DNA from: Auanema rhodensis
Taxonomy: Eukaryota > Animalia > Nematoda
Direction of reading: 5' to 3'
Length of the DNA stretch: 64,000 nt
Assembly: GCA_964057225.1 (NCBI GenBank)
Contig: OZ059900.1
Location: 10,850,001 to 10,914,000 of the forward strand
The position numbers were made by a program, and so were the translations under genes. This document shows positions 1 through 64,000 of this stretch, in pieces (positions within the stretch are counted from its first letter, which is position 1; every line of letters begins with the position of its first letter). The notes under the pieces were generated by a model. The model searched no databases and was not told the DNA's origin. It worked only from the letters and a program-made list of their open reading frames with translations.

Positions 1-5
1 CTGCA

Positions 6-539
6 ATGGTGGAGCGAGCAAATAGAACTTTAAAAACACGCATGATGAAATATCTCTATTACAAGAATAATCATCGTTGGATTGATATCCTAGATGATTT
101 GGTTGAAGGAATAAACAAATCTTATAACCGCTCTATAAAAATGCGGCCCATTGATGTTAAAGCAAATATATTCATTGAAGAATATGCACCAGCTGTTAAA
201 AGCCGCTTTAAAATTGGTGATACTGTTCGCATAAGCAAAAATAGGCGTACTTTTGAAAAAAGCTACGAGTCTGGATATACAATGGAGCTGTTCACAATTG
301 ATGAGGTTGTAACCGGAAACCCAACCGTGTATAAACTTGTAGATTATAATGGTGAACGTATAAAGGGAATATTCTACGAACCTGAACTTGTCTTAGCTAC
401 TAATAAAAGCAACAAGTACTATATAGAAAAAGTTTTAAAAGAGCGTACTCGAAGCGGTAAACGTCAAGTATTTGTAAAATGGAGTGGATATCCCGACAAC
501 TTTAATGAATGGATAGATGCAGAAAATTTAAATGTATAA
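6..539 (+). CDS. Maverick/Polinton retroviral-like integrase, C-terminal part with chromodomain (5'-partial)
   Basis: ERANRTLK (catalytic E helix), WIDILDDLV..IN.S.NRSIKMRP, FKIGDTVRISK..FEKSY...YT.ELF.I, YKL.DYNGE.I.G.FYEPEL (Polinton integrase signature), and chromodomain YYIEKVL...VFVKWSGYPDNFNEWI. Confidence 0.9.
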   Translation: MVERANRTLKTRMMKYLYYKNNHRWIDILDDLVEGINKSYNRSIKMRPIDVKANIFIEEYAPAVKSRFKIGDTVRISKNRRTFEKSYESGYTMELFTIDEVVTGNPTVYKLVDYNGERIKGIFYEPELVLATNKSNKYYIEKVLKERTRSGKRQVFVKWSGYPDNFNEWIDAENLNV

Positions 540-837
540 TTTTTCAATGTTATAAACAATTGTAATTATAATAAATGATTTATTTGATATATCGCATAAT
601 GTAACAATAAAAAACCAGCAAAATACAAACAACAATTCAACCTGGAAAAAAAAAAATGTAGACTATTCAAATTTTCAAATTCTTACCAGTTGGTTGATCA
701 TTTGTCCTCAATTGATGAGCCATTGATGGATATTCGCAAGAGCTGGAAAAAAAAAAAATGTTACGGCTGAGAATATAAAAATGCCACATAACAAAACAAG
801 AATAAAACGCCAATTGTACTATTTGTGCTTGTTGTAG

Positions 838-1422
838 TCAAAATGAAGGATCAAAGCGGATAAACATGTTCAGGTTGAGTGCTTCAGGACTTAGTTTAAA
901 GTAGAATACATTCTGCTTATAACCAAAAGTCTTTACAGTAGCCTCATCTGCATATATAACAATATAGCCCATATTGTTCAACAATTGCTTGCACGTCATG
1001 GTATTATAAGAGCGCATCTAAAAAATGATAAAATTGAAAATAAATAAATATGCAAGCTTACATTAATAGAGAACTTTTCGGGCTTATAGTGACGAAATTC
1101 CTTCAAAAGACCCAACGCATCATTCCTTCCTCTACACTTTATACAGAGGCTGAAACAGTGATACTCGTCTATAACCTGCAATGATTCCCTACAAGTTTTG
1201 CAGAGACAAATTGGTCTCATTAATACACTCCTTGGTGGAGTGCTCTCTCTCAGAATCTCCATCTGCTTTATTGGTGAATCTAAATTAAAGATTTAAAAAA
1301 TACAAGTTAAGGTTCATACCAAAACTTGTAAAATTTGGAGCTGGTGTGGGTGGTCGTGGTACTTCAGGTTCAGGCGATTTGCGCACAACATTTGTCACAT
1401 CAGCAAGTACAGCACGCTTCAT
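838..1422 (-). CDS. Predicted 3-exon, 166-aa Maverick-borne protein with N-terminal D-box, CDK-type sites and Cys/His cluster
   Basis: Exons 1422-1320, 1279-1062 and 1017-838 join in frame through introns GTATGA..TTTAG (1319-1280, 40 bp) and GTAAGC..TTTTAG (1061-1018, 44 bp). Protein MKRAVLADVTN...DSPIK...STPPR...CLCKTC...HC..CIKC...FDPSF*. TTTTAG acceptor 21 nt upstream of the ATG. Confidence 0.6.
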
Positions 1423-2240
1423 TTCCGCTAAAGATCCAACTTTCTAAAATATAAGGCAAACTTGCAGAGAGGAGCAGTCTATGGCGATTGGGAAAGAGTG
1501 GCAGAAGATGGTGAAACGTCGGATCCTCGGATAGTTGGCAGAGCTGAAATGTAAATGTAGCAAAATTGCCAACCTTTTATACAAAGATTTTTGTAAAGTA
1601 CAACCCATTGTGTTACAATCAAGTTTGCTGATGAAATTCTTTTATTAATTAGATTTTACAGCATATTTATGCAGATATACTCATCTCATCGACAGTTGCC
1701 AGCAGTTGGCGCACTCTGAACCTGTAAACAATCTGCATATTAATTAGTTTTTACATCTCTTTAAACATTATTGTTTACCGTTTGTGCCATAAACAACAGC
1801 CATCTCTGTAAAACATTTACGCTTTTTAAACTTTGCTTAATAGCTCATATATTAATCATAGTATACTTTTAAACCCATATTGTACCACAAAACATATGAC
1901 AGCCAACGTTTTATATGTGAAAAATATTTCATTCTTTAATATTTAATAATGATTATATTACGAAACTAAAACTTTTGAAATGTTAAAATGATTATACTAT
2001 ATTTAAACCCCCACAGTGCAGTTATTACTGTTTATTAACCCTCGATGTGCGTTGAGGTCAGCGCAACTGTTTGTTAATCTTATTGTATTTACCTTCAATG
2101 TGTGCTCTATTTAGTTATTGTATTGTTATATTAGTAAAATAAAGTTTAAAACTAATCTTTTATTATAATTTGAAACCTTTACTTGTTAGAATAAATATAA
2201 TTAATAACAATTCGCAATTTCAAAAATTAATAATTTAATG

Positions 2241-2390
2241 TCGTTCTTATCGAATTAACCTTCGATATGTGTTCCATTAAATTTTGGTATTTCATATCGT
2301 TCTTATCGAATTAACTTTCGATATGTGTTCCATTAAATTTTGGTATTTCATATCGTTCTTATCGAATTAACCTTCGATATGTGTTCCATT
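2241..2390. repeat. 56-bp tandem repeat, ~2.7 copies (Maverick subterminal region)
   Basis: tcgttcttatcgaattaac(c/t)ttcgatatgtgttccattaaattttggtatttcata starting at 2241, 2297 and 2353. Confidence 0.9.
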
Positions 2391-2760
2391 GAAATACCCA
2401 TAACAAGTACGGTGAACAAAACGATATACATGCAAAAATTTTATTGATCTTTAAAAATACAAATAAAATATTACAAACACAATACAATAAAAAATAAACA
2501 AAATAAGTAAACAAACATCATTAATAAATTTAATAAATAAATAAAATTTAAAAAACAAATTTACATATTTAAATATTTAAATATTTAAAATTTATAATTT
2601 TTATTTTTACTTAATATATTTAAAAATAATTAAAACTATATACATACATTTGAATAAACAAATTTAAAATTTGATTTAAAAAAAAAAAAAAAAAAAAAAA
2701 ATCATGCTTTAAATCATGATTTTTAAATTTAAAATAGGAGAATCCATGAACCATGATCCC

Positions 2761-2870
2761 AAAATATGATTTTAACAGCTGACGCTCAAAAATATGTTTT
2801 TGACAGCTGACGCGCCCCAAAAGTATGTTTTTAGCAGCTGACGCCCCCAAAAGTATGTTTTTGACAGCTG
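2761..2870. repeat. ~28-30-bp tandem subterminal repeat x4 containing CAGCTG (probable Maverick TIR)
   Basis: aaaa(g)tatg(a/t)tttt..cagctgacgc repeated four times just inside the CTCTCTACT terminus. Confidence 0.8.
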
Positions 2871-2910
2871 TTTGGGGGCGTGGTTAGTAAATTTTGCACG
2901 GCTCTCTACT

Positions 2911-5900
2911 AGCAATACACCAACCACACAAAAATCACCTACGCCCGCACTTTCTTCAACCACACCCGCAGTAAGCTCATCCCCACCTCTACAAAACTCA
3001 CCTTCATCCATTGATCATTCTACATCTGGGCATTCTCTATCTCCGTCTCTTCCATCGCAAACTAATCAAGCAAATACTTTTGTTGCAGAAAACAAGAGAA
3101 TTAACCCAAGAATGGACCCAATGGACGAAGGCGCACCACTTACGCAAACCTCGGGAAGGGCACCTGTTCCAACACCTACAATCATCCCTCAACCAGCAGC
3201 GATTCCGTCCGCCATACGCGATATAAAAGCTCCACGCTACGATGGAAAAACACCATTCAACCGCTATCTACTATACCTAGATGAACACTTCAACGCTACA
3301 AGAACAACTATGCCCGAACGTCTTCAAAGCATACAATTATTGCTAGAAGATGATCGAGCAAGAGAAGCGTACAGAAAACTCACAACCGAAGATAAGCGAC
3401 TCGGATGGGACCATGTCAAGAAGCGACTCTCAGAAATGATCACACCGAAAAAACAGAGAGAACGAGCAATGCACCGCCTACATGGCTTGAAACAGTTACC
3501 AACGGAATCGGTACAAAGCTTTGCAACAAGATGTTCTAACGAAGCCTACTCGGCTATGGACATGAACAACGAAAGTGAGCTTAACATGCTCCGATCCACC
3601 TTCACTTGGGGACTAAGACCCGAAATAAGCGAACATGTTAGCCGTCTAGACCCACCAAACTTTGAGGAAGCTTACGAAATGGCCTTACGAGAAGAACTCT
3701 TTATACAAAATAGACCAACATCGTTTGTCAACAATATAGAGAAGTCGTTCAACAACCTCAACATTCGAGACTCGAAGGACAACAATCAATACCAGAGAAA
3801 CAAATCTAAGGATTTCAAAGGAACCAAACCGATGTATAATGGCAATGGCAAACCACACAACCGATATCCGGACAGATACAACAACCAATATCGGCCTCAT
3901 CAACACCAATACAGGAACCATAACTCACGATTCTCTCAAAATAAGGGATCAAGACAAAACTACTTCGACAGATCACGGAACAGAAGCCAAGAAAGACCAT
4001 ACTATCGAAACCGCGACCAAAACTATAGCGGACACAACAACCGGCGACAATCAAATAATCACGAACAATACCCCTCTCAATACAATCGAAGCCAATACAA
4101 CAATTATAGAAGTCGCCCGCGCAGCACCTCCAATGGACCGGAACGGTATAGAGAACGCACACAGAGCCCAGGAGTACGTTTTCAAGTCAACAACGTCACG
4201 GAAAACGAAGTACCGAACAACAAAAGAAAATCAACACCATTCCTACCCCTCTTTATCACAATTATCGCACTCATTATAAACACATGCAGTGCAGAAACAA
4301 CGTACCAGTTATGCACAGGAAACAGAGGAGGAATATATGTCGAGCCGCCATCGCCAACAGCTTGCCGATCCATCGCACCAACTAATAACCATATCCAGAA
4401 GACTACAGCAGAATTGTTCATCCAAAACCTACAACCAAAAGAGTGGGAAGCATGGAAATGTGCAATTGAAACTTACCAACTCTGCATTCACGACGTTTTC
4501 TTCATCAGAGAAACTAATGTCTCACTAGCAAAAGTTTCACCAACAACACTGCAAGAATGTTCGTCAGCTATTAAAGAAAGAATATTCAACGGTACCAACC
4601 TTCAAAGAGAAGCACCAGGACTCTATGGAACTCCATTCCCACATACAACTATTACTAATGGTATATGGAAACAGGAATGCGAACAACGTACCAGATTCAT
4701 AGCTGAACGAGGACACATGACCAGCCTACAAGACAATACAGTACTCTCAGATATATTCATAAACGACAACGGATGCACCAGTGACAAAGGACAATGCCTA
4801 ACCAACAACGCTCTCATCATATGGACCCCACCATCAGAAAAACATAGTTGCTCGTACACTTCATTAGGCTCTCACGAAGTTTTTATATCAGAAGACACCA
4901 TATTGATTCCCGGAATTCAAAGTGCTTTTATTCTAAACAATAAAACACCGGAAAAAGAAGCCTCCTCATGCTTACAAAAAGATATATTTACTACAAATAG
5001 TGGAACTCTAATCTCCTTCAACTCAACCTCAAGCTTAGGACGATCAAGAAGACACGCAATCACGGAATACCCTAAAGGATTCTTGACAGTTCATCAATAC
5101 CCCTCGCTAAGATATTCAGCCAGCAAAACCGGAACTATTCTACTATATACAACCTATATTCAACGGAAAAGACTTGACATCCATTACAATCTCAATAACA
5201 TAACAAATATGTTACCTAAGTATATCGCAATCTTCAAATACCTAGGTATAAATTTTGATGTTATTAAAAATCGTCTTATATGGCACAAATATGAAGACGT
5301 CAACATAGCCATTCTACACGCCCTAGGAGAAGCAGAAATAAGAGAAGCAACAAAAATCGCGATCGATAATCTATCGTATAAGGAACTTACGCAAAAACTT
5401 AGCAAACGGATCACAATTAAGGATTTTAAGAAAATACTACCAACCAAAACAGGAGACTACTATGAAATCGCGAAAGAAATTGCTTACTCACTTGCGGAAA
5501 TACCTACTACATTAGCTACAGGAGAAACAACACCATCTTTAGAAGAATACTTATATCAACTTATGCCACCAAGAAAACCAAAACTCACCAAGACACGAAA
5601 CGATTTAGAACTGTACGAACAACTAGCACAAGCAAAAATTATCCTGAACGCAATAAATAATCCGAAGAAGCTACATTCAAAAGAAGAATACGAAGCAGAA
5701 ATGAAGAAATGGATCAAATATGAAAAAGAACTGAACTTACCACCATTACAACTGCCAAACTACACAGTTATCTTCGATGGCGACGATATATTCTACGGCT
5801 TCCGGAAAAGAAATCCTACAAATTATAGCATTACACAAGAGGATAGTGAAAAATTTTATAATCATTATCTACCCCTTATCAGTACTCCCGGAACACGACC

Positions 5901-8900
5901 TTTTGCAACCACAATTAGAAGCACTTCGACCCCCCTACAAACTACTACTACAACCACTACCACGACCCCTAAGCCTACAACCATAAGGAACGTCATCACT
6001 TCGACAATCACACCCAAAACACATATATCCGAAACAACTAGACCCAAACCAACAATACCCACGTCTTCATCAACTACTACTACTACTACCACTACTACTA
6101 CTACTACTTCTACTACTGCTAGACCCAGATCAACAACAACCACAACACCTACAACAACCACAACTATATTCACCACTCATCGACCAACACAATCATTCTC
6201 CACCCCCCAATCTACATTCAATATTACTACAAACCCAATCACAATCACCTCAAGCCAGGAATACAATAGGAAAGAATCACTCACCAAGTCACCGCCTCCA
6301 AGAACTACAAAAAGATCTATCACTACCACTCGCAGCACACCTGAAGAAATATCATCACATATTGGTAAGAAAGCTCACGTAGACTACCTTAAAGCTAAGA
6401 ACGATATCGTCCAAAAATGGAATGAACATCTTCATCAACAAGAAACGCAATCTCATCTACAATATGCCACTACCAATCTGGAAGATGATATCATACGTAC
6501 GTTCACAACAAACAGAAACAACATCTGCCACGTACAAAATAAACAACTACTTACCTGGTGGGCTATTCTTCAAATAAATCCTACTATAGGGATGCGTACA
6601 ATGCTACGACGACAGGATATATCTGCAAGATTCATAAATGATAAACTAATTTATGTAATGCCATGCACACCAATTCAAATTACAAAAACATACCGTGATC
6701 ACAAAGTCAACAGCACGTGTTTTCTGGAAACCCCAGTCGAAACGGAACATCACGGCCAACTGTTCATCTTACCAGGTACAAGAGACCTCACACCGATGGC
6801 ACATGCCATACCATGCGGATTCACAATCAAGGATCCCTGGAAAGAAAACGATCAATGGACTAATAATAACCAATCAATAAATGTAACATCACCAGCATAC
6901 ATCGACGAGTTAGGATCAATCAACCTAGAACATATCAAGTTTAATGGAAGCAACATTTTCAACAATCTAACAGAATCAACGTTTCCTATGGCACTAGCAA
7001 TATCATATGGATCCAGCTTAGCAACGCTACAGGCTACTTTACCAGGAAGAATAAAACCTGTAATCAAACAAAGATTAATTCCTAACATGAACCCTGTTAC
7101 CCTAACAGCAGGAGCAGCCAGCAGCTTACTACTCAGCTACGAACATACAAAAGAAGCTATAACTTGGAAAATGTTTGACTTTCTGTCACCAATATGGGGA
7201 AAGATTCAAACCTGGACACTACGCGTACTTGCTATCATTGGATCAATCATCATAACAATTGGCATAATCACACTCGCCACCTGGATAATAAAAATATACG
7301 CATGTAGCTCAAGGATACCCATCAACAATGTCAAATGGGAAGCAGAATACTTACAACCACTATCAACTGAGAACACAAGAACAGAAACATCTCATCCTTC
7401 TCCGTCCGCTCCATACGTCGACAACCATCACAACAGCTGTCAACTCACATTGTATGATCCTTCAGCACCAATTCCTGAACACATTTATGAAGCTTATTTC
7501 CCTACAAGCATGAAGAAAGAAAACATAAACTACGTAGGAGGATCACAATTACCGTTTGTCCCGATTTCAATCCACAATCACATCTTTAAGGCACTATGGG
7601 ACACGGGAGCATCAGCATCATACATGCGAGAATCCACCTTCAAACAACTGCCCGCGGCAACGATGGTACTAAAACAAACAACAGCGATAGTCGCGAATAA
7701 ATCTAAATTCTCATTTATGGGATACACAAGGATCCTCATAACAATAGGAACAACAGAAACAGAACACAAATTTTATGTAGCAGAAGATAACTACTGTCCA
7801 GCACCAGTGTTACTTGGAATAGACTTCATGGAAGCATTACATCAACAAGGAATTTACACCTCACTTCGACCGCTGGATAAAACAATTGTTATCGGCACAA
7901 CACATGTTCCACTAGCACGAGAAACATCTCCGTGGGAACACCAGACCACGAAAGCTTATGTGGTTAGCTTAGAAAACAAAACGCTAAGACCAGGAGAAAC
8001 AAGAACGCTCACGCTAGAAGTACACGATCCAGAAAGCTATGAACAGGCGTTTCTAGATTGTAAGAAACCAGGCAACAAACTCTCTTTCACGCCTACTATA
8101 TTTACGCCAACTGGATACGGAGTACAAATTTACGCGACGAATATATGCAAACAGCCACTCGAAATTCAAATGAATCAAGAAATAGGGATAGCAGAAGCGA
8201 TACCAAAGGACAACCAAGAAAAATACGAAGGCCAATACATACCTCCGGAAGCTCGATGGGAAGAGCAACTGCCATATTTCCCAGACAATTTCATCAATGA
8301 GCTTGACCTTTCAGAAGCCTGCTTCTCACAAATCGAACAACAGCAACTGAAAGAAATAATTTTACTACATAAACAAGCGTTTCTCAATGAAGATAGAAAT
8401 ATCGGACTCTTCCTAGGACCAATTGAACACTCCATTCCAATCATGCCAGGAAAAACACCATCATTCAAAATTACTTATCGTATACCACTCTCCCAACAAG
8501 AAGAAGTGGAGAAACAAATAGAAGAAATGCTACAACAAAGAATCATTGAACCATCAAACTCAATGACAACTAGTCCAGTAATTTTGGTGAAGAAGAAAGA
8601 CAAAACTTACAGATTTGTAACGGACTTTCGAGCTCTGAATGCAATAACTCAGAAACAAGTATATGTCATATCAAACATACAGGACATCCTAGATTTGGCC
8701 GCTGGAGCAAGGATCTTCAGCAACTTTGATTTAGTATCTGGATTTTTCCAAATACCTCTTAAGAAAGAAGATCGTCATCTTACAGCTTTCACAACAACAA
8801 GTGGAACTTATCAATATTGTCGAATGCCGATGGGATTATGTGGATCACCCCATACTTTTCAAAACGCAGTACGATACCTGCAATCAATGGTTAAATGCAA

Positions 8901-11724
8901 GCTATTCGTATATCTAGATGATTTACTGTTAATCTCTGAATCTACGACAGCACATTTAAAAGATATTGAAGAAGTTTTGGAAGCAGTAACTCAAATAGGA
9001 TTCAAAATAAAACTGAAGAAATGCGCATTCGCAAGAAAGGAAGTAAAATTTCTAGGATACATAGTTGGACAAGAAGGAATTAAACCGGACCCACATAAAA
9101 TTAAGGCAATACAAGATTATCCCCAACCAAAATCAACAACAGGAGTAAGAGCTTTCATGGGAGTAGTAAACTACTTCAGAAGGTTCATAAAGAACGCTGC
9201 AGGAATAGCAACACCACTCTACAACCTCACTCAGAAAGACACTCCGTTCAAATGGACAGAAGAAGAAGAAATTGCTTTTAATACTTTGAAGAAAACATTG
9301 ACTCAAGCACCTGTGTTACAAGCACCAATCCCGAAGCGACCATATGTTATTGAAAGTGATGGAAGTATGATAGCAGTTGGCGCTGTACTACTTCAAGCGA
9401 AAGACGATCAAGAACCATTACACCCCATAGCTTTTGCTAGTCGGAAACTCAACAAAGCTGAAAGGAATTATCCACCAATAGAAGTAGAAGCATTAGCTCT
9501 TACATTCGCCGTTAAACAATTTCGCACCTACATACTAGGAACAGCAACCAAAATTATCACGGATCATAGACCACTTACTAGTTTAATGACTAGAAAAGAT
9601 TTAATAGGTCGTTTAGCAAAATTTCAAATTGTTTTACAAGAATACGATATTGAAATTATCTACAGACCAGGAAAATTAAATAGTGTATGTGACGCATTAT
9701 CACGATATTTTGAAGATGAAATCAACGAAGCAAAACCACCAGCAAAGAAGAAAAACGAAAGAAAAACGACGGAAGATACTATTCATCAGATAAACACCTT
9801 CACGATAGCAGATATTCGATCAGTTCAGAATCAATCAAATTGGATAAAAGAAACTATGGATAAAATAAAGAATAATACAGCTGGACGACAACTGACGGAC
9901 AGATATATTGTGTACAACGATGTACTATACTCAAAACCAAAAAGAAGCCTACAAGTACCACGAACAATTTTACCACGAGAAGAGCACATAATTAATCCAA
10001 TTATGAAGAAATTTCATGAAGATCCGACACTCGGAGCTCATCTAGGAATAAACAAAACAATGGACTCAATATCAAGACGATTTACATGGACTGGAATGCA
10101 AGAAGACATTACAAACTACATCAACAGATGTCTTGCTTGTGCGAAAAGAAAGAACAACCCTCACGAAGCAACGGTGGAACCAATGAAAAATTTTCCAACA
10201 TCAACAAAACCATGGCAAAGAGTACACATGGATATACTCGGACCATTACCTAGGACAGAACAAGAAAACAGATATGTTCTTTCAATTCAAGATTCTTTTT
10301 CAAAATGGATAATCGCAATTCCGCTAATCAGACAAACATCAGAAGAAATTATATCAGCTATCGAAAAATATCTCTTCTATGTTTTTGGACCACCTGTCAC
10401 TATCATCACAGACAATGGATCTAATTTTATTTCAAACGATTTCACCACTATGTGCAGTAATTTTGGAACTACACACCACACTACTATGCCGTATTACAAA
10501 AACGCTAACGGACAAGTAGAAAGATTACATCGGACGATCGAAGAAGCATTAACAGCCTACGTTAATGACGAACAAAACGATTGGGATAAGATACTTCCGA
10601 AGATTATTTTTACACTCAACAGATTACCAAACGCCACCACTAAAATATCACCATACGAATGTTTGTTTGGACAAGTAGCACGTCTACCCATTGACAAAAA
10701 CTTGGAAACACCGGAAGAACAAAATACCACGGATCAGCTCAAAAACTTAAGAGATATTCAAGAAAAAGTCAAGGAAAAGATTGCCACCAATGAAGAAAGA
10801 ATGAAGCAGAAATATGATCAAGCACATAGGACAAAAGAAAGAATATTAGATATAGGAGATCGAGTATTTGTACAAAGAGCGAACCCAAGCAACAAATTAC
10901 AAATACGAAGAGATGGACCTTACCGGATAGTGACAATTGAAGGAAACAACATCAGCATAACGGACCAAGATGGAAATATTATAAAAGCTCACAAAAATAA
11001 CATACGTTATTTTCCACCAGACGATAATCTTATATCAACAAGAAATAATGAAGAAGAGGAAGAAGAGGACCAAGACATAGCAAACGAAGAAGAAGAAGAA
11101 GAAGCAAGTTGGAATAATCTGGATGAATGGGAACAAACCAATAATACGGAAAATAACAACAACTGTTACCCAACAGGCAGTCCAGATACTCTCGCGCAAC
11201 TGTTACCTATCACAGGGAATAACAGAGGAGTAAACGAAGAAGAAATTGAACATAATTCAGAAACACCTGACGACCTTGCTACAGCAAGAAGAATAACAAA
11301 TTCTAATATACAATTAGAAGATGAATCAACAACAATCGACAGAATTCAAGAGGACCTCAGACAGCTGACACCTTTCTCTCAAGAAGAAGGTTCTAATCAA
11401 AACGATATAGAAGATAATAACGCAAAAACATACGAAAAACTACGAGATCAATTCAAGAATGAAAACAGAAAGGAGCTATTTGAGGACAGAAACAAAAACT
11501 CACCAGCAATCAAAAATTGGAACACTACACTTGCCGCAGCACTAGGAATAGGAAATGAAAACTCACGCCCGTATCATGTTAAACTACAACCCAAAAGAAA
11601 AACACAAGACGAAGAAATCAGAAGTAATGGAGAATTGGAACTACATGGAAAAGCGGATCAAAGCAAAAAGCAGCAGAATAAATCTCCAACGCAAAACAAA
11701 GGAGAACAAGTACGAAACTTTTAA
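2911..11724 (+). CDS. Single Gag-Env-Pol polyprotein (~2940 aa; first ATG in window at 3112; true start probably beyond the Maverick)
   Basis: Uninterrupted frame with capsid-like Gag, signal peptide, gB-like ectodomain, TM, DTG protease, YLDD RT, RNase H and HHCC/DD35E integrase. Confidence 0.93.
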   Translation, partial: SNTPTTQKSPTPALSSTTPAVSSSPPLQNSPSSIDHSTSGHSLSPSLPSQTNQANTFVAENKRINPRMDPMDEGAPLTQTSGRAPVPTPTIIPQPAAIPSAIRDIKAPRYDGKTPFNRYLLYLDEHFNATRTTMPERLQSIQLLLEDDRAREAYRKLTTEDKRLGWDHVKKRLSEMITPKKQRERAMHRLHGLKQLPTESVQSFATRCSNEAYSAMDMNNESELNMLRSTFTWGLRPEISEHVSRLDPPNFEEAYEMALREELFIQNRPTSFVNNIEKSFNNLNIRDSKDNNQYQRNKSKDFKGTKPMYNGNGKPHNRYPDRYNNQYRPHQHQYRNHNSRFSQNKGSRQNYFDRSRNRSQERPYYRNRDQNYSGHNNRRQSNNHEQYPSQYNRSQYNNYRSRPRSTSNGPERYRERTQSPGVRFQVNNVTENEVPNNKRKSTPFLPLFITIIALIINTCSAETTYQLCTGNRGGIYVEPPSPTACRSIAPTNNHIQKTTAELFIQNLQPKEWEAWKCAIETYQLCIHDVFFIRETNVSLAKVSPTTLQECSSAIKERIFNGTNLQREAPGLYGTPFPHTTITNGIWKQECEQRTRFIAERGHMTSLQDNTVLSDIFINDNGCTSDKGQCLTNNALIIWTPPSEKHSCSYTSLGSHEVFISEDTILIPGIQSAFILNNKTPEKEASSCLQKDIFTTNSGTLISFNSTSSLGRSRRHAITEYPKGFLTVHQYPSLRYSASKTGTILLYTTYIQRKRLDIHYNLNNITNMLPKYIAIFKYLGINFDVIKNRLIWHKYEDVNIAILHALGEAEIREATKIAIDNLSYKELTQKLSKRITIKDFKKILPTKTGDYYEIAKEIAYSLAEIPTTLATGETTPSLEEYLYQLMPPRKPKLTKTRNDLELYEQLAQAKIILNAINNPKKLHSKEEYEAEMKKWIKYEKELNLPPLQLPNYTVIFDGDDIFYGFRKRNPTNYSITQEDSEKFYNHYLPLISTPGTRPFATTIRSTSTPLQTTTTTTTTTPKPTTIRNVITSTITPKTHISETTRPKPTIPTSSSTTTTTTTTTTTTSTTARPRSTTTTTPTTTTTIFTTHRPTQSFSTPQSTFNITTNPITITSSQEYNRKESLTKSPPPRTTKRSITTTRSTPEEISSHIGKKAHVDYLKAKNDIVQKWNEHLHQQETQSHLQYATTNLEDDIIRTFTTNRNNICHVQNKQLLTWWAILQINPTIGMRTMLRRQDISARFINDKLIYVMPCTPIQITKTYRDHKVNSTCFLETPVETEHHGQLFILPGTRDLTPMAHAIPCGFTIKDPWKENDQWTNNNQSINVTSPAYIDELGSINLEHIKFNGSNIFNNLTESTFPMALAISYGSSLATLQATLPGRIKPVIKQRLIPNMNPVTLTAGAASSLLLSYEHTKEAITWKMFDFLSPIWGKIQTWTLRVLAIIGSIIITIGIITLATWIIKIYACSSRIPINNVKWEAEYLQPLSTENTRTETSHPSPSAPYVDNHHNSCQLTLYDPSAPIPEHIYEAYFPTSMKKENINYVGGSQLPFVPISIHNHIFKALWDTGASASYMRESTFKQLPAATMVLKQTTAIVANKSKFSFMGYTRILITIGTTETEHKFYVAEDNYCPAPVLLGIDFMEALHQQGIYTSLRPLDKTIVIGTTHVPLARETSPWEHQTTKAYVVSLENKTLRPGETRTLTLEVHDPESYEQAFLDCKKPGNKLSFTPTIFTPTGYGVQIYATNICKQPLEIQMNQEIGIAEAIPKDNQEKYEGQYIPPEARWEEQLPYFPDNFINELDLSEACFSQIEQQQLKEIILLHKQAFLNEDRNIGLFLGPIEHSIPIMPGKTPSFKITYRIPLSQQEEVEKQIEEMLQQRIIEPSNSMTTSPVILVKKKDKTYRFVTDFRALNAITQKQVYVISNIQDILDLAAGARIFSNFDLVSGFFQIPLKKEDRHLTAFTTTSGTYQYCRMPMGLCGSPHTFQNAVRYLQSMVKCKLFVYLDDLLLISESTTAHLKDIEEVLEAVTQIGFKIKLKKCAFARKEVKFLGYIVGQEGIKPDPHKIKAIQDYPQPKSTTGVRAFMGVVNYFRRFIKNAAGIATPLYNLTQKDTPFKWTEEEEIAFNTLKKTLTQAPVLQAPIPKRPYVIESDGSMIAVGAVLLQAKDDQEPLHPIAFASRKLNKAERNYPPIEVEALALTFAVKQFRTYILGTATKIITDHRPLTSLMTRKDLIGRLAKFQIVLQEYDIEIIYRPGKLNSVCDALSRYFEDEINEAKPPAKKKNERKTTEDTIHQINTFTIADIRSVQNQSNWIKETMDKIKNNTAGRQLTDRYIVYNDVLYSKPKRSLQVPRTILPREEHIINPIMKKFHEDPTLGAHLGINKTMDSISRRFTWTGMQEDITNYINRCLACAKRKNNPHEATVEPMKNFPTSTKPWQRVHMDILGPLPRTEQENRYVLSIQDSFSKWIIAIPLIRQTSEEIISAIEKYLFYVFGPPVTIITDNGSNFISNDFTTMCSNFGTTHHTTMPYYKNANGQVERLHRTIEEALTAYVNDEQNDWDKILPKIIFTLNRLPNATTKISPYECLFGQVARLPIDKNLETPEEQNTTDQLKNLRDIQEKVKEKIATNEERMKQKYDQAHRTKERILDIGDRVFVQRANPSNKLQIRRDGPYRIVTIEGNNISITDQDGNIIKAHKNNIRYFPPDDNLISTRNNEEEEEEDQDIANEEEEEEASWNNLDEWEQTNNTENNNNCYPTGSPDTLAQLLPITGNNRGVNEEEIEHNSETPDDLATARRITNSNIQLEDESTTIDRIQEDLRQLTPFSQEEGSNQNDIEDNNAKTYEKLRDQFKNENRKELFEDRNKNSPAIKNWNTTLAAALGIGNENSRPYHVKLQPKRKTQDEEIRSNGELELHGKADQSKKQQNKSPTQNKGEQVRNF
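3112..4197 (+). other. gag: Gag domain (capsid-like, then N/Q/R/Y-rich basic region, no CCHC knuckle)
   Basis: PRYDGK..F..YL, LLL...AREAY, W..VKKRL, L..LKQ...ESVQSFATR, F.WGLRPEI...V....P.NFEEAYEMALREE are typical Ty3/gypsy capsid motifs. Confidence 0.8.
4222..7290 (+). other. env: Envelope glycoprotein domain, herpesvirus gB-like (class III fusogen)
   Basis: KRK+hydrophobic signal ending CSA (4222-4293); Cys-rich ectodomain with NxS/T sequons; RSRR furin site 5041-5052; Thr-rich mucin ~5880-6300; CHVQNKQLLTWWAILQINPT..ISARFINDKLIYVMPCTPI (from 6526) resembles the HSV gB CELQN..LW....LNP...VSARMLGDV.AVSTCVPV segment; TM 7225-7290. Confidence 0.8.
7537..7850 (+). other. Aspartic protease domain
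   Basis: ALWDTGASAS (DTG at 7600-7608) and C-terminal VLLGIDFM. Confidence 0.92.
8440..9100 (+). other. Reverse transcriptase domain
   Basis: SPVILVKKKD..YRFVTDFRALN, FDLVSGFFQI, TAF, YCRMPMGL, YLDD (8911-8922), KC.F....VKFLGY. Confidence 0.97.
9340..9715 (+). other. RNase H domain
   Basis: IESDGS..AVGAVLLQ, PIAFASRKL...ERNY...EVEALA, TDHRPL, YRPGKLN..CDALSR. Confidence 0.95.
9790..11010 (+). other. Integrase domain (HHCC, DD35E, GPY/F)
   Basis: H10015/H10039/C10129/C10138; D10231, D10411, E10519 (35 residues between D and E); GPY at 10915-10923. Confidence 0.95.
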
Positions 11725-11927
11725 TTAACTAACAAAAATCGTAGAATTGTAAAAATAATTTTTCTTTCTTTCGTATAGTACATTAAACATAAGACATAGA
11801 TCAAAAACCACCGAAATTCTAATTTCTATCCTTTAATTTTAACAAATTGTAACAATCACTGAAAAACAAACTATATAAAGAGAAAATTTTGATAGAGAAA
11901 AATTCAATAACACTTTTCTTATTCAAA

Positions 11928-12572
11928 ATGACCTCCTCTCTCGCCAACGTCACACTCTCTACATTCCTCGCAACTCCAACACCACTGGTCCCTCTAGCGA
12001 CCACTATTGAACAAGAATGGATAGAGGTAGAAAACCTTCGTGAAGGTCTTCTACCTATCAACTGCATGAAGCCCAACTTAGGACCAATAATAAGCCTCCA
12101 AACGAGCAAATTGGAAAAGAAGACACAGCACATCCTATTTATGATGGAACTATTGGAGGAGAAAACCAAAAACTATAAGGAAAACGATCTGAAGGAGCTT
12201 CGCCAGCATCAAAAGAAATGGACAGAAGGATGTTCTCTCAGCCAGAAAGAGAACAGAATCCGACACATAATGCTGGGACAACCCGCCAGAACGCAGACCA
12301 CAGCTGACATCTACAAAGCAATGCCGACGTGGACAACACAGATGACACAACATGCTGTAAGAAATAGCGGAACCGAAGAAGAAGCATCGTGGATAGAGAT
12401 AGGGCAAGACCTATCAGTAGTAATCGAAAAACTACTGACAAAAAGGACTACCAACACGTCCGCATCAAAAAGTAAGGCAAAAGCAGTTAGCCAAACCATC
12501 AGAACAATGGAGCTGCTTGGACTAGCATCAATGACGGAAATGATCCAGGAAATTGACCAACTGGCGGATTAA
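11928..12572 (+). CDS. Orphan accessory ORF2 of the LTR element (214 aa from ATG), function unknown
   Basis: caaaATG start; intact 645-bp frame with codon composition like the polyprotein, between AT-rich non-coding segments upstream of the 3' LTR. Confidence 0.65.
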   Translation: MTSSLANVTLSTFLATPTPLVPLATTIEQEWIEVENLREGLLPINCMKPNLGPIISLQTSKLEKKTQHILFMMELLEEKTKNYKENDLKELRQHQKKWTEGCSLSQKENRIRHIMLGQPARTQTTADIYKAMPTWTTQMTQHAVRNSGTEEEASWIEIGQDLSVVIEKLLTKRTTNTSASKSKAKAVSQTIRTMELLGLASMTEMIQEIDQLAD

Positions 12573-12763
12573 AAAAGAGAGGAAAGGTTTAAATCATTTA
12601 TAAAATTCTATCTCTTAAAATTTTTCTCTTTATCAATAGTTTGTTGAAAAAAAAAAAAAAAAAAAAAATCTGCTTTATCTCATGCCATTTTATTTTTTTA
12701 TTTTTTCTCTCTTATTATTTGCATATAACAGCTGAGGTCAGCTGACTTGTATCCGTTGGGGCA

Positions 12764-13180
12764 TGTTACATACATATCTCAAAGGAAAGCAGCTGACCAT
12801 GGCAGCTGCTATTATTAAACTAATGCAGATAGTTTTTAAGCAATTCTGAGAATATTCTAGATGCACTTTTTATAAACTTTGTAACAATTTGTGTAAACTG
12901 AGTAGGAGTTGTATGGATATATAAACCTGAGTCCTCAAGACTCAGGCATCTCATTATCTCATTATCTTACTTTCTCTTTATCTTCTTTATATTCTCTTTC
13001 TTAACTCTAGCTCTAATCTTTGTATAATTATATTATAATGCGAACAATAAACCTTTATATATTTGATCTCTTGTTTCTTATTTCACCTTACATTACACAC
13101 ATATATTTAAAATCATACTCATCTTCTCATAGTCTGTTTGGATCTCTCAACTTGGAACCATTGAGGATCTAAATGGAACG
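12764..13180 (+). repeat. 3' LTR (417 bp, TGTTACAT...ATGGAACG)
   Basis: Near-identical to the inverted copy at 62819-63237 and the partial copy at 61237-61519; preceded by short G-rich tract GTTGGGGCA. Confidence 0.93.
12918..12946 (+). promoter_or_regulatory. LTR TATA box followed directly by an 8-bp-stem hairpin
   Basis: TATATAAA 12918-12925, then CCTGAGTC-ctcaa-GACTCAGG; AATAAA at 13046-13051; TATA and hairpin conserved in all three LTR copies. Confidence 0.55.
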
Positions 13181-13272
13181 CGTCAACAAATGAATAATAT
13201 AGTCTTCCTATTAAATCAGGTGGCTTGGCTTTATTTAGAAAATGATAGTTTGAATGGAGCATCCGTTGTCAT

Positions 13273-13283
13273 AAAAAACAAAA
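13273..13283 (-). terminator. Pol III oligo-T terminator (TTTTGTTTTTT), present after every tRNA copy
   Basis: Minus-strand TTAGTTTTGTTTTTT immediately 3' of the tRNA. Confidence 0.85.
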
Positions 13284-13287
13284 CTAA

Positions 13288-13369
13288 CGATCAGGATGAG
13301 ATTCGAACTGACGCGGGGAAACCCCAATGGATTAGCAGTCCATCGCCTTAACCACTCCGCCTCCTGATC
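13288..13369 (-). tRNA. tRNA-Ser(GCT), first array copy (variant: U8A, C12G and a T-stem change; possibly inactive)
   Basis: Same cloverleaf as the consensus but with A-box and T-stem substitutions (ctccgcctcc, gaactgacg on + strand). Confidence 0.75.
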
Positions 13370-13535
13370 ACAGGGTTTTTCCAAGAATACTCTTACTTAA
13401 ACAAAGAAATTATTGTGACAACAAATATCGTCAACAAACAAATAAGAAAGTCTTCCTGTTAAATCAGGTGGCTTGGCTTAATTTAGAAAATGATAGTTTG
13501 AATGGAGCATCCGTTGTCATAAAAAACAAAACTAA

Positions 13536-13617
13536 CGATCAGGATGAGATTCGAACTCACGCGGGGAAACCCCAATGGATTAGCAGTCCATCGCCTTAAC
13601 CACTCGGCCACCTGATC
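13536..13617 (-). tRNA. tRNA-Ser(GCT), consensus copy (repeats every 248 bp)
   Basis: GATCAGGTGGCCGAGTGGTTAAGGCGATGGACTGCTAATCCATTGGGGTTTCCCCGCGTGAGTTCGAATCTCATCCTGATCG: 7-bp acceptor stem, A box, GCT anticodon, long variable arm GGGG/CCCC, GTTCGAA B box, G discriminator. Confidence 0.97.
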
Positions 13618-16600
13618 ACAGGGTTTTTCCAAGAATACTCTTACTTAAACAAAGAAATTATTGTGACAACAAATATCGTCAGCAAACAAATAAGAAAGTC
13701 TTCCTATTAAATCAGGTGGCTTGGCTTTATTTAGAAAATGATAGTTTGAATGGAGCATCCGTTGTCATAAAAAACAAAACTAACGATCAGGATGAGATTC
13801 GAACTCACGCGGGGAAACCCCAATGGATTAGCAGTCCATCGCCTTAACCACTCGGCCACCTGATCACAGGGTTTTTCCAAGAATACTCTTACATAAACAA
13901 AGAAATTATTGTGAGAATAAATAACGTCAACAAATGAATAATATAGTCTTCCTATTAAATCAGGTGGCTTGGCTTTATATAGAAAATGATAGTTTGAATG
14001 GAGCATCCGTTGTCATAAAAAACAAAACTAACGATCAGGATGAGATTCGAACTCACGCGGGGAAACCCCAATGGATTAGCAGTCCATCGCCTTAACCACT
14101 CGGCCACCTGATCACAGGGTTTTTCCAAGAATACTCTTACATAAACAAAGAAATTATTGTGAGAATAAATAACGTCAACAAATGAATAATATAGTCTTCC
14201 TATTAAATCAGGTGGCTTGGCTTTATTTAGAAAATGATAGTTTGAATGGAGCATCCGTTGTCATAAAAAACAAAACTAACGATCAGGATGAGATTCGAAA
14301 TCACGCGGGGAAACCCCAATGGATTAGCAGTCCATCGCCTTAACCACTCCGCCTCCTGATCACAGGGTTTTTCCAAGAATACTCTTACTTAAACAAAGAA
14401 ATTATTGTGACAACAAATATCGTCAACAAACAAATAAGAAAGTCTTCCTGTTAAATCAGGTGGCTTGGCTTAATTTAGAAAATGATAGTTTGAATGGAGC
14501 ATCCGTTATCATAAAAAACAAAACTAACGATCAGGATGAGATTCGAACTCACGCGGGGAAACCCCAATGGATTAGCAGTCCATCGCCTTAACCACTCCGC
14601 CTCCTGATCACAGGGTTTTTCCAAGAATACTCTTACTTAAACAAAGAAATTATTGTGACAACAAATATCGTCAACAAACAAATAAGAAAGTCTTCCTGTT
14701 AAATCAGGTGGCTTGGCTTAATATAGAAAATGATAGTTTGAATGGAGCATCCGTTGTCATAAAAAACAAAACTAACGATCAGGATGAGATTCGAACTCAC
14801 GCGGGGAAACCCCAATGGATTAGCAGTCCATCGCCTTAACCACTCGGCCACCTGATCACAGGGTTTTTCCAAGAATACTCTTACTTAAACAAAGAAATTA
14901 TTGTGACAACAAATATCGTCAGCAAACAAATAAGAAAGTCTTCCTATTAAATCAGGTGGCTTGGCTTTATTTAGAAAATGATAGTTTGAATGGAGCATCC
15001 GTTGTCATAAAAAACAAAACTAACGATCAGGATGAGATTCGAACTGACGCGGGGAAACCCCAATGGATTAGCAGTCCATCGCCTTAACCACTCGGCCACC
15101 TGATCACAGGGTTTTTCCAAGAATACTCTTACTTAAACAAAGAAATTATTGTGACAACAAATATCGTCAGCAAACAAATAAGAAAGTCTTCCTATTAAAT
15201 CAGGTGGCTTGGCTTTATTTAGAAAATGATAGTTTGAATGGAGCATCCGTTGTCATAAAAAACAAAACTAACGATCAGGATGAGATTCGAACTCACGCGG
15301 GGAAACCCCAATGGATTAGCAGTCCATCGCCTTAACCACTCGGCCACCTGATCACAGGGTTTTTCCAAGAATACTCTTACTTAAACAAAGAAATTATTGT
15401 GACAACAAATATCGTCAGCAAACAAATAAGAAAGTCTTCCTATTAAATCAGATGGCTTGGCTTTATTTAGAAAATGATAGTTTGAATGGAGCATCCGTTG
15501 TCATAAAAAACAAAACTAACGATCAGGATGAGATTCGAACTCACGCGGGGAAACCCCAATGGATTAGCAGTCCATCGCCTTAACCACTCGGCCACCTGAT
15601 CACAGGGTTTTTCCAAGAATACTCTTACTTAAACAAAGAAATTATTGTGACAACAAATATCGTCAGCAAACAAATAAGAAAGTCTTCCTATTAAATCAGG
15701 TGGCTTGGCTTTATTTAGAAAATGATAGTTTGAATGGAGCATCCGTTGTCATAAAAAACAAAACTAACGATCAGGATGAGATTCGAACTGACGCGGGGAA
15801 ACCCCAATGGATTAGCAGTCCATCGCCTTAACCACTCCGCCTCCTGATCACAGGGTTTTTCCAAGAATACTCTTACTTAAACAAAGAAATTATTGTGACA
15901 ACAAATATCGTCAACAAACAAATAAGAAAGTCTTCCTGTTAAATCAGGTGGCTTGTCTTAATTTAGAAAATGATAGTTTGAATGGAGCATCCGTTGTCAT
16001 AAAAAACAAAACTAACGATCAGGATGAGATTCGAACTCACGCGGGGAAACCCCAATGGATTAGCAGTCCATCGCCTTAACCACTCGGCCACCTGATCACA
16101 GGGTTTTTCCAAGAATACTCTTACTTAAACAAAGAAATTATTGTGACAACAAATATCGTCAGCAAACAAATAAGAAAGTCTTCCTATTAAATCAGGTGGC
16201 TTGGCTTTATTTAGAAAATGATAGTTTGAATGGAGCATCCGTTGTCATAAAAAACAAAACTAACGATCAGGATGAGATTCGAACTCACGCGGGGAAACCC
16301 CAATGGATTAGCAGTCCATCGCCTTAACCACTCGGCCACCTGATCACAGGGTTTTTCCAAGAATACTCTTACTTAAACAAAGAAATTATTGTGACAACAA
16401 ATATCGTCAGCAAACAAATAAGAAAGTCTTCCTATTAAATCAGGTGGCTTGGCTTTATTTCGAAAATGATAGTTTGAATGGAGCATCCGTTGTCATAAAA
16501 AACAAAACTAACGATCAGGATGAGATTCGAACTCACGCGGGGAAACCCCAATGAATTAGCAGTCCATCGCCTTAACCACTCGGCCACCTGATCACAGGGT

Positions 16601-19600
16601 TTTTCCAAGAATACTCTTACATAAACAAAGAAATTATTGTGAGAATAAATAACGTCAACAAATGAATAATATAGTCTTCCTATTAAATCAGGTGGCTTGG
16701 CTTTATATAGAAAATGATAGTTTGAATGGAGCATCCGTTGTCATAAAAAACAAAACTAACGATCAGGATGAGATTCGAACTCACGCGGGGAAACCCCAAT
16801 GGATTAGCAGTCCATCGCCTTAACCACTCGGCCACCTGATCACAGGGTTTTTCCAAGAATACTCTTACATAAACAAAGAAATTATTGTGAGAATAAATAA
16901 CGTCAACAAATGAATAATATAGTCTTCCTATTAAATCAGGTGGCTTGGCTTTATTTAGAAAATGATAGTTTGAATGGAGCATCCGTTGTCATAAAAAACA
17001 AAACTAACGATCAGGATGAGATTCGAACTCACGCGGGGAAACCCCAATGGATTAGCAGTCCATCGCCTTAACCACTCCGCCTCCTGATCACAGGGTTTTT
17101 CCAAGAATACTCTTACTTAAACAAAGAAATTATTGTGACAACAAATATCGTCAGCAAACAAATAAGAAAGTCTTCCTATTAAATCAGGTGGCTTGGCTTT
17201 ATTTAGAAAATGATAGTTTGAATGGAGCATCCGTTGTCATAAAAAACAAAACTAACGATCAGGATGAGATTCGAACTCACGCGGGGAAACCCCAATGGAT
17301 TAGCAGTCCATCGCCTTAACCACTCGGCCACCTGATCACAGGGTTTTTCCAAGAATACTCTTACTTAAACAAAGAAATTATTGTGACAACAAATATCGTC
17401 AGCAAACAAATAAGAAAGTCTTCCTATTAAATCAGGTGGCTTGGCTTTATTTAGAAAATGATAGTTTGAATGGAGCATCCGTTGTCATAAAAAACAAAAC
17501 TAACGATCAGGATGAGATTCGAACTCACGCGGGGAAACCCCAATGGATTAGCAGTCCATCGCCTTAACCACTCGGCCACCTGATCACAGGGTTTTTCCAA
17601 GAATACTCTTACTTAAACAAAGAAATTATTGTGACAACAAATATCGTCAGCAAACAAATAAGAAAGTCTTCCTATTAAATCAGATGGCTTGGCTTTATTT
17701 AGAAAATGATAGTTTGAATGGAGCATCCGTTGTCATAAAAAACAAAACTAACGATCAGGATGAGATTCGAACTCACGCGGGGAAACCCCAATGGATTAGC
17801 AGTCCATCGCCTTAACCACTCGGCCACCTGATCACAGGGTTTTTCCAAGAATACTCTTACTTAAACAAAGAAATTATTGTGACAACAAATATCGTCAGCA
17901 AACAAATAAGAAAGTCTTCCTATTAAATCAGGTGGCTTGGCTTTATTTAGAAAATGATAGTTTGAATGGAGCATCCGTTGTCATAAAAAACAAAACTAAC
18001 GATCAGGATGAGATTCGAACTCACGCGGGGAAACCCCAATGGATTAGCAGTCCATCGCCTTAACCACTCGGCCACCTGATCACAGGGTTTTTCCAAGAAT
18101 ACTCTTACTTAAACAAAGAAATTATTGTGACAACAAATATCGTCAGCAAACAAATAAGAAAGTCTTCCTATTAAATCAGGTGGCTTGGCTTTATTTAGAA
18201 AATGATAGTTTGAATGGAGCATCCGTTGTCATAAAAAACAAAACTAACGATCAGGATGAGATTCGAACTCACGCGGGGAAACCCCAATGGATTAGCAGTC
18301 CATCGCCTTAACCACTCGGCCACCTGATCACAGGGTTTTTCCAAGAATACTCTTACTTAAACAAAGAAATTATTGTGACAACAAATATCGTCAGCAAACA
18401 AATAAGAAAGTCTTCCTATTAAATCAGGTGGCTTGGCTTTATTTCGAAAATGATAGTTTGAATGGAGCATCCGTTGTCATAAAAAACAAAACTAACGATC
18501 AGGATGAGATTCGAACTCACGCGGGGAAACCCCAATGGATTAGCAGTCCATCGCCTTAACCACTCCGCCTCCTGATCACAGGGTTTTTCCAAGAATACTC
18601 TTACTTAAACAAAGAAATTATTGTGACAACAAATATCGTCAACAAACAAATAAGAAAGTCTTCCTGTTAAATCAGGTGGCTTGGCTTAATTTAGAAAATG
18701 ATAGTTTGAATGGAGCATCCGTTGTCATAAAAAACAAAACTAACGATCAGGATGAGATTCGAACTCACGCGGGGAAACCCCAATGGATTAGCAGTCCATC
18801 GCCTTAACCACTCGGCCACCTGATCACAGGGTTTTTCCAAGAATACTCTTACTTAAACAAAGAAATTATTGTGACAACAAATATCGTCAGCAAACAAATA
18901 AGAAAGTCTTCCTATTAAATCAGGTGGCTTGGCTTTATTTAGAAAATGATAGTTTGAATGGAGCATCCGTTGTCATAAAAAACAAAACTAACGATCACGA
19001 TGAGATTCGAACTCACGCGGGGAAACCCCAATGGATTAGCAGTCCATCGCCTTAACCACTCGGCCACCTGATCACAGGGTTTTTTCAAGAATACTCTTAC
19101 TTAAACAAAGAAATTATTGTGACAACAAATATCGTCAGCAAACAAATAAGAAAGTCTTCCTATTAAATCAGGTGGCTTGGCTTTATTTAGAAAATGATAG
19201 TTTGAATGGAGCATCCGTTGTCATAAAAAACAAAACTAACGATCAGGATGAGATTCGAACTCACGCGGGGAAACCCCAATGGATTAGCAGTCCATCGCCT
19301 TAACCACTCGGCCACCTGATCACAGGGTTTTTCCAAGAATACTCTTACTTAAACAAAGAAATTATTGTGACAACAAATATCGTCAGCAAACAAATAAGAA
19401 AGTCTTCCTATTAAATCAGATGGCTTGGCTTTATTTAGAAAATGATAGTTTGAATGGAGCATCCGTTGTCATAAAAAACAAAACTAACGATCAGGATGAG
19501 ATTCGAACTCACGCGGGGAAACCCCAATGGATTAGCAGTCCATCGCCTTAACCACTCGGCCACCTGATCACAGGGTTTTTCCAAGAATACTCTTACTTAA

Positions 19601-22600
19601 ACAAAGAAATTATTGTGACAACAAATATCGTCAGCAAACAAATAAGAAAGTCTTCCTATTAAATCAGGTGGCTTGGCTTTATTTAGAAAATGATAGTTTG
19701 AATGGAGCATCCGTTGTCATAAAAAACAAAACTAACGATCAGGATGAGATTCGAACTCACGCGGGGAAACCCCAATGGATTAGCAGTCCATCGCCTTAAC
19801 CACTCGGCCACCTGATCACAGGGTTTTTCCAAGAATACTCTTACTTAAACAAAGAAATTATTGTGACAACAAATATCGTCAGCAAACAAATAAGAAAGTC
19901 TTCCTATTAAATCAGGTGGCTTGGCTTTATTTCGAAAATGATAGTTTGAATGGAGCATCCGTTGTCATAAAAAACAAAACTAACGATCAGGATGAGATTC
20001 GAACTCACGCGGGGAAACCCCAATGAATTAGCAGTCCATCGCCTTAACCACTCGGCCACCTGATCACAGGGTTTTTCCAAGAATACTCTTACATAAACAA
20101 AGAAATTATTGTGAGAATAAATAACGTCAACAAATGAATAATATAGTCTTCCTATTAAATCAGGTGGCTTGGCTTTATATAGAAAATGATAGTTTGAATG
20201 GAGCATCCGTTGTCATAAAAAACAAAACTAACGATCAGGATGAGATTCGAACTCACGCGGGGAAACCCCAATGGATTAGCAGTCCATCGCCTTAACCACT
20301 CGGCCACCTGATCACAGGGTTTTTCCAAGAATACTCTTACATAAACAAAGAAATTATTGTGAGAATAAATAACGTCAACAAATGAATAATATAGTCTTCC
20401 TATTAAATCAGGTGGCTTGGCTTTATTTAGAAAATGATAGTTTGAATGGAGCATCCGTTGTCATAAAAAACAAAACTAACGATCAGGATGAGATTCGAAC
20501 TCACGCGGGGAAACCCCAATGGATTAGCAGTCCATCGCCTTAACCACTCCGCCTCCTGATCACAGGGTTTTTCCAAGAATACTCTTACTTAAACAAAGAA
20601 ATTATTGTGACAACAAATATCGTCAGCAAACAAATAAGAAAGTCTTCCTATTAAATCAGGTGGCTTGGCTTTATTTAGAAAATGATAGTTTGAATGGAGC
20701 ATCCGTTGTCATAAAAAACAAAACTAACGATCAGGATGAGATTCGAACTCACGCGGGGAAACCCCAATGGATTAGCAGTCCATCGCCTTAACCACTCGGC
20801 CACCTGATCACAGGGTTTTTCCAAGAATACTCTTACTTAAACAAAGAAATTATTGTGACAACAAATATCGTCAGCAAACAAATAAGAAAGTCTTCCTATT
20901 AAATCAGGTGGCTTGGCTTTATTTAGAAAATGATAGTTTGAATGGAGCATCCGTTGTCATAAAAAACAAAACTAACGATCAGGATGAGATTCGAACTCAC
21001 GCGGGGAAACCCCAATGGATTAGCAGTCCATCGCCTTAACCACTCGGCCACCTGATCACAGGGTTTTTCCAAGAATACTCTTACTTAAACAAAGAAATTA
21101 TTGTGACAACAAATATCGTCAGCAAACAAATAAGAAAGTCTTCCTATTAAATCAGATGGCTTGGCTTTATTTAGAAAATGATAGTTTGAATGGAGCATCC
21201 GTTGTCATAAAAAACAAAACTAACGATCAGGATGAGATTCGAACTCACGCGGGGAAACCCCAATGGATTAGCAGTCCATCGCCTTAACCACTCGGCCACC
21301 TGATCACAGGGTTTTTCCAAGAATACTCTTACTTAAACAAAGAAATTATTGTGACAACAAATATCGTCAGCAAACAAATAAGAAAGTCTTCCTATTAAAT
21401 CAGGTGGCTTGGCTTTATTTAGAAAATGATAGTTTGAATGGAGCATCCGTTGTCATAAAAAACAAAACTAACGATCAGGATGAGATTCGAACTCACGCGG
21501 GGAAACCCCAATGGATTAGCAGTCCATCGCCTTAACCACTCGGCCACCTGATCACAGGGTTTTTCCAAGAATACTCTTACTTAAACAAAGAAATTATTGT
21601 GACAACAAATATCGTCAGCAAACAAATAAGAAAGTCTTCCTATTAAATCAGGTGGCTTGGCTTTATTTAGAAAATGATAGTTTGAATGGAGCATCCGTTG
21701 TCATAAAAAACAAAACTAACGATCAGGATGAGATTCGAACTCACGCGGGGAAACCCCAATGGATTAGCAGTCCATCGCCTTAACCACTCGGCCACCTGAT
21801 CACAGGGTTTTTCCAAGAATACTCTTACTTAAACAAAGAAATTATTGTGACAACAAATATCGTCAGCAAACAAATAAGAAAGTCTTCCTATTAAATCAGG
21901 TGGCTTGGCTTTATTTCGAAAATGATAGTTTGAATGGAGCATCCGTTGTCATAAAAAACAAAACTAACGATCAGGATGAGATTCGAACTCACGCGGGGAA
22001 ACCCCAATGGATTAGCAGTCCATCGCCTTAACCACTCCGCCTCCTGATCACAGGGTTTTTCCAAGAATACTCTTACTTAAACAAAGAAATTATTGTGACA
22101 ACAAATATCGTCAACAAACAAATAAGAAAGTCTTCCTGTTAAATCAGGTGGCTTGGCTTAATTTAGAAAATGATAGTTTGAATGGAGCATCCGTTGTCAT
22201 AAAAAACAAAACTAACGATCAGGATGAGATTCGAACTCACGCGGGGAAACCCCAATGGATTAGCAGTCCATCGCCTTAACCACTCGGCCACCTGATCACA
22301 GGGTTTTTCCAAGAATACTCTTACTTAAACAAAGAAATTATTGTGACAACAAATATCGTCAGCAAACAAATAAGAAAGTCTTCCTATTAAATCAGGTGGC
22401 TTGGCTTTATTTAGAAAATGATAGTTTGAATGGAGCATCCGTTGTCATAAAAAACAAAACTAACGATCACGATGAGATTCGAACTCACGCGGGGAAACCC
22501 CAATGGATTAGCAGTCCATCGCCTTAACCACTCGGCCACCTGATCACAGGGTTTTTTCAAGAATACTCTTACTTAAACAAAGAAATTATTGTGACAACAA

Positions 22601-25600
22601 ATATCGTCAGCAAACAAATAAGAAAGTCTTCCTATTAAATCAGGTGGCTTGGCTTTATTTAGAAAATGATAGTTTGAATGGAGCATCCGTTGTCATAAAA
22701 AACAAAACTAACGATCAGGATGAGATTCGAACTCACGCGGGGAAACCCCAATGGATTAGCAGTCCATCGCCTTAACCACTCGGCCACCTGATCACAGGGT
22801 TTTTCCAAGAATACTCTTACTTAAACAAAGAAATTATTGTGACAACAAATATCGTCAGCAAACAAATAAGAAAGTCTTCCTATTAAATCAGATGGCTTGG
22901 CTTTATTTAGAAAATGATAGTTTGAATGGAGCATCCGTTGTCATAAAAAACAAAACTAACGATCAGGATGAGATTCGAACTCACGCGGGGAAACCCCAAT
23001 GGATTAGCAGTCCATCGCCTTAACCACTCGGCCACCTGATCACAGGGTTTTTTCAAGAATACTCTTACTTAAACAAAGAAATTATTGTGACAACAAATAT
23101 CGTCAGCAAACAAATAAGAAAGTCTTCCTATTAAATCAGGTGGCTTGGCTTTATTTAGAAAATGATAGTTTGAATGGAGCATCCGTTGTCATAAAAAACA
23201 AAACTAACGATCAGGATGAGATTCGAACTCACGCGGGGAAACCCCAATGGATTAGCAGTCCATCGCCTTAACCACTCGGCCACCTGATCACAGGGTTTTT
23301 CCAAGAATACTCTTACTTAAACAAAGAAATTATTGTGACAACAAATATCGTCAGCAAACAAATAAGAAAGTCTTCCTATTAAATCAGATGGCTTGGCTTT
23401 ATTTAGAAAATGATAGTTTGAATGGAGCATCCGTTGTCATAAAAAACAAAACTAACGATCAGGATGAGATTCGAACTCACGCGGGGAAACCCCAATGAAT
23501 TAGCAGTCCATCGCCTTAACCACTCGGCCACCTGATCACAGGGTTTTTCCAAGAATACTCTTACATAAACAAAGAAATTATTGTGAGAATAAATAACGTC
23601 AACAAATGAATAATATAGTCTTCCTATTAAATCAGGTGGCTTGGCTTTATATAGAAAATGATAGTTTGAATGGAGCATCCGTTGTCATAAAAAACAAAAC
23701 TAACGATCAGGATGAGATTCGAACTCACGCGGGGAAACCCCAATGGATTAGCAGTCCATCGCCTTAACCACTCGGCCACCTGATCACAGGGTTTTTCCAA
23801 GAATACTCTTACTTAAACAAAGAAATTATTGTGACAACAAATATCGTCAGCAAACAAATAAGAAAGTCTTCCTATTAAATCAGATGGCTTGGCTTTATTT
23901 AGAAAATGATAGTTTGAATGGAGCATCCGTTGTCATAAAAAACAAAACTAACGATCAGGATGAGATTCGAACTCACGCGGGGAAACCCCAATGGATTAGC
24001 AGTCCATCGCCTTAACCACTCGGCCACCTGATCACAGGGTTTTTCCAAGAATACTCTTACTTAAACAAAGAAATTATTGTGACAACAAATATCGTCAGCA
24101 AACAAATAAGAAAGTCTTCCTATTAAATCAGATGGCTTGGCTTTATTTAAAAAATGATAGTTTGAATGGAGCATCCGTTGTCATAAAAAACAAAACTAAC
24201 GATCAGGATGAGATTCGAACTCACGCGGGGAAACCCCAATGGATTAGCAGTCCATCGCCTTAACCACTCGGCCACCTGATCACAGTGTTTTTCCAAGAAT
24301 ACTCTTACTTAAACAAAGAAATTATTGTGACAACAAATATCGTCAGCAAACAAATAAGAAAGTCTTCCTATTAAATCAGATGGCTTGGCTTTATTTAGAA
24401 AATGATAGTTTGAATGGAGCATCCGTTGTCATAAAAAACAAAACTAACGATCAGGATGAGATTCGAACTCACGCGGGGAAACCCCAATGGATTAGCAGTC
24501 CATCGCCTTAACCACTCGGCCACCTGATCACAGGGTTTTTCCAAGAATACTCTTACATAAACAAAGAAATTATTGTGAGAATAAATAACGTCAACAAATG
24601 AATAATATAATCTTCCTATTAAATCAGGTGGATTGGCTTTATTTAGAAAATGATAGTTTGAATGGAGCATCCGTTGTCATAAAAAACAAAACTAACGATC
24701 AGGATGAGATTCGAACTCACGCGGGGAAACCCCAATGGATTAGCAGTCCATCGCCTTAACCACTCGGCCACCTGATCACAGGGTTTTTCCAAGAATACTC
24801 TTACTTAAACAAAGAAATTATTGTGACAACAAATATCGTCAGCAAACAAATAAGAAAGTCTTCCTATTAAATCAGGTGGCTTGGCTTTATTTAGAAAATG
24901 ATAGTTTGAATGGAGCATCCGTTGTCATAAAAAACAAAACTAACGATCAGGATGAGATTCGAACTCACGCGGGGAAACCCCAATGGATTAGCAGTCCATC
25001 GCCTTAACCACTCGGCCACCTGATCACAGGGTTTTTTCAAGAATACTCTTACTTAAACAAAGAAATTATTGTGACAACAAATATCGTCAGCAAACAAATA
25101 AGAAAGTCTTCCTATTAAATCAGGTGGCTTGGCTTTATTTAGAAAATGATAGTTTGAATGGAGCATCCGTTGTCATAAAAAACAAAACTAACGATCAGGA
25201 TGAGATTCGAACTCACGCGGGGAAACCCCAATGGATTAGCAGTCCATCGCCTTAACCACTCGGCCACCTGATCACAGGGTTTTTCCAAGAATACTCTTAC
25301 TTAAACAAAGAAATTATTGTGACAACAAATATCGTCAGCAAACAAATAAGAAAGTCTTCCTATTAAATCAGATGGCTTGGCTTTATTTAGAAAATGATAG
25401 TTTGAATGGAGCATCCGTTGTCATAAAAAACAAAACTAACGATCAGGATGAGATTCGAACTCACGCGGGGAAACCCCAATGAATTAGCAGTCCATCGCCT
25501 TAACCACTCGGCCACCTGATCACAGGGTTTTTCCAAGAATACTCTTACATAAACAAAGAAATTATTGTGAGAATAAATAACGTCAACAAATGAATAATAT

Positions 25601-28600
25601 AGTCTTCCTATTAAATCAGGTGGCTTGGCTTTATATAGAAAATGATAGTTTGAATGGAGCATCCGTTGTCATAAAAAACAAAACTAACGATCAGGATGAG
25701 ATTCGAACTCACGCGGGGAAACCCCAATGGATTAGCAGTCCATCGCCTTAACCACTCGGCCACCTGATCACAGGGTTTTTCCAAGAATACTCTTACTTAA
25801 ACAAAGAAATTATTGTGAGAATAAATAACGTCAACAAATGAATAATATAGTCTTCCTATTAAATCAGGTGGCTTGGCTTTATTCAGAAAATGATAGTTTG
25901 AATGGAGCATCCGTTGTCATAAAAAACAAAACTAACGATCAGGATGAGATTCGAACTCACGCGGGGAAACCCCAATGGATTAGCAGTCCATCGCCTTAAC
26001 CACTCGGCCACCTGATCACAGGGTTTTTCCAAGAATACTCTTACTTAAACAAAGAAATTATTGTGAGAATAAATAACGTCAACAAATGAATAATATAGTC
26101 TTCCTATTAAATCAGGTGGCTTGGCTTTATTTAGAAAATGATAGTTTGAATAGAGCATCCGTTGTCATAAAAAACAAAACTAACGATCAGGATGAGATTC
26201 GAACTCACGCGGGGAAACCCCAATGGATTAGCAGTCCATCGCCTTAACCACTCGGCCACCTGATCACAGGGTTTTTCCAAGAATACTCTTACATAAACAA
26301 AGAAATTATTGTGAGAATAAATAACGTCAAAAAATGAATAATATAGTCTTCCTATTAAATCAGGTGGCTTGGCTTTATTTAGAAAATGATAGTTTGAATG
26401 GAGCATCCGTTGTCATAAAAAACAAAACTAACGATCAGGATGAGATTCGAACTCACGCGGGGAAACCCCAATGGATTAGCAGTCCATCGCCTTAACCACT
26501 CGGCCACCTGATCACAGGGTTTTTCCAAGAATACTCTTACTTAAACAAAGAAATTATTGTGACAACAAATATCGTCAGCAAACAAATAAGAAAGTCTTCC
26601 TATTAAATCAGATGGCTTGGCTTTATTTAGAAAATGATAGTTTGAATGGAGCATCCGTTGTCATAAAAAACAAAACTAACGATCAGGATGAGATTCGAAC
26701 TCACGCGGGGAAACCCCAATGGATTAGCAGTCCATCGCCTTAACCACTCGGCCACCTGATCACAGGGTTTTTCCAAGAATACTCTTACTTAAACAAAGAA
26801 ATTATTGTGACAACAAATATCGTCAGCAAACAAATAAGAAAGTCTTCCTATTAAATCAGATGGCTTGGCTTTATTTAGAAAATGATAGTTTGAATGGAGC
26901 ATCCGTTGTCATAAAAAACAAAACTAACGATCAGGATGATATTCGAACTCACGCGGGGAAACCCCAATGGATTAGCAGTCCATCGCCTTAACCACTCGGC
27001 CACCTGATCACAGGGTTTTTCCAAGAATACTCTTACATAAACAAAGAAATTATTGTGAGAATAAATAACGTCAACAAATGAATAATATAATCTTCCTATT
27101 AAATCAGGTGGATTGGCTTTATTTAGAGAATGATAGTTTGAATGGAGCATCCGTTGTCATAAAAAACAAAACTAACGATCAGGATGAGATTCGAACTCAC
27201 GCGGGGAAACCCCAATGGATTAGCAGTCCATCGCCTTAACCACTCGGCCACCTGATCACAGGGTTTTTCCAAGAATACTCTTACTTAAACAAAGAAATTA
27301 TTGTGACAACAAATATCGTCAGCAAACAAATAAGAAAGTCTTCCTATTAAATCAGGTGGCTTGGCTTTATTGAGAAAATGATAGTTTGAATGGAGCATCC
27401 GTTGTCATAAAAAACAAAACTAACGATCAGGATGAGATTCGAACTCACGCGGGGAAACCCCAATGGATTAGCAGTCCATCGCCTTAACCACTCGGCCACC
27501 TGATCACAGGGTTTTTCCAAGAATACTCTTACTTAAACAAAGAAATTATTGTGACAACAAATATCGTCAGCAAACAAATAAGAAAGTCTTCCTATTAAAT
27601 CAGGTGGCTTGGCTTTATTTAGAAAATGATAGTTTGAATGGAGCATCCGTTGTCATAAAAAACAAAACTAACGATCAGGATGAGATTCGAACTCACGCGG
27701 GGAAACCCCAATGGATTAGCAGTCCATCGCCTTAACCACTCGGCCACCTGATCACAGGGTTTTTCCAAGAATACTCTTAATTAAACAAAGAAATTATTGT
27801 GACAACAAATAACGTCAACAAATGAATAATATAATCTTCCTATTAAATCAGGTGGATTGGCTTTATTTAGAAAATGATAGTTTGAATGGAGCATCCGTTG
27901 TCATAAAAAACAAAACTAACGATCAGGATGAGATTCGAACTCACGCGGGGAAACCCCAATGGATTAGCAGTCCATCGCCTTAACCACTCGGCCACCTGAT
28001 CACAGGGTTTTTCCAAGAATACTCTTACATAAACAAAGAAATTATTGTGAGAATAAATAACGTCAACAAATGAATAATATAGTCTTCCTATTAAATCAGG
28101 TGGCTTGGCTTTATTTAGAAAATGATAGTTTGAATGGAGCATCCGTTGTCATAAAAAACAAAACTAACGATCAGGATGAGATTCGAACTCACGCGGGGAA
28201 ACCCCAATGGATTAGCAGTCCATCGCCTTAACCACTCGGCCACCTGATCACAGGGTTTTTCCAAGAATACTCTTACTTAAACAAAGAAATTATTGTGAGA
28301 ATAAATAACGTCAACAAATGAATAATATAGTCTTCCTATTAAATCAGGTGGCTTGGCTTTATTTAGAAAATGATAGTTTGAATGGAGCATCCGTTGTCAT
28401 AAAAAACAAAACTAACGATCAGGATGAGATTCGAACTCACGCGTGGAAACCCCAATGGATTAGCAGTCCATCGCCTTAACCACTCGGCCACCTGATCACA
28501 GGGTTTTTCCAAGAATACTCTTACTTAAACAAAGAAATTATTGTGACAACAAATATCGTCAACAAACAAATAAGAAAGTCTTCCTGTTAAATCAGGTGGC

Positions 28601-31600
28601 TTGGCTTCATTTAGAAAATGATAGTTTGAATGGAGCATCCGTTGTCATAAAAAACAAAACTAACGATCAGGATGAGATTCGAACTCACGCGGGGAAACCC
28701 CAATGGATTAGCAGTCCATCGCCTTAACCACTCGGCCACCTGATCACAGGGTTTTTCCAAGAATACTCTTACTTAAACAAAGAAATTATTGTGACAACAA
28801 ATATCGTCAGCAAACAACTTCATTTAGAAAATGATAGTTTGAATGGAGCATCCGTTGTCATAAAAAACAAAACTAACGATCAGGATGAGATTCGAACTCA
28901 CGTGTGGAAACCCCAATGGATTAGCAGTCCATCGCCTTAACCACTCGGCCACCTGATCACAGGGTTTTTCCAAGAATACTCTTACTTAAACAAAGAAATT
29001 ATTGTGACAACAAATATCGTCAACAAACAAATAAGAAAGTCTTCCTGTTAAATCAGGTGGCTTGGCTTCATTTAGAAAATGATAGTTTGAATGGAGCATC
29101 CGTTGTCATAAAAAACAAAACTAACGATCAGGATGAGATTCGAACTCACGCGTGGAAACCCCAATGGATTAGCAGTCCATCGCCTTAACCACTCGGCCAC
29201 CTGATCACAGGGTTTTTCCAAGAATACTCTTACTTAAACAAAGAAATTATTGTGACAACAAATATCGTCAACAAACAAATAAGAAAGTCTTCCTGTTAAA
29301 TCAGGTGGCTTGGCTTCATTTAGAAAATGATAGTTTGAATGGAGCATCCGTTGTCATAAAAAACAAAACTAACGATCAGGATGAGATTCGAACTCACGCG
29401 GGGAAACCCCAATGGATTAGCAGTCCATCGCCTTAACCACTCGGCCACCTGATCACAGGGTTTTTCCAAGAATACTCTTACTTAAACAAAGAAATTATTG
29501 TGACAACAAATATCGTCAGCAAACAACTTCATTTAGAAAATGATAGTTTGAATGGAGCATCCGTTGTCATAAAAAACAAAACTAACGATCAGGATGAGAT
29601 TCGAACTCACGCGTGGAAACCCCAATGGATTAGCAGTCCATCGCCTTAACCACTCGGCCACCTGATCACAGGGTTTTTCCAAGAATACTCTTACTTAAAC
29701 AAAGAAATTATTGTGACAACAAATATCGTCAACAAACAAATAAGAAAGTCTTCCTGTTAAATCAGGTGGCTTGGCTTCATTTAGAAAATGATAGTTTGAA
29801 TGGAGCATCCGTTGTCATAAAAAACAAAACTAACGATCAGGATGAGATTCGAACTCACGCGGGGAAACCCCAATGGATTAGCAGTCCATCGCCTTAACCA
29901 CTCGGCCACCTGATCACAGGGTTTTTCCAAGAATACTCTTACTTAAACAAAGAAATTATTGTGACAACAAATATCGTCAGCAAACAAATAAGAAAGTCTT
30001 CCTATTAAATCAGGTGGCTTGGCTTTATTTAGAAAATGATAGTTTGAATGGAGCATCCGTTGTCATAAAAAACAAAACTAACGATCAGGATGAGATTCGA
30101 ACTCACGCGGGGAAACCCCAATGGATTAGCAGTCCATCGCCTTAACCACTCCGCCTCCTGATCACATTGTTTTTCCAAGAATACTCTTACTTAAACAAAG
30201 AAATTATTGTGACAACAAATATCGTCAACAAACAAATAAGAAAGTCTTCCTGTTAAATCAGGTGGCTTGGCTTAATTTAGAAAATGATAGTTTGAATGGA
30301 GCATCCGTTGTCATAAAAAACAAAACTAACGATCAGGATGAGATTCGAACTCACGCGGGGAAACCCCAATGGATTAGCAGTCCATCGCCTTAACCACTCG
30401 GCCACCTGATCACAGGGTTTTTTCCAAGAATACTCTTAATTAAACAAAGAAATTATTGTGAGAATAAATAACGTCAACAAATGAATAATATAGTCTTCCT
30501 ATTAAATCAGGTGGCTTGGCTTTATTTAGAAAATGATAGTTTGAATGGAGCATCCGTTGTCATAAAAAACAAAACTAACGATCAGGATGAGATTCGAACT
30601 CACGCGGGGAAACCCCAATGGATTAGCAGTCCATCGCCTTAACCACTCGGCCACCTGATCACAGGGTTTTTCCAAGAATACTCTTACATAAACAAAGAAA
30701 TTATTGTGAGAATAAAGAACGTCAACAAATGAATAATATAGTCTTCCTATTAAATCAGGTGGCTTGGCTTTATTTAGAAAATGATAGTTTGAATGGAGCA
30801 TCCGTTGTCATAAAAAACAAAACTAACGATCAGGATGAGATTCGAACTCACGCGGGGAAACCCCAATGGATTAGCAGTCCATCGCCTTAACCACTCGCCC
30901 ACCTGATCACAGGGTTTTTCCAAGAATACTCTTACTTAAACAAAGAAATTATTGTGAGAATAAATAACGTCAACAAATGCATAATATAGTCTTCCTATTA
31001 AATCAGGTGGCTTGGCTTTATTTAGAAAATGATAGTTTGAATGGAGCATCCGTTGTCATAAAAAACAAAACTAACGATCAGGATGAGATTCGAACTCACG
31101 CGGGGAAACCCCAATGGATTAGCAGTCCATCGCCTTAACCACTCGGCCACCTGATCACAGGGTTTTTCCAAGAATACTCTTACTTAAACAAAGAAATTAT
31201 TGTGACAACAAATATCGTCAACAAACAAATAAGAAAGTCTTCCTGTTAAATCAGGTGGCTTGGCTTCATTTAGAAAATGATAGTTTGAATGGAGCATCCG
31301 TTGTCATAAAAAACAAAACTAACGATCAGGATGAGATTCGAACTCACGCGGGGAAACCCCAATGGATTAGCAGTCCATCGCCTTAACCACTCGGCCACCT
31401 GATCACAGGGTTTTTCCAAGAATACTCTTACATAAACAAAGAAATTATTGTGAGAATAAATAACGTCAACAAATGAATAATATAGTCTTCCTATTAAATC
31501 AGGTGGCTTGGCTTTATTTAGAAAATGATAGTTTGAATGGAGCATCCGTTGTCATAAGAAACAAAACTAACGATCAGGATGAGATTCGAACTCACGCGGG

Positions 31601-34600
31601 GAAACCCCAATGGATTAGCAGTCCATCGCCTTAACCACTCGGCCACCTGATCACAGGGTTTTTCCAAGAATACTCTTACTTAAACAAAGAAATTATTATG
31701 ACAACAAATATCGTCAACAAACAAATAAGAAAGTCTTCCTGTTAAATCAGGTGGCTTAGCTTCATTTAGAAAATGATAGTTTGAATGGAGCATCCGTTGT
31801 CATAAAAAACAAAACTAACGATCAGGATGAGATTCGAACTGACGCGGGGAAACCCCAATGGATTAGCAGTCCATCGCCTTAACCACTCGGCCACCTGATC
31901 ACAGGGTTTTTCCAAGAATACTCTTAATTAAACAAAGAAATTATTGTGAGAATAAATAACGTCAACAAATGAATAATATAGTCTTCCTATTAAATCAGGT
32001 GGCTTGGCTTTATTTAGAAAATGATAGTTTGAATGGAGCATCCGTTGTCATAAAAAACAAAACTAACGATCAGGATGAGATTCGAACTCACGCGGGGAAA
32101 CCCCAATGGATTAGCAGTCCATCGCCTTAACCACTCGGCCACCTGATCACAGGGTTTTTCCAAGAATACTCTTACTTAAACAAAGAAATTATTGTGAGAA
32201 TAAATAACGTCAACAAATGAATAATATAGTCTTCCTATTAATTCAGGTGGCTTGGCTTTATTTAGAAAATGATAGTTTGAATGGAGCATCCGTTGTCATA
32301 AAAAACAAAACTAACGATCAGGATGAGATTCGAACTCACGCGGGGAAACCCCAATGGATTAGCAGTCCATCGCCTTAACCACTCGGCCTCCTGATCACAG
32401 GGTTTTTCCAAGAATACTCTTACTTAAACAAAGAAATTATTGTGAGAATAAATAACGTCAACAAATGAATAATATAGTCTTCCTATTAAATCAGGTGGCT
32501 TGGCTTTATTTAGAAAATGATAGTTTGAATGGAGCATCCGTTGTCATAAAAAACAAAACTAACGATCAGGATGAGATTCGAACTCACGCGGGGAAACCCC
32601 AATGGATTAGCAGTCCATTGCCTTAACCACTCCGCCTCCTGATCAAAGGGTTTTTCCAAGAATACTCTTACTTAAACAAAGAAATTATTGTGACAACAAA
32701 TATCGTCAACAAACAAATAAGAAAGTCTTCCTGTTAAATCAGGTGGCTTGGCTTAATTTAGAAAATGATAGTTTGAATGGAGCATCCGTTGTCATAAAAA
32801 ACAAAACTAACGATCAGGATGAGATTCGAACTCACGCGGGGAAACCCCAATGGATTAGCAGTCCATCGCCTTAACCACTCGGCCACCTGATCACAGGGTT
32901 TTTCCAAGAATACTCTTAATTAAACAAAGAAATTATTGTGACAACAAATATCGTCAGCAAACAAATAAGAAAGTCTTCCTATTAAATCAGGTGGCTTGGC
33001 TTTATTTAGAAAATGATAGTTTGAATGGAGCATCCGTTGTCATAAAAAACAAAACTAACGATCAGGATGAGATTCGAACTCACGCGGGGAAACCCCAATG
33101 GATTAGCAGTCCATCGCCTTAACCACTCGGCCACCTGATCACAGGGTTTTTCCAAGAATACTCTTACTTAAACAAAGAAATTATTGTGACAACAAATATC
33201 GTCAACAAACAAATAAGAAAGTCTTCCTGTTAAATCAGGTGGCTTGGCTTCATTTAGAAAATGATAGTTTGAATGGAGCATCCGTTGTCATAAAAAACAA
33301 AACTAACGATCAGGATGAGATTCGAACTCACGCGGGGAAACCCCAATGGATTAGCAGTCCATCGCCTTAACCACTCGGCCACCTGATCACAGGGTTTTTC
33401 CAAGAATACTCTTACATAAACAAAGAAATTATTGTGAGAATAAATAACGTCAACAAATGAATAATATAGTCTTCCTATTAAATCAGGTGGCTTGGCTTTA
33501 TTTAGAAAATGATAGTTTGAATGGAGCATCCGTTGTCATAAAAAACAAAACTAACGATCAGGATGAGATTCGAACTCACGCGGGGAAACCCCAATGGATT
33601 AGCAGTCCATCGTCTTAACCACTCGGCCACCTGATAACAGGGTTTTTCCAAGAATACTCTTACTTAAACAAAGAAATTATTGTGGCAACAAATATCGTCA
33701 ACAAACAAATAAGAAAGTCTTCCTGTTAAATCAGGTGGCTTGGCTTCATTTAGAAAATGATAGTTTGAATGGAGCATCCGTTGTCATAAAAAACAAAACT
33801 AACGATCAGGATGAGATTCGAACTCACGCGGGGAAACCCCAATGGATTAGCAGTCCATCGCCTTAACCACTCGGCCACCTGATCACAGGGTTTTTCCAAG
33901 AATACTCTTACATAAACAAAGAAATTATTGTGACAACAAATATCGTCAACAAACAAATAAGAAAGTCTTCCTGTTAAATCAGGTGGCTTGGCTTTATTTA
34001 GAAAATGATAGTTTGAATGGAGCATCCGTTGTCATAAAAAACAAAACTAACGATCAGGATGAGATTCGAACTCACGCGGGGAAACCCCAATGGATTAGCA
34101 GTCCATCGCCTTAACCACTCGGCCACCTGATCACAGGGTTTTTCCAAGAATACTCTTACTTAAACAAAGAAATTATTGTGAGAATAAATAACGTCAACAA
34201 ATGAATAATATAGTCTTCCTATTAAATCAGGTGGCTTGGCTTTATTTAGAAAATGATAGTTTGAATGGAGCATCCGTTGTCATAAAAAACAAAACTAACG
34301 ATCAGGATGAGATTCGAACTCACGCGGGGAAACCCCAATGGATTAGCAGTCCATCGCCTTAACCACTCGGCCACCTGATCACAGGGTTTTTCCAAGAATA
34401 CTCTTACATAAACAAAGAAATTATTGTGAGAATAAATAACGTCAACAAATGAATAATATAGTCTTCCTATTAAATCAGGTGGCTTGGCTTTATTTAGAAA
34501 ATGATAGTTTGAATGGAGCATCCGTTGTCATAAAAAACAAAACTAACGATCAGGATGAGATTCGAACTCACGCGGGGAAACCCCAATGGATTAGCAGTCC

Positions 34601-37600
34601 ATCGTCTTAACCACTCGGCCACCTGATAACAGGGTTTTTCCAAGAATACTCTTACTTAAACAAAGAAATTATTGTGGCAACAAATATCGTCAACAAACAA
34701 ATAAGAAAGTCTTCCTGTTAAATCAGGTGGCTTGGCTTCATTTAGAAAATGATAGTTTGAATGGAGCATCCGTTGTCATAAAAAACAAAACTAACGATCA
34801 GGATGAGATTCGAACTCACGCGGGGAAACCCCAATGGATTAGCAGTCCATCGCCTTAACCACTCGGCCACCTGATCACAGGGTTTTTCCAAGAATACTCT
34901 TACATAAACAAAGAAATTATTGTGACAACAAATATCGTCAACAAACAAATAAGAAAGTCTTCCTGTTAAATCAGGTGGCTTGGCTTTATTTAGAAAATGA
35001 TAGTTTGAATGGAGCATCCGTTGTCATAAAAAACAAAACTAACGATCAGGATGAGATTCGAACTCACGCGGGGAAACCCCAATGGATTAGCAGTCCATCG
35101 CCTTAACCACTCGGCCACCTGATCACAGGGTTTTTCCAAGAATACTCTTACTTAAACAAAGAAATTATTGTGAGAATAAATAACGTCAACAAATGAATAA
35201 TATAGTCTTCCTATTAAATCAGGTGGCTTGGCTTTATTTAGAAAATGATAGTTTGAATGGAGCATCCGTTGTCATAAAAAACAAAACTAACGATCAGGAT
35301 GAGATTCGAACTCACGCGGGGAAACCCCAATGGATTAGCAGTCCATCGCCTTAACCACTCGGCCACCTGATCACAGGGTTTTTCCAAGAATACTCTTACA
35401 TAAACAAAGAAATTATTGTGAGAATAAATAACGTCAACGAATGAATAATATAGTCTTCCTATTAAGTCAGGTGGCTTGGCTTTATTTAGAAAATGATAGT
35501 TTGAATGGAGCATCCGTTGTCATAAAAAACAAAACTAACGATCAGGATGAGATTCGAACTCACGCGGGGAAACCCCAATGGATTAGCAGTCCATCGCCTT
35601 AACCACTCGGCCACCTGATCACAGGGTTTTTCCAAGAATACTCTTACATAAACAAAGAAATTATTGTGAGAATAAATAACGTCAACAAATGAATAATATA
35701 GTCTTCCTATTAAATCAGGTGGCTTGGCTTTATTTAGAAAATGATAGTTTGAATGGAGCATCCGTTGTCATAAGAAACAAAACTAACGATCAGGATGAGA
35801 TTCGAACTCACGCGGGGAAACCCCAATGGATTAGCAGTCCATCGCCTTAACCACTCGGCCACCTGATCACAGGGTTTTTCCAAGAATACTCTTACTTAAA
35901 CAAAGAAATTATTATGACAACAAATATCGTCAACAAACAAATAAGAAAGTCTTCCTGTTAAATCAGGTGGCTTAGCTTCATTTAGAAAATGATAGTTTGA
36001 ATGGAGCATCCGTTGTCATAAAAAACAAAACTAACGATCAGGATGAGATTCGAACTCACGCGGGGAAACCCCAATGGATTAGCAGTCCATCGCCTTAACC
36101 ACTCGGCCACCTGATCACAGGGTTTTTCCAAGAATACTCTTACTTAAACAAAGAAATTATTGTGAGAATAAATAACGTCAACAAATGAATAATATAGTCT
36201 TCCTATTAATTCAGGTGGCTTGGCTTTATTTAGAAAATGATAGTTTGAATGGAGCATCCGTTGTCATAAAAAACAAAACTAACGATCAGGATGAGATTCG
36301 AACTGACGCGGGGAAACCCCAATGGATTAGCAGTCCATCGCCTTAACCACTCGGCCACCTGATCACAGGGTTTTTCCAAGAATACTCTTAATTAAACAAA
36401 GAAATTATTGTGAGAATAAATAACGTCAACAAATGAATAATATAGTCTTCCTATTAAATCAGGTGGCTTGGCTTTATTTAGAAAATGATAGTTTGAATGG
36501 AGCATCCGTTGTCATAAAAAACAAAACTAACGATCAGGATGAGATTCGAACTCACGCGGGGAAACCCCAATGGATTAGCAGTCCATCGCCTTAACCACTC
36601 GGCCACCTGATCACAGGGTTTTTCCAAGAATACTCTTACTTAAACAAAGAAATTATTGTGAGAATAAATAACGTCAACAAATGAATAATATAGTCTTCCT
36701 ATTAATTCAGGTGGCTTGGCTTTATTTAGAAAATGATAGTTTGAATGGAGCATCCGTTGTCATAAAAAACAAAACTAACGATCAGGATGAGATTCGAACT
36801 CACGCGGGGAAACCCCAATGGATTAGCAGTCCATCGCCTTAACCACTCGGCCACCTGATCACAGGGTTTTTCCAAGAATACTCTTACATAAACAAAGAAA
36901 TTATTGTGAGAATAAATAACGTCAACAAATGAATAATATAGTCTTCCTATTAAGTCAGGTGGCTTGGCTTTATTTAGAAAATGATAGTTTGAATGGAGCA
37001 TCCGTTGTCATAAAAAACAAAACTAACGATCAGGATGAGATTCGAACTCACGCGGGGAAACCCCAATGGATTAGCAGTCCATCGCCTTAACCACTCGGCC
37101 ACCTGATCACAGGGTTTTTCCAAGAATACTCTTACATAAACAAAGAAATTATTGTGAGAATAAATAACGTCAACAAATGAATAATATAGTCTTCCTATTA
37201 AATCAGGTGGCTTGGCTTTATTTAGAAAATGATAGTTTGAATGGAGCATCCGTTGTCATAAGAAACAAAACTAACGATCAGGATGAGATTCGAACTCACG
37301 CGGGGAAACCCCAATGGATTAGCAGTCCATCGCCTTAACCAATCGGCCACCTGATCACAGGGTTTTTCCAAGAATACTCTTACTTAAACAAAGAAATTAT
37401 TATGACAACAAATATCGTCAACAAACAAATAAGAAAGTCTTCCTGTTAAATCAGGTGGCTTAGCTTCATTTAGAAAATGATAGTTTGAATGGAGCATCCG
37501 TTGTCATAAAAAACAAAACTAACGATCAGGATGAGATTCGAACTCACGCGGGGAAACCCCAATGGATTAGCAGTCCATCGCCTTAACCACTCGGCCACCT

Positions 37601-40600
37601 GATCACAGGGTTTTTCCAAGAATACTCTTACTTAAACAAAGAAATTATTATGACAACAAATATCGTCAACAAACAAATAAGAAAGTCTTCCTGTTAAATC
37701 AGGTGGCTTGGCTTTATTTAGAAAATGATAGTTTGAATGGAGCATCCGTTGTCATAAAAAACAAAACTAACGATCAGGATGAGATTCGAACTCACGCGGG
37801 GAAACCCCAATGGATTAGCAGTCCATCGCCTTAACCACTCGGCCACCTGATCACAGGGTTTTTCCAAGAATACTCTTACTTAAACAAAGAAATTATTGTG
37901 AGAATAAATAACGTCAACAAATGAATAATATAGTCTTCCTATTAATTCAGGTGGCTTGGCTTTATTTAGAAAATGATAGTTTGAATGGAGCATCCGTTGT
38001 CATAAAAAACAAAACTAACGATCAGGATGAGATTCGAACTCACGCGGGGAAACCCCAATGGATTAGCAGTCCATCGCCTTAACCACTCGGCCACCTGATC
38101 ACAGGGTTTTTCCAAGAATACTCTTACTTAAACAAAGAAATTATTGTGAGAATAAATAACGTCAACAAATGAATAATATAGTCTTCCTATTAAATCAGGT
38201 GGCTTGGCTTTATTTAGAAAATGATAGTTTGAATGGAGCATCCGTTGTCATAAAAAACAAAACTAACGATCAGGATGAGATTCGAACTCACGCGGGGAAA
38301 CCCCAATGGATTAGCAGTCCATCGCCTTAACCACTCGGCCACCTGATCACAGGGTTTTTCCAAGAATACTCTTACTTAAACAAAGAAATTATTGTGAGAA
38401 TAAATAACGTCAACAAATGAATAATATAGTCTTCCTATTAATTCAGGTGGCTTGGCTTTATTTAGAAAATGATAGTTTGAATGGAGCATCCGTTGTCATA
38501 AAAAACAAAACTAACGATCAGGATGAGATTCGAACTCACGCGGGGAAACCCCAATGGATTAGCAGTCCATCGCCTTAACCACTCGGCCTCCTGATCACAG
38601 GGTTTTTCCAAGAATACTCTTACTTAAACAAAGAAATTATTGTGAGAATAAATAACGTCAACAAATGAATAATATAGTCTTCCTATTAAATCAGGTGGCT
38701 TGGCTTTATTTAGAAAATGATAGTTTGAATGGAGCATCCGTTGTCATAAAAAACAAAACTAACGATCAGGATGAGATTCGAACTCACGCGGGGAAACCCC
38801 AATGGATTAGCAGTCCATTGCCTTAACCACTCCGCCTCCTGATCAAAGGGTTTTTCCAAGAATACTCTTACTTAAACAAAGAAATTATTGTGACAACAAA
38901 TATCGTCAACAAACAAATAAGAAAGTCTTCCTATTAAATCAGGTGGCTTGGCTTTATTTAGAAAATGATAGTTTGAATGGAGCATCCGTTGTCATAAAAA
39001 ACAAAACTAACGATCAGGATGAGATTCGAACTCACGCGGGGAAACCCCAATGGATTAGCAGTCCATCGCCTTAACCACTCGGCCACCTGATCACAGGGTT
39101 TTTCCAAGAATACTCTTACATAAACAAAGAAATTATTGTGAGAATAAATAACGTCAACAAATGAATAATATAGTCTTCCTATTAAATCAGGTGGCTTGGC
39201 TTTATTTAGAAAATGATAGTTTGAATGGAGCATCCGTTGTCATAAAAAACAAAACTAACGATCAGGATGAGATTCGAACTCACGCGGGGAAACCCCAATG
39301 GATTAGCAGTCCATCGTCTTAACCACTCGGCCACCTGATAACAGGGTTTTTCCAAGAATACTCTTACTTAAACAAAGAAATTATTGTGGCAACAAATATC
39401 GTCAACAAACAAATAAGAAAGTCTTCCTGTTAAATCAGGTGGCTTGGCTTCATTTAGAAAATGATAGTTTGAATGGAGCATCCGTTGTCATAAAAAACAA
39501 AACTAACGATCAGGATGAGATTCGAACTCACGCGGGGAAACCCCAATGGATTAGCAGTCCATCGCCTTAACCACTCGGCCACCTGATCACAGGGTTTTTC
39601 CAAGAATACTCTTACATAAACAAAGAAATTATTGTGACAACAAATATCGTCAACAAACAAATAAGAAAGTCTTCCTGTTAAATCAGGTGGCTTGGCTTTA
39701 TTTAGAAAATGATAGTTTGAATGGAGCATCCGTTGTCATAAAAAACAAAACTAACGATCAGGATGAGATTCGAACTCACGCGGGGAAACCCCAATGGATT
39801 AGCAGTCCATCGCCTTAACCACTCGGCCACCTGATCACAGGGTTTTTCCAAGAATACTCTTACTTAAACAAAGAAATTATTGTGAGAATAAATAACGTCA
39901 ACAAATGAATAATATAGTCTTCCCATTAAATCAGGTGGCTTGGCTTTATTTAGAAAATGATAGTTTGAATGGAGCATCCGTTGTCATAAAAAACAAAACT
40001 AACGATCAGGATGAGATTCGAACTCACGCGGGGAAACCCCAATGGATTAGCAGTCCATCGCCATAACCACTCGGCCACCTGATCACAGGGTTTTTCCAAG
40101 AATACTCTTACTTAAACAAAGAAATTATTATGAGAATAAATAACGTCAACAAATGAATAATATAGTCTTCCCATTAAATCAGGTGGCTTGGCTTTATTTA
40201 GAAAATGATAGTTTGAATGGAGCATCCGTTGTCATAAAAAACAAAACTAACGATCAGGATGAGATTCGAACTCACGCGGGGAAACCCCAATGGATTAGCA
40301 GTCCATCGCCTTAACCACTCGGCCACCTGATCACAGGGTTTTTCCAAGAATACTCTTACTTAAACAAAGAAATTATTGTGAGAATAAATAACGTCAACAA
40401 ATGAATAATATAGTCTTCCTATTAAATCAGGTGGCTTGGCTTTATTTAGAAAATGATAGTTTGAATGGAGCATCCGTTGTCATAAAAAACAAAACTAACG
40501 ATCAGGATGAGATTCGAACTCACGCGGGGAAACCCCAATGGATTAGCAGTCCATCGCCTTAACCACTCGGCCACCTGATCACAGGGTTTTTCGAAGAATA

Positions 40601-43600
40601 CTCTTACTTAAACAAAGAAATTATTGTGAGAATAAATAACGTCAACAAATGAATAATATAGTCTTCCTATTAAATCAGGTGGCTTGGCTTTATTCAGAAA
40701 ATGATAGTTTGAATGGAGCATCCGTTGTCATAAAAAACAAAACTAACGATCAGGATGAGATTCGAACTCACGCGGGGAAACCCCAATGGATTAGCAGTCC
40801 ATCGCCTTAACCACTCGGCCACCTGATCACAGGGTTTTTCCAAGAATACTCTTACATAAACAAAGAAATTATTGTGAGAATAAATAACGTCAACAAATGA
40901 ATAATATAGTCTTCCTATTAAATCAGGTGGCTTGGCTTTATTTAGAAAATGATAGTTTGAATGGAGCATCCGTTGTCATAAAAAACAAAACTAACGATCA
41001 GGATGAGATTCGAACTCACGCGGGGAAACCCCAATGGATTAGCAGTCCATCGCCTTAACCACTCGGCCACCTGATCACAGGGTTTTTCCAAGAATAATCT
41101 TACATAAACAAAGAAATTATTGTGAGAATAAATAACGTCAACAAATGAATAATATAGTCTTCCTATTAAATCAGGTGGCTTGGCTTTATTTAGAAAATGA
41201 TAGTTTGAATGGAGCATCCGTTGTCATAAAAAACAAAACTAACGATCAGGATGAGATTCGAACTCACGCGGGGAAACCCCAATGGATTAGCAGTCCATCG
41301 CCTTAACCACTCGGCCACCTGATCACAGTGTTTTTCCAAGAATACTCTTACTTAAACAAAGAAATTATTGTGAGAATAAATAACGTCAACAAATGAATAA
41401 TATAGTCTTCCTATTAAATCAGGTGGCTTGGCTTTATTCAGAAAATGATAGTTTGAATGGAGCATCCGTTGTCATAAAAAACAAAACTAACGATCAGGAT
41501 GAGATTCGAAATCACGCGGGGAAACCCCAATGGATTAGCAGTCCATCGCCTTAACCACTCGGCCACCTGATCACAGGGTTTTTCCAAGAATAATCTTACA
41601 TAAACAAAGAAATTATTGTGAGAATAAATAACGTCAACAAATGAATAATATAGTCTTCCTATTAAATCAGGTGGCTTGGCTTTATTTAGAAAATGATAGT
41701 TTGAATGGAGCATCCGTTGTCATAAAAAACAAAACTAACGATCAGGATGAGATTCGAACTCACGCGGGGAAACCCCAATGGATTAGCAGTCCATCGCCTT
41801 AACCACTCGGCCACCTGATCACAGGGTTTTTCCAAGAATAATCTTACATAAACAAAGAAATTATTGTGAGAATAAATAACGTCAACAAATGAATAATATA
41901 GTCTTCCTATTAAATCAGGTGGCTTGGCTTTATTTAGAAAATGATAGTTTGAATGGAGCATCCGTTGTCATAAAAAACAAAACTAACGATCAGGATGAGA
42001 TTCGAACTCACGCGGGGAAACCCCAATGGATTAGCAGTCCATCGCCTTAACCACTCGGCCACCTGATCACAGGGTTTTTCCAAGAATACTCTTACTTAAA
42101 CAAAGAAATTATTGTGAGAATAAATAACGTCAACAAATGAATAATATAGTCTTCCTATTGAATCAGGTGGCTTGGCTTTATTTAGAAAATGATAGTTTGA
42201 ATGGAGCATCCGTTGTCATAAAAAACAAAACTAACGATCAGGATGAGATTCGAATTCACGCGGGGAAACCCCAATGGATTAGCAGTCCATCGCCTTAACC
42301 ACTCGGCCACCTGATCACAGGGTTTTTCCAAGAATACTCTTACATAAACAAAGAAATTATTGTGAGAATAAATAACGTCAACAAATGAATAATATAGTCT
42401 TCCTATTGAATCAGGTGGCTTGGCTTTATTTAGAAAATGATAGTTTGAATGGAGCATCCGTTGTCATAAAAAACAAAACTAACGATCAGGATGAGATTCG
42501 AACTCACGCGGGGAAACCCCAATGGATTAGCAGTCCATCGCCTTAACCACTCGGCCACCTGACCACAGGGTTTTTCCAAGAATACTCTTACTTAAACAAA
42601 GAAATTATTGTGAGAATAAATAACGTCAACAAATGAATAATATAGTCTTCCTATTAAATCAGGTGGCTTGGCTTTATTCAGAAAATGATAGTTTGAATGG
42701 AGCATCCGTTGTCATAAAAAACAAAACTAACGATCAGAATGAGATTCGAACTCACGCGGGGAAACCCCAATGGATTAGCAGTCCATCGCCTTAACCACTC
42801 GGCCACCTGATCACAGGGTTTTTCCAAGAATACTCTTACATAAACAAAGAAATTATTGTGAGAATAAATAACGTCAACAAATGAATAATATAGTCTTCCT
42901 ATTAAATCAGGTGGCTTGGCTTTATTTAGAAAATGATAGTTTGAATGGAGCATCCGTTGTCATAAAAAACAAAACTAACGATCAGGATGAGATTCGAACT
43001 CACGCGGGGAAACCCCAATGGATTAGCAGTCCTTCGCCTTAACCACTCGGCCACCTGATCACAGGGTTTTTCCAAGAATACTCTTACATAAACAAAGAAA
43101 TTATTGTGAGAATGAATAACGTCAACAAATGAAGAATATAGTCTTCCTATTAAATCAGGTGGCTTGGCTTTATTTAGAAAATGATAGTTTGAATGGAGCA
43201 TCCGTTGTCATAAAAAACAAAACTAACGATCAGGATGAGATTCGAACTCACGCGGGGAAACCCCAATGGATTAGCAGTCCATCGCCTTAACCACTCGGCC
43301 ACCTGATCACAGGGTTTTTCCAAGAATACTCTTACTTAAACAAAAAATTATTGTGAGAATAAATAACGTCAACAAATGAATAATATAGTCTTCCTATTAA
43401 ATCAGGTGGATTGGCTTTATTCAGAAAATGATAGTTTGAATGGAGCATCCGTTGTCATAAAAAACAAAACTAACGATCAGGATGAGATTCGAACTCACGC
43501 GGGGAAACCCCAATGGATTAGCAGTCCATCGCCTTAACCACTCGGCCACCTGATCACAGGGTTTTTCCAAGAATACTCTTACTTAAACAAAGAAATTATT

Positions 43601-46600
43601 GTGAGAATAAATAACGTCAACAAATGAATAATATAGTCTTCCTATTAAATCAGGTGGCTTGGCTTTATTCAGAAAATGATAGTTTGAATGGAGCATCCAT
43701 TGTCATAAAAAACAAAACTAACGATCAGGATGAGATTCGAACTCACGCGGGGAAACCCCAATGGATTAGCAGTCCATCGCCTTAACCACTCGGCCACCTG
43801 ATCACAGGGTTTTTCCAAGAATACTCTTACATAAACAAAGAAATTATTGTGAGAATAAATAACGTCAACAAATGAATAATATAGTCTTCCTATTAAATCA
43901 GGTGGCTTGGCTTTATTTAGAAAATGATAGTTTGAATGGAGCATCCGTTGTCATAAAAAACAAAACTAACGATCAGGATGAGATTCGAACTCACGCGGGG
44001 AAACCCCAATGGATTAGCAGTCCATCGTCTTAACCACTCGGCCACCTGATAACAGGGTTTTTCCAAGAATACTCTTACTTAAACAAAGAAATTATTGTGA
44101 CAACAAATATCGTCAACAAACAAATAAGAAAGTCTTCCTGTTAAATCAGGTGGCTTGGCTTCATTTAGAAAATGATAGTTTGAATGGAGCATCCGTTGTC
44201 ATAAAAAACAAAACTAACGATCAGGATGAGATTCGAACTCACGCGGGGAAACCCCAATGGATTAGCAGTCCATCGCCTTAACCACTCGGCCACCTGATCA
44301 CAGGGTTTTTCCAAGAATACTCTTACATAAACAAAGAAATTATTGTGAGAATAAATAACGTCAACAAATGAATAATATAGTCTTCCTATTAAATCAGGTG
44401 GCTTGGCTTTATTTAGAAAATGATAGTTTGAATGGAGCATCCGTTGTCATAAAAAACAAAACTAACGATCAGGATGAGATTCGAACTCACGCGGGGAAAC
44501 CCCAATGGATTAGCAGTCCATCGCCTTAACCACTCGGCCACCTGATCACAGGGTTTTTCCAAGAATACTCTTACATAAACAAAGAAATTATTGTGAGAAT
44601 AAATAACGTCAACAAATGAATAATATAGTCTTCCTATTAAATCAGGTGGCTTGGCTTTATTTAGAAAATGATAGTTTGAATGGAGCATCCGTTGTCATAA
44701 AAAACAAAACTAACGATCAGGATGAGATTCGAACTCACGCGGGGAAACCCCAATGGATTAGCAGTCCATCGTCTTAACCACTCGGCCACCTGATAACAGG
44801 GTTTTTCCAAGAATACTCTTACTTAAACAAAGAAATTATTGTGACAACAAATATCGTCAACAAACAAATAAGAAAGTCTTCCTGTTAAATCAGGTGGCTT
44901 GGCTTCATTTAGAAAATGATAGTTTGAATGGAGCATCCGTTGTCATAAAAAACAAAACTAACGATCAGGATGAGATTCGAACTCACGCGGGGAAACCCCA
45001 ATGGATTAGCAGTCCATCGCCTTAACCACTCGGCCACCTGATCACAGGGTTTTTCCAAGAATACTCTTACATAAACAAAGAAATTATTGTGACAACAAAT
45101 ATCGTCAACAAACAAATAAGAAAGTCTTCCTGTTAAATCAGGTGGCTTGGCTTTATTTAGAAAATGATAGTTTGAATGGAGCATCCGTTGTCATAAAAAA
45201 CAAAACTAACGATCAGGATGAGATTCGAACTCACGCGGGGAAACCCCAATGGATTAGCAGTCCATCGCCTTAACCACTCGGCCACCTGATCACAGGGTTT
45301 TTCCAAGAATACTCTTACTTAAACAAAGAAATTATTGTGAGAATAAATAACGTCAACAAATGAATAATATAGTCTTCCTATTAAATCAGGTGGCTTGGCT
45401 TTATTTAGAAAATGATAGTTTGAATGGAGCATCCGTTGTCATAAAAAACAAAACTAACGATCAGGATGAGATTCGAACTCACGCGGGGAAACCCCAATGG
45501 ATTAGCAGTCCATCGCCTTAACCACTCGGCCACCTGATCACAGGGTTTTTCCAAGAATACTCTTACATAAACAAAGAAATTATTGTGAGAATAAATAACG
45601 TCAACAAATGAATAATATAGTCTTCCTATTAAATCAGGTGGCTTGGCTTTATTCAGAAAATGATAGTTTGAATGGAGCATCCGTTGTCATAAAAAACAAA
45701 ACTAACGATCAGGATGAGATTCGAACTCACGCGGGGAAACCCCAATGGATTAGCAGTCCATCGCCTTAACCACTCGGCCACCTGATCACAGGGTTTTTCA
45801 AAGAATACTCTTACTTAAACAAAGAAATTATTGTGAGAATAAATAACGTCAACAAATGAATAATATAGTCTTCCTATTAAATCAGGTGGCTTGGCTTTAT
45901 TCAGAAAATGATAGTTTGAATGGAGCATCCGTTGTCATAAAAAACAAAACTAACGATCAGGATGAGATTCGAACTCACGCGGGGAAACCCCAATGGATTA
46001 GCAGTCCATCGCCTTAACCACTCGGCCACCTGATCACAGGATTTTTCCAAGAATACTCTTACATAAACAAAGAAATTATTGTGAGAATAAATAACGTCAA
46101 CAAATGAATAATATAGTCTTCCTATTAAATCAGGTGGCTTGGCTTTATTTAGAAAATGATAGTTTGAATGGAGCATCCGTTGTCATAAAAAACAAAACTA
46201 ACGATCAGGATGAGATTCGAACTCACGCGGGGAAACCCCAATGGATTAGCAGTCCATCGCCTTAACCACTCGGCCACCTGATCACAGGGTTTTTCCAAGA
46301 ATACTCTTACTTAAACAAAGAAATTATTGTGAGAATAAATAACGTCAACAAATGAATAATATAGTCTTCCTATTAAATCAGGTGGCTTGGCTTTATTCAG
46401 AAAATGATAGTTTGAATGGAGCATCCGTTGTCATAAAAAACAAAACTAACGATCAGGATGAGATTCGAACTCACGCGGGGAAACCCCAATGGATTAGCAG
46501 TCCATCGCCTTAACCACTCGGCCACCTGATCACAGGGTTTTTCCAAGAATACTCTTACATAAACAAAGAAATTATTGTGAGAATAAATAACGTCAACAAA

Positions 46601-49600
46601 TGAATAATATAGTCTCCCTATTAAATCAGGTGGCTTGGCTTTATTTAGAAAATGATAGTTTGAATGGAGCATCCGTTGTCATAAAAAACAAAACTAACGA
46701 TCAAGATGAGATTCGAACTCACGCGGGGAAACCCCAATGGATTAGCAGTCCTTCGCCTTAACCACTCGGCCACCTGATCACAGGGTTTTTCCAAGAATAC
46801 TCTTACATAAACAAAGAAATTATTGTGAGAATAAATAACGTCAACAAATGAATAATATAGTCTTCCTATTAAATCAGGTGGCTTGGCTTTATTTAGAAAA
46901 TGATAGTTTGAATGGAGCATCCGTTGTCATAAAAAACAAAACTAACGATCAGGATGAGATTCGAACTCACGCGGGGAAACCCCAATGGATTAGCAGTCCA
47001 TCGCCTTAACCACTCGGCCACCTGATCACAGGGTTTTTCCAAGAATACTCTTACTTAAACAAAGAAATTATTGTGAGAATAAATAACGTCAACAAATGAA
47101 TAATATAGTCTTCCTATTAAATCAGGTGGATTGGCTTTATTCAGAAAATGATAGTTTGAATGGAGCATCCGTTGTCATAAAAAACAAAACTAACGATCAG
47201 GATGAGATTCGAACTCACGCGGGGAAACCCCAATGGATTAGCAGTCCATCGCCTTAACCACTCGGCCACCTGATCACAGGGTTTTTCCAAGAATACTCTT
47301 ACTTAAACAAAGAAATTATTGTGAGAATAAATAACGTCAACAAATGAATAATATAGTCTTCCTATTAAATCAGGTGGCTTGGCTTTATTCAGAAAATGAT
47401 AGTTTGAATGGAGCATCCGTTGTCATAAAAAACAAAACTAACGATCAGGATGAGATTCGAACTCACGCGGGGAAACCCCAATGGATTAGCAGTCCATCGC
47501 CTTAACCACTCGGCCACCTGATCACAGGGTTTTTCCAAGAATACTCTTACATAAACAAAGAAATTATTGTGAGAATAAATAACGTCAACAAATGAATAAT
47601 ATAGTCTTCCTATTAAATCAGGTGGCTTGGCTTTATTTAGAAAATGATAGTTTGAATGGAGCATCCGTTGTCATAAAAAACAAAACTAACGATCAGGATG
47701 AGATTCGAACTCACGCGGGGAAACCCCAATGGATTAGCAGTCCATCGCCTTAACCACTCGGCCACCTGATCACAGGGTTTTTCCAAGAATACTCTTACTT
47801 AAACAAAGAAATTATTGTGAGAATAAATAACGTCAACAAATGAATAATATAGTCTTCCTATTAAATCAGGTGGCTTGGCTTTATTCAGAAAATGATAGTT
47901 TGAATGGAGCATCCGTTGTCATAAAAAACAAAACTAACGATCAGGATGAGATTCGAACTCACGCGGGGAAACCCCAATGGATTAGCAGTCCATCGCCTTA
48001 ACCACTCGGCCACCTGATCACAGGGTTTTTCCAAGAATACTCTTACATAAACAAAGAAATTATTGTGAGAATAAATAACGTCAACAAATGAATAATATAG
48101 TCTTCCTATTGAATCAGGTGGCTTGGCTTTATTTAGAAAATGATAGTTTGAATGGAGCATCCGTTGTCATAAAAAACAAAACTAACGATCAGGATGAGAT
48201 TCGAACTCACGCGGGGAAACCCCAATGGATTAGCAGTCCATCGCCTTAACCACTCGGCCACCTGATCACAGGGTTTTTCCAAGAATAATCTTACATAAAC
48301 AAAGAAATTATTGTGAGAATAAATAACGTCAACAAATGAATAATATAGTCTTCCTATTAAATCAGGTGGCTTGGCTTTATTTAGAAAATGATAGTTTGAA
48401 TGGAGCATCCGTTGTCATAAAAAACAAAACTAACGATCAGGATGAGATTCGAACTCACGCGGGGAAACCCCAATGGATTAGCAGTCCATCGCCTTAACCA
48501 CTCGGCCACCTGATCACAGGGTTTTTCCAAGAATACTCTTACTTAAACAAAGAAATTATTGTGAGAATAAATAACGTCAACAAATGAATAATATAGTCTT
48601 CCTATTAAATCAGGTGGCTTGGCTTTATTTAGAAAATGATAGTTTGAATGGAGCATCCGTTGTCATAAAAAACAAAACTAACGATCAGGATGAGATTCGA
48701 ACTCACGCGGGGAAACCCCAATGGATTAGCAGTCCATCGCCTTAACCACTCGGCCACCTGATCACAGGGTTTTTCCAAGAATACTCTTACTTAAACAAAG
48801 AAATTATTGTGACAACAAATATCGTCAACAAACAAATAAGAAAGTCTTCCTGTTAAATCAGGTGGCTTGGCTTTATTTAGAAAATGATAGTTTGAATGGA
48901 GCATCCGTTGTCATAAAAAACAAAACTAACGATCAGGATGAGATTCGAAATCACGCGGGGAAACCCCAATGGATTAGCAGTCCATCGCCTTAACCACTCG
49001 GCCACCTGATCACAGGGTTTTTCCAAGAATACTCTTACATAAACAAAGAAATTATTGTGAGAATAAATAACGTCAACAAATGAATAATATAGTCTTCCTA
49101 TTAAATCAGGTGGCTTGGCTTTATTTAGAAAATGATAGTTTGAATGGAGCATCCGTTGTCATAAAAAACAAAACTAACGATCAGGATGAGATTCGAACTC
49201 ACGCGGGGAAACCCCAATGGATTAGCAGTCCATCGCCTTAACCACTCGGCCACCTGATCACAGGGTTTTTCCAAGAATAATCTTACATAAACAAAGAAAT
49301 TATTGTGAGAATAAATAACGTCAACAAATGAATAATATAGTCTTCCTATTAAATCAGGTGGCTTGGCTTTATTTAGAAAATGATAGTTTGAATGGAGCAT
49401 CCGTTGTCATAAAAAACAAAACTAACGATCAGGATGAGATTCGAACTCACGCGGGGAAACCCCAATGGATTAGCAGTCCATCGCCTTAACCACTCGGCCA
49501 CCTGATCACAGGGTTTTTCCAAGAATACTCTTACTTAAACAAAGAAATTATTGTGAGAATAAATAACGTCAACAAATGAATAATATAGTCTTCCTATTAA

Positions 49601-52600
49601 ATCAGGTGGCTTGGCTTTATTCAGAAAATGATAGTTTGAATGGAGCATCCGTTGTCATAAAAAACAAAACTAACGATCAGGATGAGATTCGAACTCACGC
49701 GGGGAAACCCCAATGGATTAGCAGTCCATCGCCTTAACCACTCGGCCACCTGATCACAGGGTTTTTCCAAGAATACTCTTACTTAAACAAAGAAATTATT
49801 GTGACAACAAATATCGTCAACAAACAAATAAGAAAGTCTTCCTGTTAAATCAGGTGGCTTGGCTTTATTTAGAAAATGATAGTTTGAATGGAGCATCCGT
49901 TGTCATAAAAAACAAAACTAACGATCAGGATGAGATTCGAACTCACGCGGGGAAACCCCAATGGATTAGCAGTCCATCGCCTTAACCACTCGGCCACCTG
50001 ATCACAGGGTTTTTCCAAGAATACTCTTACTTAAACAAAGAAATTATTGTGAGAATAAATAACGTCAACAAATGAATAATATAGTCTTCCTATTAAATCA
50101 GGTGGCTTGGCTTTATTCAGAAAATGATAGTTTGAATGGAGCATCCGTTGTCATAAAAAACAAAACTAACGATCAGGATGAGATTCGAACTCACGCGGGG
50201 AAACCCCAATGGATTAGCAGTCCATCGCCTTAACCACTCGGCCACCTGATCACAGGGTTTTTCCAAGAATACTCTTACTTAAACAAAGAAATTATTGTGA
50301 CAACAAATATCGTCAACAAACAAATAAGAAAGTCTTCCTGTTAAATCAGGTGGCTTGGCTTTATTTAGAAAATGATAGTTTGAATGGAGCATCCGTTGTC
50401 ATAAAAAACAAAACTAACGATCAGGATGAGATTCGAACTCACGCGGGGAAACCCCAATGTATTAGCAGTCCATCGTCTTAACCACTCGGCCACCTGATCA
50501 CAGGGTTTTTCCAAGAATACTCTTACATAAACAAAGAAATTATTGTGAGAATAAATAACGTCAACAAATGAATAATATAGTCTTCCTATTAAATCAGGTG
50601 GCTTGGCTTTATTTAGAAAATGATAGTTTGAATGGAGCATCCGTTGTCATAAAAAACAAAACTAACGATCAGGATGAGATTCGAACTCACGCGGGGAAAC
50701 CCCAATGGATTAGCAGTCCATCGCCTTAACCACTCGGCCACCTGATCACAGGGTTTTTCCAAGAATACTCTTACTTAAACAAAGAAATTATTGTGACAAC
50801 AAATATCGTCAACAAACAAATAAGAAAGTCTTCCTGTTAAATCAGGTGGCTTGGCTTCATTTAGAAAATGATAGTTTGAATGGAGCATCCGTTGTCATAA
50901 AAAACAAAACTAACGATCAGGATGAGATTCGAACTCACGCGGGGAAACCCCAATGTATTAGCAGTCCATCGTCTTAACCACTCGGCCACCTGATCACAGG
51001 GTTTTTCCAAGAATACTCTTACTTAAACAAAGAAATTATTGTGAGAATAAATAACGTCAACAAATGAATAATATAGTCTTCCTATTAAATCAGGTGGCTT
51101 GGCTTTATTTAGAAAATGATAGTTTGAATGGAGCATCCGTTGTCATAAAAAACAAAACTAACGATCAGGATGAGATTCGAACTCACGCGGGGAAACCCCA
51201 ATGTATTAGCAGTCCATCGTCTTAACCACTCGGCCACCTGATCACAGGGTTTTTCCAAGAATACTCTTACTTAAACAAAGAAATTATTGTGAGAATAAAT
51301 AACGTCAACAAATGAATAATATAGTCTTCCTATTAAATCAGGTGGCTTGGCTTCATTTAGAAAATGATAGTTTGAATGGAGCATCCGTTGTCATAAAAAA
51401 CAAAACTAACGATCAGGATGAGATTCGAACTCACGCGGGGAAACCCCAATGGATTAGCAGTCCATCGCCTTAACCACTCGGCCACCTGATCACAGGGTTT
51501 TTCCAAGAATACTCTTACTTAAACAAAGAAATTATTGTGAGAATAAATAACGTCAACAAATGAATAATATAGTCTTCCTATTAAATCAGGTGGCTTGGCT
51601 TTATTTAGAAAATGATAGTTTGAATGGAGCATCCGTTGTCATAAAAAACAAAACTAACGATCAGGATGAGATTCGAACTCACGCGGGGAAACCCCAATGT
51701 ATTAGCAGTCCATCGTCTTAACCACTCGGCCACCTGATCACAGGGTTTTTCCAAGAATACTCTTACTTAAACAAAGAAATTATTGTGAGAATAAATAACG
51801 TCAACAAATGAATAATATAGTCTTCCTATTAAATCAGGTGGCTTGGCTTCATTTAGAAAATGATAGTTTGAATGGAGCATCCGTTGTCATAAAAAACAAA
51901 ACTAACGATCAGGATGAGATTCGAACTCACGCGGGGAAACCCCAATGGATTAGCAGTCCATCGCCTTAACCACTCGGCCACCTGATCACAGGGTTTTTCC
52001 AAGAATACTCTTACTTAAACAAAGAAATTATTGTGAGAATAAATAACGTCAACAAATGAATAATATAGTCTTCCTATTAAATCAGGTGGCTTGGCTTTAT
52101 TTAGAAAATGATAGTTTGAATGGAGCATCCGTTGTCATAAAAAACAAAACTAACGATCAGGATGAGATTCGAACTCACGCGGGGAAACCCCAATGGATTA
52201 GCAGTCCATCGCCTTAACCACTCGGCCACCTGATCACAGGGTTTTTCCAAGAATACTCTTACTTAAACAAAGAAATTATTGTGACAACAAATATCGTCAA
52301 CAAACAAATAAGAAAGTCTTCCTGTTAAATCAGGTGGCTTGGCTTCATTTAGAAAATGATAGTTTGAATGGAGCATCCGTTGTCAAAAAAACAAAACTAA
52401 CGATCAGGATGAGATTCGAACTCACGCGGGGAAACCCCAATGGATTAGCAGTCCATCGCCTTAAACACTCGGCCACCTGATCACAGGGTTTTTCCAAGAA
52501 TACTCTTACATAAACAAAGAAATTATTGTGACAACAAATAACGTCAACAAATGAATAATATAGTCTTCCTATTAAATCAGGTGGCTTGGCTTCATTTAGA

Positions 52601-55600
52601 AAATGATAGTTTGAATGGAGCATCCGTTGTCATAAAAAACAAAACTAACGATCAGGATGAGATTCGAACTCACGCGGGGAAACCCCAATGGATTAGCAGT
52701 CCATCGCCTTAACCACTCGGCCACCTGATCACAGGGTTTTTCCAAGAATACTCTTACTTAAACAAAGAAATTATTGTGACAACAAATATCGTCAACAAAC
52801 AAATAAGAAAGTCTTCCTATTAAATCAGGTGGCTTGGCTTTATTTAGAAAATGATAGTTTGAATGGAGCATCCGTTGTCATAAAAAACAAAACTAACGAT
52901 CAGGATGAGATTCGAACTCACGCGGGGAAACCCCAATGGATTAGCTGTCCATCGCCTTAACCACTCGGCCACCTGATCACAGGGTTTTTCCAAGAATACT
53001 CTTACTTAAACAAAGAAATTATTGTGAGAATAAATAACGTCAACAAATGAATAATATAGTCTTCCTATTAAATCAGGTGGCTTGGCTTTATTTAGAAAAT
53101 GATAGTTTGAATGGAGCATCCGTTGTCATAAAAAACAAAACTAACGATCAGGATGAGATTCGAACTCACGCGGGGAAACCCCAATGGATTAGCAGTCCAT
53201 CGCCTTAACCACTCGGCCACCTGATCACAGGGTTTTTCCAAGAATACTCTTACTTAAACAAAGAAATTATTGTGAGAATAAATAACGTCAACAAATGAAT
53301 AATATAGTCTTCCTATTAAATCAGGTGGCTTGGCTTTATTTAGAAAATGATAGTTTGAATGGAGCATCCGTTGTCATAAAAAACAAAACTAACGATCAGG
53401 ATGAGATTCGAACTCACGCGGGGAAACCCCAATGGATTAGCAGTCCATCGCCTTAACCACTCGGCCACCTGATCACAGGGTTTTTCCAAGAATACTCTTA
53501 CTTAAACAAAGAAATTATTGTGAGAATAAATAACGTCAACAAATGAATAATATAGTCTTCCTATTAAATCAGGTGGCTTGGCTTTATTTAGAAAATGATA
53601 GTTTGAATGGAGCATCCGTTGTCATAAAAAACAAAACTAACGATGAGGATGAGATTCGAACTCACGCGGGGAAACCCCAATGGATTAGCAGTCCATCGCC
53701 TTAACCACTCGGCCACCTGATCACAGGGTTTTTCCAAGAATACTCTTACTTAAACAAAGAAATTTTGTGACAACAAATATCGTCAACAAACAAATAAGAA
53801 AGTCTTCCTGTTAAATCAGGTGGCTTGGCTTCATTTAGAAAATGATAGTTTGAATGGAGCATCCGTTGTCATAAAAAACAAAACTAACGATCAGGATGAG
53901 ATTCGAACTCACGCGGGGAAACCCCAATGGATTAGCAGTCCATCGCCTTAACCACTCGGCCACCTGATCACAGGGTTTTTCCAAGAATACTCTTACATAA
54001 ACAAAGAAATTATTGTGAGAATAAATAACGTCAACAAATGAATAATATAGTCTTCCTATTAAATCAGGTGGCTTGGCTTTATTTAGAAAATGATAGTTTG
54101 AATGGAGAATCCGTTGTCATAAAAAACAAAACTAACGATCAGGATGAGATTCGAACTCACGCGGGGAAACCCCAATGGATTAGCAGTCCATCGCCTTAAC
54201 CACTCGGCCACCTGATCACAGGGTTTTTCCAAGAATACTCTTACTTAAACAAAGAAATTATTGTGACAACAAATATCGTCAGCAAACAAATAAGAAAGTC
54301 TTCCTATCAAATCAGGTGGCTTGGCTTTATTTAGAAAATGATAGTTTGAATGGAGCATCCGTTGTCATAAAAAACAAAACTAACGATCAGGATGAGATTC
54401 GAACTCACGCGGGGAAACCCCAATGGATTAGCAGTCCATCGCCTTAACCACTCGGCCACCTGATCACAGGGTTTTTCCAAGAATACTCTTACTTAAACAA
54501 AGAAATTATTGTGAGAATAAATAACGTCAACAATGAATAATATAGTCTTCCTATTAAATCAGGTGGCTTGGCTTTATTTAGAAAATGATAGTTTGAATGG
54601 AGCATCCGTTGTCATAAAAAACAAAACTAACGATCAGGATGAGATTGGAACTCACGCGGGGAAACCCCAATGGATTAGCAGTCCATCGCCTTAACCACTC
54701 GGCCACCTGATCACAGGGTTTTTCCAAGAATACTCTTACTTGAACAAAGAAATTATTGTGACAACAAATATCGTCAACAAACAAATAAGAAAGTCTTCCT
54801 GTTAAATCAGGTGGCTTGGCTTCATTTAGAAAATGATAGTTTGAATGGAGCATCCGTTGTCATAAAAAACAAAACTAACGATCAGGATGAGATTCGAACT
54901 CACGCGGGGAAACCCCAATGGATTAGCAGTCCATCGCCTTAACCACTCGGCCACCTGATCACAGGGTTTTTCCAAGAATACTCTTACTTAAACAAAGAAA
55001 TTATTGTGACAACAAATATCGTCAGCAAACAAATAAGAAAGTCTTCCTATTAAATCAGGTGGCTTGGCTTTATTTAGAAAATGATAGTTTGAATGGAGCA
55101 TCCGTTGTCATAAAAAACAAAACTAACGATCAGGATGAGATTCGAACTCACGCGGGGAAACCCCAATGGATTAGCAGTCCATCGCCTTAACCACTCGGCC
55201 ACCTGATCACAGGGTTTTTCCAAGAATACTCTTACATAAACAAAGAAATTATTGTGAGAATAAATAACGTCAACAAATGAATAATATAGTCTTCCTATTA
55301 AATCAGGTGGCTTGGCTTTATTTAGAAAATGATAGTTTGAATGGAGCATCCGTTGTCATAAAAAACAAAACTAACGATCAGGATGAGATTCGAACTCACG
55401 CGGGGAAACCCCAATGGATTAGCAGTCCATCGCCTTAACCACTCGGCCACCTGATCACAGGGTTTTTCCAAGAATACTCTTACATAAACAAAGAAATTAT
55501 TGTGAGAATAAATAACGTCAACAAATGAATAATATAGTCTTCCTATTAAATCAGGTGGCTTGGCTTTATTTAGAAAATGATAGTTTGAATGGAGCATCCG

Positions 55601-58600
55601 TTGTCATAAAAAACAAAACTAACGATCAGGATGAGATTCGAACTCACGCGGGGAAACCCCAATGGATTAGCAGTCCATCGCCTTAACCACTCGGCCACCT
55701 GATCACAGGGTTTTTCCAAGAATACTCTTACTTAAACAAAGAAATTATTGTGAGAATAAATAACGTCAACAAATGAATAATATAGTCTTCCTATTAAATC
55801 AGGTGGCTTGGCTTTATTTAGAAAATGATAGTTTGAATGGAGCATCCGTTGTCATAAAAAACAAAACTAACGATCAGGATGAGATTGGAACTCACGCGGG
55901 GAAACCCCAATGGATTAGCAGTCCATCGCCTTAACCACTCGGCCACCTGATCACAGGGTTTTTCCAAGAATACTCTTACTTGAACAAAGAAATTATTGTG
56001 ACAACAAATATCGTCAACAAACAAATAAGAAAGTCTTCCTGTTAAATCAGGTGGCTTGGCTTCATTTAGAAAATGATAGTTTGAATGGAGCATCCGTTGT
56101 CATAAAAAACAAAACTAACGATCAGGATGAGATTCGAACTCACGCGGGGAAACCCCAATGGATTAGCAGTCCATCGCCTTAACCACTCGGCCACCTGATG
56201 ACAGGGTTTTTCCAAGAATACTCTTACATAAACAAAGAAATTATTGTGAGAATAAATAACGTCAACAAATGAATAATATAGTCTTCCTATTAAATCAGGT
56301 GGCTTGGCTTTATTTAGAAAATGATAGTTTGAATGGAGCATCCGTTGTCATAAAAAACAAAACTAACGATCAGGATGAGATTCGAACTCACGCGGGGAAA
56401 CCCCAATGGATTAGCAGTCCATCGCCTTAACCACTCGGCCACCTGATCACAGGGTTTTTCCAAGAATACTCTTACTTAAACAAAGAAATTATTGTGAGAA
56501 TAAATAACGTCAACAAATGAATAATATAGTCTTCCTATTAAATCAGGTGGCTTGGCTTTATTTAGAAAATGATAGTTTGAATGGAGCATCCGTTGTCATA
56601 AAAAACAAAACTAACGATCAGGATGAGATTGGAACTCACGCGGGGAAACCCCAATGGATTAGCAGTCCATCGCCTTAACCACTCGGCCACCTGATCACAG
56701 GGTTTTTCCAAGAATACTCTTACTTGAACAAAGAAATTATTGTGACAACAAATATCGTCAACAAACAAATAAGAAAGTCTTCCTGTTAAATCAGGTGGCT
56801 TGGCTTCATTTAGAAAATGATAGTTTGAATGGAGCATCCGTTGTCATAAAAAACAAAACTAACGATCAGGATGAGATTCGAACTCACGCGGGGAAACCCC
56901 AATGGATTAGCAGTCCATCGCCTTAACCACTCGGCCACCTGATCACAGGGTTTTTCCAAGAATACTCTTACATAAACAAAGAAATTATTGTGAGAATAAA
57001 TAACGTCAACAAATGAATAATATAGTCTTCCTATTAAATCAGGTGGCTTGGCTTTATTTAGAAAATGATAGTTTGAATGGAGCATCCGTTGTCATAAAAA
57101 ACAAAACTAACGATCAGGATGAGATTCGAACTCACGCGGGGAAACCCCAATGGATTAGCAGTCCATCGCCTTAACCACTCGGCCACCTGATCACAGGGTT
57201 TTTCCAAGAATACTCTTACTTAAACAAAGAAATTATTGTGAGAATAAATAACGTCAACAAATGAATAATATAGTCTTCCTATTAAATCAGGTGGCTTGGC
57301 TTTATTTAGAAAATGATAGTTTGAATGGAGCATCCGTTGTCATAAAAAACAAAACTAACGATCAGGATGAGATTCGAACTCACGCGGGGAAACCCCAATG
57401 GATTAGCAGTCCATCGCCTTAACCACTCGGCCACCTGATCACAGGGTTTTTCCAAGAATACTCTTACATAAACAAAGAAATTATTGTGAGAATAAATAAC
57501 GTCAACAAATGAATAATATAGTCTTCCTATTAAATCAGGTGGCTTGGCTTTATTTAGAAAATGATAGTTTGAATGGAGCATCCGTTGTCATAAAAAACAA
57601 AACTAACGATCAGGATGAGATTCGAACTCACGCGGGGAAACCCCAATGGATTAGCAGTCCATCGCCTTAACCACTCGGCCACCTGATCACAGGGTTTTTC
57701 CAAGAATACTCTTACATAAACAAAGAAATTATTGTGAGAATAAATAACGTCAACAAATGAATAATATAGTCTTCCTATTAAATCAGGTGGCTTGGCTTTA
57801 TTTAGAAAATGATAGTTTGAATGGAGCATCCGTTGTCATAAAAAACAAAACTAACGATCAGGATGAGATTCGAACTCACGCGGGGAAACCCCAATGGATT
57901 AGCAGTCCATCGCCTTAACCACTCGGCCACCTGATCACAGGGTTTTTCCAAGAATACTCTTACATAAACAAAGAAATTATTGTGAGAATAAATAACGTCA
58001 ACAAATGAATAATATAGTCTTCCTATTAAATCAGGTGGCTTGGCTTTATTTAGAAAATGATAGTTTGAATGGAGCATCCGTTGTCATAAAAAACAAAACT
58101 AACGATCAGGATGAGATTCGAACTCACGCGGGGAAACCCCAATGGATTAGCAGTCCATCGCCTTAACCACTCGGCCACCTGATCACAGGGTTTTTCCAAG
58201 AATACTCTTACATAAACAAAGAAATTATTGTGAGAATAAATAACGTCAACAAATGAATAATATAGTCTTCCTATTAAATCAGGTGGCTTGGCTTTATTTA
58301 GAAAATGATAGTTTGAATGGAGCATCCGTTGTCATAAAAAACAAAACTAACGATCAGGATGAGATTCGAACTCACGCGGGGAAACCCCAATGGATTAGCA
58401 GTCCATCGCCTTAACCACTCGGCCACCTGATCACAGGGTTTTTCCAAGAATACTCTTACTTAAACAAAGAAATTATTGTGAGAATAAATAACGTCAACAA
58501 ATGAATAATATAGTCTTCCTATTAAATCAGGTGGCTTGGCTTTATTTAGAAAATGATAGTTTGAATGGAGCATCCGTTGTCATAAAAAACAAAACTAACG

Positions 58601-61078
58601 ATCAGGATGAGATTGGAACTCACGCGGGGAAACCCCAATGGATTAGCAGTCCATCGCCTTAACCACTCGGCCACCTGATCACAGGGTTTTTCCAAGAATA
58701 CTCTTACTTGAACAAAGAAATTATTGTGACAACAAATATCGTCAACAAACAAATAAGAAAGTCTTCCTGTTAAATCAGGTGGCTTGGCTTCATTTAGAAA
58801 ATGATAGTTTGAATGGAGCATCCGTTGTCATAAAAAACAAAACTAACGATCAGGATGAGATTCGAACTCACGCGGGGAAACCCCAATGGATTAGCAGTCC
58901 ATCGCCTTAACCACTCGGCCACCTGATCACAGGGTTTTTCCAAGAATACTCTTACATAAACAAAGAAATTATTGTGAGAATAAATAACGTCAACAAATGA
59001 ATAATATAGTCTTCCTATTAAATCAGGTGGCTTGGCTTTATTTAGAAAATGATAGTTTGAATGGAGCATCCGTTGTCATAAAAAACAAAACTAACGATCA
59101 GGATGAGATTCGAACTCACGCGGGGAAACCCCAATGGATTAGCAGTCCATCGCCTTAACCACTCGGCCACCTGATCACAGGGTTTTTCCAAGAATACTCT
59201 TACATAAACAAAGAAATTATTGTGAGAATAAATAACGTCAACAAATGAATAATATAGTCTTCCTATTAAATCAGGTGGCTTGGCTTTATTTAGAAAATGA
59301 TAGTTTGAATGGAGCATCCGTTGTCATAAAAAACAAAACTAACGATCAGGATGAGATTCGAACTCACGCGGGGAAACCCCAATGGATTAGCAGTCCATCG
59401 CCTTAACCACTCGGCCACCTGATCACAGGGTTTTTCCAAGAATACTCTTACATAAACAAAGAAATTATTGTGAGAATAAATAACGTCAACAAATGAATAA
59501 TATAGTCTTCCTATTAAATCAGGTGGCTTGGCTTTATTTAGAAAATGATAGTTTGAATGGAGCATCCGTTGTCATAAAAAACAAAACTAACGATCAGGAT
59601 GAGATTCGAACTCACGCGGGGAAACCCCAATGGATTAGCAGTCCATCGCCTTAACCACTCGGCCACCTGATCACAGGGTTTTTCCAAGAATACTCTTACT
59701 TAAACAAAGAAATTATTGTGAGAATAAATAACGTCAACAAATGAATAATATAGTCTTCCTATTAAATCAGGTGGCTTGGCTTTATTTAGAAAATGATAGT
59801 TTGAATGGAGCATCCGTTGTCATAAAAAACAAAACTAACGATCAGGATGAGATTCGAACTCACGCGGGGAAACCCCAATGGATTAGCAGTCCATCGCCTT
59901 AACCACTCGGCCACCTGATCACAGGGTTTTTCCAAGAATACTCTTACTTGAACAAAGAAATTATTGTGACAACAAATATCGTCAACAAACAAATAAGAAA
60001 GTCTTCCTGTTAAATCAGGTGGCTTGGCTTCATTTAGAAAATGATAGTTTGAATGGAGCATCCGTTGTCATAAAAAACAAAACTAACGATCAGGATGAGA
60101 TTCGAACTCACGCGGGGAAACCCCAATGGATTAGCAGTCCATCGCCTTAACCACTCGGCCACCTGATCACAGGGTTTTTCCAAGAATACTCTTACATAAA
60201 CAAAGAAATTATTGTGAGAATAAATAACGTCAACAAATGAATAATATAGTCTTCCTATTAAATCAGGTGGCTTGGCTTTATTTAGAAAATGATAGTTTGA
60301 ATGGAGCATCCGTTGTCATAAAAAACAAAACTAACGATCAGGATGAGATTCGAACTCACGCGGGGAAACCCCAATGGATTAGCAGTCCATCGCCTTAACC
60401 ACTCGGCCACCTGATCACAGGGTTTTTCCAAGAATACTCTTACTTAAACAAAGAAATTATTGTGAGAATAAATAACGTCAACAAATGAATAATATAGTCT
60501 TCCTATTAAATCAGGTGGCTTGGCTTTATTTAGAAAATGATAGTTTGAATGGAGCATCCGTTGTCATAAAAAACAAAACTAACGATCAGGATGAGATTCG
60601 AACTCACGCGGGGAAACCCCAATGGATTAGCAGTCCATCGCCTTAACCACTCGGCCACCTGATCACAGGGTTTTTCCAAGAATACTCTTACTTGAACAAA
60701 GAAATTATTGTGACAACAAATATCGTCAACAAACAAATAAGAAAGTCTTCCTGTTAAATCAGGTGGCTTGGCTTCATTTAGAAAATGATAGTTTGAATGG
60801 AGCATCCGTTGTCATAAAAAACAAAACTAACGATCAGGATGAGATTCGAACTCACGCGGGGAAACCCCAATGGATTAGCAGTCCATCGCCTTAACCACTC
60901 GGCCACCTGATCACAGGGTTTTTCCAAGAATACTCTTACATAAACAAAGAAATTATTGTGAGAATAAATAACGTCAACAAATGAATAATATAGTCTTCCT
61001 ATTAAATCAGGTGGCTTGGCTTTATTTAGAAAATGATAGTTTGAATGGAGCATCCGTTGTCATAAAAAACAAAACTAA

Positions 61079-61160
61079 CGATCAGGATGAGATTCGAACT
61101 CACGCGGGGAAACCCCAATGGATTAGCAGTCCATCGCCTTAACCACTCGGCCACCTGATC
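61079..61160 (-). tRNA. tRNA-Ser(GCT), last array copy
   Basis: Identical to the consensus copy. Confidence 0.97.
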
Positions 61161-61236
61161 ACAGGGTTTTTCCAAGAATACTCTTACTTAAACAAAGAAA
61201 TTATTGTGAGAATAAATAACGTCAACAAATGAATAA

Positions 61237-61519
61237 TGTTACATACATATCTCAAAGGAAAGCAGCTGACCATGGCAGCTGCTATTATTAAACTAATGCA
61301 GATAGTTTTTAAGCAATTCTGAGAATATTCTAGATGCACTTTTTATAAGCTTTGTAATATTTTGTGTAAACTGAGTAGGAGTTGTATGGATATATAAACC
61401 TGAGTCCTCAAGACTCAGGCATCTCATCATCTCATTATCTCATTATCTTACTTTCTCTTTATCTTCTTTATATTCGCTCTCTTAACTCTAGCTTTAGTCT
61501 TTGTATAATTATATTATAA
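61237..61519 (+). mobile_element. 3'-truncated LTR of a second copy of the same element
   Basis: Begins TGTTACATACATATCTC and matches 12764-~13038, then breaks into pol sequence. Confidence 0.92.
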
Positions 61520-62520
61520 AGTGTTACTTGGAATAGACTTCATGGAAGCATTACACCAACAAGGAATTTACACCTCACTTCGACCACTGGATAACACAAT
61601 TGTTATCGGCTCAACACATGTTCCACTAGCACGAGAAACATCTCCGTGGGAACACCAGACCACGAAAGCATATGTGGTTAGCTTAGAAAACAAAACGCTA
61701 AGACCAGGAGAAACAAGAACGCTCACGCTAGAAGTACACGATCCAGAAAGCTATGAACAGGCGTTTCTAGATTGTAAGAAACCAGGCAACAAACTCTCTT
61801 TCACGCCTACTATATTTACGCCAACTGGATACGGAGTACAAATCTACGCGACGAATATATGCAAACAGCCACTCGAAATTCAAATGAATCAAGAAATAGG
61901 GATAGCAGAAGCGATACCAAAGGACAATCAAGAAAAATACGAAGGACAATACATTCCTCCGGAAGCTCGATGGGAAGAACAACTGCCATATTTCCCAGAC
62001 AATTTCATCAATGAGCTTGACCTTTCAGAGGCCTGCTTCTCGCAAATCGAACAACAGCAACTGAAAGAAATAATTTTACTACATAAACAAGCGTTTCTCA
62101 ACGAAGATAGAAATATCGGACTCTTCCTAGGACCAATTGAACACTCCATTCCAATCATGCCAGGAAAAGCACCATCATTCAAAATTACTTATCGTATACC
62201 ACTCTCCCAACAAGAAGAAGTGGAGAAACAAATAGAAGAAATGCTACAACAAAGAATCATTGAACCATCAAACTCAATGACAACTAGTCCAGTAATTTTG
62301 GTGAAGAAGAAAGACAAAACTTACAGATTTGTAACGGACTTTCGAGCTCTGAATGCAATCACCCAGAAACAAGTATACGTCATATCAAACATACAGGACA
62401 TCCTAGATTTGGCCGCTGGAGCAAGGATCTTCAGCAACTTTGATTTAGTATCTGGATTTTTCCAAATACCTCTTAAGAAAGAAGATCGTCATCTTACAGC
62501 TTTCACAACAACAAGTGGAA
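61520..62520 (+). pseudogene. 1001-bp pol fragment (end of protease to N-terminal RT) of a second element copy
   Basis: Colinear with 7806-8806 with about 17 substitutions; lacks the DTG and YLDD motifs; ORF 61521-62615 reads on into unrelated sequence. Confidence 0.92.
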
Positions 62521-63237
62521 GTTATTTATTGAATTTTAATAAATTTTCGTATATAGGATTTTGGATAGAGAGAATGATAAATGATATAGGTACTCTTATA
62601 AATAAATCAAAATGACTTATGAGAATAACATAATGAATAGAAAACTGAGTTTTTGGATACAATTTTTAATAGAAAAGTTTTAGAGTTTTTAAGAGAAAAT
62701 ATTATAAGCTAACTTTTTAGAGAGATAAGATTTTTAATTGAATAAGAGTTGTAGACGGTAGCGCTTGAGTTCTTTTACAAGATCCTGTCCAAAAGAAAGG
62801 ATCTCCGGGGAACCTCCACGTTCCATTTAGATTCTCAATGGTTCCAAGTTGAGAGATCCAAACAGACTATGAGAAGATGAGTATGGTTTTAGATATAAGT
62901 GTGTAATGTAAGGTGAAATAAGAAACAAGAGATGAAATATATAAAGGTTTATTGTTCGCATTATAATATAATTATACAAAGATTTAAGCTAGAGTTAAGA
63001 AAGAGAATATAAAGAAATGATGATGAGATAAAGAGAAAATAAGATAATGAGATGCCTGAGTCTTGAGGACTCAGGTTTATATATCCATACAACTCCTACT
63101 CAGTTTACACAAAATGTTACAAAGCTTATAAAAAGTGCATCTAGAATATTCTCAGAATTGCTTAAAAACTATCTGCATTAGTTTTATAATAGCAGCTGCC
63201 ATGGTCAGCTGCCTTCCTTCGAGATATGTATGTAACA
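62521..63237 (-). mobile_element. Inverted 5' end of a third copy: 5' LTR (62819-63237), PBS and AT-rich leader
   Basis: Reverse complement of the 12764-13180 LTR, followed on the minus strand by a TGG-starting PBS. Confidence 0.92.
62801..62818 (-). promoter_or_regulatory. Primer binding site, tRNA-Gln type
   Basis: TGGAGGTTCCCCGGAGAT directly after the LTR end; 16/18 match to the complement of the conserved eukaryotic tRNA-Gln 3' end (TGGAGGTTCCACCGAGAT, from recall). Confidence 0.8.
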
Positions 63238-63372
63238 GTTTGTTGACGTTATTTATTATTATTCTTACTTAAACAAAAAAACTATTGTGAGAATAAATAA
63301 CGTATTCGAACAAAGTACAAAAATTTTTGAGTCAAATCAGGTAGCTTGGCTTTATTTAGAAAACGATAGTTT
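63238..63372. repeat. Remnants of the array spacer: 20-bp inverted piece (63238-63257) and a diverged direct spacer lacking a tRNA (63263-63372)
   Basis: 63238-63257 reverse complement is aataaataacgtcaacaaac; then tcttacttaaac...ttgtgagaataaataacgt...aaatcaggtagcttggctttatttagaaaacgatagttt. Confidence 0.85.
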
Positions 63373-64000
63373 TCTGTTTTTAACTCAGTTGGCTTAGAAA
63401 TGGTGTCATTTTTTCTTTGTAAGAGTGTGAGGTCAGGAGTTCCCTTGTCTAAATTTTCTGTTATGATGATTCTTGTGGATGAGATAGGTTTTATATTGGA
63501 TTTTTTGTTTCGCGATCTAAATTTGGAGCGAAAACGAAATACCTTCGCAGAAGCGACGCCGAACACCTTTCCGTTCACACTGATAACTGAAATAAACCAG
63601 TTTGAACCTTTTACTTCACTTTATATCTTAATGTTTCTGATTCAACAAGTTCATAATATATAAAACAGTTCATACTTCTCATAAATATGATTCTGTCTGG
63701 TTTCCACTCAATAGTTATGAACACTCTCTTTTTCTTTCTTGTCATCTAAACATTTTCTTCAACTTTTTCTGTTTAGCCTTAGCCTGAACAAATTTATTAA
63801 ATAAAACAATGAACTTTTTTTGTTTTTTGTATTAATTTTCGTTTGTTTGTGATGTCTACTACATTAAATTTTTCATTAGTTAATTTTTCATTAGATTTTT
63901 TCTTCATTCAAAATATTGTTGAATCATTAATTAGTTGCATCTTACTCTACATAGTTGGTTTATGCTGGATTTTAATAAATGCTGTCTACTTAATAGCTCT

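What the first reader, a model, noticed from the sequence alone, without database searches (positions are those of the whole stretch)
2911..11724. Ty3/gypsy element with a gB-like envelope embedded between Gag and Pol in one polyprotein (Gag-Env-Pol)
Seen: one open frame with capsid, then a KRK+hydrophobic signal ending CSA, a ~980-aa Cys-rich glycoprotein, one TM helix, then PR-RT-RH-IN. There is no stop or frameshift. Known: retroviruses and errantiviruses put env 3' of pol, usually as a separate spliced ORF. Inference: membrane topology would do the sorting, as in flavi/alphavirus polyproteins. Gag stays cytosolic, the internal signal translocates Env, and the TM stop-transfer returns Pol to the cytosol as the Env tail. 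That predicts 1:1:1 stoichiometry and packaging of Pol via the envelope rather than via Gag-Pol. This is a candidate undescribed enveloped retroelement architecture.
Basis: partly seen in the sequence, partly recalled or inferred. Interest (0 to 1): 0.92.

Follow-up and report, generated by a model that had tools for sequence, protein, structure and literature searches.

The report
Nematode retroelement with built-in envelope protein
This jumping gene, likely from a roundworm, encodes one long protein in which a predicted herpesvirus-type membrane-fusion protein sits between the capsid and the enzymes; that layout is already published, but a short motif on both sides of the envelope part likely marks where the element's own protease cuts the pieces apart.

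Summary
Observation real, novelty claim wrong. One stop-free frame encodes capsid, internal signal, a class III (gB-like) envelope, one TM helix, then PR-RT-RH-IN. GAG-ENV-POL Ty3/gypsy elements with gB-type env are published for nematodes, bryozoans and flatworms (PMC13524379, citing Sacco 2022), and this scan met the layout before in two other genomes. 17 other proteins among 167 examined hold all domains in this order; the closest is from the nematode Auanema (63% over Pol). The copy is cut at 2911 and lacks its 5' LTR. Additions made here: (1) a [VI]N-x-[VIL] motif marks the capsid end and the PR start and also both cytosolic flanks of Env (24 of 43 and 18 of 44 held-out homologs against 1.6 and 2.8 in shuffles), likely the protease site; (2) three LTR junctions lie 59-76 bp upstream of tRNA-Ser genes of a 193-copy array, same orientation; (3) spliced antisense RNA crosses env; (4) the furin loop holds an unassigned helical domain and a Thr-rich stalk. 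Verdict: new member of a known kind, with testable mechanistic leads.

The parts
2760..2910 (.). High-copy repeat (unidentified) joined to the broken 5' end of the element; not part of it
   Evidence: Summed contig depth 9322 against about 430 over the ORF in run X4, 728 against about 170 in X2; loose ends at 2911 in 4 of 4 runs
2911..11724 (+). Single Gag-Env-Pol reading frame, 2937 codons, 5'-truncated copy
2911..4221 (+). Gag: capsid (Pfam aa 147-236, nt 3349-3618) and an R/N/Q/S/Y-rich tail without a CCHC knuckle
4186..4197 (+). VNNV motif 17 residues before the signal helix; likely protease site that frees Gag from its membrane anchor. The same motif type occurs at aa 273, 1471, 1539 and, as INTF, 2294
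   Evidence: inferred from position; no cleavage data
4222..4293 (+). Internal signal sequence: KRK, hydrophobic core, CSA
   Evidence: hydropathy 1.93 over 19 aa; like segment in 52 of 56 gag-env homologs; no dedicated signal predictor was available
4294..7203 (+). Env ectodomain, class III fusion protein: beta-rich N part (aa 464-704), furin site RSRR (nt 5041-5052), insert, long central helix and C part (aa 1178-1374); 14 N-glycosylation sequons
5053..6440 (+). About 470-aa insert behind the furin site: a folded all-helical domain of about 210 aa with no assigned fold, a Thr/Ser-rich stalk (80% S/T in the best 40-aa window) and a dibasic TTKR/S site shared with P0002
7204..7308 (+). Single transmembrane helix (predicted stop-transfer)
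7309..7539 (+). Predicted cytosolic linker of about 80 aa with INNV at its start and INYV at its end
7540..10980 (+). Pol: protease (DTG, nt 7600), RT (YLDD, nt 8911), RNase H, integrase (HHCC, D-D-E); catalytic motifs present; followed by an acidic tail to 11721
11928..12572 (+). Extra 214-codon ORF between pol and the 3' LTR; no homolog or family found
12764..13180 (+). 3' LTR (LTR A, 417 bp, TG...CG), preceded by a short G run; joined to the tRNA array 59 bp upstream of a tRNA start position of the repeat unit
13181..61236 (-). Tandem array of 193 tRNA-Ser(GCT) genes, 248-bp unit
61237..62525 (+). Second, internally deleted copy: 283 bp of LTR (LTR B) joined to a PR-RT piece 98.2% identical to 7806-8811 (14 synonymous, 3 non-synonymous codon changes)
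62520..63237 (-). Third fragment: full LTR C (62819-63237), tRNA-Gln-type primer binding site (62801-62818) and about 280 bp of leader
   Evidence: PBS matches 11 of 12 letters of the tRNA-Gln end listed in supplementary file 1 of PMC13524379
4429..6284 (-). Four antisense GT-AG introns (4429-4476, 4549-4599, 4726-5740, 5816-6284) removed in contigs of RNA-like runs

Best explanation
This is a 5'-truncated copy of a Ty3/gypsy retroelement, likely of a nematode, whose single reading frame places a predicted class III fusion protein between Gag and Pol, and whose polyprotein is likely sorted by ER topology and likely cut by three proteases. Shown: one frame, domain order, two hydrophobic segments, homologs with the same layout, LTR family and PBS. 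Inferred steps: (1) the internal signal opens translocation and signal peptidase cuts after CSA, leaving Gag on the cytosolic face held by the signal helix; (2) Env folds in the lumen and furin cuts RSRR; (3) the TM helix stops transfer, so Pol is made as the cytosolic tail of Env; (4) the element's protease cuts at [VI]N-x-[VIL] sites, releasing Gag from its anchor (aa 426), trimming the Env tail (aa 1471), freeing protease (aa 1539) and separating capsid and integrase. Because all precursors start membrane-bound, particles would assemble at and bud through an internal membrane, and removal of Pol from the Env tail would act as the maturation switch for fusion. The element would then spread cell to cell within its host, probably soma to germline.
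For: Single frame and order. Class III fold: profile of 71 aligned env regions hits herpesvirus gB at E 1e-18 and chains named Glycoprotein at 1e-5; 54 of 71 members match PF24664 Monjiviricetes_fusion and 33 match PF00606; AlphaFold model (mean pLDDT 67, long helix 693-761) gives gB as all listed PDB hits, best E 5e-11, and nyamivirus, rhabdo-like and chu-like glycoproteins in BFVD, best E 3e-15. Conservation: 18 of 167 proteins, this one included, hold gag-envN-envC-PR-RT-RH-IN in one record; signal-like segment in 52 of 56, TM in 61 of 62, single in 53. Motif test on proteins not seen when the motif was chosen: before the signal 24 of 43 (shuffles 1.6, upstream control 4), after the TM 18 of 44 (2.8, lumenal control 4), after capsid 21 of 47 (2.7), before PR 11 of 45 (2.1), RH-IN 5 of 14 (1.5), and 0 of 12 before the signal of pol-env fusions. 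Env is constrained: 10 synonymous to 5 non-synonymous differences in 4294-6060, pN/pS 0.15, p 0.009 on a transition-only expectation. RT-RH tree joins it to Auanema P0002 (SH-aLRT 100) inside a clade with Caenorhabditis gag-env-pol proteins (100).
Against: No cleavage, topology, particle or fusion data exist here. The motif is absent from about half of the homologs at each junction, homologs are related, and 3 of 9 relaxed-motif hits in this protein lie away from junctions. 8 of 62 homologs carry a second hydrophobic patch before PR, which would put PR in the lumen if it crossed the membrane. Fold matches are local (TM-score 0.12-0.34, rmsd often above 20 A). No sense-strand transcript is shown: the only splices seen are antisense, and contigs give no strand. 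Homolog records are predicted gene models and some may hide introns. This copy lacks its 5' LTR and is presumably not mobile by itself. The tree is the quick one; the careful search did not finish.
Confidence: 0.75

Rival explanations
1. Same element, but the full polyprotein is a minor product: splicing or another decoding event makes Gag or Gag-Pol without Env and sets a Gag excess, so topology sorts only the Env-bearing fraction.
For: Most retroelements make far more Gag than Pol (general knowledge). RNA data here are contigs that drop rare forms; only 2760-6060 was laid, and 6 loose ends were not shown.
Against: No sense GT-AG joint and no listed loose end near 4.2 kb in the two RNA-like runs. 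No correctly phased slippery heptamer between gag and the signal among the eight patterns scanned. The 179-codon +1 frame at 3740-4279 has no Pfam match and is expected where codons for L/I/V/M are scarce. Single-ORF Gag-Pol-Env elements exist in nematodes (PMC9094657).
Confidence: 0.2
2. Protease acts early at the ER: Gag and Pol are released at once and assemble as ordinary cytosolic particles, Pol is packaged through RNA or Gag, and Env is picked up separately or serves another role (cell fusion, receptor interference).
For: Likely protease sites lie within 5-20 residues of both membrane anchors; Env trimers would bring protease monomers together (inference).
Against: It does not explain why the costly in-frame fusion is kept across many lineages (PMC13524379 reports several clades).
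Confidence: 0.3
3. One-off capture, decaying passenger or assembly chimera.
For: The copy is truncated and sits among rearranged fragments.
Against: Same order in 17 other proteins; ungapped independent contig across Gag-Env; excess of synonymous change in env.
Confidence: 0.02

Closest known systems
GAG-ENV-POL 'ancient errantiviruses' with HSV/gB-type ENV of Nematoda, Bryozoa and Platyhelminthes (Chary and Hayashi, eLife 2026, PMC13524379)
   Same: Order, Ty3/gypsy Pol, gB-type env with signal and TM. tRNA-Gln PBS is the commonest assigned type in the nematode rows seen (8 of 14 assigned, 30 of 36 rows seen). P0132, a gag-env-PR-RT hit to this env, carries a 10-residue motif of their Clat_errantivirus_2 exactly, and P0023 matches Clat_4 with 3 changes; 3 of 5 motifs found no match.
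   Different: In the sections read the paper speaks of ORFs; 'polyprotein', 'in-frame' and 'fused' do not occur in the preprint text, and no processing model or tRNA-linked insertion is given there. This env has one of the longest inserts (474 aa; range about 16-510).
Non-canonical nematode endogenous retroviruses (Sacco et al. 2022, J Gen Virol 103:001739)
   Same: Cited by PMC13524379 as nematode ERVs with env and pol flipped. Recalled from the abstract, not seen: a continuous gag-env-pro-pol ORF, env like Nyamiviridae glycoproteins, an extra small ORF. A nyavirus glycoprotein is rank 2, and an extra ORF is present.
   Different: Paper not held, so it is unknown whether it already proposes the topology, the protease motif or tRNA targeting.
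Atlas virus and nematode belpaoviruses (PMC9094657)
   Same: One intron-less polyprotein with Env in frame.
   Different: Order Gag-Pol-Env, class II phlebovirus-like Env, YVDN RT motif; here YLDD, class III, Env in the middle.
tRNA-gene-targeted retroelements: DGLT-A (13-33 bp upstream), TRE5 (about 50 bp upstream) (PMC5633606); yeast Ty3 and Ty1 (recalled)
   Same: LTR junctions clustered upstream of tRNA genes.
   Different: Distance 59-76 bp, animal host, enveloped element; only three junctions, all at one array.
Flavivirus and alphavirus structural polyproteins (recalled)
   Same: Works like them: capsid followed by an internal signal that anchors it until a viral protease cuts.
   Different: Unrelated proteins; not a member.

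Membership tests
Ty3/gypsy (Metaviridae) | Pol order PR-RT-RH-IN with YXDD | tested here: met
Ty3/gypsy (Metaviridae) | RT groups with Ty3/gypsy references | tested here: inconclusive
   Tree of 36 hits sets it far from two pol-env rows, but no named reference RT was included
Ty3/gypsy (Metaviridae) | LTRs at both ends and a PBS | tested here: inconclusive
   3' LTR present; 5' LTR and PBS lost in this copy; a sister fragment with a 94.7% identical LTR has a PBS
Nematode GAG-ENV-POL errantiviruses / non-canonical nematode ERVs | env between gag and pol | tested here: met
Nematode GAG-ENV-POL errantiviruses / non-canonical nematode ERVs | HSV/gB-type ectodomain between a signal and a TM helix | tested here: met
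Nematode GAG-ENV-POL errantiviruses / non-canonical nematode ERVs | Nematode host and Pol in a nematode clade | tested here: met
   Nearest named proteins are from Auanema and Caenorhabditis; host inferred from these, not identified
Nematode GAG-ENV-POL errantiviruses / non-canonical nematode ERVs | Cysteine-bridge class C1 or C2 | not tested
   Figure not readable; bridges not mapped
Class III fusion proteins | gB/G-like domains I-IV with long central helix | tested here: met
   local matches, low global TM-score
Class III fusion proteins | Trimer and membrane fusion | not testable with these tools
   969-aa ectodomain exceeds the complex size limit as a trimer; no assay
Belpaoviridae (Atlas, Cer13, Tas) | env after integrase; YVDN in nematode members | tested here: not met
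tRNA-gene-targeted retroelements | Most insertions at a fixed distance from tRNA genes genome-wide | tested here: inconclusive
   3 of 3 junctions with unit DNA at 59, 70, 76 bp, p about 0.004 if independent; no genome held

The most novel reading that the evidence does not exclude
An enveloped nematode retroelement that targets DNA 60-76 bp upstream of tRNA genes, and whose Env is a cassette bracketed by its own protease's sites, so that Gag and Pol are both born membrane-anchored and cutting Pol off the Env tail couples maturation to fusion.
Probability: 0.25. Interest if true: 0.65.

Novelty: new member of a known kind. Interest (0 to 1): 0.33.

Why it matters
The layout is known, so the discovery value is low. 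How such a polyprotein is processed seems open: my searches returned no paper on it, though Sacco 2022 could not be read. The motif result turns the question into exact, testable cut sites valid across the family. If tRNA-upstream insertion holds, it would add an animal, enveloped lineage to the independent origins of tRNA-gene targeting; two paper searches listed no nematode case.

Tried and rejected
No own genome is held, so copy number and other insertion sites could not be counted. Sacco 2022 not found; the Atlas capsid preprint had nothing relevant in the passages seen. No RNA holder is on record in the run list; RNA labels are guesses. Contig depth is no copy number. Single-sequence search of env against PDB sequences gave only E 0.8-0.9; the profile was needed. 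Six N-terminal motifs of stored homologs found nothing in supplementary file 2, which holds trimmed, gapped domains. Insert domain: no Pfam match, best VIA Z 5.0, no BFVD hit under E 0.001, no usable Atlas hit for homolog P0020; this shows neither novelty nor absence. Extra ORF: no homolog at E 0.1 among near-length proteins. Two-site excision of the insert as a family rule: rejected, a second RxKR/RxRR site occurs in only 5 of 36 long-linker proteins. Antisense spliced RNA as a coding message: longest stop-free stretch 85 aa over 3998-6540. Frameshift into the +1 frame at 3740-4279: no support. A 17-bp target duplication linking LTR A and LTR B: rejected as too long for this class (recalled 4-6 bp). 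No complex prediction was run. bioRxiv supplements and all figures were not seen.

Full report
Observation. The frame 2911-11724 reads 2937 residues without a stop and is the only ORF over 400 codons in the window. Pfam places capsid, a weak gB hit, protease, RT, RNase H and integrase in that order. Only two stretches pass a 19-residue hydropathy of 1.5: aa 443-461 behind KRK and aa 1432-1466. Between them lie 14 cysteines, 14 sequons and the only RxRR site of the protein (aa 711-714). Catalytic motifs of all four enzymes are present.

Boundaries. A 417-bp LTR follows an extra 214-codon ORF (12764-13180). Two more copies of this LTR, 92.6-94.7% alike, lie at 61237 and 62819-63237; the first is joined to a PR-RT piece 98.2% identical to the main ORF, the second has a tRNA-Gln-type PBS. 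No LTR precedes the ORF. Contigs from 4 of 4 runs laid on 2760-6060 break away from the window at 2911, and the DNA left of it is a high-depth repeat. So the window holds a copy broken at 2911, without 5' LTR, PBS and leader. One contig covers 2911-5816 without gaps. Of 26 listed differences, 3 lay in the repeat and were dropped; the other 23 split 6:2 synonymous to non-synonymous in gag and 10:5 in the first 1.8 kb of env (pN/pS 0.10 and 0.15).

Envelope identity. A search of 1.84 billion representatives gave 248 hits at E 0.001, of which 150 were listed. I aligned 70 chosen shorter hits with the query. The profile hits herpesvirus gB at E 1e-18; 54 of 71 members match PF24664 and 33 match PF00606. 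The model (pLDDT 67; 309 of 969 residues under 50, mostly the stalk) has a beta-rich N part, a 69-residue helix and a beta C part. Foldseek gives gB for every listed PDB row (best E 5e-11) and nyamivirus, rhabdo-like and chu-like glycoproteins. TM-scores are low, so the match is by domain. A 470-aa insert behind the furin site holds a helical domain shared with 3 other proteins and without an assigned fold, then a Thr-rich stalk.

Family. The best Pol hits among long proteins are nematode records, most of them with gB Pfam hits in the same protein; the nearest is from Auanema, 63% over 918 residues. Among all 167 proteins held, 18 (this one included) read gag-envN-envC-PR-RT-RH-IN, many more are partial versions, and 12 have env after integrase. 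A quick RT-RH tree of 36 rows joins the element to the Auanema protein inside a Caenorhabditis-rich clade. Chary and Hayashi (PMC13524379; seen: abstract, passages, first parts of sections 5, 6 and 9, sections 14 and 22, 30 of 36 nematode rows of supplementary file 1, six sequence rows of file 2; figures not seen) state that nematode, bryozoan and flatworm elements carry only gB-type env arranged GAG-ENV-POL, and credit Sacco 2022. That paper is not held; I recall its abstract describing a continuous gag-env-pro-pol ORF. Motifs link two of my hits to published elements. Earlier notes of this scan reached the same verdict on two other genomes; they came after my own reading and are not independent support.

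Mechanism. A signal-like segment precedes env in 52 of 56 gag-env proteins, and a TM helix lies between env and protease in 61 of 62, as the topology model needs. I noticed a [VI]N-x-[VIL] motif at domain borders in the first 19 proteins and tested it on the rest: before the signal 24 of 43 against 1.6 in shuffles and 4 in an upstream control (Fisher p 6e-6); after the TM 18 of 44 against 2.8 and 4 in a lumenal control (p 0.001); after capsid 21 of 47; before protease 11 of 45; between RNase H and integrase 5 of 14; 0 of 12 in pol-env fusions. The p-values ignore relatedness. Since the motif marks borders where a retroelement protease must cut, I infer it is that protease's site, and that Env is a cassette released on both cytosolic flanks. 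Gag would start anchored by the signal helix, like flavivirus capsid (recalled), and Pol as the Env tail; tail trimming could switch on fusion as with the MLV R peptide (recalled).

RNA. In the RNA-like runs all listed skips have minus-strand GT-AG ends: four introns across env, none listed in the DNA runs. This shows spliced antisense RNA in one study, apparently non-coding. No sense env-skipping joint was listed, but contigs lose rare forms and only 2760-6060 was laid, so that refutation test is inconclusive.

Insertion site. The element abuts 193 tandem tRNA-Ser genes. Its three LTR junctions map 59, 70 and 76 bp upstream of the tRNA start, same orientation; chance 0.015 for the span, 0.004 with orientation, if independent. 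They may not be: two belong to one rearranged block, and one has only 20 bp of unit DNA beside it. Known targeters sit at 13-33 and about 50 bp (PMC5633606, passages). This is a lead.

Verdict. Real and well supported, but a new member of a published class. The residual interest lies in the processing motif, the possible tRNA targeting and the antisense RNA. Interest 0.33.

Noticed in passing
window 13181-61236: 48-kb tandem array of 193 tRNA-Ser(GCT) genes, 248-bp unit, copies mostly 94-100% alike with recurring unit variants.
   Followed up: partly
window 13180, 61237, 63237: Three LTR junctions of one family lie 59, 76 and 70 bp upstream of the tRNA start in unit coordinates, all pointing away from the tRNA; possible tRNA-gene targeting.
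   Followed up: partly
window 4429-6284 (-): Spliced antisense RNA over env with four canonical introns of 48, 51, 1015 and 469 nt, seen in RNA-like runs of one study and not listed in the two DNA runs; apparently non-coding.
   Followed up: partly
window 13179-13180 and 62819-62820: Both full LTRs end in CG rather than the usual CA; unexplained.
   Followed up: no
window 61237-63260: Head-to-head junction of two deleted copies, with a 20-bp inverted piece of the tRNA unit and a diverged unit beyond.
   Followed up: partly
window 3-539: Open frame ending in a chromodomain (PF00385, E 1e-8); by recall it resembles the end of a Polinton-type integrase.
   Followed up: no
window 2760-2880 and 12720-12815: CAGCTG hexamers recur in the upstream repeat, before the 3' LTR and inside the LTR.
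   Followed up: no
P0004-P0012, P0025: Caenorhabditis-group homologs carry a conserved proline-rich hydrophobic patch just before the protease that this element lacks.
   Followed up: no
P0044, P0045, P0049, P0058 and 8 more: The same env family also occurs fused after integrase (12 of 167 proteins), without the protease-type motif before the signal.
   Followed up: partly
window 2233-2393: Three head-to-tail copies of a unit of about 56 bp.
   Followed up: no

Follow-up and report, generated by a model that had tools for sequence, protein, structure and literature searches.

Nematode errantiviruses of the order GAG-ENV-POL with an ENV of the HSV/gB type were reportedly first described by Sacco et al. 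in 2022. Elements of this order with a gB-type env constitute a described nematode class (PMC13524379), and the available part of that text reports no target-site preference for them (the terms "target site" and "insertion site" each occur 0 times). Cer1 of C. elegans, a Ty3/gypsy element lacking a true env, inserts widely according to the accessible part of its source (PMC10309623). Target preference was not seen in a mosquito LTR survey either, as far as its available part goes (PMC3286476).

Ty3, Tj1, Ylt1/Tyl3/Tyl6, Tca8 and DGLT-A are Ty3/gypsy elements that insert upstream of RNA polymerase III (Pol III) genes (PMC5911963, Table 1). TRE5 inserts 40–54 bp upstream in the opposite orientation and binds TFIIIB, NLTR-B inserts 39–64 bp upstream and TRE3 inserts 40–150 bp downstream of tRNA genes (PMC5911963); for TRE3 and Skipper a distance of ~100 bp downstream is given (PMC5006619). 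The hosts of tRNA-adjacent retrotransposons tabulated in the accessible part of the former review are yeasts and dictyostelids only (PMC5911963), and a 2026 review, in the portion available, names only yeast Ty1/Ty2 for the tRNA-gene niche (PMC13269885). That LTR elements target tRNA genes is commonly put down to adaptation to the compact genomes of yeasts and amoebae (PMC5006619). The literature searched, whose scope left out most subscription papers and included some sources only in part, contained no animal LTR element with tRNA-gene targeting. Here, we describe a locus of the nematode Auanema rhodensis at which three LTR ends of one element family abut the spacer of a tandem tRNA-Ser array.

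Organization of the elements and the tRNA-Ser array

The features of the window (the whole stretch of 64,000 nucleotides analysed) are collected in Table 1.

Table 1. Features of the elements and of the tRNA-Ser array in the window.
Feature	Position	Strand	Details
Probable Maverick/Polinton end	1..2910		Integrase C-terminus with chromodomain (3-539, Pfam Chromo); terminus near 2910
Element 1, single ORF	2842..11724	+	2960 codons: gag, gB-type env, protease, RT, RNase H, integrase
ORF2 (extra 3' frame of element 1)	11853..12572	+	239 codons; no family match
Element 1, 3' LTR (LTR1)	12764..13180	+	417 bp, TG...CG, with a short G-run in front; ends in junction 1
Tandem array	13181..61236	-	248-bp units: 82-bp tRNA-Ser(GCT) gene and 166-bp spacer
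Two 213-bp units with an identical 35-bp spacer deletion	28746..29666		Deletion starts at -74, inside the junction zone
Last tRNA-Ser gene	61079..61160	-	76 bp from LTR2; the sole flanking gene in view
Element 2, 5' LTR (LTR2)	61237..61519	+	First 283 bp only; junction 2; type-B spacer
Protease-RT (pol) fragment	61520..62518	+	Joined directly to LTR2
Element 3, 5' leader	62519..62818	-	Begins at 62818 with the TGG-led primer-binding site
Element 3, 5' LTR (LTR3)	62819..63237	-	419 bp; LTR type unlike LTR1 and LTR2
Inverted spacer piece flanking LTR3	63238..63257	-	Junction 3, offset -69/-70
Degenerate array-edge spacer	63258..63373	+	About -17 to -130, without tRNA gene, followed by unique DNA

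The pol domains of element 1 follow the order protease, RT, RNase H and integrase (Pfam; aa 1574–1664, 1916–2075, 2138–2268 and 2384–2552, respectively). Between gag and pol, a gB-type env was detected by PF00606 at aa 1203–1281 (E 5e-05, 23 bits against a cut-off of 43), and the env region aligned with gB-annotated nematode polyproteins with E-values down to 1e-41. The family also has LTRs and a TGG-led primer-binding site, which we take to be of the tRNA-Gln type. The closest polyproteins, with 45–51% identity over RT–IN, belong to Caenorhabditis and Diploscapter. In an RT tree of 45 proteins, which was built without the published nematode-clade reference set, element 1 nested among the polyproteins of these two genera with a support of 0.98. 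These affinities point to a nematode host. Judged from its sequence, element 1 is a Ty3/gypsy errantivirus of the nematode GAG-ENV(gB)-POL type and so belongs to an already known class.

The integrase of element 1 has a GPY motif at aa 2692, followed by an acidic tail of 266 aa, and carries no chromodomain. The tail had no match among the relatives compared, and a search with the integrase C-terminus returned generic integrase matches only. ORF2 matched nothing in Pfam, in Atlas or among the other 122 proteins compared. The 5' part of element 1 is interrupted near position 2910 by the probable Maverick, so named in the preliminary description and presumed from its terminal features; subterminal 30-bp repeats lie in it at 2758–2870 (TRF).

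ARAGORN identified 193 tRNA-Ser(GCT) genes in the array, which was also found as a tandem repeat by TRF. The gene sequence is identical in 137 of the 181 units found with a fixed anchor, and the spacers of the anchored units fall into type A (75), type B (93) and others (13). The unit at the array edge diverges from about −63. At both ends, nothing but tRNAs scored above the Rfam gathering score.

The element was also present in 11 public runs from four organisms and three studies. The primer-binding site of element 3 differs in 2 of 20 letters from the site in two of these runs, X7 and X9. The right end of the locus is rearranged and contains two joins. An assembly artefact was considered there and rejected, the joint and the edge being present in the runs X2 and X9 as well, one of which is possibly the source of the window.

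Positions of the three LTR junctions

The preliminary description had placed the junctions at −59, −76 and −70 from the tRNA gene. These offsets were confirmed by the LTR starts (12764 and 61237 on the plus strand, 63237 on the minus strand), the LTR ends and the counting of spacer bases. Junction 1 (13180/13181) lies after spacer base 59 from tRNA +1 and junction 2 (61236/61237) after spacer base 76, both in type-B spacers, while junction 3 (63238/63237) lies at −69/−70. The end of LTR1 was fixed at 13180 because the same end precedes the TGG-led primer-binding site in LTR3 and in the runs X7 and X9. With the 3' LTR end set by the primer-binding site, all three junctions are precise LTR termini. 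A microhomology origin of junction 1 was rejected: AACG is shared there but does not serve as an overlap.

The flank of junction 3 matched spacer bases 51–69 exactly over 19 bp in inverted orientation, and the next base differs from the type-B spacer. None of 5,588 19-mers from the non-array AT-rich DNA of the window matched the array, and for the junction-3 20-mer there were 0 array matches at 12 or more bases. The 19-bp spacer match of junction 3 is not due to chance. The same 19 bp are the exact mirror of the flank of junction 2. Element 3 and its flank had been described as inverted together; this holds for ~20 bp of the flank, but the degenerate spacer beyond keeps the array's own orientation. 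Similarly, the placement of every junction upstream of a tRNA gene in one orientation is upheld by the spacer positions, but the gene itself is in view only at junction 2, that of junction 1 lying outside the window and that of junction 3 being lost.

There is no short consensus at the three cut sites, the positions and the flanking bases of which all differ. No junction is more than 12 bp away from the pentamer CGTCA, and all of them lie at or just beyond this motif. No target-site duplication is visible at the junctions in the window. Measured from the next gene, the offsets of −59, −76 and −70 equally place the junctions 107, 90 and 96 bp downstream. As the target is an array, the region upstream of gene n is indistinguishable from that downstream of gene n+1.

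Number of insertion events and clustering of the junctions

Relative to element 1, the pol fragment carries 14 synonymous and 3 nonsynonymous substitutions (dN/dS 0.06, p 2e-7). This pattern indicates that the pol divergence arose under selection in transposing lineages, not by decay after a genomic duplication. For a frame of 8.6 kb to stay open at 1.25% neutral change, p was 0.004. LTR1 and LTR2 differ at 7 sites and by an 8-bp indel; between LTR2 and LTR3 there are 16 differing sites, of which 8 fall within a repeat tract. If LTR2 and LTR3 had split after the insertion of element 2, ~2 differences would be expected (p 1e-9 for 16 and 0.001 for 8). With the rate set to its upper 95% limit, p was 0.0007 for 16 differences and 0.22, i.e., not significant, with the repeat tract left out; the LTR1–LTR2 excess at this rate, also without the tract, gave p 0.43. 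The allele at 13014 is found in LTR3, is common in all four public runs compared and is absent from LTR1 and LTR2.

LTR integrases usually make duplications of 4–6 bp. A duplication of 17 bp would be needed if junctions 1 and 2 were the two ends of one insertion, and with the synonymous bias of the pol divergence this origin was rejected. One insertion plus rearrangement, named in the preliminary description as the refuting case, is thus unlikely in view of the dN/dS of 0.06, the differing LTR types and the 17-bp duplication required. Three separate integrations are likely and two separate events are close to certain, provided that element 2 is the source of the pol fragment and that no gene conversion took place. 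Junction 3 is the weaker case for a separate event, its flank mirroring that of junction 2.

The clustering of the junctions was examined against random placement. Three random points fell within 11–17 bp in one orientation with p 0.0017–0.0037 for the whole unit and 0.0034–0.0077 for the spacer alone, and p rose up to 0.011 with strong AT weighting. The junction zone comprises 17 bp of the 248-bp unit (n = 3), a narrow window of distances. For three of 10–50 insertions to fall in an array that makes up 0.05–0.5% of the genome, p was 1e-8 to 2e-3, the copy number and the array share being assumed ranges. All these p values overstate the case, as the window was selected for its striking look. 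It holds three junctions, one array and one tRNA type. The earlier reading as Pol III-gene-targeted integration is partly supported, in that the clustering stood against simple nulls; the role of Pol III factors in it is putative. The insertion preference of the element family is probably real.

Four of the 11 runs were compared, as contigs, with LTR1 and the spacer from −60 to −159 only. Contigs drop rare variants, and junctions nearer to the gene than −60 are detectable only as loose ends. Among the listed loose ends and joints of the four runs, a listing that stopped short of 21 loose ends and 169 pieces, there were no new array junctions, which is no evidence either way. In X2 and X9, an opposite-strand joint connects the LTR start to a 39-bp block that marks the degenerate edge unit of the window. 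This joint most likely represents the junction-3 locus; it was seen without the letters between the LTR start and the block, and one of the two runs may be the window's source. Meanwhile, X1 and X2 contain a diverged 75-bp LTR-like start with 9 differences, and its 30 visible flanking letters are non-array. This flank has an 8-mer with the CGTCA motif in common with the type-A spacer at approximately the distance of junction 3 (by eye), a weak likeness as 364 of 5,568 background 28-mers (6.5%) have some 8-mer in common with the spacer by chance. Placement in the array spacer was seen for 3/3 junctions of the window, against one diverged LTR-like end with a non-array flank in the runs.

The scan for the LTR-start pattern gave 0 matches in metagenome and prokaryote contigs and 5 in viral contigs, which were taken as chance for a 17-mer. 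Queries with the integrase turned up no related locus among the viral, metagenome and prokaryote contigs, and the alignment scan with the whole polyprotein found 6 distant Ty3/gypsy contigs (26–39% identity).

Proposed mechanism, rival explanations and known systems

We consider position-biased integration guided by Pol III complexes to be the best reading of the locus, with a probability of about one half. Three copies of one GAG-ENV-POL Ty3/gypsy family would have integrated separately in the 17-bp spacer zone, with host Pol III factors that occupy the tRNA genes guiding the integration complex. Tethering to TFIIIB, TFIIIC or Pol III may set the cut just past the protein-covered upstream region and may also fix the orientation away from the gene. 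That the LTR termini are precise speaks for integrase and against break repair, and the common position and orientation without a consensus fit targeting of position rather than of sequence. Tethered integration shows the same behaviour in Dictyostelium TRE5 and, at shorter distances, in Ty3, Tj1 and DGLT-A (PMC5911963). By its position only, the acidic integrase tail is a candidate for the tether. The anchor could be at the 5' end of the gene (59–76 bp) or at the 3' end of the next gene (90–107 bp); a downstream anchor, as for TRE3 or Skipper at ~100 bp, would fit the distances equally well. The cost to the host would probably be small, because ~190 gene copies remain, and tDNA arrays may serve as a safe harbour. 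Guidance by Pol III is plausible, though still unproven.

The deletion starting at −74 and the divergence of the edge unit from about −63 suggest that the zone is perhaps fragile or exposed. We counted this against the Pol III reading, together with the small sample from one array and one tRNA type, the single flanking gene in view, the mirror flank of junction 3, the LTR2–LTR3 excess that loses significance at the upper rate without the repeat tract, the lack of a visible target-site duplication, the non-array flank in X1 and X2 and the much closer insertion, within ~33 bp, of those Ty3/gypsy elements that are known to target Pol III genes.

The main rival is a local hot spot that needs no Pol III tether: the integrase would prefer a DNA shape, a short motif such as CGTCA or the phased chromatin of the 248-bp repeat, and the tRNA gene would be incidental. 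We regard this as rather unlikely, in spite of the presence of the motif at or near every junction, of the 35-bp deletion shared by two units and the edge-unit divergence, both of which begin in the junction zone, and of the motif-containing 8-mer in the X1/X2 flank, which is weak at the 6.5% background. The cut sites vary in where they lie with respect to the motif, p does not exceed 0.011 when AT weighting alone is applied, and the orientation would not readily be fixed by DNA shape alone. It is less probable still that there is no real preference at all, so that broad insertion, persistence in a gene-poor repeat region where a Maverick is nested too and coincidence among many scanned windows made up the pattern. 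The small number of junctions, their selection after the fact and the one LTR-like end outside the array in X1 and X2 would agree with this, as would Cer1, for which the accessible part of its description gives insertions in the gene plg-1 and at many places across all chromosomes (PMC10309623); the clustering (p 0.002–0.011) and the three insertions in one array (p 1e-8 to 2e-3 under the assumed copy number and array share) speak against it.

We give the lowest weight to a smaller number of events, and consider it improbable that junction 3 is a fold-back copy of junction 2 minus 6 bp or that junctions 1 and 2 represent both ends of a single element that unequal crossing-over has multiplied. 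LTR2 and LTR3, each taken with its flank, are indeed arranged as an inverted repeat whose 19-bp arm is identical, the right end with its two joins is clearly rearranged, and junctions 1 and 2 both lie in type-B spacers. However, deletions cannot supply the 17-bp duplication that junctions 1 and 2 would require, nearly all of the pol divergence is synonymous, LTR3 has family-level variants that are absent from LTR2, and the LTR3 locus is probably present in two other organisms (X2 and X9).

Returning to integration guided by Pol III complexes, we tentatively propose, at a little short of an even chance, that integration specific in position and orientation, 60–76 bp upstream of tRNA genes, has evolved independently in an animal LTR retroelement that carries an envelope gene, with a Pol III tether and tDNA arrays as its niche. 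If true, this would extend targeting of the Ty3/TRE5 kind to an animal, retrovirus-like element, at a distance that is absent for any Ty3/gypsy element from the review table in its accessible part (PMC5911963). The same solution would have arisen once more, in a genome whose tandem tRNA arrays present a cheap target, and a new pairing of integrase and host factor would join the short list of natural targeted integrases.

Compared with the nematode errantiviruses of this class, the family has the same gag–gB env–pol order, a Ty3/gypsy pol, LTRs and a primer-binding site, as far as the available part of their description shows (PMC13524379), but here an extra 3' frame and a TG...CG LTR are added. 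With Ty3, Tj1, Ylt1/Tyl3/Tyl6, Tca8 and DGLT-A it has in common a GPY/F integrase without a chromodomain and a narrow window 5' of the tRNA gene. In the accessible part of the review, these elements insert 1–10 bp from the start site or 6–33 bp from the mature tRNA (PMC5911963), whereas the distance here is 59–76 bp, beyond the ~33 bp from the mature tRNA 5' end seen for Ty3 and DGLT-A. DGLT-A inserts in either orientation (PMC5911963), unlike this family, which has one orientation, an animal host and an envelope gene. Yeast Ty1, Ty2 and Ty4 are likewise LTR elements whose insertions lie past the start site, upstream of Pol III genes; they belong to the Ty1/copia clade and use a window of ~1 kb, in contrast to 17 bp here. 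Dewa (zebrafish tRNA-Leu spacer) and the Dada DNA transposons are, like this family, animal elements in multicopy tRNA genes or their spacer, but they are non-LTR or DNA transposons and use sequence-specific fixed sites according to the available part of their source (PMC3706591), whereas here three positions with differing flanking bases, up to 17 bp apart, take the place of a single target nucleotide. TRE and NLTR elements are non-LTR, with another integration chemistry and amoeba hosts whose tRNA genes are dispersed, and Skipper-2 is an LTR element with a diverged chromodomain, a domain that element 1 lacks. In spite of these differences, TRE5 and NLTR-B upstream and TRE3 and Skipper-2 downstream of tRNA genes match the distances of the present family best.

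The tRNA-Ser(GCT) array and the facing LTRs

The array consists of a single tRNA-Ser(GCT) gene present in ~190 copies over 48 kb, and its two spacer types change from a predominance of type A on the left to a predominance of type B on the right. At the right-hand end, LTR2 and LTR3, the 5' LTRs of elements 2 and 3, face each other and form an inverted repeat, between which the majority of both elements is absent. The 10-mer at the pol/leader join recurs further to the right.

Positions of the features in the window
Feature	Positions	Detail
Probable Maverick	1-2910
Tandem repeats	2233-2400	56-bp, n=3
Threonine-rich insert	5950-6300	env region
ACT and ACAACAACC repeats	6073-6164
LTR1 terminus	13177-13180	CG
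tRNA-Ser(GCT) array	13181-61236
Higher-order repeat	28357-29987	461-bp, within array
LTR2/LTR3 inverted repeat	61237-63257
10-mer	62521-62530; 63248-63257
LTR3 terminus	62819-62822	CG

Element 1

The 5' part of element 1, the Ty3/gypsy errantivirus copy left of the array, carries a probable Maverick insertion, which removed the leader and 5' LTR from view; the 2960-codon frame is still open. The tandem repeats of the probable Maverick contain an internal hairpin. The long, mucin-like env insert, in which the short repeats lie, is flanked by two env blocks alignable to relatives.

The LTR terminus

The primer-binding site begins immediately after the terminus of the LTR, which is CG and not the usual CA in both LTR1, the 3' LTR of element 1, and LTR3. 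As the identical end was found in X7 and X9, two public sequencing runs containing these elements, we conclude that the CG ending is a trait of the element family.

Follow-up and report, generated by a model that had tools for sequence, protein, structure and literature searches.

Part of the 64,000-nucleotide stretch of DNA analysed here (the window) consists of copies of one tRNA gene, which raises the question of whether so many genes serve a demand for this tRNA or have been amplified in the manner of a satellite. The initial annotation had described the block as a single-isoacceptor array, amplified about 194-fold, at 13181..61236.

Extent and unit structure of the array

A mismatch scan identified 194 tRNA-Ser(GCT) genes, arranged head-to-tail on the minus strand over approximately 48 kb (13181-61236), which confirms the annotated copy count. 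ARAGORN called 193 of them between 13287 and 61161, all as minus-strand tRNA-Ser(gct); the copy without an ARAGORN call, at 14280-14361, matched the Rfam tRNA model with 44.8 bits against a gathering score of 29. TRF placed the array at 13181-61237 with a period of 248. As position 61237 is already the first base of an LTR, the array ends at 61236, as annotated. A chance origin of the array is excluded.

Each of the 194 units of 248 bp is composed of an 82-nt tRNA-Ser(GCT) gene and a 166-bp spacer, which contains the oligo-T terminator about 5-15 nt past the gene and then the AT-rich upstream flank of the next gene. The distance between copies was 248 bp in 186 of the 193 intervals, 247 bp in four, 249 bp in one and 213 bp in two, and the 48-kb array contains five indels, each of 1 bp. 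The 213-bp intervals belong to two 213+248 bp pairs (28557..29726, minus strand), recognized by TRF with a period of 461, which have a 35-bp spacer deletion in common. Copies 14-26 are identical letter-for-letter to copies 28-40 (16405..23100, minus strand; lag of 14 units, about 3.5 kb). This recent higher-order duplication of 13 units is the only long exact block in the array. No short-period repeats were detected in the spacer by TRF over the whole array.

Integrity of the tRNA genes

The majority gene matches Rfam family RF00005 with 64 bits and all 24 stem pairs that were checked are standard. Its cloverleaf has the 7-bp acceptor stem and long variable arm of a eukaryotic type II tRNA-Ser. 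The GCT anticodon and the discriminator G are kept in 194/194 copies. The A box is unaltered in 178/194 copies (changed in 16) and the B box in 185/194 (changed in 9), while a T6 run is found within 20 nt downstream of 191 genes and a run of at least T4 downstream of all 194. There are 140 identical genes and 12 more with benign changes, so that 152 of the 194 copies have an intact cloverleaf; a broken stem pair or an altered invariant base was seen in 42.

These results bear out the earlier statement that most copies retain their A and B boxes, anticodon and oligo-T run, and with boxes and terminators intact most copies are predicted to be transcribable. The label of a tDNA-derived satellite, also given in the initial annotation, holds for the satellite-like turnover described below but overstates the decay, as most units are still intact genes. 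A decayed tRNA-derived satellite or SINE was rejected on the same count of intact copies, the tRNA part not being degenerate. Weak Rfam matches to Plastid-psbl-rps4 and sR43 were also rejected, lying far under their gathering scores.

A Ty3/gypsy element flanks the array

The window holds repeats only, with no host gene, and the array has 13 kb of non-telomeric DNA on its left side and 2.8 kb on its right. These flanks correspond to a Ty3/gypsy element of GAG-ENV-POL order, with LTRs at both ends of the array. On the left, a single 2960-codon ORF (2842..11724, plus strand) encodes gag, an env-like stretch, protease, RT, RNase H and integrase; the env-like stretch is of gB type, with a Pfam match below the cut-off. 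The GAG-ENV-POL order is reported from Nematoda, Bryozoa and Platyhelminthes (PMC13524379). No 5′ LTR of the left-flank element was found within the window. Its 417-bp 3′ LTR (12764..13180, plus strand) is preceded by a purine-rich tract and directly followed by the first spacer. On the right, a truncated LTR (61237..61519, plus strand), 2.9% diverged from the left LTR, continues into a pol fragment (61520..62525, plus strand) that is 98% identical to 7806-8811. It is followed on the minus strand (62526..63237) by an inverted 5′ LTR (62819-63237) with its primer-binding site and leader. Array spacer of about 20 bp forms the 5′ flank of this inverted LTR, and an orphan spacer without a tRNA gene lies at 63260..63372 (plus strand). 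The orphan diverges by 11.5-22% (mean 19%) from 191 array spacers and likely represents either the ancestral upstream flank or an old unit from the end of the array. The best 10 RT-integrase matches were to Caenorhabditis or Diploscapter (46-53% identical), and judging from these matches and the gene order of the flanking element the host of the array is likely a rhabditid nematode.

A search of public sequencing runs listed 15, all of them contig sets and none recorded as containing RNA, which says nothing about expression. The comparison with such runs covered the left LTR together with the adjoining 105 bp of spacer. The spacer was present in contigs of 4/4 related runs compared (3 studies, 4 organism labels), and one of them, X6, contains the joint between the inverted LTR and the orphan spacer. 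Relative to low-depth LTR-variant contigs, the summed depth of spacer contigs was about 3-fold in X9, 1.5-18-fold in X3, 25-75-fold in X6 and 30-110-fold in X8, all below 194, with the proviso that contig depth is not copy number; the count of 194 is the figure of this assembly. The spacer pattern gave no matches in metagenome contigs.

Variation and turnover of the units

Among 193 gene-plus-spacer units 91 are distinct. Units sharing rare variants lie close to each other (summed span 767 vs. 1666 ± 144; none of 2000 shuffles was as low), and differences between units grow with distance, being 5.95 for lag 1 and 8.21 for lag 100, values inflated by some misphased units. With its distinct units, local variant clusters, diverged orphan at the edge and spacer present in public runs, the array looks biological.

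The density of rare variant sites does not differ between the gene (22/82) and the spacer (37/166; p=0.43), nor does it within the base classes (p=0.83 and 1.0). Of the derived gene alleles 17/26 are damaging vs. 17.7 expected under random placement (P=0.46), a test of low power at n=26. Because new mutations in the gene match those in the spacer in both density and damage, no purifying selection on single copies was detectable by either measure. Common, and hence older, variant sites are instead confined to the spacer (11/11, none in the gene). This skew has p=0.018, obtained from the unit set that includes some misphased units, and the 11 sites, which form linked blocks, are not independent of each other. 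Together with the constancy of anticodon and discriminator, the spacer-only common variants hint at long-term protection of the gene. Selection, if it acts at all, probably acts on the whole array only. Satellite-like turnover fits the array better than a need for dosage, and the initial description of a satellite-like amplification far above normal dosage is supported by the satellite-like variation and by gene mutations that pass unfiltered.

Proposed origin and alternative explanations

We consider it probable that these 194 near-identical tRNA-Ser(GCT) genes, likely of a rhabditid nematode, were multiplied and homogenised by unequal crossing-over, like a satellite, and that most copies are predicted to be transcribable and yet individually dispensable. 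The array would have started in a repeat-rich region from one gene that was tandemly duplicated along with its flanks, about 130 bp upstream and 36 bp downstream. Repeated unequal exchange would then have enlarged the array while continually erasing old variation, which would explain why the core array, with a spacer diversity of about 3.7%, is far more uniform than the orphan (19%). Later, members of the Ty3/gypsy family would have inserted into spacers and trimmed the array to its current ends. As turnover of this kind is seen together with no visible selection on single copies, the number of tRNA genes in such genomes should be equated with tRNA demand only with caution.

Other readings of the array were weighed against this one. 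The window offers no positive sign of any of the roles suggested in the initial annotation, be it boundary, condensin, centromere-like, tRNA-fragment source or germline-restricted block. That the array belongs to germline-restricted DNA, lost from the soma by programmed DNA elimination, where repeats gather under weak selection, is unlikely as judged from present evidence, although compatible with an origin by unequal exchange. Tandem tRNA arrays are listed among the germline-restricted repeats of Auanema rhodense (10.64898/2026.08.27.747507), the window contains repeats only, and the spacer contig depth in some runs is far under 194-fold, a weak indication given the nature of contig depth. 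Against it, Nippostrongylus has similar arrays, and passages on them in PMC5765664 make no mention of elimination; the window also has no telomere-repeat dimer, which is uninformative for a germline assembly. It is rather unlikely that the copies are retained for dosage, to supply tRNA-Ser(GCT) for AGC/AGU-rich messages such as those of oocytes or embryos. The intact majority, the anticodon kept throughout and the restriction of common variants to the spacer would agree with such a role, but damaging new alleles are not depleted and one isoacceptor alone is amplified in the array. In the retroelement ORF, AGC/AGT codons account for 56 of the 195 serines, showing no excess, a figure for the retroelement and not for host codon usage.

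A structural function, as TFIIIC/condensin platform or chromatin boundary comparable to the Entamoeba arrays and the human 1q23 tRNA repeat, seems very unlikely. One B box per 248 bp, 194 in all, would form a dense TFIIIC-binding platform, and a boundary role of the human tRNA repeat is given in the title of a work cited in PMC11067881. Yet retroelements lie on both sides, no border between gene-rich DNA and heterochromatin is visible within the window, the array lacks the chromosome-end location described for Entamoeba arrays, and changes in A and B boxes are tolerated. Inflation of a much shorter array by the assembler, to which the exact 13-unit repeat and, weakly, the run contig depths below 194-fold could point, is highly improbable: the 91 distinct units, the position-ordered variant families and the five 1-bp indels in 48 kb speak against it, and where copying of exact blocks would be expected, the lone long exact block explains at most 14 units. 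The position of the array between LTRs of the same orientation, 2.9% apart, could mean that an LTR element carries it as cargo (LTR-array-LTR) or that it provides a primer tRNA for the neighbouring retrotransposon. Both ideas are close to untenable, being largely refuted by the anatomy of the flanks. The left LTR belongs to the upstream element as its 3′ LTR and leads into spacer with no primer-binding site, a truncated LTR that continues into pol stands on the right, and the flanks have no target-site duplication. The primer site of the element (after 62819; also in X9) mismatches the 3′ end of the array tRNA. We take this site to resemble that for a tRNA-Gln primer.

Comparison with known tRNA gene arrays

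Arrays of this type are already described in nematodes (Nippostrongylus, Auanema), Hydractinia and Entamoeba; what is added here is a fully resolved array including both ends. The 'VeCTR' arrays of Nippostrongylus brasiliensis are reported to comprise a ~200-bp tRNA-Trp unit present about 150 times and a tRNA-Ser gene present 90 times (PMC5765664). Like the array studied here, itself likely from a nematode, they consist of tens to hundreds of head-to-tail units with one tRNA gene per unit and a lineage-specific spacer, which differs in length (166 bp here vs. 80 bp) as does the copy number (194 here vs. 90). Passages on those arrays describe neither variation between copies nor the anatomy of the flanks, and name no anticodon for the Ser array. 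For Auanema rhodense, 19,554 annotated tRNA loci and germline-restricted tandem tRNA arrays with units of 167-504 nt are reported (10.64898/2026.08.27.747507). The tandem blocks and satellite-type unit size of this eliminated DNA resemble our array, whereas its scale is far larger and germline restriction was demonstrated there. In Hydractinia and Nematostella, near-identical tRNA genes are described as standing at even spacing in arrays of tens to hundreds (PMC11067881), but these represent all 20 isotypes and their spacers measure hundreds to thousands of nt, compared with one isotype and 166 bp here.

Because closer nematode precedents exist, the array is less surprising than the comparison with Entamoeba, made in the initial annotation, would suggest. 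This likeness extends to the uniform tandem tRNA-gene units reported there (PMC2652664; 10.64898/2026.07.06.736064) and is otherwise loose, since the array is interstitial, retroelement-flanked, with one gene per unit and an STR-free spacer. A telomeric array of Entamoeba type was rejected on the non-telomeric flanks, the absence of telomere-repeat dimers in the window, the single gene per unit and the lack of STRs. An element of the TRIMp3/Helenus type, as characterized in PMC10886601, was rejected as well: the LTRs contain no tRNA gene, no primer-binding site follows the left LTR and there is no target-site duplication.

LTR-spacer junctions upstream of tRNA genes

The three LTR-spacer junctions have one orientation in common, and each is situated upstream of a tRNA start. 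The left LTR (12764..13180) is 59 bp from where the tRNA start would lie, the truncated LTR (61237) starts 76 bp ahead of the last tRNA gene, and the spacer phase in the flank of the inverted LTR corresponds to 70 bp upstream of a tRNA start. The probability of such clustering by chance is about 0.015-0.03 before orientation is considered, a post hoc value for junctions that may not be independent. The junctions hint at a preference of this env-bearing Ty3/gypsy family for sites 60-80 bp upstream of tRNA genes, although such targeting is rather unlikely; the array would then be a landing field whose ends are defined and eroded by repeated insertions. In 80 loci (545 kb) of RT-integrase relatives no tRNA gene was found nearby; these relatives are distant (at most 41% identity) and the loci short. 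A search of titles and abstract openings, in literature that takes in few subscription journals, returned no tRNA-targeting LTR element of nematodes, and the hosts of tRNA-gene-targeting Ty3/gypsy elements in a review table are only fungi and dictyostelids (PMC5911963).

Should the junctions be the outcome of genuine targeting, the range of Pol III-directed integration would come to include an envelope-bearing retrotransposon of an animal. Known tRNA-targeting Ty3/gypsy elements, as given in PMC5911963 and PMC5633606, are Ty3, Tj1, Tca8 and DGLT-A, with distances of 1-33 bp for the Ty3 type. The element described here shares with them Ty3/gypsy LTRs placed at short and similar distances upstream of tRNA genes, and differs in being an env-bearing animal element, with three junctions at one locus, at 59-76 bp.

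Structure and copy number of the array

The tRNA-Ser(GCT) array occupies positions 13181–61236 on the minus strand. Of these minus-strand tRNA-Ser(gct) genes ARAGORN called 193, and the one copy it missed is a B-box variant with an Rfam tRNA score of 44.8 bits. A mismatch scan gave 194 copies; 186 of the 193 intervals between them measure 248 bp. Each unit comprises an 82-nt gene and a 166-bp spacer, which carries a T-run terminator shortly 3′ of the gene. The anticodon and discriminator G are kept in all copies, the A box in 178, the B box in 185 and the T6 run in 191; 140 of the 194 genes are identical. As judged by stem-pair checks, 152 copies are structurally intact and 42 carry a broken pair or an altered invariant base. 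The initial annotation had described a large array of mostly intact genes of a single isoacceptor, and these counts bear it out.

Sequence variation and probable turnover

Ninety-one distinct gene-plus-spacer units were found among 193. Units sharing rare variants cluster by position (summed span 767 vs. 1666 ± 144, with 0 of 2000 shuffles that low), unit-to-unit differences increase with distance along the array, and only five 1-bp indels occur across its 48 kb. One 13-unit block is repeated exactly, which may stem from recent duplication or from a local slip in assembly.

Gene and spacer differ in nucleotide diversity (0.0099 and 0.0366, respectively), a gap due to 11 common spacer sites arranged in linked blocks. 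Rare variant sites are equally dense in gene and spacer (22/82 vs. 37/166, p = 0.43), also within base classes, and damaging derived alleles of the gene numbered 17 of 26 against 17.7 expected under random placement (P = 0.46). Thus, purging of new mutations in single copies is not visible in this low-power test. All common variants lie outside the gene and no anticodon is changed, a hint that the whole array is protected over the long run. At the array edge, a gene-less orphan spacer (63260–63372) shows a mean divergence of 19%, and the core is uniform; a diverged edge with a uniform core is the usual sign of concerted evolution.

Retroelements flanking the array

Left of the array lies a Ty3/gypsy element (2842–12572) with a single open GAG-ENV-POL frame. 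The 2960-codon frame contains gag, protease, RT, RNase H and integrase, with a weak gB-type env match; a long Thr-rich, mucin-like insert is seen in its env region (about 5900–6350). A second frame of 239 codons (11853–12572), ahead of the 3′ LTR, gave no Pfam match at E 0.1, and the 5′ LTR was not found within the window. All ten best relatives of the 2960-codon frame belong to Caenorhabditis or Diploscapter (46–53% identity), and elements in GAG-ENV-POL order that carry a gB-type env are reported from Nematoda, Bryozoa and Platyhelminthes (PMC13524379). From these we infer a probable nematode host, judged from a mobile element rather than a host gene. Two stretches, ahead of the gag frame (2678–2880) and the 3′ LTR (12628–12763), are built alike, with a poly-A tract, a 39-bp segment (92% alike), paired CAGCTG and a purine-rich end.

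The 417-bp 3′ LTR (12764–13180) directly adjoins the first spacer. The right end comprises, in order, a truncated LTR (61237–61519) fused to a pol fragment, an inverted 5′ LTR (62819–63237) with a primer site, and the 113-bp orphan spacer. At 63237–63285, about 20 bp of inverted spacer beside the inverted LTR fold back directly into the forward orphan spacer. Two short palindromes within the 3′ LTR (12788–12810 and 12926–12946), one consisting of paired CAGCTG E-box-like motifs, likewise occur in the other LTR copies.

All three LTR-spacer junctions lie upstream of the tRNA start, at 59, 70 (derived from unit phase) and 76 bp, with the same LTR orientation throughout. The chance that three random points share one 17-bp stretch of a 248-bp unit is about 0.015, or about 0.03 for spacer only, as calculated post hoc on a sample biased to surviving junctions. 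The LTR copies are 2.9–5.8% apart, and this sequence divergence suggests separate insertions; the two right-hand junctions could also represent one event, via an inverted rearrangement. Known tRNA-targeting Ty3/gypsy elements insert 1–33 bp upstream, in contrast to the distances here, and the hosts tabulated are fungi and dictyostelids (PMC5911963 Table 1; PMC5633606). A literature search by title and abstract start, covering few subscription journals, found no nematode tRNA-targeting LTR element. Among 80 loci with relatives of the RT-integrase (545 kb in total), no tRNA gene was present, but with identities of 41% or less and such short loci this says little about targeting. That the flanking element targets tRNA genes on insertion seems doubtful to us.

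Origin of the array

Large tandem tRNA arrays are already known, and the tRNA-Ser(GCT) array is a further case. In Nippostrongylus brasiliensis, a ~200-bp tRNA-Trp unit is repeated about 150 times and a tRNA-Ser gene with an 80-bp spacer occurs 90 times (PMC5765664), and in Hydractinia every isotype is arrayed in tens to hundreds of copies (PMC11067881). For Auanema rhodense, 19,554 tRNA loci are reported, and eliminated DNA contains tandem tRNA blocks (10.64898/2026.08.27.747507). Entamoeba arrays, as described, have multi-gene units and lie at chromosome ends (PMC2652664; 10.64898/2026.07.06.736064), features that the present array does not share.

We consider it probable that a gene with short flanks was duplicated inside a repeat-rich region, and that the array would have grown by unequal exchange and then turned over in satellite fashion. 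The majority of copies are predicted to be transcribable, with none individually needed. Of the satellite interpretation in the initial annotation, the satellite-like turnover is retained; a decayed tRNA satellite is ruled out by the 152 intact copies, and the likeness to Entamoeba arrays is loose.

A germline-restricted, eliminated block, for which the eliminated tRNA blocks of Auanema offer a precedent, is compatible with growth by unequal exchange but rather unlikely. Weighing against the assembled copy count, summed spacer depth stood about 3-fold above that of low-depth LTR-variant contigs in run X9 and no more than about 110-fold above it in X8, never 194-fold; since contig depths are no copy number, this points only weakly to a varying copy number, loss from somatic cells or technical bias. 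The spacer:LTR depth ratio varies more than ten-fold among runs (about 0.25 in X3, about 3–4 in X6, X8 and X9), perhaps through differences in array copy number or through biased amplification. Inflation of the copy count by assembly, to which the exact 13-unit block might be related, is very improbable. The array spacer is present in contigs of all four public runs compared (three studies, four organism labels; 4 of 15 listed), and contigs of X6 hold the joint of inverted LTR and orphan spacer; the low-depth, identical X9 spacer could be carry-over from another sample of the same study.

Maintenance for tRNA dosage, a putative role with which the unchanged anticodon is consistent and the unpurged single-copy mutations less so, is unlikely. 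B boxes at 248-bp spacing would suit a putative structural TFIIIC platform or boundary, which we find quite improbable. That the array is LTR cargo, as the LTRs on both sides might suggest, or a primer source is barely conceivable, and a Helenus-type element (PMC10886601) was rejected as its identity.

Other sequence in the window

Positions 3–539 encode the C-terminal portion of a chromodomain-bearing, integrase-like protein, which presumably resembles a Maverick/Polinton integrase. AT-rich DNA at 2233–2395 holds a 56-bp tandem repeat of 2.9 copies with 95% matches.
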